Origin: a virus
Lineage: Duplodnaviria > Heunggongvirae > Uroviricota > Caudoviricetes
DNA length: 64,000 nt
Reading direction: 5' to 3' (one strand)
IMG/VR virus record: IMGVR_UViG_3300046477_000062
Coordinates: 54,548 to 118,547 of that record
Position 1 is the first letter of the stretch, and the number at the start of each line of letters is the position of its first letter. This document shows, piece by piece, positions 1-64,000 of the stretch. A program made the position numbers and the translations under genes. The notes beneath the pieces were generated by a model. That model was given only the letters and a program-made list of their open reading frames with translations, did no database searches and had not been told where the DNA came from.

Positions 1-6
1 AACGAT

Positions 7-312
7 ATGATCAACGCCGCGTTCGAATTTACCGGCGCACTCTTTGTCCTGAATAACTGCTGGACGCTTTACCGGGACAAGTTGGTTCGTGGTGTCTCCC
101 TGCTGACGACGCTGTACTTCACGTCATGGGGCGGCTGGAACGTATTTTACTACCCGTCCCTCGGACAACGCTGGTCGTTTGTCGCGGGCATGTGCATCTG
201 CACGGCGAATATATTATGGATTTTCCTGATGCTATATTACAAACGTAAAGAAAAGATTCGAACCACTAATGAGTGCTTTGCTCCAACGCCTCAAGGCAAC
301 ATCAACAATTAA
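7..312 (+). CDS. small hydrophobic (membrane) protein, possibly 5'-truncated by the window edge
   Basis: ORF with hydrophobic segments immediately upstream of uvsX; its last residues overlap the uvsX start. Confidence 0.3.
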   Translation: MINAAFEFTGALFVLNNCWTLYRDKLVRGVSLLTTLYFTSWGGWNVFYYPSLGQRWSFVAGMCICTANILWIFLMLYYKRKEKIRTTNECFAPTPQGNINN

Positions 313-1381
313 AGAAGCTGCTGTACTGACGGAATCGAAGCTGTACAACGCGAAGGACATGATTTCGACGCCGGTCCCCGCGTTCAACGTAGCGCTGTCT
401 GGCAAACTCAATGGTGGGTTTGTCCCCGGTGTCACTCTGATTGCTGGTCCGTCGCGCCACTTCAAGACGGGCTTTGTCCTGCTGATGATCAAGGCGTATC
501 TGGATCAATACCCCGAAGCTGTCGTCATCTTCTATGACAGCGAATTCGGCACGCCGCAGTCCTACTTTGATGCTTTCGGTATCGACACGTCGCGCATCCT
601 TCATGTCCCGATCAAGGACATGGAAGAACTGAAGTTCGACGTGATGAACTACTTCGATACGAAGAACAAAGAGGGCATCAAGCGTGGCGACAAGGTAATG
701 ATCGCAATCGATTCGCTTGGCAACCTTGCATCGCGGAAAGAAGTCGAAGACGCGACGAACGAAAAGTCCGTGGCCGACATGACCCGCGCGAAACAGATGA
801 AGTCGATCTTCCGCATGATCACGCCGCACCTTCGTATGAAGGACATCCCGTTGGTCGGTATTCAGCACACGTACCAGACCCAAGAGATGTACTCGAAGAC
901 GGTCGTTTCTGGCGGCACTGGCGGCATCTACTCGGCTGACACCATCTTCATCATTGGTCGTCAACAAGACGCCGAAGGTGAGGGCGCTAAGAAGGTTCTG
1001 AACGGTTACGACTTCATCATCAACGTCGAGAAGTCGCGCTATGTGAAAGAGAAGTCGAAGATTCCGGTCACGATTTCGTTCACTGGCGGCATGTCGAAGT
1101 GGTCTGGCCTGTTCGAATGGGCTGTTGAAGGCAACTTCATCAAGCTGAACGGCAAGAAAGAACGTCGAGATGCTTACTCGCTGGTCGATGAAGACGGCGT
1201 GCTGGCCGAAGAAAAGTTCACGAAGAAGGAACTGAACTCTGCTGAGTTTTGGATTCCTGTCATGACCAACAAGCGGTTCCAAGAGTTCGTTGAACAGAAG
1301 TACAAGTTGTCGGAAGTGAAGATGTTGAGCGATGATGAAATTGCAGACATCTACGACGATCTTGAAGAAGTAGAGGAATAA
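269..1381 (+). CDS. uvsX: UvsX RecA-like recombinase
   Basis: RecA/UvsX fold and Walker motif (GPSRHFKTG); length and T4 uvsX-40-41 synteny. Confidence 0.9.
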   Translation: MSALLQRLKATSTIKEAAVLTESKLYNAKDMISTPVPAFNVALSGKLNGGFVPGVTLIAGPSRHFKTGFVLLMIKAYLDQYPEAVVIFYDSEFGTPQSYFDAFGIDTSRILHVPIKDMEELKFDVMNYFDTKNKEGIKRGDKVMIAIDSLGNLASRKEVEDATNEKSVADMTRAKQMKSIFRMITPHLRMKDIPLVGIQHTYQTQEMYSKTVVSGGTGGIYSADTIFIIGRQQDAEGEGAKKVLNGYDFIINVEKSRYVKEKSKIPVTISFTGGMSKWSGLFEWAVEGNFIKLNGKKERRDAYSLVDEDGVLAEEKFTKKELNSAEFWIPVMTNKRFQEFVEQKYKLSEVKMLSDDEIADIYDDLEEVEE

Positions 1382-1384
1382 AGC

Positions 1385-1663
1385 ATGGCGCACCCGCAAT
1401 ATGACCTGATCGAAATCGACGGGGAAGACGGCTGGTGCATCAAGATCAAGTCGGGTCCGTATCGAGACGTGGTTTATAAGTACAACTACGTCAAGATTAT
1501 AGAACCCGACAATCCTGATGGCTATGCGACCCTGAAGTTCGATTATGAAGTTCTGTACCACGCAGAACTAACCGAAGACATGTTCAAGAAAGCGTTCGAG
1601 ACGGTTCTAGGTGACATTTTATATGACGTAATAAGTACCTCACCCGAACCAGATAAAGATTGA
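1385..1663 (+). CDS. small protein at the T4 gene 40 position
   Basis: Located between uvsX and gp41 as gene 40 is in T4; no motif recognised. Confidence 0.4.
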   Translation: MAHPQYDLIEIDGEDGWCIKIKSGPYRDVVYKYNYVKIIEPDNPDGYATLKFDYEVLYHAELTEDMFKKAFETVLGDILYDVISTSPEPDKD

Positions 1664-1667
1664 TTGA

Positions 1668-3083
1668 ATGGAACGCATTGAAAAGACGATCCTGCAAGGT
1701 CTGATTTACAACGAAGACTACATGCGGAAGGTATTTCCTTTCCTGAAGCAAGAGTACTTCTCGGATCAGATTGATGGTCAGATGTACAAGACTATCTCAG
1801 GATTCATTTCGGAGTACAACAAGTGCCCGTCAAAAGAAGCCATCGAGATTTCGCTGCAAAATGATCGTGGTGTCGGAGAAGACACCTACGAGAACTGTAT
1901 CAATGAACTGAATGAGTATGTCCCTACAGATACCGTCAACGAATTCCTGATCAACGAGACGGAAAAGTTTTGCAAGGAACGCGCCGTCTACAATGCGATC
2001 ACCCGTTCGATCAATGTGATGGACGGCCGGGACCGCGAACTTGGTCCTGATGGTATCCCTCAGTTGCTTCAAGATGCGCTGGCGGTTGCGTTCAACAGCA
2101 ATGTCGGTCATGACTACTTCAACGACGCAGAGAAGCGGTTTGAGTTCTATAACCGCGAAGAAGAACGCATCCCGTTCCATCTGGACCTACTGAACAAGGT
2201 CACGAAGGGTGGACCGCCCAAGAAGACCCTGACGTGCGTGCTGGCCCCGACTGGCGCTGGTAAGTCGCTGTTCATGACGGATTGGGCGTCGTTCCTAGTG
2301 GCATCCGGTTTCAACGTCCTTTACATCACCTGTGAAATGGCGGAAGAACGCATCGCAGAACGTAATGACGCGAATCTGCTGGATGTTCCGCTGGACCAGT
2401 TGAAGAAGATGGACAAAGAGACATACATGGGTCGTATGTCGAAGATCACGTCCAAGACGCAAGGCCGGATGTTCATCAAGGAATATCCGACTTCATCGGC
2501 GCACGTTGGTCACTTCAAGGCGCTGCTGAACGAACTGAAGATCAAGCAGAAGTTTGTCCCCGACATCATCTTCGTGGACTACATCAACATTTGTTTGTCG
2601 CAACGATACAAGGCCGGTGGTAATGCCAACAGCTACACCATCGTCAAGGCCACGGCAGAAGAACTGCGCGGCATGGCGGTTGAATATGATGTGCCGGTCG
2701 TCACTGCCACTCAGGTTAATCGAGACGGTATGGACAATTCGGACATCGACATGACGAACACATCTGAATCAATGGGTCTGCCTATGTCGCTGGATATCTT
2801 CTTCGCGCTGATCCCAACAGAAGAACTAGAAAAGATGAACCAGATCATGATCAAGCAGTTGAAGAACCGGTTTGGCGACATCAACTACTTCAAGCGGTTC
2901 GTGGTTGGTATCGACCGATCAAAGATGCGGCTATACGACATCGAGACAAGTGCGCAAGACAACGTGATGAAAGATGCGGCAGAGAAAGAAGCAAAGTCGG
3001 CCTATGAGTCGGATGAATTCAAGGCGGCGATGACGAAGGCCAAACCTCGCACCGGATTCGACTTCGATTCGATTAAGTGGTAA
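1668..3083 (+). CDS. 41: gp41 replicative DNA helicase (DnaB family)
   Basis: DnaB-like Walker A LAPTGAGKS and ITCEM motifs; synteny. Confidence 0.9.
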   Translation: MERIEKTILQGLIYNEDYMRKVFPFLKQEYFSDQIDGQMYKTISGFISEYNKCPSKEAIEISLQNDRGVGEDTYENCINELNEYVPTDTVNEFLINETEKFCKERAVYNAITRSINVMDGRDRELGPDGIPQLLQDALAVAFNSNVGHDYFNDAEKRFEFYNREEERIPFHLDLLNKVTKGGPPKKTLTCVLAPTGAGKSLFMTDWASFLVASGFNVLYITCEMAEERIAERNDANLLDVPLDQLKKMDKETYMGRMSKITSKTQGRMFIKEYPTSSAHVGHFKALLNELKIKQKFVPDIIFVDYINICLSQRYKAGGNANSYTIVKATAEELRGMAVEYDVPVVTATQVNRDGMDNSDIDMTNTSESMGLPMSLDIFFALIPTEELEKMNQIMIKQLKNRFGDINYFKRFVVGIDRSKMRLYDIETSAQDNVMKDAAEKEAKSAYESDEFKAAMTKAKPRTGFDFDSIKW

Positions 3084-3086
3084 GAC

Positions 3087-3093
3087 CTAAATA
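3087..3093 (+). promoter_or_regulatory. CTAAATA late-promoter-like box
   Basis: CTAAATACTC 27 nt upstream of the ATG at 3120; the same heptamer recurs upstream of several genes. Confidence 0.4.
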
Positions 3094-3119
3094 CTCTCAG
3101 AAACACTCTGGGAGTAGTC

Positions 3120-3794
3120 ATGCAACACGCGAAGAAAATAAACCGGCGCTTGAAGCCGTTATATGACACTCTGAGGGGTCGGCGCGACATCAGTCACGCT
3201 GATCTTCGAAAGCTGATCCAGACCGCCATACGCCCGTTTAAGGCCCGATGTGTGCTGTATGGTAAGCCTATCGCCAACGATGATGCCGGTATCAGTGGCG
3301 TGTTCCAACCCGAAGATCATCACTGGCCCATCAACATCGAAGTCCATGTGTCGAAGTACAGCGATAAACTGGTCCTATCCGACAGACTAGTCAAGCACAT
3401 GGTCTATGCGATCTTCCAATCCCTCTCGCACGAACTGATTCACAAGCACCAGTACCGGTATAGAGACGACCGCGCACCAATCGAGATGTACCTGTTGGGC
3501 GATGGCGCACCGATGACGGAACGCCAAGCGTATCTGGCTGAAGTAGATGAAATAGACGCCTACGCACATGACATTGCCGTCGATCTGTTCTTCAACTATC
3601 CCGGTAAGCATATGGACCATCTTCGAGATGGTCGCTACATGACTTCTCTGGCTTGGCAGATGTATGTCGAAGCCTTCCACGGCACTGACTGGAAGGACAT
3701 TCGCAACCGTCTGTACAAGAAGACCTACCAACATCTCACCCGGATTCGGGACAACCAAGAAGGATTCACATGTACGATCACTTTCTCTCGTTAG
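3120..3794 (+). CDS. putative zinc metallopeptidase (HExxH motif)
   Basis: HELIH motif at SLSHELIHKHQ; SD GGGAG upstream. Confidence 0.4.
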   Translation: MQHAKKINRRLKPLYDTLRGRRDISHADLRKLIQTAIRPFKARCVLYGKPIANDDAGISGVFQPEDHHWPINIEVHVSKYSDKLVLSDRLVKHMVYAIFQSLSHELIHKHQYRYRDDRAPIEMYLLGDGAPMTERQAYLAEVDEIDAYAHDIAVDLFFNYPGKHMDHLRDGRYMTSLAWQMYVEAFHGTDWKDIRNRLYKKTYQHLTRIRDNQEGFTCTITFSR

Positions 3795-3955
3795 CCGACT
3801 TGATTCAGCTTGTGCTGATGCTGGCCGCGTGCTACGCTTGCTACAGACGTGGGATTACTGTTGGAACAATCTCAACGTTGGAAAAGCTTGAACAGATGGG
3901 TGTTGTAAAGTTGCAACGTGAAGGCGACGACACGGAACAACAAGAAGAAAAGTAA
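3770..3955 (+). CDS. small membrane protein
   Basis: 61-aa ORF with a hydrophobic core. Confidence 0.3.
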   Translation: MYDHFLSLADLIQLVLMLAACYACYRRGITVGTISTLEKLEQMGVVKLQREGDDTEQQEEK

Positions 3956-3963
3956 AAAAGAAG

Positions 3964-3993
3964 TTGACCACGTTTGGGAATTCATGTACAATG
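3964..3993 (+). promoter_or_regulatory. sigma70-like early promoter (TTGACC-N17-TACAAT)
   Basis: Hexamers with the conserved spacer motif CGTTTGGGAATTC in inverted orientation; no ORF follows for about 280 nt. Confidence 0.55.
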
Positions 3994-4275
3994 TGGTTTC
4001 ACAGTTGATGATGTTGATCAACACCGGTTGTGGGAAATCCGGGCAAAATTCCTAATTGACTGTGGGCGTGGCGAAATTGGTAAACGCTACGTGATAGTAG
4101 GGTTCTACCGTGCGGCGGTAAAGCTACGCGGTTCAAGGAATCCGAGGCCATGTTGCCTTTGTGCTTGCGGGTTCAACTCCCGCCGTCCACACAACCGGGT
4201 AGAGCGAGCAATTACGCCAGTTATCGGGAACATGCGACCCTGACTACCCGAACTAAACCTGTAGATAAACTAAAG
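3994..4275 (+). ncRNA. candidate structured non-coding RNA or long leader with a tRNA-like T-arm
   Basis: Promoter-driven region without a credible CDS. GCGGG-TTCAACT-CCCGC T-arm at 4167..4183; GTGGGCG at 4062 pairs with CGTCCAC at 4184. No canonical cloverleaf could be folded. Confidence 0.25.
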
Positions 4276-4482
4276 ATGAAGAAGCAAGCAACCCAGAAGT
4301 CGAAGATCGAAGCAATCCTGCGCAAAGGCCGTCTCCTGACGCCGACGCAAGCGAAGTCGTATGGCATCACCAAGCCGTCCGCGCGTATCAGCGAACTGCG
4401 TGACGATGGTCTGAACGTGCAAAGCACCACGAACAAGTCGGGCAAGTTTGCATGGAAGTTGGGTACGCCCGCTTTCGCCTAA
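4276..4482 (+). CDS. small basic HTH-like DNA-binding protein
   Basis: 69 aa, lysine-rich; GITKPSARISELRDDGL resembles a helix-turn-helix. Confidence 0.4.
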   Translation: MKKQATQKSKIEAILRKGRLLTPTQAKSYGITKPSARISELRDDGLNVQSTTNKSGKFAWKLGTPAFA

Positions 4483-4578
4483 GCATCATCCTGCACTGAA
4501 CTGCGCCACAAGCGGACCTTTCCCAAACATCTACGCTTGTGGCGTGTGCGAACCCCTACATCAACTGAGAAATATCGA

Positions 4579-4986
4579 ATGCTGCATAATCTGTCGGTCG
4601 AAGAAGTTCAAAACAACGTCGCAAGCGAGACGAACATCGAAGTCCTTCGCAATGCGCTGATCCTCGCGAATCAACTGATCACGGCGCTGGATCAGACGGT
4701 CGTCTCACTTCTGGACGACCTTGAAGAAGCCCTCGAAGAAAACGAAGCACTGTTCGCTGATGCAGAACGCTATACGCTGGTGAAGTTCACGCTTCCGGCG
4801 ATGCTGGAAATCGCAACCAAGGCTGGCGCAAACAGCCCGCAGCTTGCAGAAGTGTTTGGTCGCCTGACGCCCGATACGCTTGATGAAGCACTGGACTCGG
4901 CAATCGCCCACGGCGCACTTGACGAACTTCGTGCAGCATACGAAGCTGATCAGGCAGAAGCGGCACAAGGTAGCCGCTTGGACTAA
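4579..4986 (+). CDS. acidic hypothetical protein
   Basis: ORF with a D/E-rich helical sequence. Confidence 0.4.
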   Translation: MLHNLSVEEVQNNVASETNIEVLRNALILANQLITALDQTVVSLLDDLEEALEENEALFADAERYTLVKFTLPAMLEIATKAGANSPQLAEVFGRLTPDTLDEALDSAIAHGALDELRAAYEADQAEAAQGSRLD

Positions 4987-5108
4987 GAATCCAGCTTTAA
5001 GCGGCTGAAAGATACCGGTAGTGTCGGGTAAGGAAAGCAAACGGAGAATGGGAAGCGAAACGGGTTGAGCCTGAGTAGCGGATACCTCACCGGCCAGACA
5101 CACAAGAA

Positions 5109-5157
5109 CCCCAAACTTGTTTTCATCGAAAGATGTTGACACGTTTGGGGTTTTTTG
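5109..5157 (+). terminator. hairpin plus U-run that encloses the next promoter's -35
   Basis: CCCCAAAC ... GTTTGGGG inverted repeat followed by TTTTTT. Confidence 0.45.
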
Positions 5158-5164
5158 TTATAGT
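5136..5164 (+). promoter_or_regulatory. sigma70-like early promoter (TTGACA-N17-TATAGT)
   Basis: Hexamers with CGTTTGGGG spacer motif; conserved leader ACGGAG then ATG. Confidence 0.6.
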
Positions 5165-5195
5165 TCTTCCATACCAACGAAACGGAGCGCACCAC

Positions 5196-6371
5196 ATGAG
5201 CCAACTGATCATCGCTGAGTACCGCATCGAAGAACTGCTTGCCCGCGTGAAGAAGTTCAACAACAAGGCCAAGAAGCTGAATCTTCCGGTCATCGTGGCG
5301 ACGCAAACGGAACTGAAGTCGAAGACCTTCAAGTCCCGCGATTCGGACGGCATCCTGCGTGAGTACACGATCAACTACGCGACCTTCGATCTGGCTGGCG
5401 ACATCCCGCGTATCGACGGTTGGGCGATTCACTCGAAGGTCGAACCGTCTGGCGTGTTTGGTCAGAACTTCGTCTACTCGCAACCGGGTTTCGAACCGGT
5501 CGAAGCGCTGCGCACCACGGAGTTCATCTGCGAACACTGCAACATGAAGCGTGGCCGTTCGCTGGTGTACCTGCTTCAGAACATCGAGACGGGCGAACAG
5601 AAGTTGGTTGGTAAGTCGTGCCTGAAGGACTTCTTGCCGAACATCGATGTCGCTTCACTGCTGTCCTACCTCGAAGGGTTCCGTGAACTGAACACGTCGA
5701 ACCTCGATGAAGACGGCGAACGCGCTCCCCGCGAAGCTTACGTCTACAACACGAAGGAACTGATCGCAGAATGCCTCTACTCGATTCGCAAGGTCGGGTA
5801 TCGGTCAAAGAAGGCGGCACGCGACATGGGCGAAGAAGGCACGGAAACTTCGGCATGGATCGGTATCTCGGATGTCCAGAAGCGCGAAAAGCTGTACCCG
5901 CCCGTCGAAATGCGCCCGATCTTCGAATCCGGCGAAATCGAAAAGGTGGTCGAGTTCGTGAACGCCCTGAACCCGCGCGATGACTTCGGCTACAACCTGC
6001 AACTGGCGGTCCAACAGACGTATGCACCGATCAAGATGTTCGGTTTCGTAGCGGCGGGTGTTCAGATGTACCTGAAGTCGCTGGAAAAGGCCGCAGAAGC
6101 CGCGACGAAGACGAATGAGTACTTGGGGACTGTTGGTGAACGCATCGTCTTCAACGGCCTTAAAATCGTCCGCGTGACCCCGATTGAAGGTAGCTACGGT
6201 ACGACCTTCCTGACGGGCTTCGAAGATGATGCAGGCCGTTCGGTGGTCTGGTTTGCATCGAAGTGCCCCGGCAAGGTTGGTGAAGTGTTCAACCTGAAGG
6301 CCACGATTAAGGATCACAAGGAATATAACGGCACGAAGCAGACGGTGATTACCCGAGCATCGGAAGTGTAA
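5196..6371 (+). CDS. hypothetical protein with a central Cys zinc-ribbon
   Basis: 391 aa; CEHC...KSC motif; strong coding signal. Confidence 0.5.
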   Translation: MSQLIIAEYRIEELLARVKKFNNKAKKLNLPVIVATQTELKSKTFKSRDSDGILREYTINYATFDLAGDIPRIDGWAIHSKVEPSGVFGQNFVYSQPGFEPVEALRTTEFICEHCNMKRGRSLVYLLQNIETGEQKLVGKSCLKDFLPNIDVASLLSYLEGFRELNTSNLDEDGERAPREAYVYNTKELIAECLYSIRKVGYRSKKAARDMGEEGTETSAWIGISDVQKREKLYPPVEMRPIFESGEIEKVVEFVNALNPRDDFGYNLQLAVQQTYAPIKMFGFVAAGVQMYLKSLEKAAEAATKTNEYLGTVGERIVFNGLKIVRVTPIEGSYGTTFLTGFEDDAGRSVVWFASKCPGKVGEVFNLKATIKDHKEYNGTKQTVITRASEV

Positions 6372-6377
6372 AGAAAA

Positions 6378-6402
6378 GGGGACCGAAGTCCCCTTACTTT
6401 TT
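6378..6402 (+). terminator. rho-independent terminator
   Basis: GGGGAC-CGAA-GTCCCC hairpin followed by a T-run. Confidence 0.6.
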
Positions 6403-6431
6403 GGTGAATAAGTAGAAGACGGAGAGAAAAG

Positions 6432-6713
6432 ATGTTACGAAAGTGTAAAATCAGGACTGAGAATTGGTACTGGAATCGACAGCTTCAGCTTCGATTATTT
6501 CAGCTTGGTGTGATATGGCCGGGAGTGGGTCAGAGACTTTGGAACTGTCGCAACGGACGCGGGGACTACTTGTTCCTTGAACCTAAGTACGATGGTAGCG
6601 GCTGGTTTCTCAGTTGGGGTCGAGAATTCGACTTCGAACGCGCTGTTGATCTTCCCGAGACGACTGCGAAATTGTTACTGAAAGACCTCGAAGTGACATC
6701 CGTTAAAAACTAA
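6432..6713 (+). CDS. hypothetical protein
   Basis: ORF only; Trp-rich. Confidence 0.3.
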   Translation: MLRKCKIRTENWYWNRQLQLRLFQLGVIWPGVGQRLWNCRNGRGDYLFLEPKYDGSGWFLSWGREFDFERAVDLPETTAKLLLKDLEVTSVKN

Positions 6714-6716
6714 ATA
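6710..6716 (+). promoter_or_regulatory. CTAAATA late-promoter box within a CTAAATATTAGGT module
   Basis: The 13-mer CTAAATATTAGGT is identical to the one at 53635; TATTAGG/CCTAATA inverted repeat downstream. Confidence 0.4.
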
Positions 6717-6753
6717 TTAGGTTCAGATCAAATTCCTTCCTAATAACAGTTTT

Positions 6754-6807
6754 CCGCCTTCGGCGGCTGCGCTCGCGCAGATAACTAGTTCCTTACTTGT
6801 TCTTTTT
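6754..6807 (+). terminator. tandem GC hairpins (putative terminator or structured element)
   Basis: CCGCC-TTCG-GGCGG and CTGCGC-TCG-CGCAG hairpins, then a T-rich tail. Confidence 0.35.
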
Positions 6808-6899
6808 AGTTACCATGAACCCCAAAACCCATTATATCAATGTTGGGGATTCTTGTCAAGATAAATATTCGCGTTCCAACCTCAACAAAGGATACAACT

Positions 6900-7421
6900 A
6901 TGTCTTCATGGACTCTTAAAACACCGCCGACATTCCGGTCAGACGCAGTTGCGTCCGCATCGGGCTGGAAGCATCCGGTAACTGGCGAAGTGCTGGTTGC
7001 CATTCGTGGCCTCACCACGAAAAACGTTGATGCACTCGTTGTGCCGACCTTCACGCTGGCTGTTCCGGCTGATGCGACGTACACGGTGGGTCAAGCACTG
7101 GTCTTCACGGTGACGGCTTCTGAAGCGGTTACGATCAGCGGCACGCCCTCGATTGATGTGACCATCGGTTCGACGGTTCGCCAAGCGCAGTTCACTGGCA
7201 TCGATTCGACGCAGAAGATTCTCACGTTCTCGTACACGCTGGTTGCTGGTGACGCGGATGCTGACGGCATCGTGGTTGCCAACACCATCGACCTGAACAC
7301 GGTTGGTAAGGGCAAGGCGAAGGTCGTGGATCAAGTTGCGGGGTCGGCGGGTCAACCGATTGATGCTGCTGCGCTGACGTTCACGGTTCCGACAACCACT
7401 GGTATCAAGACCTCTGCGTAA
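6900..7421 (+). CDS. Ig-like (Big-domain-like) repeat protein; candidate virion decoration protein
   Basis: Repeated beta-strand-like TVTASEAVTISGTPSIDVTIGST segments; GATAAATA box upstream; RBS AAAGGA. Confidence 0.4.
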   Translation: MSSWTLKTPPTFRSDAVASASGWKHPVTGEVLVAIRGLTTKNVDALVVPTFTLAVPADATYTVGQALVFTVTASEAVTISGTPSIDVTIGSTVRQAQFTGIDSTQKILTFSYTLVAGDADADGIVVANTIDLNTVGKGKAKVVDQVAGSAGQPIDAAALTFTVPTTTGIKTSA

Positions 7422-7434
7422 TCTGTAGACGAAG

Positions 7435-7839
7435 ATGATTAAAGTCGATCTGACCGAAGACAACTTCGAGTTCTTCGCAATCAAGTATTACGATGACCCG
7501 AATTGTTTAGGAGTGCATGAATTCAAGGAAGACATGCAAAGGTTCAAGTACCTCAATCGACTTCTAAACAAATTCGAAGAAGGCGGCGAGATGAAGGTGA
7601 ATCTGATTCTGAACCATCTCGTCGTTCTCTACAATCTGTTCAACGATGCTGCAACCAACCTACTGTTCTACCGGGTTGCAGAGAAGCACTGGCCGATTCT
7701 GGTCCCGTTCCTGATCTACATCAATCGGATGCCTTCCGAGATATACCTATCTTCGAAGCGCACCATACATGACAGCGATATTCATATCGACATGAGCGTG
7801 GTCACGGCTTTGCGCGAATTCAACCGTCAAGGTTGTTAA
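7435..7839 (+). CDS. hypothetical protein
   Basis: ORF. Confidence 0.4.
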   Translation: MIKVDLTEDNFEFFAIKYYDDPNCLGVHEFKEDMQRFKYLNRLLNKFEEGGEMKVNLILNHLVVLYNLFNDAATNLLFYRVAEKHWPILVPFLIYINRMPSEIYLSSKRTIHDSDIHIDMSVVTALREFNRQGC

Positions 7840-7848
7840 GGACTAAAT

Positions 7849-8037
7849 ATGAAAACTGACAACCCCACTGCGCGACGGCCCCTCAAAACGTTCAAGATGT
7901 TCCTAGAGGATGCGGCTGCTGGCGCGGTTGCTGCGAATGCGACTGGCCCCGCCGTAGCTGGTACTGGTGATGACAAAGATACGGTCGTCGTCAAGAAGAA
8001 GCCAACCATCCAAACACGGAGCAAACCGAACGTATGA
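7849..8037 (+). CDS. hypothetical small protein
   Basis: ORF; Ala/Gly-rich. Confidence 0.3.
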   Translation: MKTDNPTARRPLKTFKMFLEDAAAGAVAANATGPAVAGTGDDKDTVVVKKKPTIQTRSKPNV

Positions 8038-8324
8038 AGACGATCATCCACAAGATGCGGTCGATTCTGATGAAGAAGACCGTCGAACAAATCGATGCTG
8101 GATTCGCTTGTCCGATCTGCCATGCAACTCACGTCCACAGCCACACATCAGGCGAAATCGTTGAGTATCGAAACAAGCTGAAGGCAGAACTGGCCCCGAA
8201 AGTCAGTCAACCTAACACATCACCGAAGCGCAAACCTGCCCCAAAGAAAGATGTTCCGGGTGAAGTAGTCACCGCACCACAGGCCCGCAAGAGAAAGCCA
8301 AGGAACAACAATCATGGCCGATAA
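8034..8324 (+). CDS. small zinc-binding protein (CPICH motif), basic C-terminus
   Basis: ACPICHATHVHSH motif; ATGA overlap with the upstream gene. Confidence 0.4.
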   Translation: MKTIIHKMRSILMKKTVEQIDAGFACPICHATHVHSHTSGEIVEYRNKLKAELAPKVSQPNTSPKRKPAPKKDVPGEVVTAPQARKRKPRNNNHGR

Positions 8325-8805
8325 TGAACTGGAACTTGCGCTGTTGCGCCGTGACACAGAAGCAACGACGCAGATCGTCACCAAGCTAGACAACGCGATT
8401 GAAAAGCTGACGGACCTTGGGACCGACATGAAGCAGATGTTGGTTCTTCACGAACAACGCCTTGGGCGACTGGAAAAGATTGACAACGAGATTCATGGAT
8501 TGGTTGAAACGCGCCGTGCAGAACTCCAAACCGACATCAACGATTTGGAGGGCAAAGTGGCTTCAACAGTCAAGGAAATTTCGAACGACATCAACAAGAC
8601 CGAAGACCGGCTGATGACGGCAATCAAGGGCGTGAAGGAAGACATCGAGAAGGACGGCAAGAAGAAGGACGAGAAGCACGATGAACTGGTGAAACGAGTG
8701 GATGCCCTCGAAAAATGGCGCTACATCATCATCGGTGGGGGTGTCGCTGTCGGCTTCATCATCGAGAAAGTTTTACCGATTTTCGGTATCGGGTCACACG
8801 GATGA
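8314..8805 (+). CDS. coiled-coil protein with a C-terminal transmembrane anchor
   Basis: Heptad-rich sequence and C-terminal IIIGGGVAVGFIIEKVLPIFGI segment. Confidence 0.45.
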   Translation: MADNELELALLRRDTEATTQIVTKLDNAIEKLTDLGTDMKQMLVLHEQRLGRLEKIDNEIHGLVETRRAELQTDINDLEGKVASTVKEISNDINKTEDRLMTAIKGVKEDIEKDGKKKDEKHDELVKRVDALEKWRYIIIGGGVAVGFIIEKVLPIFGIGSHG

Positions 8806-8822
8806 CCAAGTTTGTAGATAAG

Positions 8823-8846
8823 ACCGCCTTCGGGCGGTTTTGTCGT
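8823..8846 (+). terminator. rho-independent terminator
   Basis: CCGCC-TTCG-GGCGG hairpin then TTTTGTCGTTTC. Confidence 0.55.
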
Positions 8847-8855
8847 TTCTGGGAC

Positions 8856-8884
8856 TTGCAACAAGTCTGGGAATGTGAGATAAT
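8856..8884 (+). promoter_or_regulatory. sigma70-like early promoter (TTGCAA-N17-GATAAT)
   Basis: Spacer contains CAAGTCTGGGAA, the family motif in inverted orientation; precedes the primase gene. Confidence 0.45.
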
Positions 8885-8925
8885 GCTTCTATCGTATCCA
8901 CTGCATCATGAGTAAGTGACCAAAC

Positions 8926-9981
8926 ATGCTTTATATCGACGTGAAGTACGTCTCGTTCATCGCGAGTCGTCTTCCTCTGTTTACCAAGAAAGACGCGACA
9001 CTCTGGAACTTCCGGTGTCCCATCTGTCTCGATTCCCAGACCAATAAACGCAAGGCACGCGGCTACCTGTTCGCAAAGGAACAGAAGCTTATCTATGCTT
9101 GCCACAACTGCGGCGCGAGTATGTCGTTCGGGAAGTTCCTCGATTCCGTCGATCCGGTTCTCTACAGCGAGTATCGGCGCGAAGTCTACAAGGAAACGAA
9201 CGGCGGTCGAAGGGAAGTAAAGAAGGTAGAGAAAGAAGACGAAGATGAACTGATCAGGAATCTCGTAAAAACGGATACAGCGGCCCACTTCGGCAAGGAC
9301 GTAGCGGAACATCCCCCGACGCTTCTGGACGGCCTGATGGACCGTTTAGACCGTCTGCCGATCCATCATGAAGCTGTCCGGTATGTGAGGGACCGCCAGA
9401 TTCCGAAAGATCAGTACCACAAGATGTATTTCATCGGGAACATGCTGGACATCGTTCAACTGAGCGAGCGATATGAAGGACGCATCAGGACCGATGAACC
9501 GCGCATCGTTCTGCCGTTCTATGACACGAAAGGGCAGTTGACCGGCGTGACCTGTCGGGCCATCCGTGGCGAATCGTTGCGCTATGTGGTCGTGAAGGTC
9601 AAGGACGATGTTCCGCTGATATTCGGCATCAACGACATCGACCGGAACAAGCTGGTCTACATCGTGGAAGGTCCGATTGATTCGATGTTCGTTCCGAACT
9701 GCATTGCGGTTGGCGGTACGGGGATGCAGAAGGCGAAGTCTCTGGGCCTGAAAAATACCGTGACGATCTTCGACAATCAGCCGCGCAATAAGGACGTGTG
9801 TCGCCTTCAGGAACGGGCCATCGCGAACGGGGATAGGGTTGTCGTATGGAACCCGAGAGTGACCCAGAAGGACATCAACGACATGAAGAAGGACGGCGTT
9901 GATTACATGCATGAAATCGAATCCCGGACGTTTTCCGGGCTACAAGCAAAACTAGAATTCGACCGATGGAAGAAATGTTGA
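8926..9981 (+). CDS. 61: gp61 DNA primase
   Basis: N-terminal zinc ribbon CPIC...CHNCG; Toprim-like YIVEGPIDSMF; T4 synteny after 41. Confidence 0.85.
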   Translation: MLYIDVKYVSFIASRLPLFTKKDATLWNFRCPICLDSQTNKRKARGYLFAKEQKLIYACHNCGASMSFGKFLDSVDPVLYSEYRREVYKETNGGRREVKKVEKEDEDELIRNLVKTDTAAHFGKDVAEHPPTLLDGLMDRLDRLPIHHEAVRYVRDRQIPKDQYHKMYFIGNMLDIVQLSERYEGRIRTDEPRIVLPFYDTKGQLTGVTCRAIRGESLRYVVVKVKDDVPLIFGINDIDRNKLVYIVEGPIDSMFVPNCIAVGGTGMQKAKSLGLKNTVTIFDNQPRNKDVCRLQERAIANGDRVVVWNPRVTQKDINDMKKDGVDYMHEIESRTFSGLQAKLEFDRWKKC

Positions 9982-10142
9982 ACACGGTGAATGCCTGTGC
10001 GTGCCTTGGTCCGCGTAATGGTGAACCGATGTGTATGTGCATGATGATTCAAGCTGGACTGCGAACGGATAAGGACTACGAATGGTCCGAAGAAGACAAG
10101 CAGAAACTTAATGAAGCACTGAGACAGCTAGGCTGGAAATGA
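9966..10142 (+). CDS. small Cys-rich protein
   Basis: 58-aa ORF not on the ORF track (below the 60-aa cutoff); CxC...CMC motif. Confidence 0.3.
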   Translation: MEEMLNTVNACACLGPRNGEPMCMCMMIQAGLRTDKDYEWSEEDKQKLNEALRQLGWK

Positions 10143-10345
10143 CAACATACATCAAGATCAATCACGAATACGATGACTTCGATGGTGAACGAAATTGCAT
10201 CGCTATGCACATTGAAGTCGATGGTGTTCGTGTGAAGACCTACACCCGCGACGATAGCGGAAGCTACTTCGAAGAACGCGCAGAGGGCTACATCGACGCA
10301 CTGTGTGACCAATATCCCGATCATCAGTGGACGTACTTCGAATGA
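10139..10345 (+). CDS. hypothetical protein
   Basis: ORF; ATGA overlap. Confidence 0.4.
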   Translation: MTTYIKINHEYDDFDGERNCIAMHIEVDGVRVKTYTRDDSGSYFEERAEGYIDALCDQYPDHQWTYFE

Positions 10346-10665
10346 AATTCACCATCCGACATCACGTTCCGCGCATCGGTGCGGACTATGAATTCGCGTC
10401 CGTGACGATGTACAACAACATTGAAAAAGTCCGCTATGGCGACTACTACCACGAAAAGGGTAGTGATCGTTGTAAGGGCTGGATCGATGGCTTCGCGGCT
10501 GCACTCGGCCTCACTGAGTTCGAAGTCGCCTACGAAGAATTCCACGATCCCGAGTGCTACGACTATGAAGAAGAATGCGAAGTCTGTGACGGAACTGGTC
10601 AGTACTTCCGCGCGACGCTGACTGGCGGAACTGAAGGTCTGTGCTGGAAGTGCAATGACAGATGA
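10327..10665 (+). CDS. hypothetical Cys-rich protein
   Basis: ORF; CEVCDGTG...CWKC motif. Confidence 0.4.
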   Translation: MDVLRMKFTIRHHVPRIGADYEFASVTMYNNIEKVRYGDYYHEKGSDRCKGWIDGFAAALGLTEFEVAYEEFHDPECYDYEEECEVCDGTGQYFRATLTGGTEGLCWKCNDR

Positions 10666-11014
10666 TTACCGCACCGAACTGAAGTCCATCCTTCCCGAGA
10701 AGTTCCATCTCCATGCGCAACACCGAATCAGTGGTATGGAATGGGATGCCATGTACCCGGACGAAGGACACCGAGAAGCCGTCCGTCGATGGGTCAAGAA
10801 TGACTGCGCCATGAACCTCGCAGACCTTCTGTTGAGAGACAAGCCTGACGCTTTCACTGAGCATGTTCTTAATGATGGCGGTCGCGAATTTCGTCTGGAC
10901 TTCGTAGTTTTCTCGAAAGAAGAATGGCGTAAATATCACGCCGATTTACAAACCCTCCTTTTTCACGTAAGACACGCAGCACTGAATGACTATCGAAGCC
11001 AAAGTAATCGCTGA
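10655..11014 (+). CDS. hypothetical protein
   Basis: ORF. Confidence 0.35.
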   Translation: MTDDYRTELKSILPEKFHLHAQHRISGMEWDAMYPDEGHREAVRRWVKNDCAMNLADLLLRDKPDAFTEHVLNDGGREFRLDFVVFSKEEWRKYHADLQTLLFHVRHAALNDYRSQSNR

Positions 11015-11822
11015 TTCGTTCTGGACCAACCAGACGACCGGCAAGAAACACCGTATCACCACGTTCCAACTGAAGTATCCCCGTCTGATTCATGGGGAAT
11101 TCATGACACACAGAGTTTTCTCACGCAACGCATCATCGTCGCGTGCGATCCCGGTCATGAAGCTTCTGAAGGACATCTGGAACGACCCCGCCATGCCCGT
11201 TCATTGGGGCGAGAATCAGTCGGGAATGCAAGCCAAGGCCGAACTATCCGGCTGGAAGCGCAAGGCCGCACAAGCCCTCTGGATCGGCGCAAGCAAGGTT
11301 GCCTGTGCATTCGCATACGGCATGGTCAAGGTCGGGCTTCATAAGCAAGTTGCGAATCGAATTTGCGAACCGTGGCAGCACATCTCTGTAATTGTCACCG
11401 CGACTGATTGGGACAATTTCTACGAACTGCGCGATCACCCGGACGCACAGCCCGAGATTCGTGAACTGGCGCAAGCGATGAAGGCCGCACAAGACGCATC
11501 TGTGCCGCGCGAACTCGCACCGTGGGACTGGCACTTGCCGTACTGTTCCGCCGAAGAACTGAGAACGCTTCCTCTCGATGTCCTGAAGAAGATTTCGGCT
11601 GCACGATGCGCACGCGTCTCGTATCTCACGCATGACGGCCAGAACCCAGACGCAGTGAAAGATGTGGCATTGCATGACCGTCTGGTTGGTTCGAAACCGA
11701 TTCACGCAAGTCCGGTTGAGCATCAAGCCCGTCCGTCGATGGACGACAACTATCACAAGAACTTCTGTGGCTTCATTCAGTACCGCGAAGAAGTTGAAGC
11801 CATGAACCTACAAGCCCGATGA
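10986..11822 (+). CDS. thyX: flavin-dependent thymidylate synthase ThyX
   Basis: ThyX-like RHR/S motif region FMTHRVFSRNASSSRAIP; size typical of Thy1. Confidence 0.6.
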   Translation: MTIEAKVIADSFWTNQTTGKKHRITTFQLKYPRLIHGEFMTHRVFSRNASSSRAIPVMKLLKDIWNDPAMPVHWGENQSGMQAKAELSGWKRKAAQALWIGASKVACAFAYGMVKVGLHKQVANRICEPWQHISVIVTATDWDNFYELRDHPDAQPEIRELAQAMKAAQDASVPRELAPWDWHLPYCSAEELRTLPLDVLKKISAARCARVSYLTHDGQNPDAVKDVALHDRLVGSKPIHASPVEHQARPSMDDNYHKNFCGFIQYREEVEAMNLQAR

Positions 11823-12085
11823 AGTTCATCCAGAAGAACGTTCCGGTGGTCGAAGCATGTCAGTTCCGTGATGAACACGCCTTCCATGATTGGGCCAACG
11901 AGTGGGGATTCGATTTCCAGTATGTCGGACAAGACGACATCCGGTTCCGCATCACACAGACGATGGCCGCTGAAGAATGGAAGACCGTTCGGCCCGGTGA
12001 TTGGGTCATCCACGGAGCATTCGACTTCTACACGATGGACAACAAAGCGTTCAACGACTACTACAAGCGTCTGGACCTAGAGTAA
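11819..12085 (+). CDS. hypothetical protein
   Basis: ORF. Confidence 0.4.
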   Translation: MKFIQKNVPVVEACQFRDEHAFHDWANEWGFDFQYVGQDDIRFRITQTMAAEEWKTVRPGDWVIHGAFDFYTMDNKAFNDYYKRLDLE

Positions 12086-12090
12086 ACAAA

Positions 12091-12324
12091 ATGAAAACCA
12101 TCATCCATGTCAACCAACACGTCATCAAGGCGAATCGCAAGAACGATGCGCGTGACCCTGTGTTGACTGTGAAGACCTACAAGGACAACAAGTACGGGTC
12201 CAACGTCTGCATCGTTGATGCCGATGGGAACTATGTGGCCCGTATCGTCTACTCCCCAGACAAGCCGCTTTCATGTGGCGCACACGTCTGGATCGAAACG
12301 AACAACGAAGTAATCGTGAACTGA
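12091..12324 (+). CDS. hypothetical protein
   Basis: ORF with ATG immediately after the upstream stop. Confidence 0.4.
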   Translation: MKTIIHVNQHVIKANRKNDARDPVLTVKTYKDNKYGSNVCIVDADGNYVARIVYSPDKPLSCGAHVWIETNNEVIVN

Positions 12325-12326
12325 AA

Positions 12327-12977
12327 ATGACATTTGACGAAATCTACGCAGTAACGAAGTCGGGCGAAGGACGTGAAGGTTCGATCTACAAAGAAGGTCT
12401 TGATGCACAGTACGACGAGAACTGCCTCAAAGCCCTTGATGCTAACTTGGAAGTGTTCTCGATCTACTACCTTGTAGACACAACCACGGACATCAACCGT
12501 CCTTCGTTCCAAATCCGTAACGCATTTTTCAACACCTATACCGGCGCACCTGTCGCACACGAAGAAGCACGCGCCATCATCAACAAGCAAAGAGAAGACC
12601 GTATGACCCAAGCAATCGCAGACGCAGCAAACCTGATCACCAAAGTTTCGCATGAAGCATCCCTCAAAGCTGGCTGGTGGCATGACCTGAAGACCGGCGA
12701 ACTGGTCGAACCGAATATCGGTGAAAAGCTGATGCTGATCGTGACCGAAGTTGCCGAAGCGTGCGAAGGCGCACGCAAGAACCTGATGGACGACAAGCTT
12801 CCGCACCGCAAGATGATCGAAGTCGAACTGGCTGACGCCGTGATCCGCATCGGTGATCTGTGTGGCCGTCTGGGTCTGGACCTTGGCGGCGCAATCGCTG
12901 AGAAATTGGCCTATAACGCTTCACGCGAAGATCACAAGATCGAGAATCGCAAGAAGGAAAACGGTAAGCGGTTCTGA
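12327..12977 (+). CDS. mazG: MazG-like nucleotide pyrophosphohydrolase
   Basis: C-terminal MazG/NTP-PPase helices EKLMLIVTEVAEACEGARK ... ELADAVIRIGDL ... EKLAYNASR. Confidence 0.6.
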   Translation: MTFDEIYAVTKSGEGREGSIYKEGLDAQYDENCLKALDANLEVFSIYYLVDTTTDINRPSFQIRNAFFNTYTGAPVAHEEARAIINKQREDRMTQAIADAANLITKVSHEASLKAGWWHDLKTGELVEPNIGEKLMLIVTEVAEACEGARKNLMDDKLPHRKMIEVELADAVIRIGDLCGRLGLDLGGAIAEKLAYNASREDHKIENRKKENGKRF

Positions 12978-13495
12978 TGGAATACAAACGGGAAAGGTCA
13001 CGGCGCTGTGCAAAAGACCTGACCGTTTGTCAAGACTGCGAAGTGAAGCTGACTGATGAAAATTGGACGGCTTCTATGCAGAAGTACAAGCGGTACGTCT
13101 GTCGGAATTGTTGGTCTATCAGGCAAAAGCGTTATCAAGCCAATGTTCCGGATAGTGCCGCGCAGAAGAAAGAGAGTACACGAAGGCGTCAAGAGTCATG
13201 GGACGAAGAACGGCGCGAACTGGAAAGACGTAAGCGGTATAACGGTTGGCTGAAACGTAAGTATGGAATCGACATCGAAACCTACGACCGTATGCTAGAA
13301 GAACAAGACCATAAGTGCTTCATCTGCAAGACCGATGAACAGCGTGGTAAGGGTGGTCTTCACGTCGATCACTGTCATAAGACAGGAAAGGTTCGAAAGC
13401 TGCTGTGCGCAAACTGCAACATGATGTTGGGGTTGGTGCGCGATAACCCATCAATTCTTGGCAACGCAATCGCGTACCTCGATAACGACAAATAA
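12977..13495 (+). CDS. endonuclease VII-like (T4 gp49 family) zinc-binding nuclease
   Basis: Endonuclease_7 signature GGLHVDHCHKTGKVRKLLCANCN. Confidence 0.65.
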   Translation: MEYKRERSRRCAKDLTVCQDCEVKLTDENWTASMQKYKRYVCRNCWSIRQKRYQANVPDSAAQKKESTRRRQESWDEERRELERRKRYNGWLKRKYGIDIETYDRMLEEQDHKCFICKTDEQRGKGGLHVDHCHKTGKVRKLLCANCNMMLGLVRDNPSILGNAIAYLDNDK

Positions 13496-13519
13496 ATAGT
13501 CACCCTAACCAAGTACATC

Positions 13520-13909
13520 ATGTTCACACTTTCAGAAATCAAGTTCGCTGTCGTCTCTATCGCGCTGATCAGTGCTATCGGCGGTTCATATTTCTATGGC
13601 CGTCATGAGCAATCACAATCTGACGCGTTGCTGGCAGTCAAGCAACAGCAAGTGATGCAGCAAAAGATCGATACAGAAACGGATCGACGCAACCAGATTT
13701 CGCAAGCATTCGAAGACAAGCTGGACAACCTGAAGATCGTCAATACCACGATCAACAAGACCGTCACGCAAGAACTTCAAAAACAAATCTACACGGACTG
13801 CAAACTTCCCTCAACGGGAGTTGCCCTTATCAATAGCAACGCCGATCAACTGAATGCTGTGCGTCATGGCACGGTTGCATCGGCCCCTGTTCCTGCCTCT
13901 GCACCATGA
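13520..13909 (+). CDS. putative i-spanin (Rz-like: N-terminal TM plus coiled coil)
   Basis: N-terminal TM helix, Q-rich coiled coil; overlaps the downstream lipoprotein gene. Confidence 0.5.
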   Translation: MFTLSEIKFAVVSIALISAIGGSYFYGRHEQSQSDALLAVKQQQVMQQKIDTETDRRNQISQAFEDKLDNLKIVNTTINKTVTQELQKQIYTDCKLPSTGVALINSNADQLNAVRHGTVASAPVPASAP

Positions 13910-14184
13910 AAAAACTGATCGCACTTGTGGCGATCTGTGTAAGTCTGACGGCGTGTGTCTCTGCGCCGCCGAAACCGACCCTTGCACCGATTGCAACCCC
14001 CGCTGACCTGACCCGCGTTTGTCCCGACATCCCGCACATTGATGCCGATGCTTCGCTTGGCGTGGCGATGACCTACATCACCAACTTCCAAGTCCAGTAC
14101 AACACATGTGCGATGCGCAATGACTCCCTTCGTGAAGTGACCAGTCCGCAACAATCAACTACGTCACCTTCACAGGGGAAGTAA
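13906..14184 (+). CDS. putative o-spanin outer-membrane lipoprotein (Rz1-like)
   Basis: Signal peptide with lipobox SLTAC; Pro-rich; overlaps the i-spanin stop. Confidence 0.55.
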   Translation: MKKLIALVAICVSLTACVSAPPKPTLAPIATPADLTRVCPDIPHIDADASLGVAMTYITNFQVQYNTCAMRNDSLREVTSPQQSTTSPSQGK

Positions 14185-15197
14185 TGGCAACACCAAATAT
14201 CCAAAAGAAAACCGATAGTCTGATCACGCAGTACCCGGAAGCCGAACAGTTCACGGAGAAGCAATTGTCGATCTTCTGGCTTCCTAATGAAGTCAAGGTC
14301 GAGAAGGATGTACAGGACGTTCTGGTCAATATGACCGAAGCAGAGAAGCACGGTGTCACGACGACGCTGAAGCTTTTCACGAAGTACGAATTGAAGGCTG
14401 GTGCAGAGTACTGGTCCGGTCGATTCAAGCGGCGCTTCCCGCGTCCCGAATTTCAAGAGATGGCATCGACGTTCGCAACATTCGAACTGGCGATTCACAA
14501 ACGTTTCTATCAGAAGATCAACGAACTGACGTTCCTGCATACGGACGAGTTCTACAACAGCTACGCCGAAGACCCAATCCTGAAGGCCCGGATGGACTTC
14601 ATTGATGAAGTCATCTCTGACCCGGCTGATTTGGTATCGCTGGCTGGCTTCTCGATGATCGAAGGCGCGATCCTTTACACATCGTTTGCCTTCCTGAAGC
14701 ATTTCCAGCAACAGGGCAAGAACAAGCTGCTGAACGTGGTTCGTGGTATCAACTTCAGCGTTCGCGACGAGAACCTTCACTCGCTGGCCGGTGCATGGGT
14801 CTTCCAAAAGTTGCTGGAAGAACAGAACCCTGATGCAGCATATCGGGCTGTACTGAAAGATCGCATCTTCGAGATGGCCCGCGCGCTCTATGAGCATGAG
14901 TGTCGCATCGTGGACATGATCTTCGAGAAGGGAACGATCCCCGGCATCACGGCGCACCAGTTGAAGAACTTCGCGATGTCGCGTGTCAACGAAGTCCTGA
15001 AGAATCTGGGCTACGACAAGTTGGAAAAAGTTGAGTACAACCCGATTGCTGAGTGGTTCTATAAGGCGGTGAATAGCTACACGTTCAACGACTTTTTCAG
15101 CGGCATGGGTTCGCAGTATCACAGAGATTGGGACGAGGAAGCCTTCGTCTGGAAAACAAGAGCACAACGAGAAGCAGAAGCAGAGGCAACAGCATGA
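14184..15197 (+). CDS. nrdB: ribonucleotide reductase class I beta subunit
   Basis: Ferritin-like RNR small-subunit motifs; adjacent nrdA. Confidence 0.85.
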   Translation: MATPNIQKKTDSLITQYPEAEQFTEKQLSIFWLPNEVKVEKDVQDVLVNMTEAEKHGVTTTLKLFTKYELKAGAEYWSGRFKRRFPRPEFQEMASTFATFELAIHKRFYQKINELTFLHTDEFYNSYAEDPILKARMDFIDEVISDPADLVSLAGFSMIEGAILYTSFAFLKHFQQQGKNKLLNVVRGINFSVRDENLHSLAGAWVFQKLLEEQNPDAAYRAVLKDRIFEMARALYEHECRIVDMIFEKGTIPGITAHQLKNFAMSRVNEVLKNLGYDKLEKVEYNPIAEWFYKAVNSYTFNDFFSGMGSQYHRDWDEEAFVWKTRAQREAEAEATA

Positions 15198-16894
15198 CAT
15201 CCGTCTACGAACAACTGAGTGAAGAACGTAAGGCACTCCAAACGCAAGGTCTGGTCCCTGAATGGTACACGACCGCTGGATTCCAGATGTTCAAGGACAA
15301 GTACGAGTATCAGACCAACGGACAATCGATTCGTGGTCAGTTCAAGCGTATCGCATCAACCGCAGCTTCCCATCTTCCGTTGAGTATCGCGGAACTTGGT
15401 GAACAGTGGTTCTTCAAGCTTCTCTGGAATGGCTGGCTGTCCGCATCGACGCCCGTCCTCGCGAACACTGGAACGAATCGTGGTCTGCCGGTGTCATGCT
15501 CTGGCGGCAAGATCGGTGATTCGGTCTATGACTTCTATCAGCACAAGCTTGAAGTGGCGATGCTGACGAAGAATGGTTTCGGAACGTCTGGCTACCTTGG
15601 CGGCATTCGTCCGCGTGGTTCGGACATCAGCACTGGCGGCAAGGCTTCGGGTGTTCTCGATGTCTTCACTGGCCTGATCGATGACATGCGTAAGATCGCA
15701 CAAGGTACGGCACGCCGTGGCGCATATGCTGGCTACCTTGAAGCGGATCACGGCGACTTCGATGAAGTATGTGACTTCGTGTACAACAACCCGGATGATG
15801 CGAATATCGGTTGGGTCATCACGGATGCATTCATTGAACGTCTGGAAGAAGGCGACAAAGATACGCATCGACGCTTCCGCAAGATGTTGAAGCTGAAGAT
15901 GGTGCATGGTAAGGGATACTTCTTCTTCGTGGACAAGGCAAATCGCCATCGTCCCGAGATGTACAAGAAGCTGAACCTTCGCATCAACAACAGCAACCTG
16001 TGTTCGGAAATCATGCTGTTCAACGACGAAGACCATACGTTCACCTGTGTTCTTAGTTCGATGAATGTGGCGAAGTATGACGAGTGGAAAGACACGGAAG
16101 CCGTGTATTGGGCGACCATCTTCCTTGACTGTATCGCGGCAGAATTCATTCAACGCGCAAAGAAGATTCCCGGCCTTGAAGCTGCGGTTCGCTTCACAGA
16201 GAAGGGTCGTGCGCTTGGTCTGGGTCAGTGCGGATTCCATACGTACCTGAAGCAGAACATGATCGCTTACGAGTCATTCGAAGCGCACATGAAGAACCTT
16301 GAAATCGCGAAGCACATCTGGGATGAATCCCTGAAAGCATCGCAGTTCATGGCCGTCGAGTTCGGTGAACCGGAATGGTGTAAGGGCTTTGGTGTTCGCA
16401 ACACGCACCGTATCGCCATCGCACCTACGAAGTCCACAGCGAACCTGATGGGCGGCGTATCCGAAGGTATCAACCTCGATCCGGCGAACGTCTACAACGC
16501 GTCTGGTGCAGCGGGTGAGATGGATCGCATTGATCCGGTCTTCCTGAAGCTGATGAAGGAAAAGGGACACTTCAACAAGAAGGTCGTTTCCGACATCGCA
16601 GACAAGCAAGGTTCGGTTCAACATCTGACTTGGTTGACGGATGAAGAAAAGGCAGTGTTCCGCACTGGCTTCGAAATCAACCAGAAGGCACACGTCCGTA
16701 TGTGTTCCACGCGTGGTCGATTTATCGATCAGTGGCAGAGTGTGAACCTGATGTTCGCGGCAGACGAAGACGAAGAATGGATTGCAGAAGTCCATCAAGA
16801 CATCTTCCTTGACGAGAACATGCTTGCTTCATATTACATCTACACCCAAGCGGGCGTTCAAGCCGCAAAAGGTGAGTGCGAGGCTTGCCAATAA
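15194..16894 (+). CDS. nrdA: ribonucleotide reductase class I alpha subunit (short form)
   Basis: RNR large-subunit motifs including NLCSEI and GLG; ATGA overlap with nrdB. Confidence 0.85.
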   Translation: MTSVYEQLSEERKALQTQGLVPEWYTTAGFQMFKDKYEYQTNGQSIRGQFKRIASTAASHLPLSIAELGEQWFFKLLWNGWLSASTPVLANTGTNRGLPVSCSGGKIGDSVYDFYQHKLEVAMLTKNGFGTSGYLGGIRPRGSDISTGGKASGVLDVFTGLIDDMRKIAQGTARRGAYAGYLEADHGDFDEVCDFVYNNPDDANIGWVITDAFIERLEEGDKDTHRRFRKMLKLKMVHGKGYFFFVDKANRHRPEMYKKLNLRINNSNLCSEIMLFNDEDHTFTCVLSSMNVAKYDEWKDTEAVYWATIFLDCIAAEFIQRAKKIPGLEAAVRFTEKGRALGLGQCGFHTYLKQNMIAYESFEAHMKNLEIAKHIWDESLKASQFMAVEFGEPEWCKGFGVRNTHRIAIAPTKSTANLMGGVSEGINLDPANVYNASGAAGEMDRIDPVFLKLMKEKGHFNKKVVSDIADKQGSVQHLTWLTDEEKAVFRTGFEINQKAHVRMCSTRGRFIDQWQSVNLMFAADEDEEWIAEVHQDIFLDENMLASYYIYTQAGVQAAKGECEACQ

Positions 16895-17373
16895 TGTTTG
16901 ACTCCCAGAAGGTCTTCTGGGGTAAGGCGTCTTTCGCTGCAAAGCGGGACGCCTTTATTCCTTTCGCAGACCGAATTACTCCAACCTATCTCAGTGGTCA
17001 ACGAGTTCTACCCTCTGTGCGTTCGGCCATGATCCGCGAACAGATGACCATCCTGAAGCGAGCATACGACCATGCGGCGATTCGTTCGTTGACTGATCCA
17101 ATCTGGCGTCAGCTTGACGACAGTCGTTCATGGTGGACTCTGACCCCGGCTGAAGTGAATCAAGAACTGATCGAAGAACGCGTCCTCGATCCGGTCAGCG
17201 TGGTGTCGGAGATGGTCGATACCTTCAACGCGGGTAAGGTCGAAGCCCCGATCATCGTCGTCAACCGGTTCGAGCATGACAAACAGTACCGCCTTGTGTC
17301 CGGGAACCTACAGTTGATGATCTGTCGGTCGTCCCGCATCATTCCCAAGTGCGTTTTTGTTGATCTGGACTGA
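16894..17373 (+). CDS. hypothetical protein
   Basis: ORF that starts at the nrdA stop. Confidence 0.35.
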   Translation: MFDSQKVFWGKASFAAKRDAFIPFADRITPTYLSGQRVLPSVRSAMIREQMTILKRAYDHAAIRSLTDPIWRQLDDSRSWWTLTPAEVNQELIEERVLDPVSVVSEMVDTFNAGKVEAPIIVVNRFEHDKQYRLVSGNLQLMICRSSRIIPKCVFVDLD

Positions 17374-17388
17374 CAGACGTGCTATAAT
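17360..17388 (+). promoter_or_regulatory. sigma70-like promoter (TTGATC-N17-TATAAT)
   Basis: Family motif ATTCCCAAGTGCG lies 20 nt upstream. Confidence 0.4.
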
Positions 17389-17406
17389 GCGTCATCTCAA
17401 CTAGAA

Positions 17407-17619
17407 GATGAAGAAGAAGTGAAGATTCTAAAAGATGAACCAATCGCACCGATCTACATGCGACCCGGCGACAAGCTATCGGTCAATTGGAAAGATGAAC
17501 ATCTGGTCACGCATGACATCGACACGGCCATGATCGTTAATCACGTCACGATTGTCGAATTGCAGGACGAACACGGTTTCAAAACCGGACTTGGTTGTTT
17601 TATTGGTGACAAAGAGTGA
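17407..17619 (+). CDS. hypothetical protein
   Basis: ORF. Confidence 0.3.
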   Translation, partial: DEEEVKILKDEPIAPIYMRPGDKLSVNWKDEHLVTHDIDTAMIVNHVTIVELQDEHGFKTGLGCFIGDKE

Positions 17620-18128
17620 GAACGATTTACCTTGATATGGACGGCGTGTTTGTTGATTTCGACACGCACTTCGAAGCACTGCATGGCAAGCACCCGAAAG
17701 AAGTAGGTGAGGAAAACTTCTGGAAGGTCTTCGACACGAAGCGTGACGGATTCTTCCGCGACTGTCTTCCGTTCGAAGGCCATCTGCAATTCCTCGGTGA
17801 AGTTGAAGACGTGGCAGATCACTTCGGCTTCAAGGTCGAGATGTTGACGGCGCTCCCACGTCGATCCACACATCCGACTGCGCGTGAAGAAAAACAAGAC
17901 TGGATGAACCTGCACGGCATGTCGCACATTCCGATGAATGTCGGTCCCTACGCCATCGACAAGCAAAAGTGGTGCAAGCCGGGTGACATCCTGATCGATG
18001 ACAAAGACTTGAACATCATTCAATGGCGTTCCAAAGGTGGTCTTGGAATCCATCACATTCCCGGCGACTTCCTGACATCGTATCGACAACTTCGGACATA
18101 CGTGTCGTCATGTGATTTATCGGCATGA
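17616..18128 (+). CDS. HAD-family 5'(3')-deoxyribonucleotidase-like protein
   Basis: YLDMDGV DxD motif; the GTG start is needed to include the motif. Confidence 0.5.
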   Translation: MRTIYLDMDGVFVDFDTHFEALHGKHPKEVGEENFWKVFDTKRDGFFRDCLPFEGHLQFLGEVEDVADHFGFKVEMLTALPRRSTHPTAREEKQDWMNLHGMSHIPMNVGPYAIDKQKWCKPGDILIDDKDLNIIQWRSKGGLGIHHIPGDFLTSYRQLRTYVSSCDLSA

Positions 18129-18355
18129 GAATCCGCGTCCAGTACAACGATGCCAAGCGGCTGCTGATAATCCACAACGCGGACCAATTGTTGGCCGTCT
18201 ACCGGGACATCGATTGGACCACGGCCCATACCATCAGGCGAGGGCTGTTTGACGCGGAAACCCTGACTAAGCTGCATCCAGATAAAACTCTCGTAGATTT
18301 TCTACATGAGTTAAATGATCCACCAAGCGATGAAGAATGGAACTCCCAAACATAA
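18125..18355 (+). CDS. hypothetical protein
   Basis: ORF. Confidence 0.3.
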   Translation: MRIRVQYNDAKRLLIIHNADQLLAVYRDIDWTTAHTIRRGLFDAETLTKLHPDKTLVDFLHELNDPPSDEEWNSQT

Positions 18356-18831
18356 TCTTCCTTGATTTTGACGGGGTGATTTGTAATCCCCGCGCATGTA
18401 TTGCATCCCGAGATACGGGCGGCGTATTTTCGTATCTCGATCCGATTGCCTGTCTTCTCGTAAAACGGTTGTGTGAAGATAATAACGCGAAGCTGGTTAT
18501 CTCGTCGTCATGGCGCATCCTGTATGACCGGTATTCGCTTCAAAGCATTTTGAACGCGGCATGTCCGAAGCTTGGAAGTTTCATGTGGCAGGGGACCGAA
18601 TGGTGTACGCCGAATCACAACGGCGGTGATGGCAATTATTTTGGTCGTGGTCGCGAGATTCAAGCATGGATTCGCAACCATTCAACACAGTTCAACCGGT
18701 TCGTGATCCTCGATGACGATTCTGACATGGACCCGTACATGGATTCGCTGGTTCAGTCCGACACCTATGATGGTATCGGCTATCACCAGTGGCGTGCGGC
18801 GGATAATATACTGAGTGGCAAAACAGATTGA
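18337..18831 (+). CDS. HAD-superfamily phosphatase-like protein
   Basis: FLDFDGV motif and a downstream DDD motif. Confidence 0.45.
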   Translation: MELPNIIFLDFDGVICNPRACIASRDTGGVFSYLDPIACLLVKRLCEDNNAKLVISSSWRILYDRYSLQSILNAACPKLGSFMWQGTEWCTPNHNGGDGNYFGRGREIQAWIRNHSTQFNRFVILDDDSDMDPYMDSLVQSDTYDGIGYHQWRAADNILSGKTD

Positions 18832-18839
18832 AAGAAGAA

Positions 18840-19283
18840 ATGATCTTGGCGCACATGGATTGCGCCGAACGATATGCCCGACTGTCGAAGGCACGACGCC
18901 TGAAGGTTGGTGCGCTGGTGGTTGATGGGGATAAAGTCATCTCTATCGGCTACAACGGCACGGAACCCGGTGCAGACAACAACTGCGAAATCGAACCGGA
19001 AAATTGGGACGGTGACATCCGCACTCTGAAGACCAAGCCAGAAGTAATACACGCAGAAGTGAACGCGCTGAAGAAGTGCGAACCCGAATACGACGATGGT
19101 CAGCTTGTCTATTCTGACGCTGGTGGATGTGACCTGTTCTGTAACTTCGCGTGTTGTAAGCCTTGCGCCGAAGCGATGGTAAGTCACGGTATCAAGCGAT
19201 TCTTCTACCGCTACGCGTATCGCGACACGGCGGGACTTGACTATCTCAGAGAAGAAGGCGTGGAAGTCCGACAGATCGTGTAA
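18840..19283 (+). CDS. cd: dCMP deaminase
   Basis: HAEVNAL ... CKPCAEA zinc-binding deaminase motifs. Confidence 0.7.
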   Translation: MILAHMDCAERYARLSKARRLKVGALVVDGDKVISIGYNGTEPGADNNCEIEPENWDGDIRTLKTKPEVIHAEVNALKKCEPEYDDGQLVYSDAGGCDLFCNFACCKPCAEAMVSHGIKRFFYRYAYRDTAGLDYLREEGVEVRQIV

Positions 19284-19286
19284 GTC

Positions 19287-19293
19287 CTAAATA
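19287..19293 (+). promoter_or_regulatory. CTAAATA late-promoter box
   Basis: 35 nt upstream of the ATG at 19328. Confidence 0.35.
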
Positions 19294-19327
19294 CGTGAGA
19301 ATGAATTAACTATGGAGGATCATTCTC

Positions 19328-19483
19328 ATGCCAACCACGCACTTCGAATGTAACGATTGTGAAGCTGTTTTCGCAGTCAAGCATTCACTTAACAAAGACT
19401 ACTACCGGGTTCTGAATTGTCCGTTCTGCGGGTCGGAGCTAGACAACGAGGAATATGATGTGGACGAGAACATAGATGAATAA
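19328..19483 (+). CDS. small zinc-ribbon protein
   Basis: CNDC...CPFCG motifs; below the ORF-track cutoff. Confidence 0.3.
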   Translation: MPTTHFECNDCEAVFAVKHSLNKDYYRVLNCPFCGSELDNEEYDVDENIDE

Positions 19484-19706
19484 CGAAAAGACAGTCAAGA
19501 AGGTCGTCATCTATTACACAGATGGCACGTATCAGGAAGTTGAAGCAATCGCAGCACTCCCGAAGCCCTATACCGGTATTCGCGGTCCCTTCGTAGCACA
19601 ACCGGCAACGGAACCGCTACCGAACCCCGATGATTATTACTATCCCGGAAAGATCGGAACATGGCCGCATCCGCCCGCCGACACTGGTATCAAGATCGTA
19701 GACTGA
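19476..19706 (+). CDS. hypothetical protein
   Basis: ORF. Confidence 0.35.
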   Translation: MNNEKTVKKVVIYYTDGTYQEVEAIAALPKPYTGIRGPFVAQPATEPLPNPDDYYYPGKIGTWPHPPADTGIKIVD

Positions 19707-19716
19707 CCGCATAAAT

Positions 19717-19750
19717 ACCCATACATTCAAAACGTATGGGTATTTTCATT
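19717..19750 (+). terminator. rho-independent terminator
   Basis: ACCCATAC ... GTATGGGT hairpin followed by TATTTTCATTT. Confidence 0.6.
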
Positions 19751-19751
19751 T

Positions 19752-20153
19752 ATGTGGTTGTATCAAGGCAAAGAACAAACTGAAATTCCGGCTGGCATGG
19801 TTGGCTTCGTGTATCTAATCACGGACCATGTTAACAGCAAGAAGTATATCGGCAAGAAGCTGTACCACTTTGCCAAGACCAAGCAAGTCAAAGGCGTAAA
19901 GAAGAAGTACAAGGCCGAATCGGATTGGAAAGAGTATTATGGTTCCAATGACGAACTGAAAGCCTTGGTCGAACTACACGGTCCCGAGAAGTTCACGCGC
20001 GAGATTCTTCACCAATGCCCGAATAAAGGCGCATGTAATTATTGGGAAGCGTATGAGCAATTTGCTCGCCACGTCCTGCTATCCGACGAGTACTACAACG
20101 GATGGATCAGCGCAAAAATTACCAAATCTCACGTTGCAAAGTTGCGCAAGTAG
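19752..20153 (+). CDS. short GIY-YIG nuclease-domain protein (Seg-like homing-endonuclease relic?)
   Basis: GFVYLITDHVNSKKYIGKK GIY...YIG motif; only 133 aa. Confidence 0.45.
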   Translation: MWLYQGKEQTEIPAGMVGFVYLITDHVNSKKYIGKKLYHFAKTKQVKGVKKKYKAESDWKEYYGSNDELKALVELHGPEKFTREILHQCPNKGACNYWEAYEQFARHVLLSDEYYNGWISAKITKSHVAKLRK

Positions 20154-20207
20154 TCTGTAGAATGGTCCCGCGTCGATCAGGCGACGCTAATAAAAAGGGG
20201 AACAATC

Positions 20208-20705
20208 ATGCAGGTAGTATCAACGATGCCTTTGCAAACGTCTATGGAAGCTGCATTTGCGCCGTGGGCGATAGTAGAAAAGTGGTTAAGAAAGGCCAAG
20301 GAACATGATCTGCCCATCTCGATCAATGGTTTGATGGGGATGGAGGAAGTCAGTAAGATCGTGAATGGCCCACAGCAAGTACGAGACATCATCAGCACCT
20401 TCCATGCGAAGAAGATGGTCACGAAGCACGAACTGACCGAAGAACAGCGCACTGGCGACAAGCGCGACCGCATCGGATACATGTGGAATCGAGAATTCAA
20501 GGGCGAAGCCTACCGACCCGCCGTCAAGCCCAACAAGAAGCCATCCAAGCCCACGACGACCAAACCTAGTGTGAGTGTCGCTCATTCCCCCGAGAAGGCC
20601 AAGCAAGCCGCTCCCAAGGCCGTAGAACTCGTCTTTCAAGGCGTGACGCTTGTCGTCAGCCGAAACCCCGAGAACGGAAACACACGGATCGTTATCGAAG
20701 GTTAA
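20208..20705 (+). CDS. hypothetical protein with a Lys/Pro-rich linker
   Basis: ORF. Confidence 0.4.
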   Translation: MQVVSTMPLQTSMEAAFAPWAIVEKWLRKAKEHDLPISINGLMGMEEVSKIVNGPQQVRDIISTFHAKKMVTKHELTEEQRTGDKRDRIGYMWNREFKGEAYRPAVKPNKKPSKPTTTKPSVSVAHSPEKAKQAAPKAVELVFQGVTLVVSRNPENGNTRIVIEG

Positions 20706-20708
20706 TGT

Positions 20709-20738
20709 AAGCCCGATCAGAGATGGTCGGGCTTTTTG
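20709..20738 (+). terminator. rho-independent terminator (loop ATCAGAGATGG)
   Basis: GCCCGA-tcagagatgg-TCGGGC followed by TTTTT. Confidence 0.6.
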
Positions 20739-20752
20739 CTTTGGAGACGGGC

Positions 20753-20992
20753 ATGAACCTGTTCCGTATCTGCCTGTACGGTGGGAGAGAGTCTTTCCAT
20801 ACCGAAGACACGCCATTCGAGTGCTATGCCGACGCTGAAGTCTATGCTAGGGAGGAAGCGAAGATTTCGGGCGCATCTCTGTACGCGGTAGTCGATCTAA
20901 CAAACTTGGGAAATGATGTTGACAAGGTTCCCAAGTTTGGGTATGATTCACACATCGACAACAAACACAGGAGCGCAAGACATGGCAAATAA
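20753..20992 (+). CDS. hypothetical protein (C-terminal part doubtful; overlaps a promoter)
   Basis: ORF that runs through the 20919 promoter. Confidence 0.2.
   Translation: MNLFRICLYGGRESFHTEDTPFECYADAEVYAREEAKISGASLYAVVDLTNLGNDVDKVPKFGYDSHIDNKHRSARHGK
20919..20947 (+). promoter_or_regulatory. sigma70-like early promoter (TTGACA-N17-TATGAT)
   Basis: Flanked by a perfect 12-bp inverted repeat CAAACTTGGGAA / TTCCCAAGTTTG. Confidence 0.6.
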
Positions 20993-21128
20993 CTGGAAAG
21001 TGGATGATGCGACCGGCGAATGGACTCCGCTGTGCGAAGGTTCCCTGCAAGAGTGCAAGGACTTCTGTGCGATGTACGGCTTCAGCTACATCGTGTGCAA
21101 CGAGCGCAACATGCTGGTGGTTCTGTGA
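20982..21128 (+). CDS. small Cys-containing protein
   Basis: SD CAGGAG; 48 aa. Confidence 0.35.
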   Translation: MANNWKVDDATGEWTPLCEGSLQECKDFCAMYGFSYIVCNERNMLVVL

Positions 21129-21325
21129 AGACGCAGGATCAGGCCCGTAGAGAATTCGCGATCTACTACGAGGAAGTCAACGCGGACAGCAAGCGGGACG
21201 GTGGCGGCGGTGTTCATAAATCGGAACTGTGGGATATGTTCATCAATCACGGTATCGAAGAAGAACGCTTCCCCGCCGATGCGACGAACTGGAAGATGCC
21301 ACGGTCAACCAAGAAGTTAATCTAG
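21125..21325 (+). CDS. hypothetical protein (GTG start)
   Basis: ORF. Confidence 0.25.
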   Translation: MKTQDQARREFAIYYEEVNADSKRDGGGGVHKSELWDMFINHGIEEERFPADATNWKMPRSTKKLI

Positions 21326-21336
21326 GAGAGAAGAAC

Positions 21337-21597
21337 ATGTTGAGACTTCCCCCGCAAGACAGCGCAATCCGCGAGTGCTTCGATACGGCGCATCTTGCGG
21401 AACTCTGCGCACCCGAGAATCGGTTCAAGCTGCCGACCTTCCGGGAAGCACTGGCGAACGCGAAATCGTTCTTCACGGCGAACAAAGGTGTCCGTCAGGT
21501 AATTTCGATCACGCTGCGCGCCAATGGTGAACTGTGGCTGATCCAAGTTGGTCCGCGTGGCGGCTGGAAGGTTCTCTGGAATTTCGGACAACTGTAG
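21337..21597 (+). CDS. hypothetical protein
   Basis: SD GGAGAG. Confidence 0.35.
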   Translation: MLRLPPQDSAIRECFDTAHLAELCAPENRFKLPTFREALANAKSFFTANKGVRQVISITLRANGELWLIQVGPRGGWKVLWNFGQL

Positions 21598-21605
21598 GAG
21601 GGAGA

Positions 21606-21875
21606 GTGATTACCGTCAAATACTGTAAGCCCGCACCAAAGACGATCCGGGCTTGGATCGAGAAGAATCCCGAGAAGGTTGCTGAGTTCGACTGCGGCGG
21701 CGGTTATTCGAACGGATTCGCCTATGACATCCTGTTGGCTCCCGGCTGGCGCATGGGCGATGATTACGTCCACACACTCATATGCGACACCGTGGCTGAA
21801 ATGATGACCGAACTGCGCGCTGTCGTACCGTGTGACTGTGACGAGTGCAAAGAAATGCTGAAGCGAAAGACTTGA
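21606..21875 (+). CDS. hypothetical Cys-rich protein (GTG start)
   Basis: SD GGAGGGAG; CDCDEC motif. Confidence 0.3.
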   Translation: MITVKYCKPAPKTIRAWIEKNPEKVAEFDCGGGYSNGFAYDILLAPGWRMGDDYVHTLICDTVAEMMTELRAVVPCDCDECKEMLKRKT

Positions 21876-21900
21876 CAGATTCCCAAGTCTGGGTTAAGAT
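21872..21900 (+). promoter_or_regulatory. sigma70-like early promoter (TTGACA-N17-TAAGAT)
   Basis: Spacer GATTCCCAAGTCTGGGT. Confidence 0.6.
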
Positions 21901-21929
21901 TCACACATCGACAGCAAGGAGAGATTCAA

Positions 21930-22271
21930 ATGTTCACTACGGATTACGCGGGTCGCGGTGTGGATGCCCTGAACCAGATTTTTGATGGCATGATGTCCAA
22001 TCTCAAACACCAATGGAAGCGAGAAGCCATGATCCTGAACAGCCATCAAGTAGAAGCCGTGTACAGCGCAATGTGCGCACTGAACAACGTCACCGGCATG
22101 ATCCATGTCGTGATGCCCGGAAAGGACGCTGGTCAGACGATCACCGTGTTTCAAGAAGTGGTGTCACACGAAGTGGTGATTCATCTTCGCTCGATGGTCG
22201 AACCAGAACCGATCAGCACCGAACGATATAAGGACCAGAACGCTTTCATAAAAGCCTACGGTTTGGACTAA
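21930..22271 (+). CDS. hypothetical protein
   Basis: Conserved leader CATCGACAGCAAGGAGAG then ATG. Confidence 0.4.
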   Translation: MFTTDYAGRGVDALNQIFDGMMSNLKHQWKREAMILNSHQVEAVYSAMCALNNVTGMIHVVMPGKDAGQTITVFQEVVSHEVVIHLRSMVEPEPISTERYKDQNAFIKAYGLD

Positions 22272-22304
22272 AATACAACAATTAAACATCTTCGCGAGGA
22301 AACC

Positions 22305-22502
22305 ATGAGTCTGACCCGTAGTGAAAGTGAATTGCTGGAAGCCCGAGAGGGCGAACTGAACGACGCCGAACGTGGTGTAATCGATGCGACCTTCGATGCC
22401 CTCGAAGAAGCCGCAAAGGTCCGTGGCGTGAAGCTGGCCCGAGACGACCGTGTAGCAGCACTGGAAGCCGCACTGGTCCGATTCCTTCTGGCATCTCGAT
22501 AA
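22305..22502 (+). CDS. hypothetical protein
   Basis: ORF. Confidence 0.35.
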   Translation: MSLTRSESELLEAREGELNDAERGVIDATFDALEEAAKVRGVKLARDDRVAALEAALVRFLLASR

Positions 22503-22519
22503 ACAACAGGGAGTGAACG

Positions 22520-22816
22520 ATGAACAAAGAACGACGCAAGGCAATATCGAAGGCCCATGAGGAATTCGACAAGATCAAGTCCGACTATGACGAAATCATT
22601 GGTCGATTCGATGACCTCAAATCGCAGATTGAAGCCATCCGCGATGACGAACAGGAAGCGCGTGACAATCTTCCCGAGAATCAACAGGACGGCGACAAGG
22701 GTCAAGCGATGTCGGACGCTATCGAGAACCTTGAAAGCGCCATCGAGACGATTGAATCTCTGATGGAAGTCGATCTGGATTCGATCATTGACAACCTGAA
22801 CAGCGCATCGGAATAA
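22520..22816 (+). CDS. hypothetical acidic coiled-coil protein
   Basis: ORF. Confidence 0.4.
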   Translation: MNKERRKAISKAHEEFDKIKSDYDEIIGRFDDLKSQIEAIRDDEQEARDNLPENQQDGDKGQAMSDAIENLESAIETIESLMEVDLDSIIDNLNSASE

Positions 22817-22850
22817 ACCACAACCAAAGAACCTGAGAGAGCAATACATC

Positions 22851-23303
22851 ATGAGCAACCAAAACCAAAAGACCATCGTCGTGAAGCTGGACCCGCACAC
22901 TTCCTTCGAACAACATCTGAACTACGAGTTGGACAAGGCGGTGTTCCTGTGGGGACTTTTCAAGTCGCTGGTCCTCGGCGCTCTATTGATCGTTGCTCTA
23001 CTCGGCGCAATCGGCTGGTACACCGGCATCCTGAACCCGGATTCCAAGACGTGGACCAAGATCAATGCAGCGACCGCCGATCACGATGCACAGAAGGCAG
23101 TCGAACTGCACGATGTACCTTCGCAAGAAGTCATGAACGCGAAGCAGAACGCCGAACACCTGCGCGCCATCGGTTCGCCGTGGGCGGCAGATGCAGAAGC
23201 GGACTATGAGAAGGCAAAGGCCAAGGACGATGCTGCACGCGCGGCGCTGCGTCTTCGTGCGCAACAAGCAGCAGCGATCCACAAGGCCGTGAAGGACGAG
23301 TAA
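22851..23303 (+). CDS. membrane protein (single TM)
   Basis: TM segment LVLGALLIVALLGAIGWY. Confidence 0.4.
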   Translation: MSNQNQKTIVVKLDPHTSFEQHLNYELDKAVFLWGLFKSLVLGALLIVALLGAIGWYTGILNPDSKTWTKINAATADHDAQKAVELHDVPSQEVMNAKQNAEHLRAIGSPWAADAEADYEKAKAKDDAARAALRLRAQQAAAIHKAVKDE

Positions 23304-23311
23304 ACCGTTAT

Positions 23312-23503
23312 GTGAGGATCGTTATGTCGATACAACTGCGACGCAAAGCAATCAAGCTATACAGCAACCCCGAGAATCCGAAGTGGCTGAATCGAAAGAT
23401 GCAGCGACAATGGATCGCAAGTATGGAGTTCCTTGGGGACCGTCACGCCTTGCGTAAGACTTCGCCACGCTTGACGACACAAGACCCTCGAATCCTCCGC
23501 TAA
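23312..23503 (+). CDS. hypothetical basic protein
   Basis: ORF. Confidence 0.25.
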   Translation: MRIVMSIQLRRKAIKLYSNPENPKWLNRKMQRQWIASMEFLGDRHALRKTSPRLTTQDPRILR

Positions 23504-23560
23504 TCGATCCGGGCGATGATGGGACCACAAACATCATCGCCCAAACTTGTAGATTTGTGG

Positions 23561-23566
23561 TATAAT
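23561..23566 (+). promoter_or_regulatory. extended -10 promoter (TGGTATAAT) with upstream CCCAAACTTG motif
   Basis: TGn plus TATAAT; no clear -35; 120-nt structured leader before rnh. Confidence 0.4.
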
Positions 23567-23687
23567 ACGCATGTTCGCTAGGGAATTCACCGTCCCTACG
23601 TTGAGAAGTTCCTACCTGAAGTACCCAATCCCTCTGCTGTGACCAACGCAAGAGAACTACAAGAAGTAAAGAAGTTAGAACAACGAA

Positions 23688-24650
23688 ATGATCCTTATAG
23701 ACTATAGCGGCACGGCCATCACACAGATCATGGGCGCGCTGCAAGGTGACAACACGGCTGTCATTGAACCCGATACGTTCCGTCACCTGTACCTGTATAA
23801 CCTGCTGGAATACAAGAAGAAGTACGGCAAGCGGTTCGGCAATATCGTGTTTGGCGTCGATAACAAGCAGTACTGGCGCAAGGCGATGTATCCGCACTAC
23901 AAGTGCTATCGGAAGAAGACCAAGGAAGATCAGGGCTACGATTGGGACATGATCCATCATTGCATGGATACCGTCAAAGCCGAACTGACTGAAATCTTCC
24001 CTTACCCGGTAGTCGATGCATCGTTCGCGGAAGCGGATGACGTGATCTACACGCTGGCCGAATTCTCGCATCTGAATTCGGGCAAGGAAGACATGTTTGG
24101 CGAACGTGAACCGGAACAGACGCTTATCATCGCGTCCGACACGGACTTGGTTCATTGTCAGAAATTCCCGGAAGTGAAGCAACTTTCGCCGTACACCAAG
24201 GAACAGGTTTTGCCGACCTTGGAACGCACGGTGAAGGGCGTCAAAGAGAAGTACAAGGTATCGCTCGATCACTTCCTTCTGGATCACATCCTGACGGGCG
24301 ATTCGGGCGATTCGATCCCGAATATCCTCACTGACGACGACTTCTTTGCGAAGAAGCTGGCCGACCCGGATACGAAGGTTCGACAAGCATCCGTAACTGC
24401 GAAGATCAAAGAGTTCTATGTGAACCAGTTGACTGAGCACGGTGAGATTCGTGAGTTCCGATCAGAAGCAGAAGAAAAGAACTTCAAGCGCAACAAGCGT
24501 CTGGTCGATCTGGGCGAGATTCCGCAACGCGTGAAAGACAAGGTTCTTGCCGTGTATCATGATCAACTTGGCAAAGACCGTTCGATGCTGCTGGACTACT
24601 TCACGAAGCATCGCCTGAAAAACCTGTTGGACGACATTCAAGAATTCTGA
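23688..24650 (+). CDS. rnh: RNase H (5'-3' exonuclease / FEN, T4 rnh family)
   Basis: Alignable to T4 RNase H: ILIDYSG, IVFGVDNKQYWRK, ADDVI. Confidence 0.8.
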   Translation: MILIDYSGTAITQIMGALQGDNTAVIEPDTFRHLYLYNLLEYKKKYGKRFGNIVFGVDNKQYWRKAMYPHYKCYRKKTKEDQGYDWDMIHHCMDTVKAELTEIFPYPVVDASFAEADDVIYTLAEFSHLNSGKEDMFGEREPEQTLIIASDTDLVHCQKFPEVKQLSPYTKEQVLPTLERTVKGVKEKYKVSLDHFLLDHILTGDSGDSIPNILTDDDFFAKKLADPDTKVRQASVTAKIKEFYVNQLTEHGEIREFRSEAEEKNFKRNKRLVDLGEIPQRVKDKVLAVYHDQLGKDRSMLLDYFTKHRLKNLLDDIQEF

Positions 24651-24652
24651 CC

Positions 24653-25084
24653 ATGAAACCTCGCGCCTCAAAATACGGACTTGACCTGACGGGAAACCCG
24701 ATTGAACCCAAGGACGGCGAACGAATCCTCGAAGAAGGGGAATCGTTGCCCGAACGTTACAGACCTTGGATCAACGGTTCCGGTTGGATAGGCGTGGCGA
24801 AGCTGCACACGCATCCGGGCGCGAATACTGTGGCCCGAGTGTTTGGGAATTATTGGGCCTATGCGGTCCCCATCAAAGCGAGAGTAGCGAAGGTCCAACA
24901 TGTCGAAGAAAACCCGCCTGAAGCGGTTCTGGACGTTCCTGAAGTGGTATCTGAGTCCGCACCTGAAATCAACAACGTGGACGCAGTACAGGACGTACCT
25001 GCACCACAGACACCAATAAAGAAGACTCGGAAGCGGAAGTCGTTGCCGTTCTACACCAACGAGATTGTATTTGATGACGATTGA
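24653..25084 (+). CDS. hypothetical protein
   Basis: ORF. Confidence 0.35.
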   Translation: MKPRASKYGLDLTGNPIEPKDGERILEEGESLPERYRPWINGSGWIGVAKLHTHPGANTVARVFGNYWAYAVPIKARVAKVQHVEENPPEAVLDVPEVVSESAPEINNVDAVQDVPAPQTPIKKTRKRKSLPFYTNEIVFDDD

Positions 25085-25192
25085 TCACCTAGTGATCCGG
25101 TTGGCCGAAGCGTATGCCGATCTGATCGATGCAGTAGAAGATTGGATTGACGACCTTCCGCCGCCGTTTAGTTGGTTCTTACCATAAAGAAA

Positions 25193-25786
25193 ATGAAAAG
25201 AAAATTTGTCGTGGCCGATCTTCACTTCGGTCACAAAGGCGTATGCAAGTTCACGGCCCCGAATGGCGTGGACAAGCTGCGTCCGTGGGACGACACCGAA
25301 ACGATGGATGATGCCTTGGTCGAAGCATGGAACAAGACCGTCAACCCGGAAGATGAAGTGTATGTGCTTGGTGACGTGACGATGAACCGATCTGCATTGC
25401 CGACTGTCGCGCGATGCAATGGCCGCAAGCATCTGATCAAGGGCAACCACGATACCGCACCGATCAGCGAATACCTCGAATACTTCTATGAAGTGTCGGC
25501 GTGCCGTGTGCTGAAGGATATGATCCTGACGCACATCCCGATCCACGAAAGCGGGTTGGGGCGCTTTGGTGTCAATGTACACGGCCACTTACATGCGTAC
25601 AATGTTCAAACTCTTTACGAACAAGTGCTGTCGGAAGATGAATCGGAATGGCATCAGATTAACGATCCGCGATACATCTGCGTGTCCATCGAACAAACGA
25701 ACTGGAAGCCAGTGTTGCTCGATCATGTACGAGACGAGATTCGAGCACGCAAGGAACGATGGGGCGACGAGTTCTTCTCGAACTAA
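25193..25786 (+). CDS. calcineurin-like metallophosphoesterase
   Basis: VADLHFGH, GDV, GNHD and HGHLH motifs. Confidence 0.55.
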   Translation: MKRKFVVADLHFGHKGVCKFTAPNGVDKLRPWDDTETMDDALVEAWNKTVNPEDEVYVLGDVTMNRSALPTVARCNGRKHLIKGNHDTAPISEYLEYFYEVSACRVLKDMILTHIPIHESGLGRFGVNVHGHLHAYNVQTLYEQVLSEDESEWHQINDPRYICVSIEQTNWKPVLLDHVRDEIRARKERWGDEFFSN

Positions 25787-25789
25787 ATA
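25783..25789 (+). promoter_or_regulatory. CTAAATA late-promoter box
   Basis: 28 nt upstream of the ATG at 25817. Confidence 0.4.
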
Positions 25790-25816
25790 GAGAATCTATA
25801 AGGACTCCTGAATACC

Positions 25817-26554
25817 ATGTCAAACCCAATGCGCTTCACCATCCCCGAAATCCTCAAAGCTGTGTCTGAAGCCAAGACACATGAGCACAAGGTCAGCATC
25901 CTTCAGAACTGCGGTACTGAAACGCTGGAACAGATTCTTCAGTACAACTTCCACCCGGACATCAAGTTCAACTTGCCGGAAGGCGATGCACCGTACAAGA
26001 AGGAAGCCGACATTCCGGTTGGCAAGTCAGCGACGAACCTGTATCGCGAGGCTCGTCGTCTGTACATCTTCCTGCATGGCTATGCGCCGAACCTGAAGCC
26101 GTATCGCAAGGAACAACTGTTCATCGAACTGCTGGAAGGCATCCACTGGACTGAAGCGGACCTTTTGATCGCGGTCAAGGACAAACGTCTTCAAGACCTC
26201 TATCCGGGCGTGACGTATGAATGCGCGCGTGATGCGTTTGATCGTCTGCTTCCGCAAGAACCGCCGAAGAAGATCGCGAAGGCAGTCAAGCTGGCAATCC
26301 CCGACCTCGACGCAGAACTGGCGAAGGAAAAGGTGGAACAAGAATCCCTCCCTTTAGCACAACCGGTGTCATCTACTCCGACGATAGTGGCTTCAGTTTC
26401 GGATACGGTGACGCCGAAGAAGAAGGGAGCACCCCCGCCGCGTTACGCAACGGAAGAAGAACGAATCGCAGCACGCAAGGAAACGATTCGGAAATCGAAG
26501 GCCAAGCAGCGGGAAAAGAAGAAGGCAGAAAAGCAAGCATCAAAAGCCGAATAA
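25817..26554 (+). CDS. hypothetical protein with a Lys-rich C-terminal tail
   Basis: ORF. Confidence 0.4.
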   Translation: MSNPMRFTIPEILKAVSEAKTHEHKVSILQNCGTETLEQILQYNFHPDIKFNLPEGDAPYKKEADIPVGKSATNLYREARRLYIFLHGYAPNLKPYRKEQLFIELLEGIHWTEADLLIAVKDKRLQDLYPGVTYECARDAFDRLLPQEPPKKIAKAVKLAIPDLDAELAKEKVEQESLPLAQPVSSTPTIVASVSDTVTPKKKGAPPPRYATEEERIAARKETIRKSKAKQREKKKAEKQASKAE

Positions 26555-26678
26555 TCGCAAGATTATCTGGACTCCTGACTACATTATTTGGACGGGACGA
26601 CTGGACTACGGTCGATCCCAATACTGAACTAAAGGAATGGCTTGATACACGAAAAACAAACAACCAAGGCTTTGTTGA

Positions 26679-28211
26679 ATGAGCAAGCAATGTCCGCATT
26701 GCGAATCTGCGAAGGTGCAGAGTCGCGGGACCAAAACCAATCAAGCGGGTAGCACACGAAACCGTTATCAGTGTATGGACTGTCTGAAGTGGTTCAGCAC
26801 CGTGGTAAGTGAAGTGGTAGATCCGGAAGTCGTCGTTCCTCGATTCAGTTCCAGTACACCCAAAGATTTCGAAGGCTATGAACGCTTCGTCATCTCGGCT
26901 GTACAGAACGACACACTGGTCAACAAGCAATTCCTCGAATCGCTGAAGCTGTACTGCGAAGTCAACAAGGCCAAACTGATCCTTGTGCCGATCACCTACA
27001 AGGCGACCGAAGACTCACAGTACTGCGTCGATCCTGAACTGCTGGTGACGCAAGATGTCCTGTTGTCGAAGAAGCTTCGCCTGTTGGCCCATGTGCAGAT
27101 CAGTCCGACCATCGCAACGCCGCTGGCTGGCTTGGATGAACAGAGCAAGGGCAACAGCCTGATCATCGCGCATCCACAGCTACAGATGCGGACCCTTGCA
27201 ACACTCGAAGATTCTCCCATCCAACTTTGGACCACTGGTGCAATCACGTATGACAACTATGCACAGACGAAGACAGGCGAAAAGGCGAAATTCAACCATT
27301 CGCTTTCTGCCCTTGTCATTGAAAAAGACCATAATCAGTTCTACTGTCGTGTCCTTAATTGCGACGACGATAATGGATTCTACGACCTCGATCTGTATTA
27401 CGGCCCGACCGCCGTTCGTTCGACGGGCCAAGTAGAAGCACTGATTACGGGCGATGAACACGCGATGTTCACGTCCCCGGAAGTGAAGGCAGCAACCTAC
27501 ACTGGCGATAGTTCGCTAGTGAACCTGTTGAGGCCCAAGAAGATTGTGCGGCATGATGTGTTGGACTTCTTCACTGGTTCGCACCATCACCAACACAGCT
27601 TCCTACTTCAGTATGCGAAGCACAAGACGCGAACGAACATCGTTGAAGATGAACTGACGCTTACGCTTCGCTACATCGCAGAGACGACGCCATCGTATGC
27701 CGAAAACGTCATGGTCGCATCGAATCACGTTGAGCACATGAACAAGTGGCTTGACACGATTGATCCGAAGACTGAAGTTTGGAACGCCAAGCTTTACTAC
27801 CGGATGATGTACCTGATGCTGGACCACATTGACGAGAACGGTATCGACATTCCGAACGCGTTCCAGTTGTGGACGGAAACGACGCAGCATGAGTTCGCAA
27901 CCCCGAAGCTTCGTTGGTTGGGTCGCAATGAACCGTTCAAGATTCATGGCATCGAACTGTCAAACCACGGCGACATGGGTATCAATGGGTCGCGCGGCAG
28001 TCCTGCACAGTTCAGCCGTCTGCCTGACAAGATGGTCGTTGGACACAGCCACAGCCCGAGCATCATGAAGGGTTGCTACACGGTCGGAACATCGACTGGT
28101 CGGTTGGAATACACGAAGGGTCCGTCCTCATGGGCGAACAGTCATGTCGTGATCTACCCGAACGGCAAGCGTCAGTTGATCACGATCATCAACGGCAAGT
28201 ACCGTCTTTAA
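26679..28211 (+). CDS. N-terminal transposase-type zinc-ribbon plus C-terminal metallophosphoesterase-like domain protein
   Basis: CPHCES...RYQCMDCLKWFS; GDEH, SNHVEH and GHSHSP motifs. Confidence 0.5.
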   Translation: MSKQCPHCESAKVQSRGTKTNQAGSTRNRYQCMDCLKWFSTVVSEVVDPEVVVPRFSSSTPKDFEGYERFVISAVQNDTLVNKQFLESLKLYCEVNKAKLILVPITYKATEDSQYCVDPELLVTQDVLLSKKLRLLAHVQISPTIATPLAGLDEQSKGNSLIIAHPQLQMRTLATLEDSPIQLWTTGAITYDNYAQTKTGEKAKFNHSLSALVIEKDHNQFYCRVLNCDDDNGFYDLDLYYGPTAVRSTGQVEALITGDEHAMFTSPEVKAATYTGDSSLVNLLRPKKIVRHDVLDFFTGSHHHQHSFLLQYAKHKTRTNIVEDELTLTLRYIAETTPSYAENVMVASNHVEHMNKWLDTIDPKTEVWNAKLYYRMMYLMLDHIDENGIDIPNAFQLWTETTQHEFATPKLRWLGRNEPFKIHGIELSNHGDMGINGSRGSPAQFSRLPDKMVVGHSHSPSIMKGCYTVGTSTGRLEYTKGPSSWANSHVVIYPNGKRQLITIINGKYRL

Positions 28212-28741
28212 GCCGCTGGTGTAGCACGCTTCAGAACGTCATCCTTGTGTCCTTCATATTTGACGGGCACATGATGATTGTTTAGGACCACGGTCATACC
28301 GTTGGCTGTATAGCCGTGGTATCCGTGGTCCAGTACTGCACGTTCGAAGTCATTGTGTTCTTCTTCGCCGTTGTATTTGTGAGTTTCCGCAGTCTTGCGA
28401 ATCGCTGCACGTTCGTCTGGATGTGCCTTCGCATGATCATAAATCCCATGCAATGTTGCGCTATGCACATGCATCCCCAGACCGCCTTCATGCACAGGCG
28501 GTAACGCACCGTGTTCTTGTCGGTCATGGTTATAGAAGTAGACCCGAGACTTGATCCGGTCGTCCTTCGTCCATTGCAGACGCTTCCCTTCCGCACCTTT
28601 AATCCCCGTCCCCGAATATCGACCGTCCAGATGGTCAAGTCCCGGCTTGTTCGAGTAATGAATGCCGTGGACAGTCACGCCCTTCGTCGGCGCAGCTTCC
28701 TCGCGTTCGGCAAGGAACGATCTAAAAGTTTTCATTGACAT
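28211..28741 (-). CDS. histidine-rich hypothetical protein
   Basis: The only internal − strand gene; a CTAAATA box lies 21 nt upstream on the − strand. Confidence 0.45.
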
Positions 28742-28764
28742 ATCCCCAATGTTGTTGGTATTAT
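28735..28764 (+). promoter_or_regulatory. sigma70-like promoter (TTGACA-N18-TATTAT)
   Basis: Its -35 overlaps the start codon of the divergent − strand gene. Confidence 0.45.
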
Positions 28765-28768
28765 TTAG
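28762..28768 (-). promoter_or_regulatory. CTAAATA late-promoter box (− strand)
   Basis: Complement of TATTTAG; upstream of the − strand ATG at 28741. Confidence 0.35.
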
Positions 28769-28796
28769 GTTCAATACAACACCGGGAGAGACGCCC

Positions 28797-29090
28797 ATGA
28801 AGCAATTTCTGATTTCATCATCCGGCAATGACCGGATCGGCAAGACTGACACCTTCGCGACTGTCACCGAAAACGAGGCACCGAAGGGTTCCGTCACGCT
28901 GGCTATCTCGACGGTCTACAGCAAGGCCCGCGATCCGAACCATCATCTGGTGCGCAACACGATCCACTTCGCAAGCAAGGTCGAACTGGCGAACTACGCA
29001 CGGTTCCTGCTAGACGCCGCTGATGCATGGCATCCGATCAAGCCGCTGGACGAACTTTTGGCCGACGAAATCCAGTTCAAGTTGAAGTAG
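28797..29090 (+). CDS. hypothetical protein
   Basis: SD GGGAGAG. Confidence 0.4.
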   Translation: MKQFLISSSGNDRIGKTDTFATVTENEAPKGSVTLAISTVYSKARDPNHHLVRNTIHFASKVELANYARFLLDAADAWHPIKPLDELLADEIQFKLK

Positions 29091-29139
29091 TTCGTTAAGT
29101 GTGTTAGAAAACAGACTCCCCATTAGAAAGGAAGAAGTC

Positions 29140-29349
29140 ATGGCAATCATCACGGTGGACGACCTGATCGACGCACTTTCCAAGTTCGACGGTTCAAAGA
29201 TCATCAAGGTGCAGGATCGGGAAATTCCCGTCATTGGGTTGAACATCACACGCGTGACCGAAGATGTCTTCGTCGGCAAAGAAGGCCCGGATGTGGACAT
29301 CGTTCTGATCAACGTTCAACTCGATCTGGACGAAAGCCAAGGTCGATAA
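29140..29349 (+). CDS. hypothetical protein
   Basis: SD AGGAAG. Confidence 0.35.
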   Translation: MAIITVDDLIDALSKFDGSKIIKVQDREIPVIGLNITRVTEDVFVGKEGPDVDIVLINVQLDLDESQGR

Positions 29350-29356
29350 AACAACA

Positions 29357-29380
29357 GCCGCGATCAGAGATGGTCGCGGC
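29357..29380 (+). terminator. hairpin with the same loop as the 20709 terminator, no U-run
   Basis: GCCGCGA-tcagagatgg-TCGCGGC. Confidence 0.3.
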
Positions 29381-29404
29381 ATACAAAACTAGAAGGACAA
29401 GAAA

Positions 29405-30067
29405 ATGAAAAAGGGCGAGATGCTTTCGAAGATGTTGCTTCTGGTCACGCAACGCTTCGACGGGAAGTTCGACAAGGCCGGGAACCCCTACGTGCTTCAT
29501 CTGCTGAAGGTGATGCACTATTGCAAGACTGACGACGAAGAACTTCAGTGCATCGCATTGGGTCACGATCTGGTCGAAGACACGCCGACGACCTATGCGG
29601 AACTGAACGAATTTGGCTTCACGGCGCGCATCATCCAAGGCATCAAGAACATGACCAAGGTTCCGGGTGAGACGGAACGGGACTATCTGGACCGCCTGAT
29701 GTCGGCCAAGGACTCGATCATCGTCAAGCTGGCTGACCTTCGCCACAATAGCGACATCCGCCGCCTGAAGGGTTTGGCAGAGAAGGACTTCGCGAGGATG
29801 CAGAAGTACCATCGCATGTATCTGATCCTGACGGAAGCCCTTGCGAACTTCACAGAACCGGTCGCCGGTCCCATCGTTTTCATGCCGGTTGATGGCGGCA
29901 CCGATGTGTTTGACCTCGATGATTGGGAAGGGTCGTGTCGTGTTGGTGCGATCACCGCGTCCGATGGTTGCGGCTACTGGATGAAGGGAGCCAAGCTGGA
30001 ATCGGACATCGACTGTTTCACCGCAAGGCCCGAGTGGGCCACTCACGTTGCGTGGTACAACAAATAA
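29405..30067 (+). CDS. HD-domain protein resembling a SpoT/Mesh1-type small alarmone ((p)ppGpp) hydrolase
   Basis: HLLKV ... ALGHDLVEDT (HD...ED motif as in the SpoT hydrolase domain). Confidence 0.45.
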   Translation: MKKGEMLSKMLLLVTQRFDGKFDKAGNPYVLHLLKVMHYCKTDDEELQCIALGHDLVEDTPTTYAELNEFGFTARIIQGIKNMTKVPGETERDYLDRLMSAKDSIIVKLADLRHNSDIRRLKGLAEKDFARMQKYHRMYLILTEALANFTEPVAGPIVFMPVDGGTDVFDLDDWEGSCRVGAITASDGCGYWMKGAKLESDIDCFTARPEWATHVAWYNK

Positions 30068-30070
30068 ACG

Positions 30071-30098
30071 TTGACAAGAATTCCCAGACCTGTATAAT
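30071..30098 (+). promoter_or_regulatory. sigma70-like early promoter (TTGACA-N16-TATAAT), canonical cassette
   Basis: AGAATTCCCAGACCTG spacer; leader CCTTTTCATCGACAACACGAACGGGAG. Confidence 0.65.
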
Positions 30099-30133
30099 CC
30101 TTTTCATCGACAACACGAACGGGAGTAAACAAC

Positions 30134-30493
30134 ATGGGACTGATCGTAGAAGTTTATCGCGGCGCACGCGGACATGACTGCACCAACCACGGTATCTCGT
30201 CGCGGTATGATGAACTCTGTCTGGTGAACGTGGACGGACCTTCGGAACCAAGTCGAGAAGGTCCGGTCGCACCGGCATGGTTGGATTCACACTATCCGGG
30301 TTGCGTGCGTATCATCCCGGCCATCAAGAAGGATGGCGTCTGGGTTCCGTACCCCGAAAGCCCGATGTACGGCGGTAATGTGGCATGTACGTCCGACAGC
30401 CGGTTCTCGGAAGCCGTCGAAAAGCTTCTGGGTCACAACTGGTACGGCGCGGTCAAGATTCACGACCGCTTCGAGACGGCCCAAGAACTATGA
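30134..30493 (+). CDS. hypothetical protein
   Basis: ORF. Confidence 0.4.
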   Translation: MGLIVEVYRGARGHDCTNHGISSRYDELCLVNVDGPSEPSREGPVAPAWLDSHYPGCVRIIPAIKKDGVWVPYPESPMYGGNVACTSDSRFSEAVEKLLGHNWYGAVKIHDRFETAQEL

Positions 30494-30507
30494 ACTGAAG
30501 AAAGTAG

Positions 30508-30536
30508 TTGACACGATTTCCCACGTTTGGTAAGAT
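30508..30536 (+). promoter_or_regulatory. sigma70-like early promoter (TTGACA-N17-TAAGAT)
   Basis: Spacer TTCCCACGTTTGG; CCCAAACGTGGG palindrome in the leader. Confidence 0.6.
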
Positions 30537-30580
30537 TCTTTCTGTCCCAAACGTGGGACGAACTGATAGGAGATTAGCAC

Positions 30581-30892
30581 ATGGGTCACAGCATCAAGCC
30601 GAAGTACGCACTGGAAGTCTACGAAACCCGCATGGTTGACGGTAAGCCGCGCAGCGTGCTGGCCTTCGAAGGCGCAACGTGGGACACCAAGCGTCACGGC
30701 CACGCGAATCCGAAGAACCTCGAAAAGTACGCGCTGGCTTACGGCAAGTCGCTGGAAAAGGGCGGCTCGAACTTCCACATCACGGAAGCCAAGGGCTACG
30801 TCTCGTATCCGAATCGCGCAGTGATCCGCTTCAATCACGCCCACGGCGCAACCGTGGCTACTTGGCAAGCACCCGCCTTCATGGTGTGGTAA
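30581..30892 (+). CDS. hypothetical protein
   Basis: ORF. Confidence 0.4.
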   Translation: MGHSIKPKYALEVYETRMVDGKPRSVLAFEGATWDTKRHGHANPKNLEKYALAYGKSLEKGGSNFHITEAKGYVSYPNRAVIRFNHAHGATVATWQAPAFMVW

Positions 30893-30904
30893 CAGGAGAA
30901 GAAC

Positions 30905-31141
30905 ATGAACAAAGCAAAACTGATCGAAGACCTGAAGAAAATCCGCAAGGATGCCACGATGCAGACGGCGAACTTCAGCCAATTGCCGACCGGTGAAGTC
31001 TTTACGTATCCGACATACGAAACAGAAGTGACGGCGTTCATCGAAGAACGCACGCGTCTCTGGAGAGATACGTGGATCGTCGGGATGCTCGATGAAGTCA
31101 TCAACGATCTGGAACGCGGCACGGCCCGCTATCAGGACTAA
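30905..31141 (+). CDS. hypothetical protein
   Basis: ORF. Confidence 0.35.
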   Translation: MNKAKLIEDLKKIRKDATMQTANFSQLPTGEVFTYPTYETEVTAFIEERTRLWRDTWIVGMLDEVINDLERGTARYQD

Positions 31142-31143
31142 AC

Positions 31144-31395
31144 ATGCCAGTACGTTCAATCGGTCCTCATGAAGAACTCCCGGTCGGAACCAAGGTTCGG
31201 GTCGGCAACAAATTCGGCACGGTCATCAGCGCGTCCGTCAAACCGGCGCATCCACGCGGAACCATCGTGGTTCATGAGATTAGCTTCACGGAAGCCGTTC
31301 TACGCGGGGTCGGGCGCATTCGCTCCAAACCCAAGGCATTAACGAAGCCTTACACATCCTTCGTCAACTACTCGTTCATTCACGTCCTCGAATAA
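31144..31395 (+). CDS. hypothetical protein
   Basis: ORF. Confidence 0.35.
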   Translation: MPVRSIGPHEELPVGTKVRVGNKFGTVISASVKPAHPRGTIVVHEISFTEAVLRGVGRIRSKPKALTKPYTSFVNYSFIHVLE

Positions 31396-31400
31396 CCAAG

Positions 31401-31592
31401 ATGTTAATAAGAATCGCACTGCTGTTCGCCGCGTTTGCGGGCGGTATGTATGTCTTCCTGTCGTGCTTCGGAAAGATCGACAGGAAGTATTGGGGAACCT
31501 TCTTTCGGGTTGTGATGAAGGTTCTCGTTTGTCTCATGTTCGGCGCGGCGGCAGTCGCCTCGCTTGGAATCGTTTCGCAACTTACCAATTGA
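31401..31592 (+). CDS. small membrane protein (two TM helices)
   Basis: Hydrophobic 63 aa. Confidence 0.3.
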   Translation: MLIRIALLFAAFAGGMYVFLSCFGKIDRKYWGTFFRVVMKVLVCLMFGAAAVASLGIVSQLTN

Positions 31593-31606
31593 TAAGGTAA
31601 AACAAT

Positions 31607-32404
31607 ATGAAATTTCTGAAAGTCCTGCTGGTTTCCTTCGTAGTCCTGATGATGGCCGCATGTGGCCGCATCGACACCGGTCACTCTGGCGTTCGCACAA
31701 GCTGGAACAAGATGGTCCAGACACAAGTCGTCTCGCCGGGATTCTACGTCGCAGTCACGGACGATGTGACGCAGTACGTCACGAACGAAATCACGTTCAA
31801 GCTGGAAAACGAGAAGCCACAGACCGCCGATAAGTCGTATCTGAAAGACCTCGACGCAACCTATACGTGGCAAGTCACGTCAAACGATCTTCCGACACTG
31901 GTGACGCGATTCAAGAATCGAACCTTGGTTCAAGGCGATGACCGCTACCCGATGGGAATTTACGTCGATGCCGTGATGCAACGTAGCTTGGCACAGGCCG
32001 TCAGCGAAGTCGATGCACTCGATGCAAACCAGAAGCGCACCCAGATCGAGAACAATACGATCAAGTTTGCGACCGAGAAATTCAAAGAAGAAGGACTGGA
32101 CAAAGACATCCGCATCAATCAGGTGATGATCAAGAACATCGAGATTGATCCGCGTCTTCAGGAATCGATCCTTCGCAACGTGACTGCACAGAAGGACAAC
32201 CAGACCAAAGACATCGAGATTTCGACCGCCGACAAAGAAGCGAAGCGTATGGCGAAGCTGGCCGAAAACGGTTCGAATGCGAACTACATCGCCCTGTTGA
32301 ATGCGCAGTCGAACATGAAGATCGCGGAAGGCATCGCGAACGGTCGGGTCAACACCATCGTCGTTCCGGCTGACTTCAAAGGCATCGTGAACACGGCGAA
32401 GTAA
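31607..32404 (+). CDS. SPFH/band-7 (prohibitin-like) domain lipoprotein
   Basis: Signal peptide with lipobox MMAAC; SPFH-like core. Confidence 0.45.
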   Translation: MKFLKVLLVSFVVLMMAACGRIDTGHSGVRTSWNKMVQTQVVSPGFYVAVTDDVTQYVTNEITFKLENEKPQTADKSYLKDLDATYTWQVTSNDLPTLVTRFKNRTLVQGDDRYPMGIYVDAVMQRSLAQAVSEVDALDANQKRTQIENNTIKFATEKFKEEGLDKDIRINQVMIKNIEIDPRLQESILRNVTAQKDNQTKDIEISTADKEAKRMAKLAENGSNANYIALLNAQSNMKIAEGIANGRVNTIVVPADFKGIVNTAK

Positions 32405-32652
32405 TGGCAACGGTTGACGACATCCTGTATGGCGATGACAACCTGTACAAACTGAAGAAAGTCGAAGCTTCAGTTGTTGTCGCTGAGAAGATCGAGCAAA
32501 TGCAACGCCTGTATCAAGAAGTTATGGTACTGGCCGACGAACACGAACTGTATGTCAATGTGACGCTTGAACATCCTGAAGGTATGCGTCTCGGACACAA
32601 CTGCAACCATCACGCAGATGTTGCATGGAACCCGTCTTCGAAGCGTTGCTAA
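32404..32652 (+). CDS. hypothetical protein
   Basis: ORF. Confidence 0.35.
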   Translation: MATVDDILYGDDNLYKLKKVEASVVVAEKIEQMQRLYQEVMVLADEHELYVNVTLEHPEGMRLGHNCNHHADVAWNPSSKRC

Positions 32653-32671
32653 TTCCCAAGTTTGTTTCTGC

Positions 32672-32700
32672 TTGACATGACTCCCGAGTGCGCGTATGAT
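32672..32700 (+). promoter_or_regulatory. sigma70-like early promoter (TTGACA-N17-TATGAT)
   Basis: Spacer CTCCCGAGTGCGCG; a second copy of TTCCCAAGTTTG lies 20 nt upstream. Confidence 0.6.
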
Positions 32701-32733
32701 TCATCTCATACCAACGCAACGGGAGTTTTTCAC

Positions 32734-33117
32734 ATGAAAAAGATCATCGACGTTCGCACCGAATCGAATCTGTACTCCGCTGGTCGTGACGAAGACGGAG
32801 AGGAAATCTACGGCGAATCGTTCAAGGTTGTGGTTGAGTTCGAAGGCGGCGAAGCCTACTGTCACGAACAAGCTTTCCCGACCGTCAAGTTGGAAGCTGT
32901 GTGGTGCGACGACATCAACGAGATGGTTCTGGGAAACGCCATCAACCCGGAAGAACAGAAGGCCAAGGCCGAACGTCTGTGCGCGAGAGTACTACGCCAC
33001 GTCGAAGCTGGTGGTAAGATTGACATGGACCACTGGACCTTCTACCGCACGGTTTACGGGACGCAAGCATACCTCGATGAAGTGGCCGCGATGACGCCGG
33101 AACAACGAGCACAATAA
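32734..33117 (+). CDS. hypothetical protein
   Basis: Leader ACGGGAG. Confidence 0.4.
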   Translation: MKKIIDVRTESNLYSAGRDEDGEEIYGESFKVVVEFEGGEAYCHEQAFPTVKLEAVWCDDINEMVLGNAINPEEQKAKAERLCARVLRHVEAGGKIDMDHWTFYRTVYGTQAYLDEVAAMTPEQRAQ

Positions 33118-33154
33118 TTAAGTTTACCTTTCAAACACGCTACGGGAGATTCAA

Positions 33155-33352
33155 ATGTCACACAAAATCACGATCACCATCGAGACGGGGAACGCAGCTT
33201 TCGACGGAGATGACGAAGTAACCGAAGTTCGGCGCATCCTTGAAGAAGTTGCACTTCGCATCGAGCGAACTGGCGTATCCAATGCGGACGGCCAAGCACT
33301 GGTCGATCTGAACGGCAACACGGTTGGCGTCATCAAGGTGGAGACTCAATGA
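33155..33352 (+). CDS. hypothetical protein
   Basis: Leader ACGGGAGATTCAA. Confidence 0.35.
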   Translation: MSHKITITIETGNAAFDGDDEVTEVRRILEEVALRIERTGVSNADGQALVDLNGNTVGVIKVETQ

Positions 33353-33600
33353 CCACGTTCCGCGAATGGGGCGAGCAAGTCAAGGCCATTATCCCGTCAC
33401 TGGTCCAAGTGGCCTCGGATAATGGCCTTTTCTTCAATGGAGACGCCGCAGAACGGCTTCTCGATGATGGCGAGTACCTAACCGTCTATACGATGCTTCA
33501 GGCCGTCTGTGAAGGCTTGGCATCGATCCCTGTGGCGATGACTGACCACGAATCCCTATGTTCCATCCTAGTGCAGTATCCGCATGAAGAACAGCACTAG
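33349..33600 (+). CDS. hypothetical protein
   Basis: ORF. Confidence 0.35.
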   Translation: MTTFREWGEQVKAIIPSLVQVASDNGLFFNGDAAERLLDDGEYLTVYTMLQAVCEGLASIPVAMTDHESLCSILVQYPHEEQH

Positions 33601-33817
33601 GAACCGGATCAACCAACAGTTCTTCCAGACCAAGGTCGAAGCTGGCCTCTATGAGTACCGTGGCTTCGAAATCTGGAAGGACGCTTTCCGTGCCGTCTGG
33701 GTCATCAACGGACCCAAGGGCGGTGCATTCCACTACCTCAACGAAGCCAAGAAGCACATTGACTGGATCATCAAGTATCCGTCCAAGAAGCCGATTGTAA
33801 AACCAGAACCAGAATGA
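33584..33817 (+). CDS. hypothetical protein
   Basis: ORF. Confidence 0.3.
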   Translation: MKNSTRNRINQQFFQTKVEAGLYEYRGFEIWKDAFRAVWVINGPKGGAFHYLNEAKKHIDWIIKYPSKKPIVKPEPE

Positions 33818-34191
33818 CCGATAAGACCAAACTAGGATACGTCACTTTCCCCGCCGCATACGTCTTCGAACACGCCCTCGACGCCAAGATCAAGCTTCTC
33901 GACACCCGCGAGAAGAAGCGTCTGGAATTCATCGAGAACATCAAACAGAAGCCTACCAAGCGCCTTTTCTGGCCGGGTAAGGCGCTGACCGATGACGAAG
34001 CCATCGACTTCATCAAGGGCGAACTGTGGCTGTCCCATGAGTACTTCTACCTCACCCCGGAATGGCAGTCCGACCGGCTGATCGCGCTGGACAGACTGAT
34101 CGACGTGTCGTGCCGCATGATTCAACGCTCGCCCGATCAAGAAAACACAGACATGACATTGACCATCGAAGCCGCGAACATGATCCTCTGA
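33814..34191 (+). CDS. hypothetical protein
   Basis: ORF. Confidence 0.35.
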   Translation: MTDKTKLGYVTFPAAYVFEHALDAKIKLLDTREKKRLEFIENIKQKPTKRLFWPGKALTDDEAIDFIKGELWLSHEYFYLTPEWQSDRLIALDRLIDVSCRMIQRSPDQENTDMTLTIEAANMIL

Positions 34192-34221
34192 AAATCAATC
34201 GCAAATTTGTTTCGAAATGTG

Positions 34222-34249
34222 TTGACAACCACTCCCAGACCTGTATAAT
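34222..34249 (+). promoter_or_regulatory. sigma70-like early promoter (TTGACA-N16-TATAAT)
   Basis: Spacer ACCACTCCCAGACCTG. Confidence 0.6.
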
Positions 34250-34324
34250 CTGTCTCACGGTGAACGACAAAACAAACCAAGTCTGATCCGAAACAAACAA
34301 CAACTCTGATAAGGAATCTACACC

Positions 34325-34855
34325 ATGAAAAAGATCGCACTCGCATTCATTTCCGTCCTCGCAATCTCGACGGCAGCTTTCGCACACGACACCAACGTCG
34401 GTCAATCGGGCAGCGTCGCCGGTCAACTGAATGTCGGCGCACAGACCTCGCAGTACAGCGGCAACATCAACGGGTCGGCAACGTCCATCTCGAACGGCAA
34501 CGCAGTCACGGCGGCGCAAGTCGGCGGTCAGGGTCAGTCGATCCAGTCGGCCTTCAACAACACTGGCGGCACGTCCACGGTCGGCGGTTCGATCAACGCT
34601 GGTGGTGCAACGGTCGGTTCGGGTACGACGCAGTATTCGAACAGCACCGTGACCGGCAACGTGTCGGGCAACGCTCCCACGATGGACGGCAACAGCATCG
34701 CCAACGGCGGCGCAGCGTTCGGTAACACGACCACGACCGCGAATGTCGGTGCGAACTTCGGTTCGAATGTGCAAGGTGGAACCCTCGGCATCAACGGTTC
34801 GGCTGGTTTCCAAGCGGTCGGCAGCATCGGCGGCGCACACGGCTTCGGGCAGTAA
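34325..34855 (+). CDS. secreted Gly/Asn/Ser/Thr-rich repeat protein (curlin-like low complexity)
   Basis: Signal peptide MKKIALAFISVLAISTAAFA; G/N/S/T-rich repeats. Confidence 0.45.
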   Translation: MKKIALAFISVLAISTAAFAHDTNVGQSGSVAGQLNVGAQTSQYSGNINGSATSISNGNAVTAAQVGGQGQSIQSAFNNTGGTSTVGGSINAGGATVGSGTTQYSNSTVTGNVSGNAPTMDGNSIANGGAAFGNTTTTANVGANFGSNVQGGTLGINGSAGFQAVGSIGGAHGFGQ

Positions 34856-34955
34856 TAGCCTGAGAGGGGTCTAGCCGCAACCCTGATGCGGTTAGGACTG
34901 CTGTTTTTAACAACGATAGGCCGTCCGCAGTGAGTAGTACCTACATGAAGTGAAA

Positions 34956-34990
34956 CGAGACGGGAACCGTTCGGGGTAACGGTTCCCGTC
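34956..34990 (+). other. perfect 14-bp stem hairpin in the intergenic region
   Basis: AGACGGGAACCGTT-cggggt-AACGGTTCCCGTCT. Confidence 0.5.
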
Positions 34991-35014
34991 TCAACATCCG
35001 GGAGTAATACAACA

Positions 35015-35620
35015 ATGAAGAAAATCGTACTTGCTGGCATTCTTGCACTCGCATCCATCGTCGCACAGGCACAAACGGTTGACGCATCGGCAACGACCAC
35101 AACCAACACCGCATCCACTTCGGGCGCACTGAATCAGGGTGTCTCGCTTCAGAACACGTTCAACAGCCCGGACAAGGTGGACTACGCCGGTTCCTATACG
35201 GTCAAGTCGGCTCCGTCGATTCAAGCTGCATCGGGATACGGTTCGTTCTCCCAACAAAACTGTATGGTGTCCGGTTCGGCTGGCATCTCCATCGTGGGAT
35301 TCGGCGCAACGGGTCAGACGCCTATCGATGGCGCACGATGCGATCTGCGCGTCGATCAACAGAACATGGCATCGACCGCGATCACGATTCATAACTTCGT
35401 CGCCACAAATCCCAAGGTTGCGGACAACCTGAAGATGTCGCTGGACGAGAAAGCCGCCGCCTTGCTTCAGGCTGCTGGTGATATGTCCTGTCTCGCTTCG
35501 GATCGTCAGCGTGCAGTGATGGAGAAGAAGGGGCTGTGTAAGGAAGTTGGCGACATCGCCACGCTGGATCACCGCTTCGGTCAGCCCCGCTCGACCCAGA
35601 TCGACTACAGCAACGAATAG
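35015..35620 (+). CDS. secreted protein (signal peptide, Cys pairs)
   Basis: Signal peptide MKKIVLAGILALASIVAQA. Confidence 0.45.
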   Translation: MKKIVLAGILALASIVAQAQTVDASATTTTNTASTSGALNQGVSLQNTFNSPDKVDYAGSYTVKSAPSIQAASGYGSFSQQNCMVSGSAGISIVGFGATGQTPIDGARCDLRVDQQNMASTAITIHNFVATNPKVADNLKMSLDEKAAALLQAAGDMSCLASDRQRAVMEKKGLCKEVGDIATLDHRFGQPRSTQIDYSNE

Positions 35621-35649
35621 TTGACACGTATTCCCAGACTTGTTATAAT
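35621..35649 (+). promoter_or_regulatory. sigma70-like early promoter (TTGACA-N17-TATAAT)
   Basis: Spacer CGTATTCCCAGACTTGT. Confidence 0.6.
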
Positions 35650-35677
35650 TCGGTTCTAAGATCAAGAAGGGGAAGAA

Positions 35678-35830
35678 ATGAAGAAGAACAAGATGAAGTG
35701 GAAGGGGAACAAGATCGTGATCGAGCTTGAACCCCTGAAGCCCCGCATCGGAGTGATCTTCTCCAAAGTGGTAAGCAACAAAAAGTTGAAGAAACACAAG
35801 ATCAAACACAAGAACAAGGTTGCAGATTGA
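35678..35830 (+). CDS. small very basic (Lys-rich) protein
   Basis: 50 aa; SD AAGGGGAAG. Confidence 0.3.
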   Translation: MKKNKMKWKGNKIVIELEPLKPRIGVIFSKVVSNKKLKKHKIKHKNKVAD

Positions 35831-36201
35831 AGCCTTTAATCCACGCAAAAATTTCGGTGAAGACCTATGGCGGAAAAGTCGAAGACTATTTGGAGATTCA
35901 TAATTTTATTGATTCTTCTAAGTCTGCTCACCCAGACATCCGCCATCGCGCAATTCTCCATTCAGCTTTTGGATGCTTTGTCGTTGAGCGCGTATTCGGG
36001 ACGTATATAACGAACTCGGATGGCAAGGATGTATCGGTTCGCGACATCGCAGAAGAACACATCATTCAAGACCTCGGCTTCCTTCCCACGATGGAACAAT
36101 ACCTAAACAACATGACGATTCAGCCGTGGATGTCGGGTAGTCAGAAGCGAAACGAGAACGTAGCAAAGAACGTATTCATCCCTCTACACGACGCAGATTA
36201 A
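35827..36201 (+). CDS. hypothetical protein (TTG start on the ORF track)
   Basis: ORF. Confidence 0.3.
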   Translation: MKPLIHAKISVKTYGGKVEDYLEIHNFIDSSKSAHPDIRHRAILHSAFGCFVVERVFGTYITNSDGKDVSVRDIAEEHIIQDLGFLPTMEQYLNNMTIQPWMSGSQKRNENVAKNVFIPLHDAD

Positions 36202-36224
36202 CAAGAAGAAAGAAGAACAAATAA

Positions 36225-36692
36225 ATGACGCAGAAACAACATATCGAAGTCCTGATCGAAGAATTCAAGAAGTCGCAAGAAGAATTCAAGGCAAAGGCAA
36301 TGGCCTCGTTGAAGAAGCTGTTTGCCGACACGTTCGAAGCATTCCCAGAAACGAAGTTCATTTCGTGGACCCAATTCGCGCCTTACTTCAATGATGGCGA
36401 CGAATGCATCTTCCGCGTTCATCCAATCACGGCATCGAACGCCAACCCAGAAGATGTTCGCTACGGCGAATACATCGGTGATGAAGACACGGACGAATCG
36501 TTCTGGGTCTATGACGCCGACTACGGTTCGTATGACGTGCCTTCAAACGAAGCGGAAGATGCATTCGATAGTCTGAGCAACCTGATCCAGTCGGACGAAC
36601 TGGAAGACATCCTGCGTTCCACCTTCGGCAATCACGTTCGCGTCATCGCAACCCGCGAAGGCTTCACGACTGAATCCTACGATCACGACTAA
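36225..36692 (+). CDS. acidic hypothetical protein
   Basis: ORF. Confidence 0.4.
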   Translation: MTQKQHIEVLIEEFKKSQEEFKAKAMASLKKLFADTFEAFPETKFISWTQFAPYFNDGDECIFRVHPITASNANPEDVRYGEYIGDEDTDESFWVYDADYGSYDVPSNEAEDAFDSLSNLIQSDELEDILRSTFGNHVRVIATREGFTTESYDHD

Positions 36693-36699
36693 GAAGATC

Positions 36700-36885
36700 A
36701 TGAGCAAGACTAAGCTGGTAGTCATCGACACCAAGACGTGTGTGGCCCGTTCGTATCATGGCAATCATCCATGTGGCGTCGCGAATCTTCCAGACCCGGA
36801 AGATGGTGAATTCTCGGCGGTACAGATCATCCGCGAACTGAACGATTTCCGCATGGCTGCTGATGCAGAAAAATATCCAAAGTGA
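36700..36885 (+). CDS. hypothetical protein
   Basis: ORF. Confidence 0.3.
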   Translation: MSKTKLVVIDTKTCVARSYHGNHPCGVANLPDPEDGEFSAVQIIRELNDFRMAADAEKYPK

Positions 36886-36891
36886 GGAAGC

Positions 36892-38019
36892 ATGAGCAAG
36901 CAATATGATGTGGTGGTGTATCGCGGTCGATTCCAAGGTTTCCATAATGCGCACCTGAAGACGATCCTGATGGCGCTTCAGTTCGCCAAGAAGGTCATCG
37001 TCGTTGTCGGTAGTGCGAATGAAGCCCGCACGTACTATCGCAATCCGTTCTTTGAAGACGAGCGCATCGAGATGATCAAGGGCGCACTGTCGGATCACTT
37101 CCGTCACGAAGATGTGTCGTTCGTTTCGGTTCAAGATAACCCGAGCGATAGCGCATGGGCGGAAGATGTCGAGAACAAGGTTGCCACGCGTGTCAGTCGC
37201 CTGTTCGAAGGAACCGAAGGTGTCGTCAGCATCGCACAGATCGGCTTCAAGAAAGACGCCAACTGCGAACGCGATGTCAATCTGTTCCCGAATTGGGAAT
37301 ACATCGATACGCCCAACTTCGAACCGCTTGACGCTACGCATGTGCGCGAAGTTCTGTTCAGCATGAAGCCGCTTTCGTTCCTTGCTGGTGTCTGTCCGCA
37401 TTCGGTGATTCAATATCTCGAAGGGTTCCGCCAGTCGCAAACATGGTTGAACATGTTCGAAGAAAAGGTCTTCGTTGAGAACTACCAGAAGCAGTTTGCC
37501 GGTCTTCCGTATGCTCCCACGTTCGTCACTGGCGACAACGTAGCAATTCAACGTGGCCGCGTGCTTCTGGTGAAGCGCAAGGGTCATCCGGGTAAGGGTC
37601 TGTGGGCGCTTCCCGCTGGCTTCTTCAACGCAGCAAAGTATGTGAATGGCAAGGGCGAAATCGTCCCGGCTGATCGCGATCCGTTCGACTGTGCGACGCG
37701 TGAACTGTTCGAAGAAACGAATGCCAAGGTCACGCGTATCGAACTGGAAATGCGGGCGATTGCGAAGGAAGTGTTCGCGGCTGAAGGCCGTGATCCGCGT
37801 GGCCGCATCATCACTCATGCATTCGCCTACAACCTCGATACGTTGCCCGATCTTGAAACTGAAGCGGCTGATGATGCAGAAGAACTCGGTTGGTTCTTCC
37901 TCAGTGATCTTGATCCCCACACGATCTACGCGGACCACTACCAGATCATCAAGTGGGGCTTCCAAGAGTACTACAAGATCAGCAATTGGACCTTGCAAGA
38001 TCGGCTGAACCGCATCTGA
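36892..38019 (+). CDS. natV: bifunctional NMN adenylyltransferase / Nudix ADP-ribose pyrophosphatase (NadM-Nudix, NatV-like)
   Basis: GRFQGFHNAH (H/T-x-G-H) nucleotidyltransferase motif; Nudix box RELFEETN. Confidence 0.7.
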   Translation: MSKQYDVVVYRGRFQGFHNAHLKTILMALQFAKKVIVVVGSANEARTYYRNPFFEDERIEMIKGALSDHFRHEDVSFVSVQDNPSDSAWAEDVENKVATRVSRLFEGTEGVVSIAQIGFKKDANCERDVNLFPNWEYIDTPNFEPLDATHVREVLFSMKPLSFLAGVCPHSVIQYLEGFRQSQTWLNMFEEKVFVENYQKQFAGLPYAPTFVTGDNVAIQRGRVLLVKRKGHPGKGLWALPAGFFNAAKYVNGKGEIVPADRDPFDCATRELFEETNAKVTRIELEMRAIAKEVFAAEGRDPRGRIITHAFAYNLDTLPDLETEAADDAEELGWFFLSDLDPHTIYADHYQIIKWGFQEYYKISNWTLQDRLNRI

Positions 38020-38041
38020 ACAACAACTACAGGAACTACAA

Positions 38042-39397
38042 ATGTACATCTCGAACATCCATCTGACGCCGAACTTCGTCCTTGAATCGGACTCCTACAA
38101 GTTCTCGCACGTCCCGGAAATCTACCCGGAAGGCACGGAAGCACTACATGCCTATCTGTCGGCCCGCGTGAAGGGTCAACGTGTTGTCCAGTTCGGTCCT
38201 TCGATGTGGATCAAGAAGAAGCTGTTGTCCCCAATCACACTGGCGATGATTAACGAAGCCGATGACTTCATCTCGTCCCACATCGGCCCCGATGGGTTCA
38301 ACCGTAGGTTCTGGCTGCACATCCTGAACAACTACGGCGGTTGGATTCCGCTGACGATCCGTGGTCTGCCCGAAGGCACGGTCACGAACAGCACAGACAC
38401 GCTGTTGACTGTGCAGTGTGATGATCGCGCGGTGTTCCCGCTGGCCCAACACATCGAAGCCATGCTTCAGTCGGACCTCTGGTACAGCACGACCATCGCG
38501 ACGAACGATCTGGAAAACTACGAAGTTGCCAAGTCGCACTTCGATCTGTTCTCGGATCAACCGCACCTTCTGCCGTTCATGTTGCATGACTTCGGCGCGC
38601 GTGGTGTGACCTGTGAAGAACAGCGTCAGATTGGCGGTGCGGCGCACTTGCTGTTCTTCCAAGGTTCGGACACGATCAGCGGCATCCGTGCAGCGAATCT
38701 ATACTATGGCTGCGACATGGCCGCGTATTCGGTTCGTGCCACGGAACATAGCATTCAGTGTGCGTATGGTCCCGAAGGGCAAGAGACGTACATTCAACGC
38801 GTTCTGGACGCACATGCGAAGCCGGGTAACATCGTGTCGCTGGTTCTCGATGGCTACAACGTCTGGCGTGAGGCCGAACTTCTCTGTACGAAGTTCAAAC
38901 AGAAGATCATCGACAGCGGCGCAAAGATCGTGTTCCGTCCCGATTCGGGCGACATGTTCGAAGTGGTTCCGCGTCTTCTAGAAATGCAAGCTGAAGCGTT
39001 CGGCTACACGGTCAACAGCAAGAACAAGAAGGTGATCAACAATGTTGGTCTGATTCAAGGCGATGGCATCGACAAGACCACGTTCATGCTGATGATGCAG
39101 AAGGTCGTATCCCTCGGCTATGCCCCCGAAAGCGTCGTCATGGGTTCTGGTGGTGGTCTGCTTCAGAAGGTCAACCGCGATACCCTGAAGTTCGCACAGA
39201 AGGCATCGGCCATCAAGATCAATGGTGTGTGGCGCGACATCTACAAAGACCCGATCACTGACCCCGGCAAGAAGTCGAAGACCGGTTTGCAAGACGATCC
39301 GCGTTTCGTGACGTACTACACGGTCGATGAAGGTCTGGTCTATGACGAAAGTCTGGCGACGATCCGCGAACGTGCATTGGCTGGCGCTGCTGTGTAA
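38042..39397 (+). CDS. nadV: nicotinamide phosphoribosyltransferase (NadV/Nampt-like)
   Basis: DSYKFSH and other NAPRTase-family motifs; adjacent to natV as in vibriophage KVP40. Confidence 0.75.
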   Translation: MYISNIHLTPNFVLESDSYKFSHVPEIYPEGTEALHAYLSARVKGQRVVQFGPSMWIKKKLLSPITLAMINEADDFISSHIGPDGFNRRFWLHILNNYGGWIPLTIRGLPEGTVTNSTDTLLTVQCDDRAVFPLAQHIEAMLQSDLWYSTTIATNDLENYEVAKSHFDLFSDQPHLLPFMLHDFGARGVTCEEQRQIGGAAHLLFFQGSDTISGIRAANLYYGCDMAAYSVRATEHSIQCAYGPEGQETYIQRVLDAHAKPGNIVSLVLDGYNVWREAELLCTKFKQKIIDSGAKIVFRPDSGDMFEVVPRLLEMQAEAFGYTVNSKNKKVINNVGLIQGDGIDKTTFMLMMQKVVSLGYAPESVVMGSGGGLLQKVNRDTLKFAQKASAIKINGVWRDIYKDPITDPGKKSKTGLQDDPRFVTYYTVDEGLVYDESLATIRERALAGAAV

Positions 39398-39412
39398 ATT
39401 CCCAGATTTGGG

Positions 39413-39441
39413 TTGACAAGTTAAGGACCAACAGGTATGAT
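39413..39441 (+). promoter_or_regulatory. sigma70-like early promoter (TTGACA-N17-TATGAT) embedded in a terminator hairpin
   Basis: AATTCCCAGATTTGGG motif upstream of the -35; hairpin GGACCAACAGG/CCTGTTGGTCC plus TTTTT (39425..39461). Confidence 0.5.
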
Positions 39442-39478
39442 TCTGCCTGTTGGTCCTTTTTCATTTCAGGAGATTGCT

Positions 39479-39781
39479 ATGACGAAACGTACCCTCGAAG
39501 AACGCGTGAAGTTCGACTGTGGCTTCCTGATCGGCCACAAGTACGGCGTGCGTCTCGCGAAGAATGGCGTACAGTCGCGCTATGCGGTCGTATTCATCCC
39601 GCAACGTGGCCGTGCCCGTCTGGTCATCAAGACGCACCTTCATGGCAACGTGTACGCCATCAACACGTCGATGATCAAGGGTGACGATCTGGTGTTCCTT
39701 GGCTACTCCACGAAGCCCGCCGATCTGGACGAGTTCAATGAACTGATCGCGGACCCGGATTGCAAGGTCATCGAGTTCTAA
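39479..39781 (+). CDS. hypothetical protein
   Basis: SD AGGAG. Confidence 0.4.
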   Translation: MTKRTLEERVKFDCGFLIGHKYGVRLAKNGVQSRYAVVFIPQRGRARLVIKTHLHGNVYAINTSMIKGDDLVFLGYSTKPADLDEFNELIADPDCKVIEF

Positions 39782-39799
39782 AATTCCCGCGTTTGGGTA

Positions 39800-39828
39800 T
39801 TGACGAAGGATTCTCAAACATGTAGAAT
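39800..39828 (+). promoter_or_regulatory. sigma70-like early promoter (TTGACG-N17-TAGAAT)
   Basis: AATTCCCGCGTTTGGG upstream; leader CCTTTTCATCGAATCAACAACGGAG. Confidence 0.55.
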
Positions 39829-39861
39829 CCTTTTCATCGAATCAACAACGGAGTGCAGCAC

Positions 39862-40152
39862 ATGGCAATCACCATTCGCACCAACAACGTCCCGCGCAAT
39901 CCGGTCTACGGTTACGAACTGTCCGAGAAAGAGCGCAAGGAATTCGACTACATCGACGCGGAACACTTCGATGGTCACAGCTTCCTGCGCTACAAGGGCG
40001 AACTGTATGACCTGTCGGACTTCATGCGCGCAACGGACATCGCTGATCTGAAGGGTTGGGACGGCTACGCTTCGGATTCCTACTTCAGCGGCATCGTGAT
40101 CAAGTACGTTGACAACTTCGAACGTGTCATCGTCGGAACCTACATCTCCTAG
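39862..40152 (+). CDS. hypothetical protein
   Basis: ORF. Confidence 0.4.
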   Translation: MAITIRTNNVPRNPVYGYELSEKERKEFDYIDAEHFDGHSFLRYKGELYDLSDFMRATDIADLKGWDGYASDSYFSGIVIKYVDNFERVIVGTYIS

Positions 40153-40160
40153 AGAACTAC

Positions 40161-40505
40161 ATGAACCTGAAACAATCTCTTACGCCGGAACAACAAGTCG
40201 AAACGCACAAGGCGCTGGCCTATGTTCAGTACTTGTTCGTCAACGGCCTAAACCGCTACCGCTTCGTCTGTATCTGTCTTCAGGACTACTTCTATGGGTT
40301 CGAACCGAACGACCCGAGAAAAGATGATGACGGCCTGTTCGACATCGTTCAGGGATACATCGAACGGGTCTATCTCAAAGACAACAATACGGTCGGAGAT
40401 TTCCTCGGCACTCTAAATGGAATCGATGCGCGCGATGTTGATTTCGAAGAAGCGCGCCGGTTCCGTCTGAACATGCTGGAACAACTGTTGAAGGAACTCG
40501 CATGA
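40161..40505 (+). CDS. hypothetical protein
   Basis: ORF. Confidence 0.4.
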   Translation: MNLKQSLTPEQQVETHKALAYVQYLFVNGLNRYRFVCICLQDYFYGFEPNDPRKDDDGLFDIVQGYIERVYLKDNNTVGDFLGTLNGIDARDVDFEEARRFRLNMLEQLLKELA

Positions 40506-40867
40506 CCATCCGCAAAGTCAACTCCGCTGCACCAATTACCGAAGCCGATGCTGGCAAGTTCATCAATCGCGATACGATCTGGCGCGATGGCTTTTGTAGC
40601 CGTCCCGCACGCGTCACAAAGGTCGCAAAGAGTCGCGTCTACTACAACGACACGGCCCGCGTCCGGAACAACCGAGAGTGTGTCGGCTTCACCGTCGAAG
40701 AAGGCGAATCGTTCTGTAAGATGGATAGCATCAAGTTCCTCTGCGACACCATCGAAGAAGCCGCGAAGCTGGAAAAGATGTCGGAAAACCAAGTCCGGGA
40801 AATCAACGAATCGCGCAAGGTCATCATCGAAAAGTACAACAGACTTGTAGATTCTCTCTTGACATGA
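40502..40867 (+). CDS. hypothetical protein
   Basis: ORF. Confidence 0.4.
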   Translation: MTIRKVNSAAPITEADAGKFINRDTIWRDGFCSRPARVTKVAKSRVYYNDTARVRNNRECVGFTVEEGESFCKMDSIKFLCDTIEEAAKLEKMSENQVREINESRKVIIEKYNRLVDSLLT

Positions 40868-40887
40868 ATTCCCAAGTTCGGTAGAAT
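40859..40887 (+). promoter_or_regulatory. sigma70-like early promoter (TTGACA-N17-TAGAAT)
   Basis: Spacer TGAATTCCCAAGTTCGG. Confidence 0.6.
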
Positions 40888-40925
40888 TCTTCATATCGAA
40901 TTAACAACCCCGTAGGAGTTACGCT

Positions 40926-41171
40926 ATGACGACATTCGCAAACTGGTTCAAGACCTTCAACGAAGAAAAGGGCATCGACCCCGAGACGAACATCGAAGTC
41001 GAAGGTCCGAGTGGCACGAACTTCATGACGCTGGAAAACGTATTCGAAGCGATCCTCGCAACGTCGCCGTCCGAACAGGCCCAGATCAAGGCGATGATCG
41101 TGAAGATCGACTTCGCGAACGGCAACGTGGTCAATTATTACAAGCATCTCGCCAAGGCTATCGCGCAGTGA
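40926..41171 (+). CDS. hypothetical protein
   Basis: ORF. Confidence 0.4.
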   Translation: MTTFANWFKTFNEEKGIDPETNIEVEGPSGTNFMTLENVFEAILATSPSEQAQIKAMIVKIDFANGNVVNYYKHLAKAIAQ

Positions 41172-41359
41172 CAACAAAGATTTTGGCTGAGAAGAACGGG
41201 TGGATTTCGATCATCGAAGTCGAGAAATCCACCCCGTCATATCTCGTTGTGCGGTATGTGATGGATACCAAGACACGCAAGGTGTTCATCGCTGAACAAG
41301 GAAAAAAGTGGGACTTGTTTGAGAACGTCAAAGAAGCAACCCACTGGATCATAGAGTAA
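41168..41359 (+). CDS. hypothetical protein
   Basis: ORF. Confidence 0.35.
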   Translation: MTTKILAEKNGWISIIEVEKSTPSYLVVRYVMDTKTRKVFIAEQGKKWDLFENVKEATHWIIE

Positions 41360-41384
41360 TCAACTAAAGGAAGTAGAAAACAAC

Positions 41385-42440
41385 ATGAAAAAATTACTGG
41401 TAGGTATTTTGTTGTCCTTAGTAACGGTGATCGCATTCGCGTTGCCGTCTCCCCGACAGATCGAAGATGCATTGGCCGCTGGCCGCTACAACGATGCACA
41501 GTCGATGGTGTCGCAAGTCCTCAACGAACGGCCCGATTCGGCGCGTGCGCACCTGCTGAATGCGTATCTGCTGATCCATGTCAATCATGACAAGACAGCC
41601 GCCAATGCTGAACTCAACACTGCTTCTGGACTGGACCGCAACGGTGATGTCAAGAACAGTCCGCTGTTTGGTCGCGTCGTAGGCGAAATCGACACGTACA
41701 AGGCCGCTGCGCCGCCCGTTCGACAACGGACATACGAACAGACCCCTTTCGTGCAGCAAGCCGCCGTATCGCCTGTGGTGCAATCTCAACCGAAAGAAAG
41801 TGGTGGTCATGGTTTCCTGATCTTCGTTGTCCTGTTGGTGACTGGTGGTATCTGTGTGATTACCTACCTATTCATCCGTGGCGCAGACGAGCGTCGCAAG
41901 CTGGAAGCCTCTTATACGCCGTACACGTCATCCGGTAGCCGTCGATTGACGCAGACGCGTGGTGGTGGAACCTACAACGCACCGTACAATCCGCCGCCTG
42001 TGCCGCTCGATCCGTACCCGTACTCGTCGCCAGTGATTCATCACCAATCGGCCCCGGTCGTCGTGCAGCAAGCCCCGCAACAGTCGTTTGGTAGTCAAGT
42101 CGCAGCAACCGCAACCGGTGTCGTCGCTGGTGAACTGATTCACGACGCACTTGTTAGCAACAAGCATCATTCCCCGAAGTGGGAAGAACCTGTACGCGAA
42201 CGCGAAGTTGTTCGTGAACGTGATCCAGATTGGGGTTCGCCGTCGCGTACCGAATCCCCGGTGTCGTACAGCAACGAGCGTTCCTCGTTCTCGTCGGGGT
42301 CAGATGATAGCTGGTCGTCGCGTAGTTCCAGTAGTTCGTCGTCTTCCTCGTCGTGGGGCAGCGACAGCAGCAGTTCGTATGACTCCGGTTCCTCGTCGTC
42401 ATGGGATTCGGGCAGCAGTTCGAGCAGTTCCGACTGGTAA
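41385..42440 (+). CDS. membrane protein with a signal peptide, internal TM and poly-Ser/Asp C-terminal tail
   Basis: Signal peptide; TM GFLIFVVLLVTGGICVITYLFI; SSSSSSSSSWGSDSSSS tail. Confidence 0.45.
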   Translation: MKKLLVGILLSLVTVIAFALPSPRQIEDALAAGRYNDAQSMVSQVLNERPDSARAHLLNAYLLIHVNHDKTAANAELNTASGLDRNGDVKNSPLFGRVVGEIDTYKAAAPPVRQRTYEQTPFVQQAAVSPVVQSQPKESGGHGFLIFVVLLVTGGICVITYLFIRGADERRKLEASYTPYTSSGSRRLTQTRGGGTYNAPYNPPPVPLDPYPYSSPVIHHQSAPVVVQQAPQQSFGSQVAATATGVVAGELIHDALVSNKHHSPKWEEPVREREVVRERDPDWGSPSRTESPVSYSNERSSFSSGSDDSWSSRSSSSSSSSSSWGSDSSSSYDSGSSSSWDSGSSSSSSDW

Positions 42441-42478
42441 GCATCGGCTGTATTTCTTTCACAAACTTGTAATTACTC

Positions 42479-42507
42479 GTTGACAACGACCGGCATTGAG
42501 CGTACAA
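42479..42507 (+). promoter_or_regulatory. sigma70-like early promoter (TTGACA-N17-TACAAT)
   Basis: Upstream CAAACTTG motif. Confidence 0.5.
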
Positions 42508-42553
42508 TTCTTTGTGTCGGTTCTGAAACAAAAACACCTTTGGGAGTTTCATC

Positions 42554-42811
42554 ATGCAGTTCCGCACAACCGATGTTCATGGCCTGTTCGTGTATGATCT
42601 GTCCGACAGTTTTTCGTGGTCCGAGAAGGTCAAGGACTACTACAACGAAGGTGACGTGATCGATGTGGACTTTGACGTGGTGATCGAGACGCACTTCACC
42701 GCCGACTTCCTGAACGGAAAGCTGGTCGCAGTAGATGAAGAAGCGAAGACGTGGGCGGCACCACTGTTGCAAATGATGAAATCGCCCAAGGAAGTAGAAG
42801 AAGTACAGTAA
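42554..42811 (+). CDS. hypothetical protein
   Basis: SD GGGAG. Confidence 0.4.
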   Translation: MQFRTTDVHGLFVYDLSDSFSWSEKVKDYYNEGDVIDVDFDVVIETHFTADFLNGKLVAVDEEAKTWAAPLLQMMKSPKEVEEVQ

Positions 42812-42876
42812 CAAACAATCGTGGTGTTGAAGTAGATGAAACACCCTCCCACGACGCATTAGCGAAGGCGACCTAT

Positions 42877-43239
42877 ATGACTCAAATCACGTTTCAGTAC
42901 CAACTTAGCAGCGAACAAGCATATGACATCGAGTGCGGCTGCGGAACCATCGATGTGAATTACAAACTTGACGAAGTTGAACAGAAACGTGTGGTCGCGG
43001 AACAAGAGCACAACACCATCATCAGCGAAGCGAAAGACCGTGGCTTCGTCGTCATGACCCGCGAAGAAGCGGAAGAAATGAAAGACGACATCGAAGCCGG
43101 TGAATGTCTGGTCCAGATGATGCAAGAAGCGGCAAACCTCTGGGAATCGAACCCGGAAGAAGCGGCTAAGAAGATGACGCACGTCATGTTCCTGACGACT
43201 GGTAAGAAGCTTCAATTCGCTGGTGCAATCGCAGCATAA
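42877..43239 (+). CDS. hypothetical protein
   Basis: ORF. Confidence 0.35.
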   Translation: MTQITFQYQLSSEQAYDIECGCGTIDVNYKLDEVEQKRVVAEQEHNTIISEAKDRGFVVMTREEAEEMKDDIEAGECLVQMMQEAANLWESNPEEAAKKMTHVMFLTTGKKLQFAGAIAA

Positions 43240-43265
43240 TCAACAACAGAAGTAGAGAACTAGAA

Positions 43266-43568
43266 GTGTCGAATAACCTGATCAACAGTCCTGAAGCAAA
43301 GAAGCGTTTCAACAACAAGCTGTCGGAAATCTCGGCGTCCTTTACCCGCGTTGAAGCTGAACGCGATCTGGTGAAGACCATCGTGTCCGACCTCGCTGAA
43401 GAATTCCAGATCGACAAGAAGATCGTCAATCTGCTGGCCCGCACGTATCACAAGTCGGACTTCAAAGAGAAGGTCGCAGAGAAGACCGAATTCGAAATCA
43501 TCTACGAAACCATTACGGGTGAAAGCCCGGAAGCCGGTGATTCGTATAACGGCGAAGATGGCGAGTGA
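43266..43568 (+). CDS. acidic hypothetical protein (GTG start)
   Basis: ORF. Confidence 0.35.
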   Translation: MSNNLINSPEAKKRFNNKLSEISASFTRVEAERDLVKTIVSDLAEEFQIDKKIVNLLARTYHKSDFKEKVAEKTEFEIIYETITGESPEAGDSYNGEDGE

Positions 43569-43821
43569 GATGACGAAGTACGCAACCGAACAAGAAGCAA
43601 GTAAGGCAATCGCAGATAAGCTGGCGCAAGCGCAACAGTTGTTCCGCGAATGTGCCGCGATTGCCGAAGAAGCAAATGTCGAAGTACACACGGACATTCT
43701 TGGCCTCTGGGGAACGGGCGTCACATACATCCCGAAGTCCGAACGCGAGGAATGGGGTGAAGAAACCCAAGAACGTCTTGAAGAAGATGGCGGATGGATG
43801 GCATCCGCATCAAGCTGCTAA
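43558..43821 (+). CDS. paralog family member 1 (C-terminal GWMASASSC)
   Basis: Shares the KAIA-KLAQA helix, a G-x-Y-x-P motif and a terminal Cys with five other ORFs. Confidence 0.45.
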   Translation: MASEMTKYATEQEASKAIADKLAQAQQLFRECAAIAEEANVEVHTDILGLWGTGVTYIPKSEREEWGEETQERLEEDGGWMASASSC

Positions 43822-43851
43822 ACCACACGAAACAAACTGAGAACGACCAAC

Positions 43852-44202
43852 ATGCAACTTACTCGCGACGAAGCACAAATTTTCCTGAACATGATCGGCA
43901 GCAACGAAACGGTCCCCGACAGTTCGATGCCGATCCTCGATAAGATCAACTACGCGTTCCCGGACCTCCTTCGTGGAACGAAATATCCGAAGCTGCTTGT
44001 CGAGTGGCGTGCCAATCGCGAGAAGGTGAAGAAGTCGGCACTGGCACAGATCAGCGAACTGCTGGCATCGGCCAAGGAAAACGTCACGGAAGCCACGCGC
44101 ATCGCGAAGGCTGCTGGTGTCGGTTTCGAACTGTGCATCGGTGATCCCGATTACGGTTGCTACTTCGACCCGAACGAAGGTTGGAATTCCTCGAACTGCT
44201 GA
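43852..44202 (+). CDS. paralog family member 2 (C-terminal GWNSSNC)
   Basis: Same family; GVGFEL motif. Confidence 0.45.
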   Translation: MQLTRDEAQIFLNMIGSNETVPDSSMPILDKINYAFPDLLRGTKYPKLLVEWRANREKVKKSALAQISELLASAKENVTEATRIAKAAGVGFELCIGDPDYGCYFDPNEGWNSSNC

Positions 44203-44210
44203 GAACATTC

Positions 44211-44444
44211 ATGACGCAAATCACACAAGAACAGAAGCAAGAAGCGATTCAACTGATCGCAGAGCAAGTCAAGATCGCAGAAGAAGCACTCGCGAAGGCC
44301 GAACAGTTGGCGAAGGAAGCGCGGGTTGGCTTCGAATTCACGTTCGACGGCATCACTGGTTCGTATTACACGTATCGTCCGTATGGAAAGACCGATGCGC
44401 CGGTTGAAGGTTACTACGATGGCTGGCAAGGGTCGTCCTGCTGA
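44211..44444 (+). CDS. paralog family member 3 (C-terminal GWQGSSC)
   Basis: Same family; RVGFEF motif. Confidence 0.45.
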   Translation: MTQITQEQKQEAIQLIAEQVKIAEEALAKAEQLAKEARVGFEFTFDGITGSYYTYRPYGKTDAPVEGYYDGWQGSSC

Positions 44445-44755
44445 TGGACAAGCAATTCCTCGCGGAGCGCAAGAAAGCCGTTAAGGAAATTGCGCGACTG
44501 ACGGCACTTCAGAAGCAATGCATCGAAAGCATCGAAGAACTGGCTGACCAGTACGGCATCCGCGTTGAACTGGACCTTCCGGCAACGGGTTACAACGGCG
44601 ACGTGTGGTATGTGCCGAACCTGCCAGAAGAACTTCGAGAGAAGATTGACGCCGGTGAAGATGTTGACCTGTCGGGTACGGAATGGGAAGAATCCGCCGA
44701 ATTCGATTCTTATGGCGAACAACACGGCTGGAAGAACAGTTCGTCCTACTGCTGA
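44444..44755 (+). CDS. paralog family member 4 (C-terminal GWKNSSSYC)
   Basis: Same family; TGATG overlap with member 3. Confidence 0.45.
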   Translation: MDKQFLAERKKAVKEIARLTALQKQCIESIEELADQYGIRVELDLPATGYNGDVWYVPNLPEELREKIDAGEDVDLSGTEWEESAEFDSYGEQHGWKNSSSYC

Positions 44756-44758
44756 ACC

Positions 44759-45001
44759 ATGACAGACAAGATGACACAAGAAGAAGCCGCGAAGTTCGTA
44801 TCGGCTTTGGCTGAAAGTATTCGCACGACGCTTCGGACCATCGTTCAAGTTGCAGACGAACATGATCTGGATGTGAAGTTGCTGGATGAATTTGACAATT
44901 ACCTTCGTTACTACGGTCGCACATGGACCGAAGAAGATACCGTTGGCGGAATCGAGTACGTTCGAACCGGTGACGGCGGTTGGTATAGTTCACACTGCTG
45001 A
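44759..45001 (+). CDS. paralog family member 5 (C-terminal GWYSSHC)
   Basis: Same family. Confidence 0.45.
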   Translation: MTDKMTQEEAAKFVSALAESIRTTLRTIVQVADEHDLDVKLLDEFDNYLRYYGRTWTEEDTVGGIEYVRTGDGGWYSSHC

Positions 45002-45013
45002 GTAAAAACAAAC

Positions 45014-45943
45014 ATGATTATCATTGGTTCGAAAGCACTGGTAGCACACGGCATTCAAACGGGTCGCAAGTCGTTCGACATCGACGTGGTAGGCGAGTAT
45101 GACGAAATCGTTGACTATGCGAAGAAGTATCACGGCAACATTCGCGCGTGCTACCCGATTGATGAAGGCAAGAAGCTGGTAGTGAAGACGGACCGGACGA
45201 TCATCGAAGGTGAAATCACATGGGAAGGATCGAGCGCAGCGGCATTGCGTGACCTGATCCTTGCCGACCCCCGGACGATCCATGCGCGTGACTTTGTAGG
45301 CCATCGTTTCGCGTCTGTGGACGTGTGCTACATGCTGAAGATGTCGCATCGTTACCTGAAGGATTCGCCTCACTTCCTGAAGACGATGCGCGACATCAAG
45401 CTGCTTCGCGAGAAGGGCGCAACGATCCGCCCGGAACACGAAGCGTTCTATCAGCAACGGATGAAGGACACCTACGTCTACAAGCATCCGAAGCTGGATC
45501 AGTCGAAGAAAGACTTCTTCAATGGCGATGGCGTGAAGTACGTCTATGATCATGACAGCATCCACGAAGCAGTGAAGCATCTGATCAAACCGGCCTACAC
45601 GTTCTACAAGCCCGACGAGAGCGAAGTGAACTGTTCTCGTGAGATGTTTGACGCTGTGCCGCGCATCATCCGGCTGTATGGTGGTCTGGAAGAAGCCTAC
45701 GTGTTGGCGCTGGAACGCTCACAGATTCCGTTCGGTGATCTGTGGTCCCCGAAGAAGTCGTTTGACATGGCGCTGATGAAGGTCTGTACGTCGATCACAT
45801 CGGGCTGGTTCCGCGAATTCTGTTGGGAGCACTACGACGAGATTCAATCGCTTTATGACCCGGAATATGTTGAGAAGTTTTGGGCGAAGGCAATGGCGGG
45901 TGAAGTGAAGCCATACAATATCGAAGAAGACGTTTACGCATAA
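45014..45943 (+). CDS. putative pol-beta-superfamily nucleotidyltransferase (GS...DID motif), unknown specificity
   Basis: N-terminal IIGSKALVAHGIQTGRKSFDIDVV resembles the hG[GS]...DxD NTase motif. Confidence 0.4.
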   Translation: MIIIGSKALVAHGIQTGRKSFDIDVVGEYDEIVDYAKKYHGNIRACYPIDEGKKLVVKTDRTIIEGEITWEGSSAAALRDLILADPRTIHARDFVGHRFASVDVCYMLKMSHRYLKDSPHFLKTMRDIKLLREKGATIRPEHEAFYQQRMKDTYVYKHPKLDQSKKDFFNGDGVKYVYDHDSIHEAVKHLIKPAYTFYKPDESEVNCSREMFDAVPRIIRLYGGLEEAYVLALERSQIPFGDLWSPKKSFDMALMKVCTSITSGWFREFCWEHYDEIQSLYDPEYVEKFWAKAMAGEVKPYNIEEDVYA

Positions 45944-45951
45944 AGAATATC

Positions 45952-46116
45952 ATGAGCAAAGACATTAAAGCATTCCTCGCACTGGTTGGTGTTTATCTTG
46001 TCGTCCATGTCGTCCATGTCATCGGTGCGGCATTGGGATTCGACGAAAATGCAGTTTCGCTTGGCTACATCGGCGGAATCGTGGGAAGCTACACCTACAC
46101 GGCACTTCGCAATTGA
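45952..46116 (+). CDS. small two-TM membrane protein
   Basis: Hydrophobic 54-aa ORF. Confidence 0.3.
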   Translation: MSKDIKAFLALVGVYLVVHVVHVIGAALGFDENAVSLGYIGGIVGSYTYTALRN

Positions 46117-46119
46117 GTC

Positions 46120-46380
46120 ATGATCGAGAAAGATAAAGAACTTGTTTCAAAGGCAATCGCGGCGAAGCTGGCACAAGCTGATGTACTGTTGGCTGAATGT
46201 GTGATGCTGGCCGAAGAAAGCGGTGTATGTTTCGAACTTCCGTGGGGCGGCGAAGGCACACAGCAACGCGGCATGGGGGCGGGTTACGTCCCGACAACCG
46301 CAAGCGAACGCGACAAAGAGTGGAACATCACGAACTACGATGATTCGACTGGTTGGCAACCGTCTGCGGGAATCTGCTAA
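46120..46380 (+). CDS. paralog family member 6 (C-terminal GWQPSAGIC)
   Basis: Same family; KAIAAKLAQA ... GVCFEL. Confidence 0.45.
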   Translation: MIEKDKELVSKAIAAKLAQADVLLAECVMLAEESGVCFELPWGGEGTQQRGMGAGYVPTTASERDKEWNITNYDDSTGWQPSAGIC

Positions 46381-46386
46381 AAGTAG

Positions 46387-46415
46387 TTGACAATGGTGGG
46401 AATCTTGTTTAAGAT
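46387..46415 (+). promoter_or_regulatory. sigma70-like early promoter (TTGACA-N17-TAAGAT)
   Basis: Spacer has GGTGGGAATC (inverted family motif); ATTCCCA follows the -10. Confidence 0.55.
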
Positions 46416-46445
46416 TCCCATTATCGTTTCTACAGGAGGAAAGTT

Positions 46446-46574
46446 ATGGACCGCTTCTATGACTTCATGATCAGCAACACCGTGTGGAACCTTCCGATTT
46501 GGGCGACAGTCGCCCTGATGGTCGTCCTCGCGATCCTTCGCGCGTTCTGGGACGTCATTCACTGGTTCGCCTGA
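46446..46574 (+). CDS. small membrane protein
   Basis: SD AGGAGGAAAG; 42 aa hydrophobic. Confidence 0.3.
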   Translation: MDRFYDFMISNTVWNLPIWATVALMVVLAILRAFWDVIHWFA

Positions 46575-46576
46575 TC

Positions 46577-46780
46577 ATGCGAGTGACCCTCAACAAGATC
46601 AACGCGGCAATCAAGGCCGCTGGTGGCGATGAAGAACTGGTCCGTGGCAATGGCTACTTCTACTTCGTGGGAGACGAAACCCCGCTGTGGCCGCAAGCGA
46701 GCGTCTACACGATGTTCCTGAGTGACTTCACCGTGGAAGAATGGGTTGACATGTGGCGATCAATGAAGGAGAGAAAGTGA
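46577..46780 (+). CDS. hypothetical protein
   Basis: ORF. Confidence 0.35.
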   Translation: MRVTLNKINAAIKAAGGDEELVRGNGYFYFVGDETPLWPQASVYTMFLSDFTVEEWVDMWRSMKERK

Positions 46781-46953
46781 TGCAAGAAACAACTAAAGAC
46801 CCGGTTAAGACGTTCTACCTTCTTGGCTTCAACGATGTCATGTTTCGCGGGCGTAAGCGTAGGCGTCCGGTCGGTGTCATGTACAAGCTTGCCTACACCG
46901 ATGGTTGGTTTGACGCAAAGTTAGGACGTGGAAACCGCTACAAAGATAAATAA
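46780..46953 (+). CDS. hypothetical basic protein
   Basis: SD AAGGAGAG. Confidence 0.4.
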   Translation: MQETTKDPVKTFYLLGFNDVMFRGRKRRRPVGVMYKLAYTDGWFDAKLGRGNRYKDK

Positions 46954-46963
46954 TATGTGTGGC

Positions 46964-47011
46964 CCTTGGGCTACGAAGTCTAATAATTCTGTCAAAACAG
47001 TAGCCCAAAGG
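46964..47011 (+). other. inverted repeat CCTTGGGCTAC / GTAGCCCAAAGG around CTAATAATTCTGTCAAAACA
   Basis: An 11-bp imperfect inverted repeat with a CTAATAA box in the loop, upstream of the His-rich gene. Confidence 0.35.
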
Positions 47012-47016
47012 ACACC

Positions 47017-47895
47017 ATGAAGACCTTTCACCAACTGCGCCGTTATCTCAACGACCTTCCGCTGATCAGTGAAGAACTGCACCAGTCGATCACCAACGTT
47101 CTCGATTCGGAACACATCGCACCCGAACACAAGCTGAACCATATCTCCCATGCGATCCGTGGCGCGATTAAGCGGGGCGAGGATCATGGTCTGGAAGACG
47201 CGAAGCCCAAGAAGGGTTCCAGTCGTGCCGTGTTCTTCCCGAAAGACCCGCACAAGCTGAAGATCGATGGCGTCGATACGCATATGCCTACGGCCCTGAA
47301 GGTCGCGTTTCCCGGCCAACTGGACAAGTACAAGACGCACGACGAATCGCTGCTTGGGGAGGAACAGAACCGCGTAGAAGGCGATCACTGGACCAACCAA
47401 GAGTTCGGCGTTCTGCGCAAGGGTGACCGCCATGACGAGTACCATACAAACGAGCATGGCTTCCTTGCTCCGATGCTGCACGCCCACGATGAAGGTCATC
47501 ACATCCACTTCGGTAAGATCGAACCCATTAAGGCGGGTGACTTCCAGAAGCACACAGTTGCGCCCGGATTCCCGAAGGGTATCAGCCATCAGGAGATGTA
47601 CGACTACCTGAACCATCATCACGAAGAAGCCCACGGAAAGTCCTACACAGGCAAGACAAGCCCGGAACGGATCGAGCAACTTGACGATCATCCGATGCTC
47701 AACAACATGCATAGCTGGATGGGAAATACGGGCGCACATCCGGCTGATCTGAACAAGCGGAACATGGGTCTTTGGACGCATCCGGTGACGGGCAAGAAGC
47801 ATGTCGTGGTCAGTGACTACGGCTATACGGGCGATGTCGCCAAGCAGTACATGCAGCGCAGAATGAGACAAAGCAAAGCCCTGCGGGGTTGGTAA
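47017..47895 (+). CDS. histidine-rich hypothetical protein
   Basis: ORF; many HxH / HHH clusters. Confidence 0.45.
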   Translation: MKTFHQLRRYLNDLPLISEELHQSITNVLDSEHIAPEHKLNHISHAIRGAIKRGEDHGLEDAKPKKGSSRAVFFPKDPHKLKIDGVDTHMPTALKVAFPGQLDKYKTHDESLLGEEQNRVEGDHWTNQEFGVLRKGDRHDEYHTNEHGFLAPMLHAHDEGHHIHFGKIEPIKAGDFQKHTVAPGFPKGISHQEMYDYLNHHHEEAHGKSYTGKTSPERIEQLDDHPMLNNMHSWMGNTGAHPADLNKRNMGLWTHPVTGKKHVVVSDYGYTGDVAKQYMQRRMRQSKALRGW

Positions 47896-47902
47896 AGAGA
47901 AG

Positions 47903-47928
47903 GCCGGTCGAAAGATCGGCCTTTTTTG
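47903..47928 (+). terminator. rho-independent terminator
   Basis: GGCCGGTC-gaaa-GATCGGCC followed by TTTTTTG. Confidence 0.6.
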
Positions 47929-47938
47929 TTTCTGGGTA

Positions 47939-47967
47939 TTGACAATGAATTCCCAGACCTGTATATT
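47939..47967 (+). promoter_or_regulatory. sigma70-like early promoter (TTGACA-N17-TATATT)
   Basis: Spacer ATGAATTCCCAGACCTG. Confidence 0.55.
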
Positions 47968-48001
47968 TCTTCTCACTGACACACATCCGGGAGAGAACGA
48001 C

Positions 48002-48322
48002 ATGGCAAAGGCAATTTACGATCTGCGCGACGGCAAGAACCACGCTCAATACCTCGTCTTGAAGAAGGCATCGGGTCATTACCTGATCTTCGCGAACAAC
48101 GTAACCGATGCCGTTGGCGAAATCCGCAAGCGTGCGCACAACGACTGGTACGGTGAAGTCACCATCGATGACATGTTCTTCAACTGCTGCGATGACAGTC
48201 TCGCGGATGTCATGAGTGGTCTGGAAACGTGCATCGTGCGCAACGGCAAGCCGGGTTCGATCTACCAGAAGGATGCGGCAGCGTGGACACAAAACCTGTT
48301 GGATCGTCTCCGAAAGGGTTGA
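48002..48322 (+). CDS. hypothetical protein
   Basis: Leader CCGGGAGAG. Confidence 0.4.
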   Translation: MAKAIYDLRDGKNHAQYLVLKKASGHYLIFANNVTDAVGEIRKRAHNDWYGEVTIDDMFFNCCDDSLADVMSGLETCIVRNGKPGSIYQKDAAAWTQNLLDRLRKG

Positions 48323-48346
48323 CATTCATTCCCGAGTCTGTATAAT
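48319..48346 (+). promoter_or_regulatory. sigma70-like early promoter (TTGACA-N16-TATAAT)
   Basis: Spacer TTCATTCCCGAGTCTG; leader CATCGACAACGCACTTGGGAG. Confidence 0.6.
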
Positions 48347-48381
48347 TCATTCCATCGACAACGCACTTGGGAGAGCAGCAA

Positions 48382-48627
48382 ATGACCACGACGAAGATCG
48401 ACTACGCCGCGCAACTGGCCCTGTTCTTGCAGAAGGAAACCGGAACGGTGTTTGGACAATGGGAAGGCCGGATGACCGCCGCCGAACAGCGGGCGCTCTA
48501 TGGCCGCTTCATCGGCAAGGGCGTGATCGTCATCGACGGTACGACTGAGAAGGTGTATCAGCGCGTCAAGGTGTGCTTTGGGACCGATTGGGACGACCGT
48601 GGTCACGTCAACTGGAAAGACCTTTAA
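48382..48627 (+). CDS. hypothetical protein
   Basis: ORF. Confidence 0.4.
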   Translation: MTTTKIDYAAQLALFLQKETGTVFGQWEGRMTAAEQRALYGRFIGKGVIVIDGTTEKVYQRVKVCFGTDWDDRGHVNWKDL

Positions 48628-48631
48628 TCGG

Positions 48632-49009
48632 ATGTACGATCTGCTACAATCAGACGATAGAATTTACATACCTTATTACATCATGGAGTCGCATATGATC
48701 AAATCGCTTCTTTCGACGCAAGCCTACGACATCGCCCTTGAAGCTGGACAACCGTCGAACGTGATCAACATCTCGCGCGGTCGCGAACTCGTCACCGAAC
48801 GCCTGTTGCTGGAATCGGCCAAGATTTCGCTGTTTCTCGCGATGGCGAATCCTCCGCGTCACAACGAGACTGTCGCTCAACGCGTCGAACGTACAAAGTC
48901 GTTCATTCGCGAAGAATTCCTCGATTCTGGCTACGATGCCGCCGACACAGCACGTCTGTTGAAAGAAGCACATTCAGCCGCCTACTGCGAATTCGTCAAG
49001 GTGCAATGA
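48632..49009 (+). CDS. hypothetical protein (start uncertain; alternative start at 48683)
   Basis: ORF. Confidence 0.3.
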   Translation: MYDLLQSDDRIYIPYYIMESHMIKSLLSTQAYDIALEAGQPSNVINISRGRELVTERLLLESAKISLFLAMANPPRHNETVAQRVERTKSFIREEFLDSGYDAADTARLLKEAHSAAYCEFVKVQ

Positions 49010-49024
49010 TTTTCATGTTTGGGA

Positions 49025-49053
49025 TTGACATCAGGTTCCCAAACCTGTAGAAT
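49025..49053 (+). promoter_or_regulatory. sigma70-like early promoter (TTGACA-N17-TAGAAT)
   Basis: Spacer TCAGGTTCCCAAACCTG; leader TCTTTTCATCGACAACGAAACGGGAG. Confidence 0.65.
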
Positions 49054-49087
49054 TCTTTTCATCGACAACGAAACGGGAGATTCAAAC

Positions 49088-49597
49088 ATGAGCCACTTTC
49101 AACTGATCGACGTGACGACCGTCCGTAGCCGCGCAGAGAACGCACTTGTGCGCATCGAGAACCGCCTGAAAGCGGCCAAGACCGTTCTCGGCACGCTGTA
49201 CTTCAGCGAAGGCGCGACGATTAACGGCCATCTGATCAGCAAGCTGAAGCGTGCGTTGCCCGAGTATAAGTTCGACCTGAGTTCGAATCTGGGTTGGTAC
49301 GAACTCGAAATCGATGGCGCTGGCTTCGACACGATCCGTGTCAATCTCGGCTACAAGGGTCGCACTTCCGTCATCGACAACGAGATGATCAACGAAGGCT
49401 TCAAGCCGTACACGCTGGATGAAGAACGTCTGGTGACGTATCGCGAAGAAGTCAAGACGGCGGAACAACGTGCTGAACGCTTCAATGCGGCGCTGGTGGA
49501 ACTGAAGGCCGCACATGAAGGTCTAGGCGACCTGTCGTTCGCCTTCTCGAACAATCATCTTCCCTCGATCAAGGACGCAAATGGCCGCTGGATTTGA
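49088..49597 (+). CDS. hypothetical protein
   Basis: ORF. Confidence 0.4.
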   Translation: MSHFQLIDVTTVRSRAENALVRIENRLKAAKTVLGTLYFSEGATINGHLISKLKRALPEYKFDLSSNLGWYELEIDGAGFDTIRVNLGYKGRTSVIDNEMINEGFKPYTLDEERLVTYREEVKTAEQRAERFNAALVELKAAHEGLGDLSFAFSNNHLPSIKDANGRWI

Positions 49598-49775
49598 CGG
49601 TTGTCCCCATTGCCAAAACAAAATGGGGTTCGCGTTTGGGACGTGCATTGAATGCGGGTTCAATTACATCACCAAACAGTTCAACAAGATTGAAGTCTGG
49701 GTCGAAGACCTCCCTCCCAACATCCGCGATTACCTGATCAACTGGCACGCGGATCGAACCAGAAGGCCACGATAA
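49581..49775 (+). CDS. small zinc-finger protein (CPHC...CIEC)
   Basis: Four Cys in a CxxC ... CxxC arrangement. Confidence 0.35.
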   Translation: MAAGFDGCPHCQNKMGFAFGTCIECGFNYITKQFNKIEVWVEDLPPNIRDYLINWHADRTRRPR

Positions 49776-49987
49776 TGCTTGCACGAAACATCAGTTACTA
49801 CATCTACCGGAACGGCGTCTGGGTCGAATTGCACTCACATAACGTGGTGGAAGGTTCGGTGATCCCGCGCGAAGGTGAAATCATCACTGGTTTTGGCACC
49901 AGCGACGCCGAATATAAAGTGACCAAGGTCCGCTACGATGTCTTTCGTTCGGAAGTCGAAATAGAACTCGCATTCACCATCGCATGA
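49775..49987 (+). CDS. hypothetical protein
   Basis: ORF. Confidence 0.35.
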   Translation: MLARNISYYIYRNGVWVELHSHNVVEGSVIPREGEIITGFGTSDAEYKVTKVRYDVFRSEVEIELAFTIA

Positions 49988-50166
49988 AGAAGCCGTTCTG
50001 GGTTACTGACGGTCCTAGTGGACTGGCCCAATGGGTTGTCCGCGAAGCTGAACATCATCGGAAGTGGGGTCCGCTTGGATGGGCCTCACGATCCAATCTG
50101 ACCTTTTACGCAATGATCATCATTTCTGGTCATAACACAGTCTGGGACGGAGAAACACCATTTTGA
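49984..50166 (+). CDS. hypothetical protein
   Basis: ORF. Confidence 0.3.
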   Translation: MKKPFWVTDGPSGLAQWVVREAEHHRKWGPLGWASRSNLTFYAMIIISGHNTVWDGETPF

Positions 50167-50280
50167 GTCCAGACCGTCATCTGAAAGACGCGCTGATCTG
50201 TTTCCTGATGTTTGCAATCACCGTCTTGATCTTCATCGGCTGTATCCAACAAAAACACTAAGAAGAAGTAGAAAACAAGA

Positions 50281-50706
50281 ATGGCAGTAGAAAACTTTGA
50301 ATCACCGTATGCGATCATCATCGGTACGGACTCCTACACAGGCAACTTCGAACGCGAACTGTGTGCCTACATCACCGGTTCGGTTGGTGAATGTGGTGTT
50401 GGTGAATCGAAGGCCGAAGACTTCAGCGACGAGCACCCAGACAGCAATCTTCCCGACATGACTGATAATGTCCCGGATGATCGCGGATGTTATCGTCCGG
50501 TTTCGATTTACAACGATGGTGATAGCTACAATTCACTAATCATCTTCTTTCAGGACGCACCGAACCTCGAAGAAATCGACCTGATGGTCGCACGCACAAA
50601 GGAATTCTTCGCGACGTTCCAGAAGACGGTCACGTTGAAGTCGTTCCGCCTGATTTCGAACAAAGTCGTTCGCCAACAATCCACCCTCATTGATGTAACA
50701 ATCTGA
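50281..50706 (+). CDS. hypothetical protein
   Basis: ORF. Confidence 0.4.
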   Translation: MAVENFESPYAIIIGTDSYTGNFERELCAYITGSVGECGVGESKAEDFSDEHPDSNLPDMTDNVPDDRGCYRPVSIYNDGDSYNSLIIFFQDAPNLEEIDLMVARTKEFFATFQKTVTLKSFRLISNKVVRQQSTLIDVTI

Positions 50707-52091
50707 TGACCGTACTTGAAATCCTAAATCAAATCGCCGCTACGTCGAAGAAGACAGAGAAAGAAGCGATCCTGAAGCAACACGCGGAAAACGAAACTCT
50801 GAAGCGGGTCTTCTATCTCGCATATCAACCAACCATCAACTTCTATACGAAGCGCATCCCCGCCTATACGCCCAATACGGGCGAGAAGTCGATCTTTGAC
50901 GACGAAGATACCTTCACCCTCGATGCGGCGCTGGACGCCATTGAGACGGTTCTGGCGAAGCGTAAGGTGACTGGTAACGCAGCATCGACGTATCTGGCAA
51001 ATCTGTTGACGCAGCTTCACGCGGACGATGCCACGGTCCTCGAACGAGTGGTCCTGCGTGACCTTCGCATCGATGCGGGCGCAAACACGGCTAATAAGGT
51101 CTGGAAGGGGCTGATCCTCGATGTCCCCTACATGCGGTGCAGTCTCCCCAAGGAAGTCAAGCTTGCCACGTTTCCGTGGGTCACAGGGCTATATTCGCAA
51201 CTGAAGTCGGACGGCAGCTTCACGAACGTCAACGTGTTCGAAGATGGCACGGTTGAGTTCATGACGCGCAATGGCAACATCTACCCGGTCGAAGACTTCA
51301 CGCCCATCGCGAATATCTTCTCGACGGCCATCGGAACTCGCGGGTTCCAGTTCCACGGTGAATTGCTGGTCTACAAAGACGGCGAACTGATGGAACGCGC
51401 CGAAGGCAATGGCGTTCTGAACAAGATTCAACAGGGCAAGAACAAGCTTCCGGCTGGTCACGAAATCCGCTTCGTTGCATGGGACATGATCCCGATTGAA
51501 GCAGCGGTTCCGAAGGGCAAGTACGAAGTCCCGTACAAGATTCGTCTGGCACAGCTTGAAGCGCTGAACCTGTTCGGCCAAGTGACGGTCGTGGAAACGA
51601 AGCGGGTGCATTCGATCCGCGAAGCATACGAGCACTATCAAGAACAGTTGGCACTTGGTCTGGAAGGTACGATCCTAAAAGACCCAGAAGCGATCTGGGA
51701 AGACACGACATCAAAGAAGCAAGTCAAGTTCAAGCTGGAAGTGACCATCGAACTTGAATGTGTTGGCTTCAATCCGGGCAAGGGTAAGAACGCTTCGACT
51801 TTCGGTAGCGCCAAGCTTCGTAGTTCTGATGGTCTGCTGACGGTGAACTGTTCGGGCTTCAAAGATGCCGACCGCAAGTACATCAGCGAGAACCGTGACG
51901 ACTTTATCAGCACCATCTGGGCGGTCAAGTCGAACGCCATGACGAAGAAGCGTGCCGATGGAACCCGCAGTCTGTTCTTGCCGCAGTACGTCGAACAACG
52001 CAACGACAAGAGCGAAGCGGATTCACTTGAACGCATCGAACTCCAATTCGAATCGGCAGTGACCGACCTCGAAAAACTGATCGCAATGTAA
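50706..52091 (+). CDS. 30: ATP-dependent DNA ligase (T4 gp30 family)
   Basis: N-terminus alignable to T4 ligase (ILNQIAAT.SKKEKEAILKQH..NE.LKRVF); KSDG adenylation motif. Confidence 0.8.
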   Translation: MTVLEILNQIAATSKKTEKEAILKQHAENETLKRVFYLAYQPTINFYTKRIPAYTPNTGEKSIFDDEDTFTLDAALDAIETVLAKRKVTGNAASTYLANLLTQLHADDATVLERVVLRDLRIDAGANTANKVWKGLILDVPYMRCSLPKEVKLATFPWVTGLYSQLKSDGSFTNVNVFEDGTVEFMTRNGNIYPVEDFTPIANIFSTAIGTRGFQFHGELLVYKDGELMERAEGNGVLNKIQQGKNKLPAGHEIRFVAWDMIPIEAAVPKGKYEVPYKIRLAQLEALNLFGQVTVVETKRVHSIREAYEHYQEQLALGLEGTILKDPEAIWEDTTSKKQVKFKLEVTIELECVGFNPGKGKNASTFGSAKLRSSDGLLTVNCSGFKDADRKYISENRDDFISTIWAVKSNAMTKKRADGTRSLFLPQYVEQRNDKSEADSLERIELQFESAVTDLEKLIAM

Positions 52092-52101
52092 GGAACAAAA
52101 C

Positions 52102-52446
52102 ATGTACGGCCTGATTGAAGACGAAGAACAGAAAGCAGAGAAGTTCACCCTGAGAATCAAGTTCGAAGAACCGAAGTTGAGTGACTTCAACGTGATCGTC
52201 ACGCGTGATCGGAACCTCGACATCAACACGTACTACTTCATGCGAAAGTTCCGTACTCTCGATGTTCGGAACTACAACAACAGCGCGTTCGGCGGTCATA
52301 TCACTTCGCTGGAACTCGCAGAACAGTGCGATCACGTTGTCTCACACTTCAACGACAAGACGTTCAAGGTCTTGAAGTGTCGTGGGGGGGGGCGTAGCGG
52401 CGCGGTCGCCCTGCGACTGGTGGCCGACTATCTTGAATCGATCTGA
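52102..52446 (+). CDS. hypothetical protein (contains a G9 homopolymer tract)
   Basis: ORF. Confidence 0.4.
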   Translation: MYGLIEDEEQKAEKFTLRIKFEEPKLSDFNVIVTRDRNLDINTYYFMRKFRTLDVRNYNNSAFGGHITSLELAEQCDHVVSHFNDKTFKVLKCRGGGRSGAVALRLVADYLESI

Positions 52447-52463
52447 TTAAACGTTTGGAAGTG

Positions 52464-52470
52464 CTAAATA
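52464..52470 (+). promoter_or_regulatory. CTAAATA late-promoter box in the loop of a 9-bp hairpin
   Basis: GGAAGTGCT-AAATAGTTTTGAC-AGCACTTCC; 35 nt upstream of the ATG at 52505. Confidence 0.4.
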
Positions 52471-52504
52471 GTTTTGACAGCACTTCCAACCCACCAGATA
52501 CACA

Positions 52505-52774
52505 ATGCCTCTCTACGATTACAACTGCAAAGAATGTGGTCACACGTTCGAACGCACCCTCCGAATCTCGGACATGAAGAAGCCAGAAGGCGAACCGTGT
52601 CCGTCCTGCAACAAGCCCGACACGATCCAGAAAGTTCTCATGGGTGCGCCTCCCATTGGTGATCCCGTTCGTCTTGGTGTCCGAACCCTTCCCGGCGATT
52701 TCAAAGAAGTGCTGAGTCGTATTAGCGAGCGTAATTACAAGTCCAATCTCAAGGATAAGTTGAGTCGAAGCTAA
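52505..52774 (+). CDS. FmdB-family zinc-ribbon protein
   Basis: N-terminal MPLYDYNCKECGHTFE signature plus a second CPSC. Confidence 0.55.
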   Translation: MPLYDYNCKECGHTFERTLRISDMKKPEGEPCPSCNKPDTIQKVLMGAPPIGDPVRLGVRTLPGDFKEVLSRISERNYKSNLKDKLSRS

Positions 52775-52817
52775 ACAGTAGTACCGATCATCCTCTCATA
52801 GTAGGAGCAACACCAAC

Positions 52818-53612
52818 ATGGCACGAAATAAAAGGGCAAACAGTTCAACCAAGCCCGCCGTGAAATCCAACGCACAGGCACAAAGCGTTCAGCGTCAAGA
52901 TCAACGTCAACAAGTCGATCACGTCACGAATCGCCTGAAACTGCGTATTGATGATCTGAAAGTATTTGATCCGCTGACACAGAATCAGCGAGTGTTCTTC
53001 GAAGAATATGCCAATCAACAGAACATGGCGTTCGTTCTTCACGGTGCAGCGGGCAGCGGGAAAAGTTTCATTGCCCTGTACAAAGCACTCGAAACTGTGT
53101 TGGACCCGTCGCTTCCGTTTGATGGTGTTGTCATCGTGCGATCAGCGGTCCCCGGTCGTGACATCGGTCACTTGCCCGGTAGCGAAGAAGAAAAGTTGGC
53201 AGTCTACGAGCAACCCTACATCGGCATCTGCGCTGACCTGTTCGGACGCCATGATGCATACCAACGACTGAAAGAAGCTAGCAATATCGACTTCATTTCA
53301 TCGTCATTCATCCGTGGCACGACGCTGGACAACAAGATCGTGATCGTGGACGAAATGCAGAACTACAGTTGGGAAGAACTGTACACGATTGCAACTCGCG
53401 TAGGACACCGTACCAAGATCATCTTTGCTGGCGACCTGCGTCAGACTGACCTTCGCAAGCGTGGCGATCCTTCCGGTTTGGTGAAGTTCCTCGACATCAT
53501 GGCTACCATCCAGAATGTCGCAGAGATTGAATTTGGTGTCCCCGACATCGTGCGGTCAGCTTTCGTCAAGGCAGTCATCGTCGCAACCATGAATTACGAC
53601 GACGCACATTGA
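52818..53612 (+). CDS. phoH: PhoH-like ATPase
   Basis: Walker A GAAGSGKS; PhoH-family architecture. Confidence 0.75.
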   Translation: MARNKRANSSTKPAVKSNAQAQSVQRQDQRQQVDHVTNRLKLRIDDLKVFDPLTQNQRVFFEEYANQQNMAFVLHGAAGSGKSFIALYKALETVLDPSLPFDGVVIVRSAVPGRDIGHLPGSEEEKLAVYEQPYIGICADLFGRHDAYQRLKEASNIDFISSSFIRGTTLDNKIVIVDEMQNYSWEELYTIATRVGHRTKIIFAGDLRQTDLRKRGDPSGLVKFLDIMATIQNVAEIEFGVPDIVRSAFVKAVIVATMNYDDAH

Positions 53613-53634
53613 AGTTCTGAAGGGTTCTGATCGG

Positions 53635-53641
53635 CTAAATA
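53635..53641 (+). promoter_or_regulatory. CTAAATA late-promoter box within a CTAAATATTAGGT module and hairpin
   Basis: GGCTAAA/TTTAGCC and GGGTTC/GAACCC inverted repeats; 32 nt upstream of the endolysin ATG. Confidence 0.45.
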
Positions 53642-53673
53642 TTAGGTCAAGTTTAGCCCGAGAGGAACCCTTA

Positions 53674-54183
53674 ATGTCTTATACCCTGTCCGCAGCGGGC
53701 GCAAACCTTATCAAGCAGTTCGAAGGATGTAAACTCACTGCTTACTACGATTCGGTTCGTGTCCTTACTATTGGTTATGGAACGACCAACAGCGTCCTTC
53801 CTACAAGCCAACAGATCAAACCCGGTCAAACCATCACACAGGCACAGGCGGATGTATTTCTGGCCCTCGGCGTGAATAAGTTTGCACCCGGCGTCAACAA
53901 TCTGGTCAAAATCCCAATTTCGCAGAATGAGTTCGATTCGCTGGTTTGCTTCGCCTACAATGTTGGGACTGGCAACCTTGCTTCCTCAACTTTGCTGCGC
54001 AAACTGAATGCTGGCGACTTTGCTGGCGCACAGAAAGAATTCCTGAAGTGGAACAAAGCCGGTGGTCAAGTCCTACGTGGCCTGACCCGTCGCCGTCTCG
54101 CGGAAGCCGTCAACTTTGGTCCCCTGTCACGCCAAGAACTGATCGATCAGTGCCTTGGTGGTGTCGATCCCGATAAAGCATAA
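53674..54183 (+). CDS. e: endolysin, T4 lysozyme-like (GH24 muramidase)
   Basis: LIKQFEGCKLTAYYDSVRVLTIGYGTT catalytic N-terminal motif. Confidence 0.8.
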   Translation: MSYTLSAAGANLIKQFEGCKLTAYYDSVRVLTIGYGTTNSVLPTSQQIKPGQTITQAQADVFLALGVNKFAPGVNNLVKIPISQNEFDSLVCFAYNVGTGNLASSTLLRKLNAGDFAGAQKEFLKWNKAGGQVLRGLTRRRLAEAVNFGPLSRQELIDQCLGGVDPDKA

Positions 54184-54194
54184 GAGAACAACAA

Positions 54195-55472
54195 ATGTCC
54201 CTGAATTTTTGGCAAATGCGCGGCCAACTGGATGCACTGAAGCTTGTCACCGAAGAACTGACTTCGGTAGAGAAGGGTACGCATCTGGAAGTGACGCCAT
54301 CGCATATGAAGAAGCCGCTTCACGCTGGCACGGCCATCGAGCATCGCGACAATCCTTCGCACTACGGACCAGACGGCCACGCTGCGCTGGATTCGCATGT
54401 AAAGTCTGTCCTTGCTGACCCGTCAAAGAACAGCGTCTACAAGTCGGCTGACAGCTACACCAAGGAACAACGCGGCCACGGCTACGAGTTCCACGACGAT
54501 CAACCCAAGTCATCGTTGCGCAAGCAGTATGTGATCGGCAAGACGTATGATCTGGCAACCCAGAATCATCCCGAGTACAAGCGTTCTGTGTTTGATGGCT
54601 ACGTGAAGAATCGCCCGGACATCATCAAGCAGACGCGAGCGCATGACTACGATTCGATGGTGCATGGATCGTACAAAGCAGTGGCAAAGGAAACGAACGC
54701 ACAGTTCGAACACATGCCGGTGCGCACGCAGCATCACGATGGTCAGATGGGCTATCACAACAGCGGCGAGATGCTGCGTGACATTCATGGTCACAACAAT
54801 CTCACGGTGTATCGCGGCGGTGATCGTCACGAATTCCTACACCACACGGACAAGACCGGCCTGAACGAGAACGAGAAGTTCCGTGCAGTTCATGACTACT
54901 ATGGTCATGGTATCTATGGCAACCAGTTTGGTCCGAAGGGTGAAGAAGTGGCGTGGCACTCGCACCGCAAGATGTTCTCGCATGGTGCGGCTGTGGCGAT
55001 GACTTCGGAAACACGCGGTCAGAACAGCTACGTGAATTACACGCACGCGAATCTTGGCACACAGAAGGAAATGGAAGGCCATCGCAAAGACAAGCACGCA
55101 GCACTGAACGCTGGTGACTTTGAAGGCGCGAAGCAATCCGACGAGAAGCTTCGTGAGGCTGGCGGCAAGTGGAACTATGCGAAGCAAGCATCGGTAGCAC
55201 TGCCCCATGAGATGCTTCACCCGCACTTCGACGGCAATGCACCGAAGTCGATTGCGCACTTGCTGCATGATCCGGCTGCACGCGAGAACCCGACATACGA
55301 TGTTCATAAGGATCACTTGGGGTTGGTCGAATTGGCCCGCCATCACAATACGTCTTCGCACAACCGTCAAGGCGGCGGTGTTCTGGATCGCGACAATGCA
55401 CATTCCGATCTGAAGCACATCGCTGGTGTCCACGGCTATTCGAAGTTGAGTCACAACCCGTTTCGGGGATAA
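54195..55472 (+). CDS. histidine-rich hypothetical protein
   Basis: ORF; extreme His content throughout. Confidence 0.45.
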   Translation: MSLNFWQMRGQLDALKLVTEELTSVEKGTHLEVTPSHMKKPLHAGTAIEHRDNPSHYGPDGHAALDSHVKSVLADPSKNSVYKSADSYTKEQRGHGYEFHDDQPKSSLRKQYVIGKTYDLATQNHPEYKRSVFDGYVKNRPDIIKQTRAHDYDSMVHGSYKAVAKETNAQFEHMPVRTQHHDGQMGYHNSGEMLRDIHGHNNLTVYRGGDRHEFLHHTDKTGLNENEKFRAVHDYYGHGIYGNQFGPKGEEVAWHSHRKMFSHGAAVAMTSETRGQNSYVNYTHANLGTQKEMEGHRKDKHAALNAGDFEGAKQSDEKLREAGGKWNYAKQASVALPHEMLHPHFDGNAPKSIAHLLHDPAARENPTYDVHKDHLGLVELARHHNTSSHNRQGGGVLDRDNAHSDLKHIAGVHGYSKLSHNPFRG

Positions 55473-55501
55473 TTGACAAGCGCGGGGATTTGTGGTAAAA
55501 G
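55473..55501 (+). promoter_or_regulatory. sigma70-like promoter (TTGACA-N17-TAAAAG/AAAGAT)
   Basis: The -35 abuts the stop of the upstream gene; AATTCCCAAACATGG and AATTTCCAAAAGG repeats in the leader. Confidence 0.4.
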
Positions 55502-55573
55502 ATTCATGCCCGATGTGGGCGGATATCACAAATTCCCAAACATGGCAATGAATTTCCAAAAGGACACGCAATC

Positions 55574-55750
55574 ATGACGAATAGTTACAATACCACTCCC
55601 AAAGCGAAGGCCGTCTTGGATGAAATCCTCGAAGACCTGAGCAAGTCGGACGAACCAACAGAATCACATCTGCCGGAAGAAGTCACCAAGCTCGACAAGG
55701 CGACGCTTCTTGCAGTAATCTACAGACTTGTTGCAAAAGTACGTGACTGA
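55574..55750 (+). CDS. small acidic protein
   Basis: 58-aa ORF below the track cutoff. Confidence 0.3.
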   Translation: MTNSYNTTPKAKAVLDEILEDLSKSDEPTESHLPEEVTKLDKATLLAVIYRLVAKVRD

Positions 55751-55777
55751 GTGTACAATACACTCTTGTCGATCCGC

Positions 55778-55802
55778 AAAGGGGACTTCGGTCCCCTTTT
55801 GC
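55778..55802 (+). terminator. rho-independent terminator
   Basis: GGGGAC-TTCG-GTCCCC followed by TTTT. Confidence 0.6.
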
Positions 55803-55865
55803 TTTACCAGACTTGTTTCAGGATGTTAAGAACAGAAACAAGAAGAACTAAAAGGGTTGATACGA

Positions 55866-56360
55866 ATGAAGAAGAAAACCATCCTTGCCGTTCTGTTGGC
55901 GGCTCTATGCATACGCATAGCGGTCCCGATAGAACACCATCCAACGCCCGTAGCACCAGACGTTCAGAAGGACATCAACTGTTTGGCAGAGAACGTCTAC
56001 TACGAGGCACGCGGTGAATCCGATGACGGCAAGAAGGCCGTAGCCGAAGTCACGACGAACCGCGCAAGCACGCCCGGATTTCCCAACACTGTCTGTGGTG
56101 TGGTGCATCAAAAGACTGACCGAACGTGTCAGTTCTCATGGGTCTGTCAGCGTCATCGACCGCCGATAGACAAGAAAGACCAAACTTGGGTTGAATCTAA
56201 AAACATTGCCACAGATGTCTTGCTGTTTGACGACAACCCCGGTATAATGAAGAAAAAGACGGCACTGTTTTATCATGCCGATTACGTCAAACCCGGTTGG
56301 GCGCGACACATGAAGTTCATCAAGCGTATTGGTGGACACCTTTTCTACACCAAGAAGTAA
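55866..56360 (+). CDS. SleB/CwlJ-like cell-wall hydrolase (Hydrolase_2 family) with a signal peptide
   Basis: AENVYYEARGES motif; N-terminal hydrophobic leader. Confidence 0.5.
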   Translation: MKKKTILAVLLAALCIRIAVPIEHHPTPVAPDVQKDINCLAENVYYEARGESDDGKKAVAEVTTNRASTPGFPNTVCGVVHQKTDRTCQFSWVCQRHRPPIDKKDQTWVESKNIATDVLLFDDNPGIMKKKTALFYHADYVKPGWARHMKFIKRIGGHLFYTKK

Positions 56361-56378
56361 GATCGACCGAACGACTAC

Positions 56379-57041
56379 ATGATTTTCAACAGTGAGATGT
56401 CTCTGCGTGGCGAGTTCCGCCACGATTTCCCGGATGCGATAGTGAAGAACGAACCAATGTTCTTCAACTGCGATCTGGAATATGCCTACAAGAACGGGTC
56501 CGACATCACGCGGACGTTCCTTGATGGGCTTCCCGAAGACTGGAAGTTGGATGATGTTGTGCTGGATTCGCGGGTTCACATGCTCATGAAGGGCTGGTAT
56601 CCCTGCATTCCCGGCTGGCATCACGATGACGTTCCACGTTCCACGCCGACAGGCCAACCGAACTACACCAATCCCGAATACCACGCTGAACACCTGATGG
56701 GTCTGGTCAACGCACATCTTGCGCCGACTGAATTCGCTTTGGGTAAGTTCATCATGACGGAACCGGACATCGAGAAGACCATCTACAAGGTCTGGCACGA
56801 TGAAGTCGAAGCACAACTTGCGTCTCGATACTCCGGGTGGACACACGAATTTGTCGAAGCTGAGTCCGGTAAATACATTCAGTTCGACTGCAATACGTTC
56901 CATACCGGTTCGAAGGCGGTCGGCATCGGCTGGCGATGGTTCGTGAGACTGTCACGCAACACGAAACGGACGAAATTCATCACGAACGAACGGCGCAACC
57001 AAGTCCAAGTGTATATGGACGATCCAACACAGGGCTGGTGA
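56379..57041 (+). CDS. possible 2OG-Fe(II) oxygenase-like protein
   Basis: GWHHDD (HxD) and a distal His; weak. Confidence 0.3.
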   Translation: MIFNSEMSLRGEFRHDFPDAIVKNEPMFFNCDLEYAYKNGSDITRTFLDGLPEDWKLDDVVLDSRVHMLMKGWYPCIPGWHHDDVPRSTPTGQPNYTNPEYHAEHLMGLVNAHLAPTEFALGKFIMTEPDIEKTIYKVWHDEVEAQLASRYSGWTHEFVEAESGKYIQFDCNTFHTGSKAVGIGWRWFVRLSRNTKRTKFITNERRNQVQVYMDDPTQGW

Positions 57042-57259
57042 TGGCACTCACGAACATCCGACAGGTAGGAATCCTTCCTTCCGGCTTCGCGCTCTATGTT
57101 GGTGACAATGAAGTAGGCGGTCGGACCTACATGACCGACGAACTCGGTGCGGCATTTTGGGATACCGCACTGACAGACGAACACACATTACTCGCGGCCA
57201 TCGTTGAAGAACAACGGCTGCGCTACAAAGAAATCATCGAGAAGAAGTATGCAAGTTGA
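57041..57259 (+). CDS. hypothetical protein
   Basis: ORF; TGATG overlap. Confidence 0.35.
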   Translation: MALTNIRQVGILPSGFALYVGDNEVGGRTYMTDELGAAFWDTALTDEHTLLAAIVEEQRLRYKEIIEKKYAS

Positions 57260-57521
57260 AGCACAAGAAGTATCCATCACCGACCAATTCCTGATCACGC
57301 GCGAATTCGCCTCTGCTGAAGCATTTTCAGTCTATGTCGAAGAACGTGCCATCCAAGACGGCGAAAGCCTGATTGACACGATTCTTGCGTACTGCGAAGA
57401 ACGCGACATCGACGTTGATGTGACGGCCAAGCTGGTCACGAAATCTCTCAAAGAGAAGCTTGCGGTTGAGTTCGAAGAACGGAACATGCTGCAAAGCGAA
57501 CACGGAACCCTCGACCTGTGA
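57249..57521 (+). CDS. hypothetical acidic protein
   Basis: ORF. Confidence 0.35.
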   Translation: MQVEAQEVSITDQFLITREFASAEAFSVYVEERAIQDGESLIDTILAYCEERDIDVDVTAKLVTKSLKEKLAVEFEERNMLQSEHGTLDL

Positions 57522-57651
57522 GTTGGAACAACATAATCCCTTGGCAATGGTTTCATCGTCAAGATCATATCAAACTGGCCTTCATCTCATGTGCCTTCGT
57601 GAACGAACTGGACACGTCTGAACTGCGCGATGATTGGTGCAACTTCTACTG

Positions 57652-58158
57652 ATGCAAACATTCAAAGAATTCCTGATCGAGAAGTATGGGTCGGCGGGAA
57701 CGTATGCGGCGATGAAGTTCACGCACACATCCGAACTCAACATCCGCAAGTTCCTTGTCCAGAACGAAATCCCAAATCCGGTCCCACAAGACAAGCTGCA
57801 TGTGACGCTGCTGTACTCGCGCAAGACGATGGTCGGATATACGCCACGCGGCACGCTAACGGAGCCTGAGAAGGTCCGCGTCATTGATCTTGCTGTCTGG
57901 GATACCCAGAACGGAAAGAAGGCGCTGGTGGCGCTCCTAGATGCCCCGAAGCTGATCATCCGCCACAAGGTTCTGATGCAGCAATATGACGGCACGTATG
58001 ACTTCCCGGATTACAAGCCTCACTTCACCATGTCCTACGATGTCGGTCCCGACTTCAACAAAGACAATTTACCCAACATGACTGTCCCGCTGTATCTCGC
58101 ATCCGAGTATGGCGAAGAACTGAACACAAACTGGAAAGCAGATGACAAAGCTGATTGA
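57652..58158 (+). CDS. 2H phosphoesterase superfamily protein (LigT/ThpR/Acb1-like)
   Basis: Two H-x-T/S-x motifs (HVTLLY, HFTMSY) spaced as in 2H enzymes. Confidence 0.5.
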   Translation: MQTFKEFLIEKYGSAGTYAAMKFTHTSELNIRKFLVQNEIPNPVPQDKLHVTLLYSRKTMVGYTPRGTLTEPEKVRVIDLAVWDTQNGKKALVALLDAPKLIIRHKVLMQQYDGTYDFPDYKPHFTMSYDVGPDFNKDNLPNMTVPLYLASEYGEELNTNWKADDKAD

Positions 58159-58522
58159 CCAACTGAATGAACTGAAGGCCACGGCAGCAGTTCGCAAGGC
58201 ACAACGCGACGAAGAAGAACGTCTGGCCCGCATCGAAGCGGAACAGTCGGAAATCAAACTCGGCAAGGAACACGCCGAATCGATGATTCCTTCTATCACG
58301 AAGAAGATTCTTCGTTATGCCGATGACGGCAAATACAGCAGCACCGATATTATGATTCAATCCAACGGCAAGATAAAAGAACTGACGCCGTGGGAAACTG
58401 CATACGCACTCACGCTGACGCAGCACTTCGAAGAACAAGGTCTGACCGTCACACAAAGTCAGTCCCAGAAGGGCAGCGTAAATGGCAACGTGTACAACAC
58501 TTCCCTGTACATCTCGTGGTGA
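58142..58522 (+). CDS. hypothetical protein
   Basis: ORF. Confidence 0.4.
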   Translation: MTKLIDQLNELKATAAVRKAQRDEEERLARIEAEQSEIKLGKEHAESMIPSITKKILRYADDGKYSSTDIMIQSNGKIKELTPWETAYALTLTQHFEEQGLTVTQSQSQKGSVNGNVYNTSLYISW

Positions 58523-58785
58523 TCAACGTCTCGACCGGCAAGCCGTTTGACGTGTATGTCGGTCGGGGTTCGAAGTGGGGCAACCCGTTCATCATTGGGC
58601 GGGACGGCACGCGAGATGAAGTCATCGAGCAATACGAACAGTGGATCATCACGCAACCACAATTCGCAGACATCCATGAACTGTACGGCAAGATTCTGGG
58701 CTGTCATTGTCATCCGAAGCGATGTCACGGACATTCCCTCGAACGCCTAGCAATCCAGCATCACCAACCATCTTTCTTTGAATGA
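58516..58785 (+). CDS. small protein with a GRGSKWGNPF motif (DUF4326-like), GTG start
   Basis: Conserved-looking YVGRGSKWGNPF and CHCHPKRCH motifs. Confidence 0.35.
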   Translation: MVINVSTGKPFDVYVGRGSKWGNPFIIGRDGTRDEVIEQYEQWIITQPQFADIHELYGKILGCHCHPKRCHGHSLERLAIQHHQPSFFE

Positions 58786-59381
58786 GCATGACACCATTCG
58801 GCGCATACCGTTGCTACCTCGCGTGCAAGTCGCACTTCACGACCGACAGCTACGACATCATCAAGTATCGTGGCCGGGTGAGTGCCAAGCTGGAAACCTT
58901 CGAGAAACGCAAGGACCGCTACCGGTTCGAGAAGTTGGCAAAGAGTAGTTCGGATACGGAAATCTTCCAGACCTTCGTTGCCAACTTCGTCAGCAAGCCT
59001 GACTATTCTGGTCTGTTTGATGACCAGACAGAGACGCGATACAAGAAGTGGGTCGCGTACCAACAAGCACTGTCGTACAACTTTGGGAATGAAGTAAAAA
59101 ACTTGTTGGAAGATGCAAAAAGTTCAGGTTTGTGTTATAATGACGTTTTCTTCAGTAGTGAACAACAACATCCGCCTGTCCTCACAGCATACCTCGGCAA
59201 GTCCATATCCGTTGATACTCTCGTTATTCTCGACCGTCTAAATAGTTTCACAGACAAGATGGTCGATGATGTGGTGACGAAAGACATCCTTCGCACTGCA
59301 CGGAAATATGACCCATTCCTCAAGGTTGATCTGGAAGTATATGGGAAACTCAACGAACGTATCAGAAGTGACATCTTCTGA
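58782..59381 (+). CDS. 59: gp59 helicase loading protein
   Basis: Alignable to T4 gp59 (YxxYLxxKxH...YDIIKY...RKDRYRFEKL); precedes gene 32 as in T4. Confidence 0.7.
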   Translation: MSMTPFGAYRCYLACKSHFTTDSYDIIKYRGRVSAKLETFEKRKDRYRFEKLAKSSSDTEIFQTFVANFVSKPDYSGLFDDQTETRYKKWVAYQQALSYNFGNEVKNLLEDAKSSGLCYNDVFFSSEQQHPPVLTAYLGKSISVDTLVILDRLNSFTDKMVDDVVTKDILRTARKYDPFLKVDLEVYGKLNERIRSDIF

Positions 59382-59535
59382 AAAACGAATCCGGGCGCTG
59401 GAAGATACCATCGCCTATATGCAGCGGGACTATGACTCGCTGGTGAAGAAATTAGAAGCAGTCATGACAGATACCGCCCGCACGAAGCGGCGCGTCGAAA
59501 CATGGCCGTTCATTACGGTAGCAGTGTGAAGTAAG

Positions 59536-59703
59536 ATGGGTAAGACAAGGCATTATCGTCCAGAAGAACGCTCGATTCACCGGGCAAAGCCGACCACGGA
59601 TAAGTCGGGCAAGTACAAGCACAACATCTACACCGTCGAAGATGACGAAGACGATGATGGGCCTACATGGGAAGAACTTGAAGCCCCTATGGACGATGAC
59701 TAA
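59536..59703 (+). CDS. small acidic protein
   Basis: 55-aa ORF. Confidence 0.25.
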   Translation: MGKTRHYRPEERSIHRAKPTTDKSGKYKHNIYTVEDDEDDDGPTWEELEAPMDDD

Positions 59704-59706
59704 ATA
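59700..59706 (+). promoter_or_regulatory. CTAAATA late-promoter box upstream of gene 32
   Basis: 100 nt upstream of the ATG; A-rich unstructured leader follows. Confidence 0.35.
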
Positions 59707-59806
59707 AGTAGTACAAACGAAGTAAGTGAACTTTCTATATGAGGCAAACCATGAAACACACAATCGCAAACAATCGAACTAATCTCGAAATAGGTAGAAA
59801 AGTAAA

Positions 59807-60796
59807 ATGGCAAAATCATTCTCGGAACTCCGCAAGCAGCGTGGCAACCTCGAAGACCTGACGAAGAAGCTTGAACAGCAATCGTCTGGTGGTCGCAAAG
59901 AAGACGACCGCTTCTGGTCGTGCCAAACTGACAAAGCAGGTAATGGTTCCGCAGTGATCCGTTTTCTCCCGGCACCGGCTGGCGAAGAAGACGCATGGGT
60001 CAAGCTGTACACTCACGGCTTCCAAGGCCCGACTGGTAAGTGGTACATCGAAAATTCTCTGACCACGATTGGCAAAGACGATCCGGTCACGGAACTGAAC
60101 AACGAACTTTGGGCGTCGAAGTCCAAGGCGAACGAAGAAATCGCTCGCAAGCAGAAGCGCAAGCTTGGCTACTACAGCAACGTGTACATTGTCTCGGACC
60201 CGGCGAACCCGGAAAACGAAGGCAAGGTCAAAATCTTCCGCTACGGCAAGAAGATTCACGACAAGCTGATGTCGGCCCTGAAGCCTGAGTTCGAAGAAGA
60301 CGAAGCATTCAACCCGTTTGACCTCTGGACTGGTGCGAACTTCCGACTGAAGATCGCGAAGGTTGAAGGTTACGCGAACTTCGACAAGTCATCGCTGGCA
60401 AAGCCGGGTGCGTTGAAAGACGACGATGAAGAACTCGAAAAGATTTGGGAACAGTGCCACTCGCTGAAGGCAATCATCGCTGAAGATCAGTTCAAGTCGT
60501 ATGAAGAACTTCAAAAGCGCCTGAACTTCGTACTGGCAACCGGTTCTGCACCGCGCAGTGCTGAGAAGTCCGAAATCAGCGACGAAGACGAAGACTTCAT
60601 CCGTTCGCAGTCGAAGAAGCCGAAGACTTCGGACGCTTCCGACGAACATGAAGACCTTCCGCCGTTCGATGTCGATCCGGCACCGCCGAAGAAGGAATCC
60701 CCGGCGAAGGCTGCGGCAGCAAAGGCAGCAACGAAGCAAGTGGTCGATGACGAAGACGACGACCTCGCATTCTTCAAGAAGCTTGCTGAAGGTTAA
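59807..60796 (+). CDS. 32: gp32 single-stranded DNA-binding protein
   Basis: LDNAGNG.AVIRFLP ... GKWYIE motifs alignable to T4 gp32; acidic C-terminus. Confidence 0.85.
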   Translation: MAKSFSELRKQRGNLEDLTKKLEQQSSGGRKEDDRFWSCQTDKAGNGSAVIRFLPAPAGEEDAWVKLYTHGFQGPTGKWYIENSLTTIGKDDPVTELNNELWASKSKANEEIARKQKRKLGYYSNVYIVSDPANPENEGKVKIFRYGKKIHDKLMSALKPEFEEDEAFNPFDLWTGANFRLKIAKVEGYANFDKSSLAKPGALKDDDEELEKIWEQCHSLKAIIAEDQFKSYEELQKRLNFVLATGSAPRSAEKSEISDEDEDFIRSQSKKPKTSDASDEHEDLPPFDVDPAPPKKESPAKAAAAKAATKQVVDDEDDDLAFFKKLAEG

Positions 60797-60810
60797 TCGA
60801 CAGTAGCAAA

Positions 60811-60840
60811 ACAAAAGCCCGCTTTCGCGGGCTTTTTTAT
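60811..60840. terminator. bidirectional rho-independent terminator
   Basis: AAAAGCCCGC-tttc-GCGGGCTTTTTT between convergent genes. Confidence 0.65.
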
Positions 60841-63084
60841 TTACATCACAAACGTTCCCATCATTGCTCGATCAAAGTAGGATTCCCGACTACGGGGTGA
60901 ACCGCTGATCGGCAACACCTTCATATCGTTGCCAGAACCGCCGCCAGACTGAATGTTGGTCGTCGGAGCATGGACGATCACCGGCGCTTTAGCTTCCTGT
61001 TTAACGGCTTGCTGATGATCCTGAGAAGCCTTCGCAACGATCTTGCCACTTTCGTTCTTGTCGGACGTACCCCACATACCGCCAAGGTATTCGCCCGCCT
61101 TCTGACCAAGTTCGCTACCGCCGAACGCTCCAATACCTGCACCAATCAATCCACCGGCCACAGTACCGACACCCGGAAGGATCATCGTCCCGAGTGCAGC
61201 ACCCGCCAATCCGCCAGCTTCAGCACCCGCCAATCCGCCCGCAATCGATCCGCCCGCACCGCCGACAGTCTTGGCCTTGGCTGCTTTGGCTTGTTCCGGC
61301 GTCATCTTTCCTGCCTTCACTGCCGCATCGATAGCATTCACATCGTTGTAAGCGTCATACGCCGTGATACCGGCCCCCACAACGCCCGCGATAGCGCCGA
61401 CCTTGCCGACACCCTTCAGAACCTTGGTAGCGCCTCTGGCAAGCCCCTTACCCTCGGCTTCCAGACCTTCGGCCGCCGTTGCTGCGCCTTTACCCTTGAC
61501 CTTGGTCTTTTCCTCGGCTGCACCCTTGGTCTTTTCTTCGCCAGACTTTGCCTTCTCTTTTTCCTCACCTTTACCTTTCTTCTCGCGACCGCCTAGCACT
61601 TCGGCAGCAATCGGAATGAGGGAAGTAGGATCGAAGCCATCGCCGTCTTTGCCACTGACATCACCGTCATCGAACTTACGAGTAGCATCAGCCGAACGCG
61701 GACCAACATCATTATCAACCAACTTATCGGCCTTCGTAAAAGCATCCGCGACAGTCGGCGTTGCTGCAATCGGAAGCGCGAAACCAGTTGCCACAGCACC
61801 ACGCACCGCAGAGGCCATCGGGCTTTCTTGTGTGCGCAAAGGATTGTTAGGATTACCCTTGATCTTGATCGGCGGTTCCGAACGTACAGGTTCAACCGAC
61901 TTTACTTCGGGTGCAGGGAGTGCCTTGACATGGACCTTGTGTTCCTTCGGATGTTCAATCTCGCGGAAGTCAACATCTTCAGCATCATTGACTTCATCGA
62001 GACGAGTGCGACGCACTACCGGCTTTACACGGACCAGACCAGTTTGCGGTTCACGCGGCTTCACTTCCATCACAGGAAGAAAGTTGCCTTCCTGATGTTC
62101 GATCTGCTTCGGCGTTACCTTCTCACCAGACGGCGCAGGAAGAACCGGCGCAACCTTCGCAGCAACCGATGCACCAGACGGCGGCGGAAGCATAGGACTA
62201 CCAACCGGAACAGCACTACGACCGGCACTACCGGGAGGCAATGTCGGCGCAACGTAGAACGGAGCTTTCTTCTCTACCGATTCATCATGCGCACGTTCAA
62301 CCATCTTCACGATCAGACGTTCGACGTGAAGGTTCTCGATCTTTTCTGGAAACTTACCAACACCCGCCGCTTGTTGCGAAGACATCGCGGCTGCAATCTT
62401 CGCGACAAGCTTTTCATCCGTGCGGTCATCTTGATGATCATGTTGCTGTTCGCCCATGATGTCTTCACCAAGACGATTCTTGATCGCTTCAGCTTGACCA
62501 AGGTTCTGCATCTCACGCATAGGCGTGATCATGTTGTCGTGATTGCGACGGTCGATACCGGCCAAGCGACGGAACAGAGGACTCTCCATGTCGGCCTTGG
62601 TTGCACCGAACATCTTATCGAAGCGATAGCCGATTTCCTGAGAGATTGCACCGCCTTTGGGACGATTACTGTCCGTATGCTGCATACCGATGGCCGCAAT
62701 CTTCTCGATCTGCGATTTAGCCGCTTCACTGCCTTCAACTTCGTTGATACGTGATACCGCTGCTTGGAACTCTTTGTGCGAACGCTCAAAGTCGAACTTC
62801 CCGTCCTTACGCAGCTTCATGAATTCTTCGATGACCTCGCGGAACACTTCCTTCTGTTCCTCTGAGGCCGTCTTCATGAATTCACGCTGGTCTTTGATTT
62901 CTTCGGTGAACTGGCGATAGGCTTCGTCAACGCGTTTGACGTTCGCGTTCTCGTTGCCCTTGTTGGCAGACACTTGGTTGCGACGCAGAAGATCACCGAC
63001 ATTCACCACTTCACTGATGAACTTGTCGTTCGACATGCGCTGTACTTCTTGTGTCTGCCGGGATTTGGTCGCTTGCATTGCCAT
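60841..63084 (-). CDS. large hypothetical protein with a Gly/Ala-rich C-terminal region (possible virion-associated protein)
   Basis: 747-aa ORF on the − strand; GGxxGG repeats near the C-terminus. Confidence 0.5.
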   Translation of the reverse strand: MAMQATKSRQTQEVQRMSNDKFISEVVNVGDLLRRNQVSANKGNENANVKRVDEAYRQFTEEIKDQREFMKTASEEQKEVFREVIEEFMKLRKDGKFDFERSHKEFQAAVSRINEVEGSEAAKSQIEKIAAIGMQHTDSNRPKGGAISQEIGYRFDKMFGATKADMESPLFRRLAGIDRRNHDNMITPMREMQNLGQAEAIKNRLGEDIMGEQQHDHQDDRTDEKLVAKIAAAMSSQQAAGVGKFPEKIENLHVERLIVKMVERAHDESVEKKAPFYVAPTLPPGSAGRSAVPVGSPMLPPPSGASVAAKVAPVLPAPSGEKVTPKQIEHQEGNFLPVMEVKPREPQTGLVRVKPVVRRTRLDEVNDAEDVDFREIEHPKEHKVHVKALPAPEVKSVEPVRSEPPIKIKGNPNNPLRTQESPMASAVRGAVATGFALPIAATPTVADAFTKADKLVDNDVGPRSADATRKFDDGDVSGKDGDGFDPTSLIPIAAEVLGGREKKGKGEEKEKAKSGEEKTKGAAEEKTKVKGKGAATAAEGLEAEGKGLARGATKVLKGVGKVGAIAGVVGAGITAYDAYNDVNAIDAAVKAGKMTPEQAKAAKAKTVGGAGGSIAGGLAGAEAGGLAGAALGTMILPGVGTVAGGLIGAGIGAFGGSELGQKAGEYLGGMWGTSDKNESGKIVAKASQDHQQAVKQEAKAPVIVHAPTTNIQSGGGSGNDMKVLPISGSPRSRESYFDRAMMGTFVM

Positions 63085-63087
63085 GTG

Positions 63088-63279
63088 TTAGCCCTTGTTT
63101 TGATGTGCGCGCAGGTGCGCCATTTCAGTCTCATGCCGGATATGCTGCACAAGCTGTCCTACGTAGATTTCGCGCTCCCACGGAATCATGTTGTCCAACT
63201 CTGTCAACGAATAGTTGTGGAACTGCCGAAGGCTGAAGTTCAACGTATAGTAGTTGTACAACGAATCATGTGAGAGCAT
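63088..63279 (-). CDS. hypothetical protein
   Basis: ORF abutting the neighbouring genes. Confidence 0.3.
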   Translation of the reverse strand: MLSHDSLYNYYTLNFSLRQFHNYSLTELDNMIPWEREIYVGQLVQHIRHETEMAHLRAHQNKG

Positions 63280-63974
63280 TATCCGAAAAAAGCTTCGACA
63301 CCTTCCAGTGAGTATTGCGTGTCCTTACCACAATGAGGACAAGGATCAGTGAAGGTGTGCTTCAGGATCGGCATAGTACGGAAGAAGTCTTCGATCTTCG
63401 CGAACTGTTCGGTTGTGAGTGATTCAACGAATGCCGCAACTTCTTCCAGTGTTTCGTCCTTCGTGTGATGAACTTCTGTTTCAGTGAAGACCGATTCAAT
63501 ACACTGGCAAATTGTTTGGTAGACCGTATCGACCGAGTAGTTCTTGTTGAGGAACGATAGTTGTTCGGTGGTCGGGTAGGCCATCTCGACGCCCAGATTG
63601 TCGGTCAAGATGATCTTCTTCTTATGGTCCTTGTTCTTCTGTACTTGGACATCCGCCAGTGTCAGCTTGTAGTCGTGGTTCTCTTGGCAGTGCTGGCACG
63701 TCAGAATCAGATCAACGGTTTCGCCTGATGACTTCGAACGGATTTGAAGGAACAGATATTCAAGGTCGAAGTTTGGCATCGTCTCGACATCAAGCTTTTC
63801 GAACGTACAAGCATTGACGGCTTCCTTGACAGCCAGAAGAACGTCAGCTTCGCCGCCCTCAACAGCCATCAGCAGGTTCTTTTGTTCTCCGACCAACCAA
63901 GGACGGTACTTGATCGTCTTTCCCGTTGACGGGACTTTAGTCTGGTAGGTCGGGGTAGTGTTGCGTGGCAGCAT
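63279..63974 (-). CDS. zinc-binding protein (two CxxC pairs), possibly a baseplate or hub assembly protein
   Basis: LTCQHCQ and CPHCG motifs; located in a − strand late-gene block. Confidence 0.3.
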   Translation of the reverse strand: MLPRNTTPTYQTKVPSTGKTIKYRPWLVGEQKNLLMAVEGGEADVLLAVKEAVNACTFEKLDVETMPNFDLEYLFLQIRSKSSGETVDLILTCQHCQENHDYKLTLADVQVQKNKDHKKKIILTDNLGVEMAYPTTEQLSFLNKNYSVDTVYQTICQCIESVFTETEVHHTKDETLEEVAAFVESLTTEQFAKIEDFFRTMPILKHTFTDPCPHCGKDTQYSLEGVEAFFG

Positions 63975-64000
63975 AGTGGATCATGAATGTTAGATTGTGA

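Follow-up and report, generated by a model that had tools for sequence, protein, structure and literature searches.

Phage tRNA genes are viewed as weapons against tRNA-cleaving host defences, a view that rests on ordinary-looking tRNAs. In tRNA punctuation, in the t-elements of plant mitochondria and in mascRNA, a tRNA-shaped module directs RNase P/Z cleavage within a longer transcript, and in the engineered “tRNA scaffold” a payload hairpin is carried in the anticodon arm with processing and stability retained. Phage T4 encodes species 1 RNA (rnaC, 139 nt, NC_000866), the role of which, to our knowledge, has never been established; its gene lies at the end of the T4 tRNA cluster. As for short tRNA introns or tRNA-like decoys in phages, the literature search yielded only the report of “enigmatic introns” in the tRNAs of Lak megaphages (Devoto et al. 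2019, PMC6784885).

The locus described here is a real and conserved feature, and a new variant among phage tRNA-like or interrupted tRNA genes. It lies in a window of 64 kb, meaning the whole stretch of DNA that was analyzed, with a G+C content of 52% and most of its genes on the + strand. The source is a T4-like myovirus whose helicase is about 55% identical to cyanomyovirus helicases; among GenBank phages no close relative was found, either by blastn with positions 3900-4500 or by tblastn with the winged-helix (wHTH) protein. An original prediction, made from the letters alone, had proposed that positions 3994-4275 form a promoter-driven, non-coding region with a tRNA-like T-arm. The features on which the argument depends are as follows.

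269-1381: UvsX-like recombinase gene
1668-3083: gp41-type helicase gene
3964-3992, + strand: sigma-70-type promoter, TTGACC (-35, 3964-3969), 17-nt spacer, TACAAT (-10, 3987-3992)
3993-4061, + strand: 5′ leader with a small hairpin (GTTGAT, 4004-4009, pairing with ATCAAC, 4017-4022)
4062-4191, + strand: tRNA-like RNA of 130 nt, derived from tRNA-Leu (fold, parse, ARAGORN intron mode, model R1, covariation)
4062-4068 and 4184-4190, + strand: 7-bp acceptor stem, GTGGGCG with CGTCCAC
4069-4070, + strand: U8 and G9
4071-4087, + strand: D-arm, GCG-AAATTGGTAAA-CGC
4088, + strand: N26 (T26)
4089-4093 and 4149-4153, + strand: 5-bp anticodon stem, ACGTG with CATGT
4094-4148, + strand: 55-nt expansion replacing the 7-nt anticodon loop (arm fold z = -2.5)
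4094-4099, + strand: 5′ strand of the internal loop, ATAGTA
4100-4143, + strand: variable inner hairpin
4144-4148, + strand: 3′ strand of the internal loop, GAGGC
4154-4166, + strand: 13-nt variable region
4167-4183, + strand: T-arm, GCGGG-TTCAACT-CCCGC
4191, + strand: discriminator A
4196-4250, + strand: second small structured element, a closing stem plus two hairpins (RNAalifold, 4 sequences)
4276-4482, + strand: winged-helix (HTH_39) gene of 68 aa, the first downstream gene (Pfam PF14090, E = 4.7e-8)
8926-9981: gp61-type primase gene

The 130-nt element has the parts of a tRNA cloverleaf, namely a 7-bp acceptor stem, a D-arm with G18 G19, a 5-bp anticodon stem and a TTCRANN T-loop, and it departs from a canonical tRNA in the anticodon loop, where 55 nt instead of 7 separate the two strands of the anticodon stem. 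Its fold has a z score of -2.7 relative to shuffles. On the two strands of the 64 kb, a strict cloverleaf descriptor is matched at this site alone, and the covariance model R1 likewise has 4062-4191 as its single match in the window, at 72.5 bits. ARAGORN in default mode makes no call anywhere in the window, and in intron mode, a check proposed with the original prediction, its output at default stringency is a tRNA-Thr(AGT) that spans 4062-4192 and contains a 48-nt intron. In the companion check against Rfam, nothing in the window reaches a gathering threshold, and a permissive scan of 3900-4350 gives only chance-level matches and a match of the T-arm to tmRNA, but the Rfam tRNA model (RF00005, gathering threshold 29 bits) is passed by two orthologous copies, L001 at 40.2 bits and L003 at 41.6 bits, through local alignments that skip the middle; that model reports neither the window copy nor L002. 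The original prediction had placed the T-arm, the acceptor strands and the D-arm exactly where the parse puts them, had noted that the distance between the ends is too long for a standard tRNA, and had offered a tRNA with an insertion or a tRNA-derived RNA as one description, which is the right one for a cloverleaf with a 55-nt insert. Its outer boundaries held only in part: 4062-4191 and the small element at 4196-4250 are structured, but the stretch as a whole is not one structure. No other tRNA gene was found in the 64-kb window by ARAGORN in default mode or by the cloverleaf descriptor scan. A dispersed repeat and an antisense RNA were considered and rejected, since the window holds no second copy of the insert and the complementarity of the insert to other window sequence is at most 11-14 nt, which is chance level. 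The exact 25-mer comprising the T-arm and acceptor strand is absent from IMG/VR.

The claim that the region is promoter-driven was borne out. The TTGACC-17-TACAAT site, an early promoter, agrees with consensus at 10 of 12 positions and is the sole promoter-like site in 3700-4700; moreover, a TTGACC-17-TAYAAT promoter is kept in all 8 relatives described below, with 10-11 of 12 positions matching across loci (11 of 12 in L340 and L341). Judged from the sigma-70 promoters, the host is bacterial. The leader between promoter and element varies in length and content, its identity being 81% to L001, 68% to L002 and 26% to L003. No terminator-like site occurs in 3700-4700, and hence there is none between the tRNA-like element and the gene at 4276. 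The element and the winged-helix gene are likely co-transcribed, so that excision of the element could play a role in maturation of the winged-helix mRNA. For the second structured element, at 4196-4250, RNAalifold predicts 17 pairs, 4 of them with compensatory changes (4 sequences); in the window, L001 and L338 it follows the tRNA-like element, in L335 it precedes it, and L002 and L003 lack it. Sequence searches of the neighboring proteins in PHROGs, Pfam, NCBIfam and PDB gave no functional lead, and no conserved partner gene was found among the neighbors, which are without informative family matches.

Eight syntenic metagenome relatives keep the promoter, the tRNA-like element and the winged-helix gene, and the gene order is in all cases helicase, a 224-aa ORF, a small ORF, promoter, tRNA-like element and winged-helix gene; the synteny of the last two is thus kept in 9 of 9 loci when the window is counted. 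Three of the relatives (L001, L002 and L003) came from IMG/VR via the helicase and wHTH genes, and five (L335, L336, L338, L340 and L341) from exact look-ups of wHTH homologues. Model R1 detects the element in each, at 42-70 bits, with the match in L001 split in two by a long insert. Pattern scans of IMG/VR tailored to this family added no contig to the three already in the set, and a metagenome scan with the wHTH protein returned only distant loci, which have ordinary tRNAs. In two of these, L207 and L208, the distant homologue lies directly downstream of an ordinary tRNA cluster; the element therefore stands in what, in related phages, is a tRNA region.

The four cloverleaf stems and the elbow nucleotides (U8, A14, G18 G19, U54 U55 C56 and A58) are under purifying selection, and the inner hairpin is not. 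Pairs were counted on natural nucleotides only, in two trimmed alignments with artificial placeholders: A3, from which the inner arm was removed, and A4, in which GAAA stands instead. In the nine sequences the acceptor, D and T stems are 100% paired (135/135 cells), with double-sided changes at 5 of 7 acceptor pairs, 2 of 3 D pairs and 2 of 5 T pairs; position 1-72 is found as GC, AU, UA and CG. Slid-register controls, with the 3′ partners shifted by 1-3 columns, are 31-52% paired, and the observed covariation score was reached by 0 of 500 shuffles. The anticodon helix stands at 83% in the pair count because three A4 rows are mis-registered (N26 absent, or a different loop length); manual parses give compensatory versions of it, ACGTG/CATGT, CCTTG/CAGGG, CCTGA/TCGGG and TCTGG/CCGGA. 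Compared with L001-L003, the core is 65-88% identical in its two halves and only 28-37% in the segment between them, while other non-coding DNA ranges from 18% to 88% identity to the same three loci and falls to 18-30% in some pairs. The variable arm forms a small hairpin in most members, with compensatory CCC/GGG versus GGC/GCC stems and GNRA loops, and has been lost in L003 and L336.

The element descends from a tRNA-Leu gene, judging from its D-arm, elbow and best matches. The D-arm is of the classic tRNA-Leu type (GCGAAATTGGTAAACGC), and the 3-bp D-stem, A14 A15 G18 G19 A20a, U48 and the pairs G18:U55, G19:C56 and U54:A58 are all present; the Leu-type D-arm, U48 and the D/T tertiary-pair positions are invariant in A4. 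The best independent matches of R1 are tRNA-Leu, with the T4 tRNA-Leu at 68.9 bits and a tRNA-Leu(CAA) at L053 at 61.1 bits, and the model scores the T4 tRNA-Ser at 45.7 bits. What the element does not have is a Leu anticodon in a 7-nt loop: only the window and L001 carry GAG at the 3′ end of their inserts, where L002 and L003 have GAA. The features relevant to LeuRS other than A73, namely U8:A14, A15:U48, G18 G19, A20a and the D/T-loop pairs, are invariant, and a minimal tRNA-Leu without an anticodon arm is charged by LeuRS (PMC9976931). E. coli LeuRS, however, depends on A73 (PMC9976931), and the discriminator varies: it is A in 5 of 9 members, including the window copy, C in 3 and T in 1. 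Each of the three members with a C discriminator has G at position -1, and the -1 base is able to pair with N73 in 6 of 9. A leucine-charged mimic was considered as the conserved function and dropped when five added orthologues revealed C or T discriminators; given that variation and the requirement of LeuRS for A73, it cannot be the conserved function. For the window copy itself, a role as leucine acceptor is possible.

The insert that takes the place of the anticodon loop, 55 nt in the window and 24-59 nt in relatives, has an architecture of its own: in each expanded arm the anticodon stem leads through an internal loop to an inner hairpin. The internal loop, which is purine-rich and under selection, has the conserved strands WUAGUA and GRGGM in 7 of 9 members. 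The inner hairpin is hypervariable, with unrelated, unalignable versions of 10-48 nt, and in three members it is cut to a short capped stem: GGAAC-TTCG-GTTCC in L338, GGC-GAAA-GCC in L340, and GGGC-CTTGT-GCCC. L002 and L003 have different purine-rich loops without the conserved internal loop, and in neither does any junction restore a 7-nt loop with U33; their cores are nonetheless fully paired and carry the largest number of compensatory changes. It follows either that the internal loop is non-essential or that those two copies work differently. Known internal-loop motifs were also compared. A sarcin-ricin or loop-E motif (AGUA/GA) was considered but not adopted on account of GG in 3 of 7 members where the motif needs GA, and a kink-turn was rejected on account of a bulged strand without GA.

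Our preferred reading, to which we would give a probability of roughly 45% from comparative sequence evidence, is that the locus encodes a processed, stable, non-decoding tRNA mimic co-transcribed with an early mRNA. As encoded, the RNA cannot read codons, because the anticodon loop is replaced by the extension. The primary transcript would run from the leader through the tRNA-like RNA into the early mRNA. Excision of the element would fall to RNase P of the host, which would remove the leader, and to the enzymes that process tRNA 3′ ends, and these cuts would at the same time give the downstream mRNA its 5′ end. The locus does not encode CCA (4192-4194 are CAA), and its addition would have to follow excision. 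The released RNA would be a stable tRNA mimic that most likely occupies a protein or ribosomal site recognizing the L-shape of tRNA, where it would present the conserved internal loop; candidate partners are a defence nuclease that targets tRNAs, an enzyme that modifies or aminoacylates tRNA, or a phage factor. What favors a mimic over a decoder is, first, that two orthologues (L002 and L003) have a perfect core but no recoverable anticodon loop; second, that the positions relevant to identity (the discriminator and pairs 1-72 and 2-71) drift; and, third, that the arm has a conserved motif of its own and stable tetraloops cap the shortened arms.

One alternative, which we consider unlikely, is a decoding tRNA interrupted at or near position 37/38 by a short intron (14-52 nt across the family) that an undescribed bacterial cut-and-ligate pathway of phage or host would remove. 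From this perspective the ARAGORN intron-mode call is taken at face value, and the insert lengths fit typical tRNA intron sizes. U33 and A37 are preserved in the WUAGUA strand of 7 of 9 members; in those seven, removal of the inner hairpin together with GRGG leaves a formally canonical loop, W-U-AGU-A-M; alternatively, in the window and L001, the product would be AU/UU-GAG-GC/GA, that is, a tRNA-Leu(GAG), and CTT plus CTC make up 40% of the Leu codons in the window genes. There is also the precedent of the Lak introns, and in phage tRNA arrays a long Leu-type gene with CUU...AAAA flanks seemingly fills the tRNA-Leu(UAA) slot, as in L187. However, the host is bacterial, and we know of no bacterial splicing endonuclease for such introns. 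Nor is there a bulge-helix-bulge, since the arm has a single internal loop of 6 by 5 nt and not two 3-nt bulges 4 bp apart, and a group I intron would need a much longer insert than this one, which matches no ribozyme family (Rfam, E up to 10). Moreover, a Leu-type body with an A34 anticodon would combine an identity and a codon that do not belong together, and the free variation of the discriminator and first acceptor pairs is unusual for a tRNA holding one synthetase identity. A further difficulty is that the canonical loop fails in L002 and L003, which regenerate a U33 loop at no junction and yet keep a perfect core.

We attach a similarly low probability to the idea that the element is a cis-acting processing signal in the manner of tRNA punctuation, in which the sole selected role would be to recruit RNase P and a 3′ nuclease and so define the 5′ end of the winged-helix mRNA, the excised RNA being functionless. 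The arrangement is what this idea calls for, in that promoter, tRNA-like element and winged-helix gene follow one another without an intervening terminator in 9 of 9 loci and the distant wHTH homologues directly follow ordinary tRNA clusters (L207, L208). RNase P and RNase Z require little beyond the acceptor/T-arm minihelix and the elbow, and variation of the insert and the discriminator is expected if only nuclease substrates matter. But a bare processing signal leaves the compensation in the anticodon stem, the internal loop kept in 7 of 9 members and the tetraloop caps unexplained.

A decaying tRNA-Leu pseudogene, disrupted by an insertion and without present function, is in our judgment very unlikely. 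The window copy and L002 are missed by the Rfam tRNA model, the anticodon region diverges as much as the surrounding intergenic DNA, and the element has no companion tRNA genes in the 64-kb window; all of this would suit decay. Drift, however, would give mismatches, and what is found is full pairing at every acceptor, D and T stem cell with many double substitutions, at loci where the flanking non-coding DNA has meanwhile fallen to 18-30% identity in some pairs.

The last readings, as a tmRNA-like rescue RNA, a riboswitch-type leader or a coding ORF, we reject as having next to no probability: positions 347-363 of the Rfam tmRNA model align with the T-arm at 13.5 bits (gathering threshold 47), but the match is limited to those 17 nt, there is neither a tag frame nor a pseudoknot region, and ARAGORN makes no default call and only a spurious permuted call on the opposite strand at 70% stringency; the only riboswitch match, AdoCbl-II at 15.5 bits against a gathering threshold of 36.5 (E = 1.2), is at chance level, with no terminator or antiterminator before the gene; and an 89-codon ORF (3974-4243) spans the region, but it starts inside the promoter, the L001-L003 regions have stops in every frame, and length differences in relatives shift the frame. 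Hence the tmRNA-like option in the original prediction falls away, as does its regulatory leader in the riboswitch sense, and its judgment that the region is non-coding stands.

The design extends well beyond these nine loci. A class scan for a Leu-type D-arm with a T-arm 50-80 nt further on returned at least 120 loci in IMG/VR and at least 120 in a species-representative genome set, with acceptor pairing in 71 of the IMG/VR matches listed. Among 28 distinct long elements that were parsed, A73 is found in 26 and U48 in 27, and YT immediately precedes the insert in 17 while AA follows it in 15. Many long elements are recognized by the Rfam tRNA model, at 40-47 bits. In array-bearing phages such as L187, CUU...AAAA flanks suggest an interrupted tRNA-Leu(UAA) that would complete a Leu set beside Leu(TAG) and Leu(CAA). 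In bacterial-genome copies the arm is often a continuous hairpin of 16-19 bp with no anticodon (L304, L241, L250, L220), and the neighbors include an IS1595-type transposase, a phage integrase, DprA, AbiJ, PIN and HigB domains and a siphovirus gene. In the L092/L166 family the inner hairpin itself carries compensatory changes. Bacteroides phage BF1-TP2 contains a stretch with 99% identity to one version; the BF1-TP2 copy stands on its own amid recombination genes, with an annotation as a hypothetical protein of 54 aa. Tentatively, then, and with the balance of probability still against it, the window element may be one member of a widespread and essentially undescribed class of phage and mobile-element RNAs, in which the anticodon of a tRNA-Leu-type scaffold has given way to a hairpin or structured module and which would be either non-decoding decoys or adaptors in phage-host conflict, or a sign of short-tRNA-intron splicing by bacteria or their phages.

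The lesson of the locus is that the tRNA shape is under strong selection while the anticodon is replaced. Many unrelated phages, as well as prophages and islands of defence genes or mobile elements, share this design, which annotation routinely overlooks or records as small proteins. If the elements are mimics, they would constitute a new class of phage regulatory or anti-defence RNA, and nature would have its own version of the engineered “tRNA scaffold”; should they be spliced, there would be an undescribed route of tRNA splicing in bacteria or their phages. Either answer may bear on T4 stable RNA species 1.

Among known systems, the Lak genes are alike in being phage tRNA genes with the anticodon region interrupted by a short sequence that is not a group I intron, in being missed by bacterial tRNA finders and found in eukaryote or intron mode, and in having no known splicing mechanism. 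However, the Lak genes sit in large tRNA sets and are presumed decoders, whereas the window element stands by itself in a T4-like early region, two of its orthologues cannot regenerate an anticodon loop, and its arm has a conserved internal loop of its own. T4 species 1 RNA shares the length (about 130-140 nt), a canonical T-arm and an acceptor-like terminal pairing, but it has no Leu-type D-arm and its acceptor pairing is imperfect; R1 gives part of rnaC 19.4 bits, no better than an unrelated tRNA, and Rfam has no family for it. The class II tRNA-Leu is matched in the 3-bp D-stem and 11-nt loop, the elbow nucleotides, U48, the variable-arm hairpin of most members and, in the window, A73, and the element differs from it in the absent 7-nt loop and Leu anticodon, in the A73 that only some members retain, and in the variable arm missing from two of them.

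Like tmRNA and YrlA, the element would be a non-decoding RNA that keeps acceptor/T-arm or elbow geometry to engage tRNA-handling machinery. But tmRNA has no D-stem and has a tag ORF and pseudoknots, and in YrlA the ends of the RNA form the Ro-binding stem and a loop closes the acceptor-like stem, which is the reverse topology; apart from the T-arm there is no Rfam match to tmRNA or the YrlA family. The group I intron of cyanobacterial and plastid tRNA-Leu(UAA) likewise interrupts the anticodon loop of a tRNA-Leu in a bacterial setting, and many phage copies of the wider class are interrupted exactly where CUU|AAAA would split. Group I introns, however, exceed 200 nt, have a catalytic core and end in G, whereas the inserts here are 10-59 nt without a ribozyme match. 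Finally, the t-elements, mascRNA and the tRNA scaffold, with which the excision step and the payload arm would be shared, are eukaryotic, organellar or artificial, whereas here the same arrangement stands in a natural phage early transcript, with a conserved motif in the arm.

The window, a stretch of T4-like phage genome, has no canonical tRNA gene anywhere in positions 1-64000, and its sole tRNA-shaped sequence is the expanded tRNA-like element upstream of the winged-helix (wHTH) gene. Ordinary tRNA clusters are found at loci L207 and L208, where genes for Arg or His, Lys, Tyr and Glu tRNAs occupy 576-2279, immediately upstream of a distant wHTH homologue at 2501. Since these distant homologues lie directly 3′ of ordinary tRNA clusters, the linkage of tRNA genes to the wHTH gene predates the expanded element. 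The features of the window considered here are as follows.

4062 and 4191: first base of the acceptor stem and discriminator; the base 5′ of the stem (−1 base) can pair with the discriminator, as it can at the equivalent positions of the syntenic loci L335, L336, L338 and L340
4196-4250: second small structured RNA element, with a closing stem and two hairpins
4504-4544: inverted repeat whose 11-bp arms, CGCCACAAGCG ... CGCTTGTGGCG, match perfectly around a 19-nt loop

In 6 of the 9 family members the −1 base can pair with the discriminator (T-A, G-C or G-T), and for this reason the acceptor helix of the tRNA-like RNA may be 8 bp long, with RNase P perhaps cleaving one nucleotide further 5′ in part of the family. 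The second element, with 17 predicted pairs and compensatory changes in 4 of them, matches no Rfam family. In the window, L001 and L338 it directly follows the tRNA-like RNA on the 3′ side; its counterpart in L335 is upstream of that RNA, at 1125-1192, and L002 and L003 have none. The inverted repeat, between the stop codon of the wHTH gene and the next ORF, is followed by no T-run.

Long Leu-type tRNA-like genes (98-180 nt, with anticodon-loop inserts of 20-100 nt) occur on at least 120 IMG/VR viral contigs (L087-L206; for example L114, L145, L187, L111, L205, L101, L196, L202, L092, L166, L134 and L138). Several resemble tRNA-Leu(UAA), split as CUU|...|AAAA; L134 carries several in tandem, and L138 has additional long versions whose D-arms are not Leu-type. 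Among the matches listed, the same design is present in bacterial genomes (L213-L332; for example L304, L241, L250, L220, L296, L271, L228 and L236), where the copies often consist of Y-U-[perfect 13-17-bp hairpin]-A-A, without an anticodon. Their neighbors include transposase, integrase, AbiJ, PIN- and HigB-domain and prophage genes, which suggests that the bacterial copies are mobile-element or defence-island cargo.

The genes from cultured phages considered here are these.

L333 2501-2615 (PQ571263.1 3829-3943): 116-nt long tRNA-Leu-like gene of Bacteroides phage BF1-TP2
L086 2909-3047: T4 rnaC (species 1)
L086 3054-3172: T4 rnaD (species 2)

The BF1-TP2 gene, which the phage's annotation gives as gp8, a hypothetical protein of 54 aa, is solitary among Erf, NinB and RusA genes, and near-identical copies are found in about 10 IMG/VR contigs. 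Rfam has no family for either T4 stable RNA, and rnaD gave no significant fold. For T4 rnaC the fold has z = −4.6; this RNA carries a canonical T-arm, and the Leu-type covariance model matches it weakly and in part, at 19.4 bits.

Follow-up and report, generated by a model that had tools for sequence, protein, structure and literature searches.

Near-consensus promoters with a conserved 12-base box in an uncultured phage of the T4 superfamily

The window analyzed here, a stretch of 64,000 nucleotides of phage DNA, contains promoter-like sequences whose resemblance to one another extends beyond the hexamers. This raises the question whether the resemblance reflects copying or function. The source phage is an uncultured member of the T4 superfamily, and no close DNA match to it was found among sequenced phages. 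UvsX, a gp41-like helicase, RNase H, DsbA, gp33, gp59, gp32 and a baseplate protein are encoded in the window, which bears out the T4-type assignment of the original prediction. Late-promoter-like sites (CTAAATA) occur 10 times against 2.1 expected, among others 5' of the lysozyme and gp32 genes. They form a separate class and do not overlap with the putatively early cassettes described below.

The strict pattern TTGACA-N16/17-TAWRAT, proposed in the original prediction, was found 11 times in the whole window (0.02 expected), with 10 of the 11 matches on the plus strand. A relaxed scan, allowing up to two mismatches in all and keeping T1, A2 and T6 of the -10 hexamer, gave 19 hits on the plus strand and one on the minus strand. 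The gene strand thus carries 19 promoters of the sigma-70 type, or 21 to 22 including weaker ones, where about none are expected (Table 1). Four on the plus strand (30071, 34222, 35621 and 48319) match the consensus hexamers perfectly. Every site from a separate scan at a score of at least 10/12 coincides with a listed coordinate, except +30286, -1524 and -6859. All 22 listed sites are oriented as the genes and lie in intergenic gaps, which account for about 10% of the window. This confirms the predicted promoter sequences and their intergenic enrichment for most of the list, but 8856 and 55473 are weak and 23561 has an extended -10 only. At low stringency (9/12 matches) sites are as numerous as in shuffled sequence, as would be the case if the sigma-70 consensus were matched by chance or through base composition. 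However, the excess of strict hits, the 19:1 strand bias, the intergenic placement and the conservation in relatives refute such an origin and leave it a negligible probability. The minus-strand promoter at 6831..6859 aims at a bidirectional terminator (6376-6395) and is conserved in L016 and L119.

Table 1. Promoter cassettes of the window and their associated elements.
Site	Promoter	Coordinates	Strand	Box	Hairpin, leader and unit
3964	TTGACC-17-TACAAT	3964..3992	+	reversed in spacer (CA-CGTT-TGGGAA, 3969-3980)	leader 283 nt, then 68-aa winged-helix gene (4276-4482)
5136	TTGACA-17-TATAGT (5136-5164)	5107..5195	+		overlapped by terminator-like hairpin, arms 5107-5116 and 5143-5152, then T-run; -35 hexamer in loop; GGAG in leader, ATG at 5196
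6831	TTGACA-17-TATAAT (perfect)	6831..6859	-	box-like AATCCCCAACATTG	not in original prediction
8856	TTGCAA-17-GATAAT (weak; 8856-8884)	8822..8925	+	reversed, 8862-8873	intrinsic-terminator-like hairpin 8822-8845 before promoter
17360	TTGATC-17-TATAAT (17360-17388)	17342..17418	+	upstream, 17342-17353	
20919	TTGACA-17-TATGAT (20919-20947)	20901..20981	+	inverted boxes 20901-20912 and 20928-20939 flank -35	leader CACATCGACAAC..AGGAG, ATG at 20982
21872	TTGACA-17-TAAGAT	21872..21929	+	forward TTCCCAAGTCTGGG, 21880-21893	short leader, ATG at 21930
23561	extended -10 TGGTATAAT (23558-23566), no -35	23511..23566	+		stem-loop 23511-23542 upstream; leader 121 nt, then RNase H gene; conserved in contig A
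28735	TTGACA-18-TATTAT	28735..28796	+	degenerate ATCCCCAATGTTG	GGGAG, ATG at 28797
30071	TTGACA-16-TATAAT (perfect)	30071..30133	+	TTCCCAGACCTG, 30081-30092	leader CCTTTTCATCGACAAC..ACGGGAG, ATG at 30134; one gene
30508	TTGACA-17-TAAGAT	30508..30580	+	in spacer, 30519-30530	box pairs with leader 30547-30558; -10 in hairpin loop
32672	TTGACA-17-TATGAT (32672-32700)	32653..32733	+	upstream, 32653-32664	spacer CTCCCGAGTGCG (32680-32692) pairs with ribosome-binding-site region CGCAACGGGAGT (32715-32726), then TTTTT
34222	TTGACA-16-TATAAT (perfect)	34222..34324	+	CTCCCAGACCTG	leader 75 nt
35621	TTGACA-17-TATAAT (perfect)	35621..35677	+	TTCCCAGACTTG	six genes, NadR-like and NAMPT genes last
39413	TTGACA-17-TATGAT (39413-39441)	39399..39478	+	TTCCCAGATTTGGG (39399-39412), abuts -35	promoter inside 15-bp terminator hairpin 39423-39458, then T-run; -10 in loop
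39800	TTGACG-17-TAGAAT (39800-39828)	39784..39861	+	TTCCCGCGTTTGGG, 39784-39797; second, one-mismatch box in spacer	leader CCTTTTCATCGAATC..ACGGAG
40859	TTGACA-17-TAGAAT	40859..40925	+	TTCCCAAGTTCG; reversed box ~56 nt upstream (+ strand end at 40803)	
42480	TTGACA-17-TACAAT	42480..42553	+	none	11 genes including DsbA-like gene
46387	TTGACA-17-TAAGAT	46387..46445	+	reversed in spacer, 46395-46406	box pairs with -10 and discriminator 46411-46422
47939	TTGACA-17-TATATT (47939-47967)	47906..48001	+	TTCCCAGACCTG	terminator hairpin 47906-47921 with T-run upstream; one gene; exchange junction against contig A
48319	TTGACA-16-TATAAT (perfect)	48319..48381	+	TTCCCGAGTCTG	leader CATTCCATCGACAAC..TGGGAG
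49025	TTGACA-17-TAGAAT (49025-49053)	49017..49087	+	TTCCCAAACCTG; inverted partial box 49017-49024 upstream	leader TCTTTTCATCGACAAC..ACGGGAG; ~10 genes including ligase gene
55473	TTGACA-N18, poor -10 TAAAAG without final T (weak)	55473..55573	+	strong, downstream, 55533-55546	

The cassettes share an order of a moderately AT-rich 20 nt (60% AT against 48% for the window), TTGACA, a spacer of 16-18 nt, TAnnAT and 'TC'. The leader is short and A/C-rich, with 28-45 nt between -10 and ATG in 17 of 22 cassettes. It often begins with (C)ATCGA, and its end carries a strong ribosome-binding site, GGGAG or GGAG, at 5-8 nt from the ATG. The 'TC', the loose (C)ATCGA and this ribosome-binding site are the only features that the leaders have in common, and to this extent the predicted leader conservation stands. 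The string quoted for it, TTTCATCGACAAC, recurs exactly in two copies and with a single mismatch in a third. Similarly, the spacer element TTCCCANNNNTG is enriched (17 occurrences against 1.9 expected), but the spacer string as quoted recurs exactly or nearly so in only three to four copies. The longest exact block common to any two cassettes measures 19 nt. In local alignment, cassette pairs reach a median score of 13 compared to 10 for random windows. What had been taken for about 22 copies of one cassette are thus common motifs and not repeated DNA. The 19 nt shared by 30071 and 47939, the leaders in common between 30071 and 49025 and between 39800 and 49025, and the occurrence of a 48319-type leader behind the 47939 promoter in contig A would agree with a recently spread mobile repeat (MITE-like or mini-circle-borne), similar through copying and not through function. 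This origin is very improbable, as pairwise similarity barely exceeds that of random windows, conservation is position-specific, terminal repeats and target-site duplications are absent, and orthologous cassettes hold their positions in genomes with as little as about 75% nucleotide identity.

The cassettes partition some 57 kb of genes, all in one orientation, into approximately 21 units, each of 1-14 genes (median about 4). One gene lies between successive promoters in three cases, two in three, 3-6 in 11 and 9-14 in five, and the multi-gene units include NadR-like/NAMPT, ligase, primase-like and nrd genes. This contradicts the proposal that each cassette drives a single small ORF, although the first ORF after each cassette is indeed small and without known function.

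Inside the promoter, four bases after the -35 hexamer, lies a conserved 12-base box, TTCCCA-N4-TG(GG). In a scan with a position weight matrix 18 of the 19 best hits fell within 60 bp of a promoter. The box is located forward in the spacer at 12 of 21 promoters, reversed at about five and upstream of -35 at four (17342, 32653, 39399 and 39784), with its hexamer offset by about 10 from the start of -35 in either orientation; at 55533 it follows the promoter. In 23 orthologous pairs, the substitutions numbered 1, 0, 0, 0 and 0 in TTCCC, 2 at position 6, 9, 3, 4 and 4 in N4, and 0 and 0 in TG. The 8856 orthologues of B1 and L016 carry the box inverted in place. More distant relatives still possess it; in other phages having many sigma-70 cassettes it was not found. 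The orientation tolerance and the in-place inversion suggest a candidate protein-binding site. Together with the position-specific conservation, this tolerance finds its best explanation in a protein that binds double-stranded DNA in a sequence-specific manner. A lead to such a regulator is the conserved 68-aa winged-helix protein encoded behind the 3964 cassette, which is conserved in A, B1, L016, L118 and L119; the protein model resembles MarR-type wings, with a match that is not significant (best E = 0.05). The box is rich in C and could pair in part with the GGGAG ribosome-binding site, so that its forward copies may have a role at the RNA level.

The box could instead be read by RNA polymerase itself, through the host sigma factor or a phage-modified enzyme, as a phage-host-specific promoter element comparable to the extended conservation of T4 early promoters. 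Its distance to the -35 hexamer is constant at 4 nt in at least 12 promoters, its TG stands 0-3 nt before -10, near the position of an extended -10 TG, and cassette-wide conservation beyond the hexamers also occurs in two other large phages, L073 and L110. However, a polymerase-read element would hardly be expected in both orientations at one position, flipped at one orthologous promoter, upstream of -35 or downstream of the promoter. In addition, the distance of TG from -10 varies and the hexamers are equally good without a box (42480, spacer of 39413), which makes this reading unlikely.

Hairpins enclose or adjoin the promoter in about 8-10 of the 21-22 cassettes, and five cases are terminator-like (hairpins at 5136, 32672 and 39413, separate terminators at 8856 and 47939). 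Energies of -22 kcal/mol or lower were found in 8 of 21 cassettes compared to 15% of random windows, and of -28 kcal/mol or lower in 4 of 21 compared to 1.7%; over all cassettes, hairpin strength did not differ from that of random windows (Mann-Whitney p = 0.30). Seven promoters show significant spacer complementarity. Across six relatives 98% of the cells of the 5136 hairpin are paired and four pairs show compensatory changes, and none of 500 shuffles equaled the observed pairing and covariation. In contig B the 30508 hairpin has a compensatory change (A>G / T>C), and G.U wobble pairs retain the stem of 39413. The 32672 hairpin persists or gains strength in A, B and L003. At 46387 the pairing is likewise retained in both A and B, where spacer and -10 co-vary (from TAAGAT to TAGAAT), and for 35621 the box pairs with leader and ribosome-binding site in L003.

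The original prediction had likened the cassettes to PeSLs, in which near-consensus sigma-70-like promoters precede a ribosome-binding site and ATG (PMC2839356, PMC4122927). This half of the comparison holds for the present cassettes, but the stem-loop half, given the counts and the p value above, does not extend to all of them. PeSLs have conserved G-tract/C-tract stems, and a recombination protein was suggested as their possible binder (PMC2839356, PMC4122927). The box might accordingly be the surviving arm of such stem-loops, a counterpart of the RB49 GGGG...CCCC and nt-1 AAAGGG...CCCTTT stems, kept for hairpins or cruciforms or as a homology patch or recombination target. Inverted box pairs flank -35 at 20919, 49025, 47939, 5136 and L083-4565, and conserved hairpins at 5136, at 30508 and in L003-3763 have the box as their stem. 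However, 12 of 21 promoters have no complementary partner. The -35-enclosing hairpins at 20919, 47939 and 49025 are not retained in relatives, which keep TTCCC and TG; in contig A both boxes of 20919 persist without pairing. A stem requires complementarity, not an invariant TTCCC...TG with free N4, and the inverted boxes of L083-5084 have non-complementary N4. Two-box promoters are moreover both direct and inverted (8856, 32672 and 39800 in the window). The stem-arm origin is therefore a possible but doubtful alternative.

Gene exchange, which the original prediction had tied to the cassettes as vehicles of modular shuffling, bears on the same question. Some of the junctions at which genes were exchanged map at or within the leader, immediately 3' of the -10 box, as in RB49 mini-circles. 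The clearest is at 47939, where contig A has the same promoter, a 48319-type leader and two extra genes; at 17360 an insertion after position 17406 consists of a 66-aa gene specific to the window. The stretch of 20.9-50 kb is rich in indels between relatives. However, only 6 of 21 indel events between window and contig A and 8 of 24 between window and contig B touch a cassette. This is the chance level, since 21 of 119 gene boundaries bear cassettes, and most single-gene indels have a cassette at neither end. By this count cassettes attract no more indels overall than other gene boundaries do, which also speaks against the stem-arm origin. Exact identity of at most 19 nt between paralogous cassettes is thin for homologous recombination.

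We consider it probable that the cassettes serve the early and replication-gene arm as host RNA polymerase (sigma-70-type) promoters, in part insulated by hairpins, and that their box would be bound by a protein, most simply a repressor blocking these promoters. In about 40% of them the promoter sits within a hairpin, with -35 or -10 in the loop and the spacer as one arm. Read-through RNA from upstream would possess both arms, so that it could terminate (5136, 32672 and 39413, and at the separate terminators of 8856 and 47939) or have its ribosome-binding site paired (32672). RNA begun at the local promoter would lack the 5' arm. The PeSL logic of a promoter and an insulating stem-loop would thereby appear in a more overlapped geometry. 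Promoter-terminator cassettes as such are known, and those of the window are a local form of them. The new point here is their conserved 12-base box, which is clade-specific.

A codon-usage gene map places about 120 genes on the + strand up to position 60,796, followed by structural genes on the - strand, and the GC content is ~52% throughout the window. Comparison with Pfam and PHROGs identified T4-type replication, recombination and nucleotide-metabolism genes, whereas neither tRNA genes nor Rfam families were found in the window. The helicase protein shares at most 55% identity with cyanomyovirus gp41, and a megablast search of 20 kb against 50,697 phage records gave no match. The description as a T4-type phage is thus correct in gene content, but the absence of matches among phage records indicates that the lineage is uncultured. 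Its relatives are metagenome-derived contigs only, with ~88% (contig A) and ~76% (contig B) nucleotide identity to the window, and several further fragments are more distant. Of the two contigs A and B, both of ~168 kb in full (IMGVR_UViG_3300047444_000069 and IMGVR_UViG_3300046519_000060), about 61 and 69 kb were covered. The gene content also includes a homologue of the anti-CBASS protein Acb1, located between the gp33 and gp59 genes and not directly behind a cassette.

Features of the window, with their positions and the basis of each assignment
Feature	Position	Strand	Basis
UvsX	269-1381		Pfam/PHROGs
gp41-type helicase	1668-3083		Pfam/PHROGs
Winged-helix protein, 68 aa	4276-4482		PF14090, E = 1.9e-6
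Bidirectional terminator	6376-6395
93-aa ORF	6432-6713	+
Endonuclease VII domain	13076-13495
SegE-like GIY-YIG homing endonuclease	19752-20153
RNase H	23688-24650		Pfam/PHROGs
Predicted 175-aa ORF	28208-28735	-	codon usage
Perfect 16-bp hairpin	34956-34993
NadR-like gene with NAMPT	36892-39397		Pfam/PHROGs
DsbA-like gene	43266-43568		Pfam/PHROGs
Ligase	50706-52091		Pfam/PHROGs
Acb1 homologue	57652-58158		Pfam, E = 6e-34
ThyX, nrdA/B, dCMP deaminase, PhoH, lysozyme, gp33, gp59, gp32, baseplate protein	within window		Pfam/PHROGs
CTAAATA sites	3087, 6710, 7843, 19287, 25783, 52464, 53635, 59238, 59700	+	motif scan
CTAAATA site	28768-28762	-	motif scan

The promoter-like sequences are real. A strict pattern matched 11 sites against 0.02 expected, ten of them on the + strand, and allowing up to two mismatches in all yielded 19 sites on the + strand and one on the - strand. 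An independent scan ranked the same sites highest. In a sequence scan of the window the hexamers were TTGACA-like and TATAAT-like with a distance of 16-18 bp, as is typical for sigma-70 promoters, and they were perfect at 30071, 34222, 35621 and 48319 on the + strand and at 6859 on the - strand. The weak or atypical members are 8856, 55473 and 23561, the last of which consists of an extended -10 only and is preceded by a stem-loop. All listed sites fall within the ~10% of the window that is intergenic and are co-oriented with the genes. The -10 and the ATG are separated by a uniform distance, 28-45 nt for 17 of the 22 cassettes, and GGGAG, GGAG or AGGA precedes the ATG in 18 of them.

The promoters had been likened to the promoter-early stem-loops (PeSLs) of T4-type phages, which are composed of an AT-rich flank, a stem-loop that ends transcription arriving from upstream, and a sigma-70-like promoter with ribosome-binding site and ATG (PMC4122927, PMC2839356). 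The cassettes of the window share with these the strong intergenic sigma-70-like promoter that ends in a ribosome-binding site and ATG. An AT-rich flank is present as well, though modest: AT content reaches 60% at positions -20 to -1 compared to 48% for the window, but only 53% at positions -40 to -1.

The perfect minus-strand promoter at 6859 was missed by the original prediction. It is conserved in the relatives L016 and L119 and points at a bidirectional terminator. Its predicted transcript is conserved over the first ~160 nt, a stretch that lacks an ORF but forms a hairpin in which a compensatory change is seen. The transcript is antisense to a 93-aa ORF that is largely deleted in L119, and a small or antisense RNA is a possible product. 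A different element is presumed to serve late genes. The T4 late promoter motif TATAAATA is absent from the window, and CTAAATA occurs ten times compared to 2.1 expected. Most of these sites precede the start of a gene by 6-105 nt, the lysozyme and gp32 genes among them. CTAAATA is probably the late-promoter motif of the clade.

Conservation beyond the hexamers exists in the form of motifs, but the cassettes are not copies of one repeat. An alignment on the -10 shows that they have in common the -35 and -10 hexamers, a TC directly behind the latter, the ribosome-binding site and, close to the probable start, a loose (C)ATCGA. The leader quoted in the original prediction occurs exactly in two copies and with one mismatch in a third. 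Likewise, the count of 22 copies was overstated: the longest exact block between any two cassettes measures 19 nt, blocks of at least 12 nt are shared by only 9 of 210 cassette pairs, and the similarity between pairs has a median near that of random windows. Nor do the cassettes drive single ORFs. One gene lies between successive promoters in three cases (30134-30493, 39479-39781 and 48002-48322), two genes in three, 3-6 in 11 and 9-14 in five. Enzymes are also encoded in the promoter-headed units, for example NadR-like/NAMPT and ligase. The ORF that directly follows a cassette is indeed small (mostly 42-176 aa), and none has a PHROG of known function.

A further conserved element is a box, TTCCCA-N4-TG(GG). 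The sequence TTCCCANNNNTG occurs 17 times in the window compared to 1.9 expected, and 18 of the 19 best matches to a position weight matrix of the box lie within 60 bp of a promoter. At 12 promoters the box is located in the spacer in forward orientation, with TTCCCA beginning 4 bases (+/-1) after TTGACA. At about five promoters it occupies the same place in reverse, the CA of TTGACA supplying its TG end, and four promoters have it directly ahead of the -35. Two sites are found at many promoters. Where space permits the right side reads TGGG, which results in a partial palindrome CCCA-N4-TGGG. Among 23 orthologous pairs the substitutions per position were 1, 0, 0, 0 and 0 in TTCCC, 2 at position 6, 9, 3, 4 and 4 in the N4 centre and 0 and 0 in TG, compared to 3-5 in the flanks. 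By its sequence, the box is therefore a short, partly palindromic site that overlaps the core promoter and is conserved position by position, as is characteristic of operators. Even the most distant relatives retain it. The orthologues of 8856 (window 8862-8873) have identical -35, -10 and flanking sequences, yet differ by an in-place inversion of the 14-bp box; the window and contig A carry CAAGTCTGGGAATG, L016 carries CATTCCCGGACTTG and B1 (L015) carries AATTCCCAGACGTG. No mechanism for this inversion was found.

This pattern of selection argues against mere common descent. A purely structural role as a stem is contradicted by the invariant bases around a free centre, by boxes standing alone and by sites at which the pairing is lost while the box stays. 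Direct reading by RNA polymerase is opposed by the orientation independence and variable placement. An identity with the TG of an extended -10 was rejected, as the distance of the TG is fixed to the box and the -35 but not to the -10. A single palindromic operator with a fixed centre was also rejected, because the centres of forward and reversed copies are 9 bp apart and it is the position of the hexamer that is fixed. Masking of the ribosome-binding site by TTCCC in read-through RNA fits 32672 and the locus L003-3763 of a relative, but neither the reversed copies nor the in-place inversion. CcrM (GANTC) or EcoRI-like sites in the cassettes are inconsistent and were regarded as incidental. The simplest remaining explanation is that a sequence-specific protein binding double-stranded DNA is the candidate reader of the box. 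A more specific reading, which is possible but which we consider less likely than not, is that TTCCCA-N4-TG(GG) serves as operator for an as yet undescribed regulator, encoded by the phage or the host, that acts on all sigma-70 promoters of the phage.

The best lead to such a regulator is the 68-aa winged-helix protein encoded behind promoter 3964. Its identity to the orthologues is 96% in contig A, 91% in B1, 84% in L016 and 75% in L118, which indicates a higher conservation across the clade than that of its neighbours. The structure model is confident, with a pLDDT of 85.5; known winged-helix regulators match weakly, and no significant match to the PDB was obtained. A word-index search for homologues returned five close relatives only. 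Between the gene and its promoter lies a leader of 283 nt, which at ~4052-4273 has no alignment to contig A, and the promoter region harbors three box-like sites with + strand ends at 3857, 3982 and 4038. The DsbA-like protein is a second candidate and lead.

P22 Arc/Mnt, phi29 p4 and SPO1 TF1 are known examples of operators situated in the spacer of a promoter and of phage proteins by which early promoters are turned off. The window resembles these systems in the short, partly palindromic CCCA-N4-TGGG between -35 and -10, often accompanied by a second site 27-75 bp away. However, its palindrome is imperfect, the box is a candidate operator by sequence, and no homology to these regulators was found. 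The early promoters of T4 are reportedly host sigma-70 promoters with phage-specific extended conservation. This additional conservation consists of upstream A-tracts and an extended -10, combined with a GTTTAC-like -35. As judged from the sequence, the window shares the clustering of strong promoters of the host-polymerase type before small early genes and the conservation past the hexamers, but differs in its GC-rich mid-spacer box and perfect TTGACA -35.

The box is not a general feature of phage sigma-70 cassettes, as far as can be seen in two unrelated IMG/VR contigs (L073 and L110). These harbor 14-24 near-identical sigma-70 cassettes with consensus promoters within 13-14 kb and use A/T-rich upstream tracts and a TGn extended -10, without the box. 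Dense arrays of consensus promoters are thus common, and lineages differ in the extra conserved element. A search of IMG/VR with the exact cassette pattern found none. A looser pattern yielded 102 loci, mostly unrelated lone chance matches, and only contigs from this clade were enriched. When one cassette was compared with isolated phages by blastn, only noise was returned; a match to Ralstonia phage RSP15 (E = 8) belongs to an unrelated Ackermannviridae genome.

Stem-loops are restricted to a subset of the cassettes. Pooled promoter regions fold no better than random windows (p = 0.30), and a stem-loop is absent from at least 12 cassettes, more than half. The tail of strong hairpins is enriched, with 8 of 21 at -22 kcal/mol or below compared to 15% of controls, and 4 of 21 at -28 kcal/mol or below compared to 1.7%. 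Two types occur. In the first, the -35 lies in the loop and the spacer forms the 3' arm (5136, 20919, 47939 and 49025); in the second, the spacer forms the 5' arm and the leader contributes the 3' arm, with the -10 in loop or stem (30508, 32672, 39413, 46387 and 55473). Intrinsic-terminator-like sites with a T-run (n = 5) overlap the promoter at 5136, 32672 and 39413 and lie just upstream at 8856 and 47939. The hairpin at 5136 is kept in six relatives, with 98% of cells paired and four compensatory pairs; none of 500 shuffles reached these values of paired cells and covariation. The spacer-leader hairpins at 30508, 32672, 39413 and 46387 are retained via compensatory or wobble changes, and at 46387 the -10 hexamer and the spacer change together. 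At 20919, 47939 and 49025 the pairing is lost in relatives. The hairpins likely serve as insulation from upstream transcription. An RNA started upstream would carry both arms and terminate, while a locally started RNA without the 5' arm would escape the hairpin. At 32672 the upstream-started RNA would also have its ribosome-binding site paired. Outside the cassettes, a perfect hairpin is located between the genes at 34325-34855 and 35015-35620; a T-run is lacking on the strand of these genes, and the terminator scan lists the hairpin for the minus strand.

In T4 e, soc, 49 and I-TevI the ribosome-binding site is hidden in a hairpin on read-through RNA and is freed when a promoter inside the hairpin starts the transcript. 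Similarly, 32672 and the orthologue of 35621 in the relative L003 pair the promoter spacer with the region of the ribosome-binding site, so that only RNA started upstream would hide this site. The internal promoters are late in T4 but of the sigma-70 type in the window, where the hiding effect is deduced from base pairing.

The cassettes had further been regarded as vehicles of gene shuffling, which goes beyond the data. Events of insertion, deletion or replacement touch a cassette in 6 of 21 cases between the window and contig A and in 8 of 24 between the window and contig B. As 21 of 119 gene boundaries carry a cassette, 18-32% contact is expected by chance, and thus there is no overall enrichment in either comparison. 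Among insertions specific to contig B, four of five are at cassettes. Many single-gene indels have no cassette at either end, among them 45952-46116, 46780-46953, 50281-50706, 52102-52446 and 56379-57041. Other events start just past the -10 box or in the leader (17406, 20968, 48004, 39843 and 40891). One clear mosaic cassette was found: at 47939 contig A keeps the terminator, -35, box and -10, which are followed by a leader of the 48319 type, two extra genes and then the orthologous gene. The crossovers behind the mini-circles of RB49 were located to the stretch from -10 to ATG (PMC2839356, PMC4122927), and the junction at 47939 lies in the same part of the element. With some junctions at cassettes but no enrichment, the cassettes are occasional exchange points and not demonstrably the main vehicle.

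The Endonuclease VII domain gene is located in a segment (12939-13493) without alignment to contig A, which has 41 bp there, as if the segment were mobile. A SegE-like homing endonuclease is also present. The predicted 175-aa minus-strand ORF ends at promoter 28735 and would be the sole such gene in the + strand block; contig B contains a 729-bp insertion at its far end.

Taken together, the closest likeness is to the PeSLs of RB49/phi1, T4/PST and KVP40/nt-1 (Arbiol et al. 2010, PMC2839356; Comeau et al. 2014, PMC4122927). Shared features are the many near-consensus sigma-70-like promoters between genes in the early and plastic portion of a T4-type genome, the AT-richer upstream flank and the ribosome-binding site and ATG at the end of the element. 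A subset of the cassettes also has terminator-like stem-loops with G-tract/C-tract arms, and some exchanges between relatives have a junction between -10 and ATG. In contrast to PeSLs, in which the stem-loop is separate and upstream, the stem-loop of the window, if present, overlaps the promoter: its loop contains the -35 or the -10, and the spacer supplies an arm. Moreover, over half of the cassettes lack a stem-loop, exact identity between paralogues does not exceed 19 nt, and neither of the two genome comparisons shows an enrichment of indels at cassettes. The C-tract box, finally, is under position-specific selection, tolerates inversion and is also found alone. The analogy is reasonable with respect to promoter, flank, ribosome-binding site and some hairpins and junctions, but does not extend to a stem-loop in every cassette or to indel enrichment.

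The finding is real, and its unexplained, selected and orientation-tolerant box is the part that merits experiment. Composite promoter-terminator cassettes are the proposed engine of T4-type gene shuffling and have been described in few cultured groups. An uncultured metagenome clade with ~52% GC realizes this idea more compactly, by placing promoters within terminator hairpins. The genome comparisons provide a first quantitative check of the shuffling model, in which cassettes mark some junctions but are not enriched at indels. In addition, the clade offers a ready-made set of ~20 strong, compact promoter-leader parts with natural variants, and the box is a concrete, testable handle on early transcription control in T4-like phages. 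If the box is indeed an operator, the clade would shut off or time its early transcription via classical operator binding in the promoter spacer, a route other than the AsiA/MotA sigma-appropriation of T4.

What the first reader, a model, noticed from the sequence alone, without database searches (positions are those of the whole stretch)
20901..20938. Promoter spacer motif TTCCCA(N4-6)TGGG occurs as inverted pairs and palindromes around -35 elements
At 20901..20938 a perfect 12-bp inverted repeat, CAAACTTGGGAA / TTCCCAAGTTTG, brackets the -35. At 5109..5150 CCCCAAAC / GTTTGGGG does the same, with a U-run downstream. At 30545 the leader holds CCCAAACGTGGG. At 3972 and 46395 the motif sits in inverted orientation inside the spacer. 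At 39395, 39785 and 32652 it sits upstream of the -35. An element that recurs in both orientations and at variable positions relative to the hexamers looks more like a protein-binding site or recombination hotspot than a simple RNA polymerase contact. Candidates are a phage or host regulator, or the homology patch for cassette shuffling.
Basis: seen in the sequence. Interest (0 to 1): 0.6.

Follow-up and report, generated by a model that had tools for sequence, protein, structure and literature searches.

The report
Promoter–stem-loop cassettes of a T4-like phage
The motif is the C-rich box of a repeated early-promoter cassette in an uncultured T4-like phage; with nearby G-rich partners it forms stem-loops around the promoter hexamers, much like the promoter/terminator "PeSL" cassettes already described in T4-type phages.

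Summary
The window comes from a T4-like phage and carries 19 near-consensus sigma-70 promoters (TTGACA-N16-18-TAnnAT), 18 of them on the + strand. Each sits in a roughly 100-nt cassette with a CA-rich leader, a Shine-Dalgarno site and an ATG. Thirteen of the 19 spacers hold a (T/A)TCCC(A/G) box, against 6% expected. Nine of the 20 + strand TTCCCA copies lie in 0.9% of the window. Across five related phage contigs the box is conserved almost as well as the -10 hexamer. Its position is mostly fixed: CCC starts 5-7 nt after the -35 in 49 of 54 boxes.

In about a third of cassettes the box pairs with a G-rich arm upstream, enclosing the -35, or downstream, enclosing the -10, the start site or the ribosome-binding site. 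Orthologues keep several of these helices through compensatory changes, and three are followed by U-runs. RB49 PeSL cassettes show the same architecture and similar leaders.

Best reading: a PeSL-type promoter/stem-loop cassette. A dedicated protein operator is not needed for the inverted pairs, but it is not excluded for the unpaired conserved box. Breakpoints between relatives do not favour the cassettes beyond their share of gene junctions. This is a new member of a known kind, of modest interest.

The parts
20901..20912 (+). 5' arm CAAACTTGGGAA of the 12-bp inverted repeat around the -35. It also lies in the 3' end of ORF 20753-20992, where it codes T-N-L-G.
   Evidence: Invariant in relatives A (L022) and B (L023).
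20919..20947 (+). Promoter P20919: TTGACA, a 17-nt spacer and TATGAT. The spacer holds the box and 3' arm TTCCCAAGTTTG (20928-20939) and the palindrome CCCAAGTTTGGG (20930-20941). The gene starts at ATG 20982.
5109..5164 (+). Overlapping terminator and promoter P5136. The stem is CCCCAAAC (5109-5116) / GTTTGGGG (5143-5150), with an inner CATC-GAAA-GATG helix. TTGACA (5136-5141) lies in the loop, the U-run 5151-5156 forms the spacer, and TATAGT is at 5159-5164.
   Evidence: z = -4.3; 23 pairs, 6 compensatory, in four phages
3964..3992 (+). Promoter P3964 (TTGACC-N17-TACAAT) with the box inverted in the spacer (TGGGAATTC, 3975-3983). The inversion is conserved in four phages.
6831..6859 (-). The only minus-strand cassette promoter (TTGACA-agaATCCCCAacattga-TATAAT). 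The box has the same orientation relative to transcription. A G-rich partner TTGGGGTTC lies 3' of the -10.
21872..21900 (+). Promoter P21872 with TTCCCAAGTCTGGG (21880-21893) in the spacer.
28735..28764 (+). Promoter P28735 with ATCCCCAA in an 18-nt spacer. In relatives A and B the box is predicted to pair with the Shine-Dalgarno region.
30071..30098 (+). Promoter P30071 of the canonical 16-nt-spacer class (agaATTCCCAGACCTG-TATAAT). It has no upstream arm. The box is predicted to pair with AUGGGA at the start codon in all four orthologues.
30508..30558 (+). Promoter P30508. The spacer arm TCCCACGTTTGG (30519-30530) pairs with the leader arm CCAAACGTGGGA (30547-30558), enclosing the -10 and the start site.
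   Evidence: 17 pairs, 1 compensatory A-U to G-C in relative B
32653..32740 (+). An upstream copy ATTCCCAAGTTTG (from 32653), then promoter P32672 (32672-32700). Its spacer ACTCCCG pairs with the Shine-Dalgarno sequence CGGGAGT of the downstream gene.
34222..34249 (+). Promoter P34222 (accaCTCCCAGACCTG-TATAAT), with no strong partner arm.
35621..35649 (+). Promoter P35621 (cgtATTCCCAGACTTGt-TATAAT), with no conserved partner arm.
39399..39458 (+). The palindrome TTCCCAGATTTGGG (39399-39412) lies directly 5' of TTGACA (39413). The spacer and the region after the -10 form a 15-bp terminator-like hairpin (39423-39458) followed by TTTTCATTT, with TATGAT in its loop.
   Evidence: (z = -3.3)
39784..39828 (+). 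TTCCCGCGTTTGGGTA lies directly 5' of TTGACG (39800). The spacer AAGGATTCT pairs with AGAATCCTT, which includes the -10.
40859..40887 (+). Promoter P40859 (tgaATTCCCAAGTTCGG-TAGAAT).
46387..46422 (+). Promoter P46387. The spacer GGTGGGAATCTT (inverted box) pairs with AAGATTCCCATT, which is the -10 plus a forward TTCCCA at 46415. The result is a 12-bp hairpin with a 4-nt loop and a U-rich tail.
   Evidence: z = -3.3; 3 compensatory pairs against the ~92% orthologue
47906..47967 (+). A canonical terminator (GGCCGGTCGAAAGATCGGCC + TTTTTTG), then TTTCTGGGTA-TTGACA-atgaaTTCCCAGACCTG-TATATT. TCTGGG pairs with CCCAGA around the -35.
   Evidence: (z = -3.6)
48319..48346 (+). Promoter P48319. The spacer TCCCGAGT is complementary to ACTTGGGA at the Shine-Dalgarno site.
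49014..49053 (+). GTTTGGGA lies directly 5' of TTGACA (49025) and pairs with TCCCAAAC in the spacer, giving 10 of 11 bp around the -35.
42480..42508 (+). Promoter P42480, a cassette promoter without the box. CAAACTTG lies 10 nt 5' of the -35.

Best explanation
The motif is the C-rich box of a repeated early-promoter cassette of a T4-like phage. The cassette reads: optional G-rich arm, TTGACA, 4-7 nt, (T/A)TCCC(A/G)rAyyTG(g), TAnnAT, TC, a CA-rich leader, GGAG, ATG.

**Shown here**
- The cassettes are near-consensus sigma-70 promoters, co-oriented with the genes.
- The box is under purifying selection.
- In roughly a third of cassettes the box is one arm of a conserved helix. The other arm lies either just 5' of the -35, so the -35 sits in the loop, or 3' of the -10, so that the -10, the start site and sometimes the Shine-Dalgarno site or AUG are enclosed.

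**Inferred**
- The helices act in RNA that reads through from upstream promoters.
- Those followed by U-rich tracts (5136, 39413, 46387) terminate or attenuate upstream transcription inside the next promoter.
- Those covering the ribosome-binding site keep the downstream gene silent on read-through RNA. The cassette's own transcript starts inside the helix, lacks the 5' arm and is translated, as in T4 genes e, soc, 49 and I-TevI.

This is the architecture described for PeSL (promoter-early stem-loop) cassettes, whose G-run/C-run stems occupy five different registers relative to the hexamers. The repeat at 20901-20939 is one such stem, of the type that encloses the -35 and has no U-run. Why the box stays conserved in cassettes with no partner arm is not explained by pairing alone.
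For: **T4-like genome.** The window encodes UvsX, a gp41-type helicase, a gp61-type primase, a gp32-type SSB, RNR, a ligase and a SegE-like endonuclease. The best UvsX matches are T4-like Stenotrophomonas and Acidovorax phages.

**Promoters.** All matches of at least 10 of 12 hexamer positions within the 39 kb scanned (20000-58999) lie on the gene strand. Across the whole window there are 19 cassettes with a common leader.

**Box enrichment.** It is in 13 of 19 spacers against 6.3% expected, and 9 of 20 TTCCCA copies lie in 0.86% of the window.

**Conservation.** In divergent orthologue pairs, identity is 0.59 upstream, 0.97 in the -35, 0.65 in the first four spacer bases, 0.85 in the box (0.93 and 0.91 at the CC), 0.90 in the -10 and 0.53 in the leader.

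**Helices.**
- 33% of promoter regions have a folding z below -2.
- The spacer is specifically matched to its own flank in 11 of 35 independent groups, binomial p = 0.007 and 0.03.
- The box CCC has predicted pairing probability above 0.9 in about half of cassettes, against 22% for control CCC triplets.
- The type of partner is the same across orthologues in most groups.

**Compensatory changes.** Six pairs change on both sides at 5136, alongside G-U pairs and a U-run. Three do so at 46387 between orthologues about 92% identical, and one at 30508.

**Known counterpart.**
- RB49 PeSLs read TTGACA-GGGGATCnnnGATCCCC-TATAAT followed by a CA-rich leader.
- Their leaders are more similar to those of the window than any of 300 shuffles.
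- The literature describes stems between the hexamers, overlapping the -35 or -10, upstream or downstream, with terminator activity (PMC2839356; PMC4122927).
- TIR-masking helices with internal promoters are documented in T4 (PMC3014915).
Against: - About two thirds of cassettes show no specific partner arm, yet they keep the box (30071, 34222, 35621, 40859). Pairing therefore cannot be the only constraint.
- The flagged repeat at 20901-20939 has no U-run and shows no compensatory change. In relatives A and B only the spacer arm changed, giving one wobble and one mismatch each. Its 5' arm is also coding sequence, which could explain its invariance.
- Sense and antisense folding z-scores differ little on average (-1.36 against -1.12), so RNA versus DNA is not settled. 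Some groups, such as 28735, fold better on the antisense strand.
- Loops of 12-26 nt are large for intrinsic terminators.
- The A/T-rich tract 5' of the -35, typical of PeSLs, is weak here.
- No transcript data exist for this uncultured phage.
Confidence: 0.6

Rival explanations
1. The box is an operator for a sequence-specific DNA-binding protein, from the phage (for example an early-promoter shut-off factor) or from the host. The protein would bind CCCA-N4-TGGG as a dimer, or TCCCA as a half-site, and would occlude or modulate the promoter.
For: - The box is conserved almost as well as the -10 even where no partner arm exists.
- A 12-bp palindrome CCCR-N4-YGGG with conserved arms and a variable centre occurs in 5 cassettes of the window.
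- In the two promoters whose spacers are taken up by another hairpin arm (39413, 39800), a complete palindromic copy sits directly 5' of the -35.
- The exact complement TGGGAATTC of the common GAATTCCCA is conserved in the 3964 spacer in four phages.
- A winged-helix protein is encoded at 4276-4482.
- The mechanism of early-promoter shut-off in T4 is still unknown (PMC2988021).
Against: - Most copies are asymmetric (CCCAGACCTG) and have one orientation and one register.
- Long arms are true inverted repeats in their asymmetric centres and change in a compensatory way, which half-site recognition does not predict.
- Partner arms lie at very different distances (loops of 4-33 nt), incompatible with one fixed protein geometry.
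- There are no copies outside promoters above background.
- No link between the box and any encoded protein was found.
Confidence: 0.15
2. The box is a spacer element read by the host RNA polymerase itself, through contacts or DNA shape around -25 to -20. It would be part of an unusually information-rich phage early promoter, and the inverted partners would be secondary.
For: - Register and orientation are fixed relative to the hexamers on both strands, including the minus-strand promoter at 6859.
- Conservation is independent of any partner arm.
- Other non-hexamer positions are also conserved: G immediately 5' of the -10 in 59 of 76 promoters, and TC after the -10.
- T4 early promoters are known to carry extra regions of consensus beyond the UP, -35, TGn and -10 elements (PMC2988021).
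- From my own knowledge: a spacer 'Z-element' contacted by the beta-prime zipper has been described (Yuzenkova et al. 2011, EMBO J).
Against: - Six of 19 cassettes in the window lack the forward box although they have perfect or near-perfect hexamers.
- Three groups carry the complement instead.
- The offset varies from 3 to 7 nt.
- This reading does not explain the co-adapted partner arms or the compensatory changes.
- RB49 PeSLs place the C-run in a different register, directly against the -10.
Confidence: 0.15
3. The motif matters mainly as a homology patch. The repeated cassettes serve as recombination sites that shuffle small genes, and the conservation reflects concerted evolution more than a regulatory function.
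For: - PeSL-mediated exchange and mini-circles are documented in RB49/phi1 (PMC2839356).
- Six of 16 indel or replacement events between the window and relative A touch a cassette. Examples are an insertion right after the P20919 leader at 20968, and homology resuming 7 nt before the -35 at 30064.
- Leader similarity to RB49 suggests that the cassettes move between lineages.
Against: - Only 5 of 32 breakpoint edges lie in cassettes, the same share as gene junctions that carry a cassette (15%).
- Ten of 16 events have no cassette at either edge, and none maps to the spacer motif.
- Concerted evolution would homogenise whole cassettes, yet the first spacer bases and the leaders diverge while the box and the hexamers do not.
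Confidence: 0.07

Closest known systems
PeSL (promoter-early stem-loop) cassettes of T4-type phages: RB49/phi1, T4/PST, KVP40/nt-1 (Arbiol et al. 2010, PMC2839356; Comeau et al. 2014, PMC4122927)
   Same: - The genome is T4-like.
- Cassettes of about 100 nt are repeated between small early ORFs.
- Each has a near-perfect TTGACA-N16-17-TATAAT promoter.
- Stems are built from G-runs and C-runs, as in RB49 (GN-loop-CN) and nt-1 (A3-4G3-loop-C3T3-4). They may lie between the hexamers, overlap the -35 or the -10, or lie upstream or downstream.
- G-T pairs occur in the stems.
- A Shine-Dalgarno site and ATG lie at the 3' end.
- CA-rich leaders resemble those of RB49.
   Different: - The C-rich arm here has a nearly fixed sequence and register in the middle of the spacer, and it is kept in many cassettes that have no G-rich partner.
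- Stems within the spacer, the commonest RB49 form, are rare. Most stems enclose a whole hexamer, with loops of 12-26 nt.
- The A/T-rich tract 5' of the -35 is weak.
- No excess of recombination breakpoints was seen.
- Terminator activity is untested.
T4 translation-initiation-region masking helices with an internal promoter: genes e, soc, 49, I-TevI (review PMC3014915)
   Same: The 5' arm of the helix lies upstream of the promoter's start site and the 3' arm covers the Shine-Dalgarno site or AUG. Only the promoter's own transcript therefore exposes the ribosome-binding site. This is seen at 32672, 48319, 28735 (relatives A and B), L017:6297 and 30071.
   Different: In T4 the internal promoters are late or middle promoters, and the purpose is temporal control. 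Here they are sigma-70 consensus promoters, presumably early, and only about 5 of 24 orthologue groups show this geometry.
Intrinsic (Rho-independent) terminators overlapping the next promoter
   Same: P5136, P39413 and P46387 each have a GC-rich stem followed by a U-rich tract, and the stems are conserved by compensatory changes.
   Different: The flagged repeat at 20901-20939, and those at 30508 and 49025, have no U-run directly after the stem, and their loops are large.
T4 early promoters with extra consensus beyond the sigma-70 elements (review PMC2988021)
   Same: Phage early promoters carry more information than host promoters, including in and around the spacer.
   Different: The T4 extras are UP elements and TGn. 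A TCCC box around -25 to -20 is not among them.

Membership tests
PeSL cassette (T4-type phages) | Resides in a T4-type phage genome | tested here: met
   UvsX, a gp41-like helicase, a gp61-like primase, a gp32-like SSB, a SegE-like endonuclease, RNR and a ligase are encoded. The nearest isolates are T4-like phages. The two near-complete relatives are 168 kb.
PeSL cassette (T4-type phages) | Strong sigma-70-like promoter (TTGACA-N17-TATAAT or close), co-oriented with the downstream ORF, with a Shine-Dalgarno site and ATG at the 3' end of the cassette | tested here: met
   There are 19 cassettes. In the 39 kb scanned, all matches of at least 10 of 12 positions lie on the gene strand, and a leader with GGAG and ATG lies 25-45 nt after the -10.
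PeSL cassette (T4-type phages) | A stable stem-loop, often G-run/C-run, in one of several registers relative to the hexamers | tested here: inconclusive
   This is met for about a third to a half of cassettes: z below -2 in 33%, co-adapted arms in 11 of 35 groups, and compensatory changes at 5136, 46387 and 30508. The remaining cassettes carry only the C-rich box.
PeSL cassette (T4-type phages) | A/T-rich tract upstream of the -35 | tested here: inconclusive
   There is only a weak A/T preference at -5 to -8 and -15 to -19, with 0.2-0.4 bit per position.
PeSL cassette (T4-type phages) | The stem-loop terminates or attenuates upstream transcription | not testable with these tools
   Only predictions are available. 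U-rich tails follow the stems at 5136, 39413 and 46387, and none follows the stem at 20901-20939.
PeSL cassette (T4-type phages) | Preferential association with insertions, deletions or replacements between close relatives | tested here: inconclusive
   Five of 32 breakpoint edges lie in cassettes, against 5.6% of sequence (p = 0.03) but about 15% of gene junctions. Ten of 16 events have no cassette at either edge.
PeSL cassette (T4-type phages) | Sequence resemblance to described PeSLs | tested here: met
   RB49 cassettes have the same layout with a C-run in the spacer. Leader similarity exceeds all 300 shuffles. An nhmmer profile of the leaders alone found nothing.
Palindromic operator of a dimeric repressor | Two-fold symmetric consensus at fixed half-site spacing, equally valid in both orientations | tested here: not met
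   The full CCCR-N4-YGGG palindrome occurs in only 5 cassettes of the window. 54 of 76 promoters carry the asymmetric forward box. The distance to the partner arm varies from 4 to 33 nt.
Palindromic operator of a dimeric repressor | A cognate DNA-binding protein that recognises the site | not testable with these tools
   A winged-helix protein (HTH_39, E = 4.7e-8) is encoded at 4276-4482. No evidence ties it to the box.
Intrinsic terminator | GC-rich hairpin immediately followed by a U-run | tested here: not met
   This applies to the flagged repeat 20901-20939, whose stem is followed by GGTATGATTCAC. The feature is met at 5109-5156, 39423-39466 and, more loosely, at 46395-46430.
T4-type TIR-masking helix with internal promoter | The 5' arm lies upstream of the internal start site and the 3' arm covers the Shine-Dalgarno site or AUG | tested here: inconclusive
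   This is predicted with probability above 0.9 at 32672, 48319, 30071 and in orthologues of 28735, but not at 20919 or in most other cassettes.

The most novel reading that the evidence does not exclude
The TCCC box at about -25 to -20 is kept in cassettes that have no pairing partner, and it is conserved as strongly as the -10. It could be a new promoter element in its own right. One possibility is a contact point for host RNA polymerase. Another is the target of a phage factor that switches early promoters off, a step whose mechanism is still unknown even in T4. In this reading the stem-loops are a second function built on top of the box.
Probability: 0.15. Interest if true: 0.65.

Novelty: new member of a known kind. 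Interest (0 to 1): 0.3.

Why it matters
This extends PeSL-type promoter/stem-loop cassettes to a divergent, uncultured, GC-rich branch of T4-like phages. Orthologue comparisons give direct evidence that the stems are under selection for pairing. That supports the view that T4-type phages pack terminator, promoter and translation control into one roughly 100-nt module. The similarity of the leaders to RB49 cassettes hints that such modules are shared or exchanged across very distant T4-like lineages. The conserved unpaired box is a small open question. For annotation, the cassettes give a reliable map of early transcription units in this phage group.

Tried and rejected
- **Near-identical phage records.** Megablast of 19000-23000 against 50,697 phage records found nothing. 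The 747-aa minus-strand protein has no tblastn match.
- **Metagenome scan.** A spacer-neutral cassette pattern returned three unrelated chance hits, so no extra relatives were gained.
- **Nearest isolates.** The 41-kb regions of Stenotrophomonas phage DLP6 and Acidovorax phage ACP17 contain no promoter passing my filter, so they could not be compared.
- **Leader profile.** An nhmmer profile of the leaders alone found nothing in RB49. Pairwise local alignment against shuffles did show similarity.
- **Sense versus antisense folding.** This test of RNA against DNA gave mean z of -1.36 against -1.12, which is not decisive.
- **Recombination hotspot.** Rejected as the main explanation after the breakpoint count.
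- **General anti-Shine-Dalgarno role.** Only 7 of 54 boxes are predicted to pair with the Shine-Dalgarno site, so this holds for a subset only.
- **Other promoter classes considered.**
  - A MotA-box-like middle promoter element does not fit. A perfect -35 is present, and the box lies about 6 nt closer to the -10 than a MotA box.
  - Sigma-32, sigma-54 and sigma-E consensus sequences do not fit the spacing.
  - N4-type hairpin promoters do not fit, because the hexamers are sigma-70 consensus.
- **tRNAs.** None is present in the window.
- **First gene call.** A greedy caller picked antisense shadow ORFs and was replaced by a strand-restricted one.
Full report
**1. What is at the coordinates**

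The window reads ...ctaaCAAACTTGGGAAatgatgTTGACAaggTTCCCAAGTTTGggTATGATtcacacatcgacaac...ATG.
- The two 12-nt arms lie at 20901-20912 and 20928-20939. They are perfectly complementary and enclose a 15-nt loop that holds the -35 hexamer (20919-20924).
- TATGAT follows at 20942-20947, and a small gene starts at ATG 20982.

**2. Context**

Almost all genes run on the + strand up to about 60.8 kb. They encode a UvsX-like recombinase, a gp41-type helicase, a gp61-type primase, thymidylate synthase, RNR, an ATP-dependent ligase, NAMPT and an NMNAT-Nudix protein, a SegE-like GIY-YIG endonuclease and a gp32-type SSB.
- UvsX is closest, at about 54% amino-acid identity, to T4-like phages of Stenotrophomonas and Acidovorax. 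Their neighbouring genes are the T4 replication set.
- There is no close DNA match among 50,697 phage records.
- IMG/VR holds five related contigs.
  - Contig A (168.5 kb) is about 90% identical to the window.
  - Contig B (167.8 kb) is about 70-80% identical.
  - Three shorter contigs, C, D and E, are more distant.
- The window is therefore from an uncultured T4-like phage with 52% GC.

**3. The motif belongs to a repeated promoter cassette**

A hexamer-only scan finds 19 sites in the window with TTGACA (at most one mismatch), a 16-18-nt spacer and TAnnAT. Eighteen are on the + strand and one is on the minus strand. The independent scanner agrees for the 39 kb it was run on (20000-58999): all matches of at least 10 of 12 positions lie on the gene strand.

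The sites share more than the hexamers:
- G immediately 5' of the -10, in 59 of 76 promoters;
- TC after the -10;
- a T-rich stretch followed by CATCGACAAC-like, CA-rich leaders;
- GGAG or GGGAG, and an ATG 25-45 nt after the -10.

The box (T/A)TCCC(A/G) is in 13 of 19 spacers, against 6.3% expected from its frequency in the window (p = 5e-12). Nine of the 20 + strand TTCCCA copies lie in the 549 nt of promoter cores.

In 76 promoters from the window and the five relatives, 54 carry the forward box. Its CCC starts 6 nt after the -35 in 32 of these and 5-7 nt after it in 49. The minus-strand promoter at 6859 has the box in the same orientation relative to transcription.

**4. The box is under selection**

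In 45 orthologous promoter pairs that involve the more distant relatives, identity is as follows:

| Region | Identity |
|---|---|
| 30 nt upstream | 0.59 |
| -35 hexamer | 0.97 |
| First four spacer bases | 0.65 |
| Box (0.93 and 0.91 at its two central C) | 0.85 |
| -10 hexamer | 0.90 |
| Leader | 0.53 |

This holds in cassettes that have no pairing partner.

**5. The inverted pairs are base-paired stems in a subset of cassettes**

- One third of the 76 promoter regions fold with z below -2.
- I paired each spacer with its own flanks and with the flanks of non-orthologous promoters. The own upstream flank ranks in the best 5% in 6 of 35 independent groups, and the own downstream flank in 5 of 35 (p = 0.007 and 0.03).
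- In a partition-function model of read-through RNA, the box CCC is paired with probability above 0.9 in about half of cassettes, against 22% for control CCC triplets elsewhere. In 17 of 54 the partner lies upstream, in 18 downstream and in 7 at the Shine-Dalgarno site. Orthologues usually keep the same type of partner.

Orthologue alignments show compensation:
- **P5136.** The helix has 23 pairs in four phages. Six changed on both sides and several changed from A-U to G-U. It is followed by a U-run. The -35 sits in its loop and the U-run forms the spacer.
- **P46387.** The helix has 12 pairs with three double changes between two orthologues about 92% identical. Its 3' arm is the -10 plus a forward TTCCCA.
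- **P30508.** It has 17 pairs, one of them compensated.
- **The flagged 20901-20939 helix.** It is retained in A and B, but only with a wobble and a mismatch each and with no compensation. Its invariant 5' arm also encodes T-N-L-G at the end of ORF 20753-20992. It is therefore among the less well supported stems.

**6. Comparison with what is known**

Arbiol et al. (PMC2839356) and Comeau et al. (PMC4122927) described PeSLs in T4-type phages. These are cassettes of about 100 nt with a strong sigma-70-like promoter, a Shine-Dalgarno site and ATG. They carry a stem-loop, often poly-G/poly-C. The stem can lie between the -35 and -10, overlap either box, or lie upstream or downstream. It terminates upstream transcription in a reporter.

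I scanned 50 kb of RB49 with the same filter. Its cassettes read aaaaagttgTTGACAggggatcaccgatccccTATAATacacacataccgaaacgaa..aggagaatcaaaATG. The layout matches the window's cassettes. The leaders are more similar to the window's than any of 300 composition-preserving shuffles; examples are CATCGAATCAA and CATACCAACGA.

A second known parallel is the T4 set of genes e, soc, 49 and I-TevI. There a helix masks the ribosome-binding site on long transcripts, and a promoter inside the helix yields a translatable RNA (PMC3014915). The cassettes at 32672, 48319 and 30071, and the orthologues of 28735, have this geometry.

**7. What the pairing model does not explain**

- The box is conserved in cassettes with no partner (30071, 34222, 35621, 40859).
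- In two promoters whose spacers are used by another hairpin (39413, 39800), a complete palindromic copy sits directly 5' of the -35.
- The exact complement of GAATTCCCA is conserved in the 3964 spacer in four phages.

These points keep two rivals alive: a protein operator and a contact element for RNA polymerase. Against the operator are the asymmetry of most copies, the compensatory changes, the widely varying arm spacing and the absence of copies outside promoters. Against a pure polymerase contact are the six box-less cassettes and the co-adapted arms. A winged-helix protein (HTH_39) is indeed encoded at 4276-4482, but nothing connects it to the box.

**8. Recombination**

Chaining the window against relative A gives 16 indel or replacement events with 32 edges.
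- Five edges lie within a cassette. Examples are an insertion of about 350 nt right after the P20919 leader, and homology resuming 7 nt before the -35 at 30064.
- That share exceeds the 5.6% of sequence that cassettes occupy (p = 0.03), but it equals the roughly 15% of gene junctions that carry a cassette.
- Ten events have no cassette at either edge, and none maps to the spacer motif.
- The 'hotspot' reading is therefore not supported as the reason for the motif, although occasional cassette-mediated exchange is compatible with the data.

**9. Verdict**

The best-supported reading is a PeSL-type promoter/stem-loop cassette and not a dedicated protein-binding site.
- **Shown:** the motif's enrichment, its register, its conservation, and conserved pairing in a subset of cassettes.
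- **Inferred:** that the stems act in read-through RNA as terminators, attenuators or masks of the ribosome-binding site.
- **Open:** the role of the unpaired box.
- **Scores:** new member of a known kind; interest 0.3.

Noticed in passing
window cassette leaders (e.g. 5165-5198, 39829-39864, 49054-49090) against L033 (RB49, NC_005066 100001-150000): The leaders of the window's cassettes resemble those of RB49 PeSLs. Shared strings include CATCGAATCAA, CATACCAACGA and GGAGAaTCAAAcATG. The mean local alignment score is 7.97 against 6.00 +/- 0.15 for shuffles, and the maximum is 18 against 10.9 (0 of 300 shuffles reach it). The two phages are otherwise very distant, so this suggests shared or exchanged cassettes.
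   Followed up: partly
window 6831-6859 (minus strand); L025:5393, L026:11647, L027:11680: A perfect TTGACA-N17-TATAAT promoter with the box points against all neighbouring genes. It is conserved in four phages. It would transcribe the 6714-6830 intergenic region antisense to the end of gene 6432-6713. No ORF or known RNA was assigned to it.
   Followed up: no
window 4504-4544: An 11-bp perfect stem CGCCACAAGCG / CGCTTGTGGCG lies between the winged-helix gene and the next gene. Its 19-nt loop displays TTCCCAAAC. It has no U-run and folds at -26.8 kcal/mol. The region is alignable in relatives A and B.
   Followed up: partly
window 20753-20992: An ORF of about 79 aa with a codon-periodic substitution pattern in A and B reads straight through promoter P20919 and its leader. 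It ends 11 nt inside the next gene, so the flagged repeat is partly coding sequence (..DLTNLGNDVDKVPKFGYDS..).
   Followed up: partly
window 20968-21321: The window carries about 350 nt that relative A lacks: a 48-aa gene at 20982-21128 plus further sequence. The insertion lies exactly between the P20919 leader and the gene that the orthologous promoter drives in A.
   Followed up: partly
window 19752-20153: This is a SegE-like GIY-YIG homing endonuclease gene (Pfam PF19835, E = 1e-35), a mobile element typical of T4-like phages.
   Followed up: no
window 4276-4482: This small gene encodes a winged helix-turn-helix protein (Pfam HTH_39, E = 4.7e-8) and lies downstream of promoter P3964. The 221 nt just upstream (4052-4273) are replaced in relative A.
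   Followed up: partly
all 76 promoters: G directly 5' of the -10 occurs in 59 of 76 promoters, usually as TG or GG. This is one base closer to the -10 than the classical TGn extended -10. C at the second base after the -10 occurs in 59 of 76. Neither was explained.
   Followed up: no
window 36892-39397: An NMNAT-Nudix (NadR-like) gene and a nicotinamide phosphoribosyltransferase gene lie side by side, forming an NAD salvage pair like that of some large vibriophages.
   Followed up: no
window 55473-55545: TTGACA with a weak -10 (TAAAAG) is followed by TTCCCAAAC immediately before an ATG. This may be a degraded or atypical cassette that my promoter filter missed.
   Followed up: no
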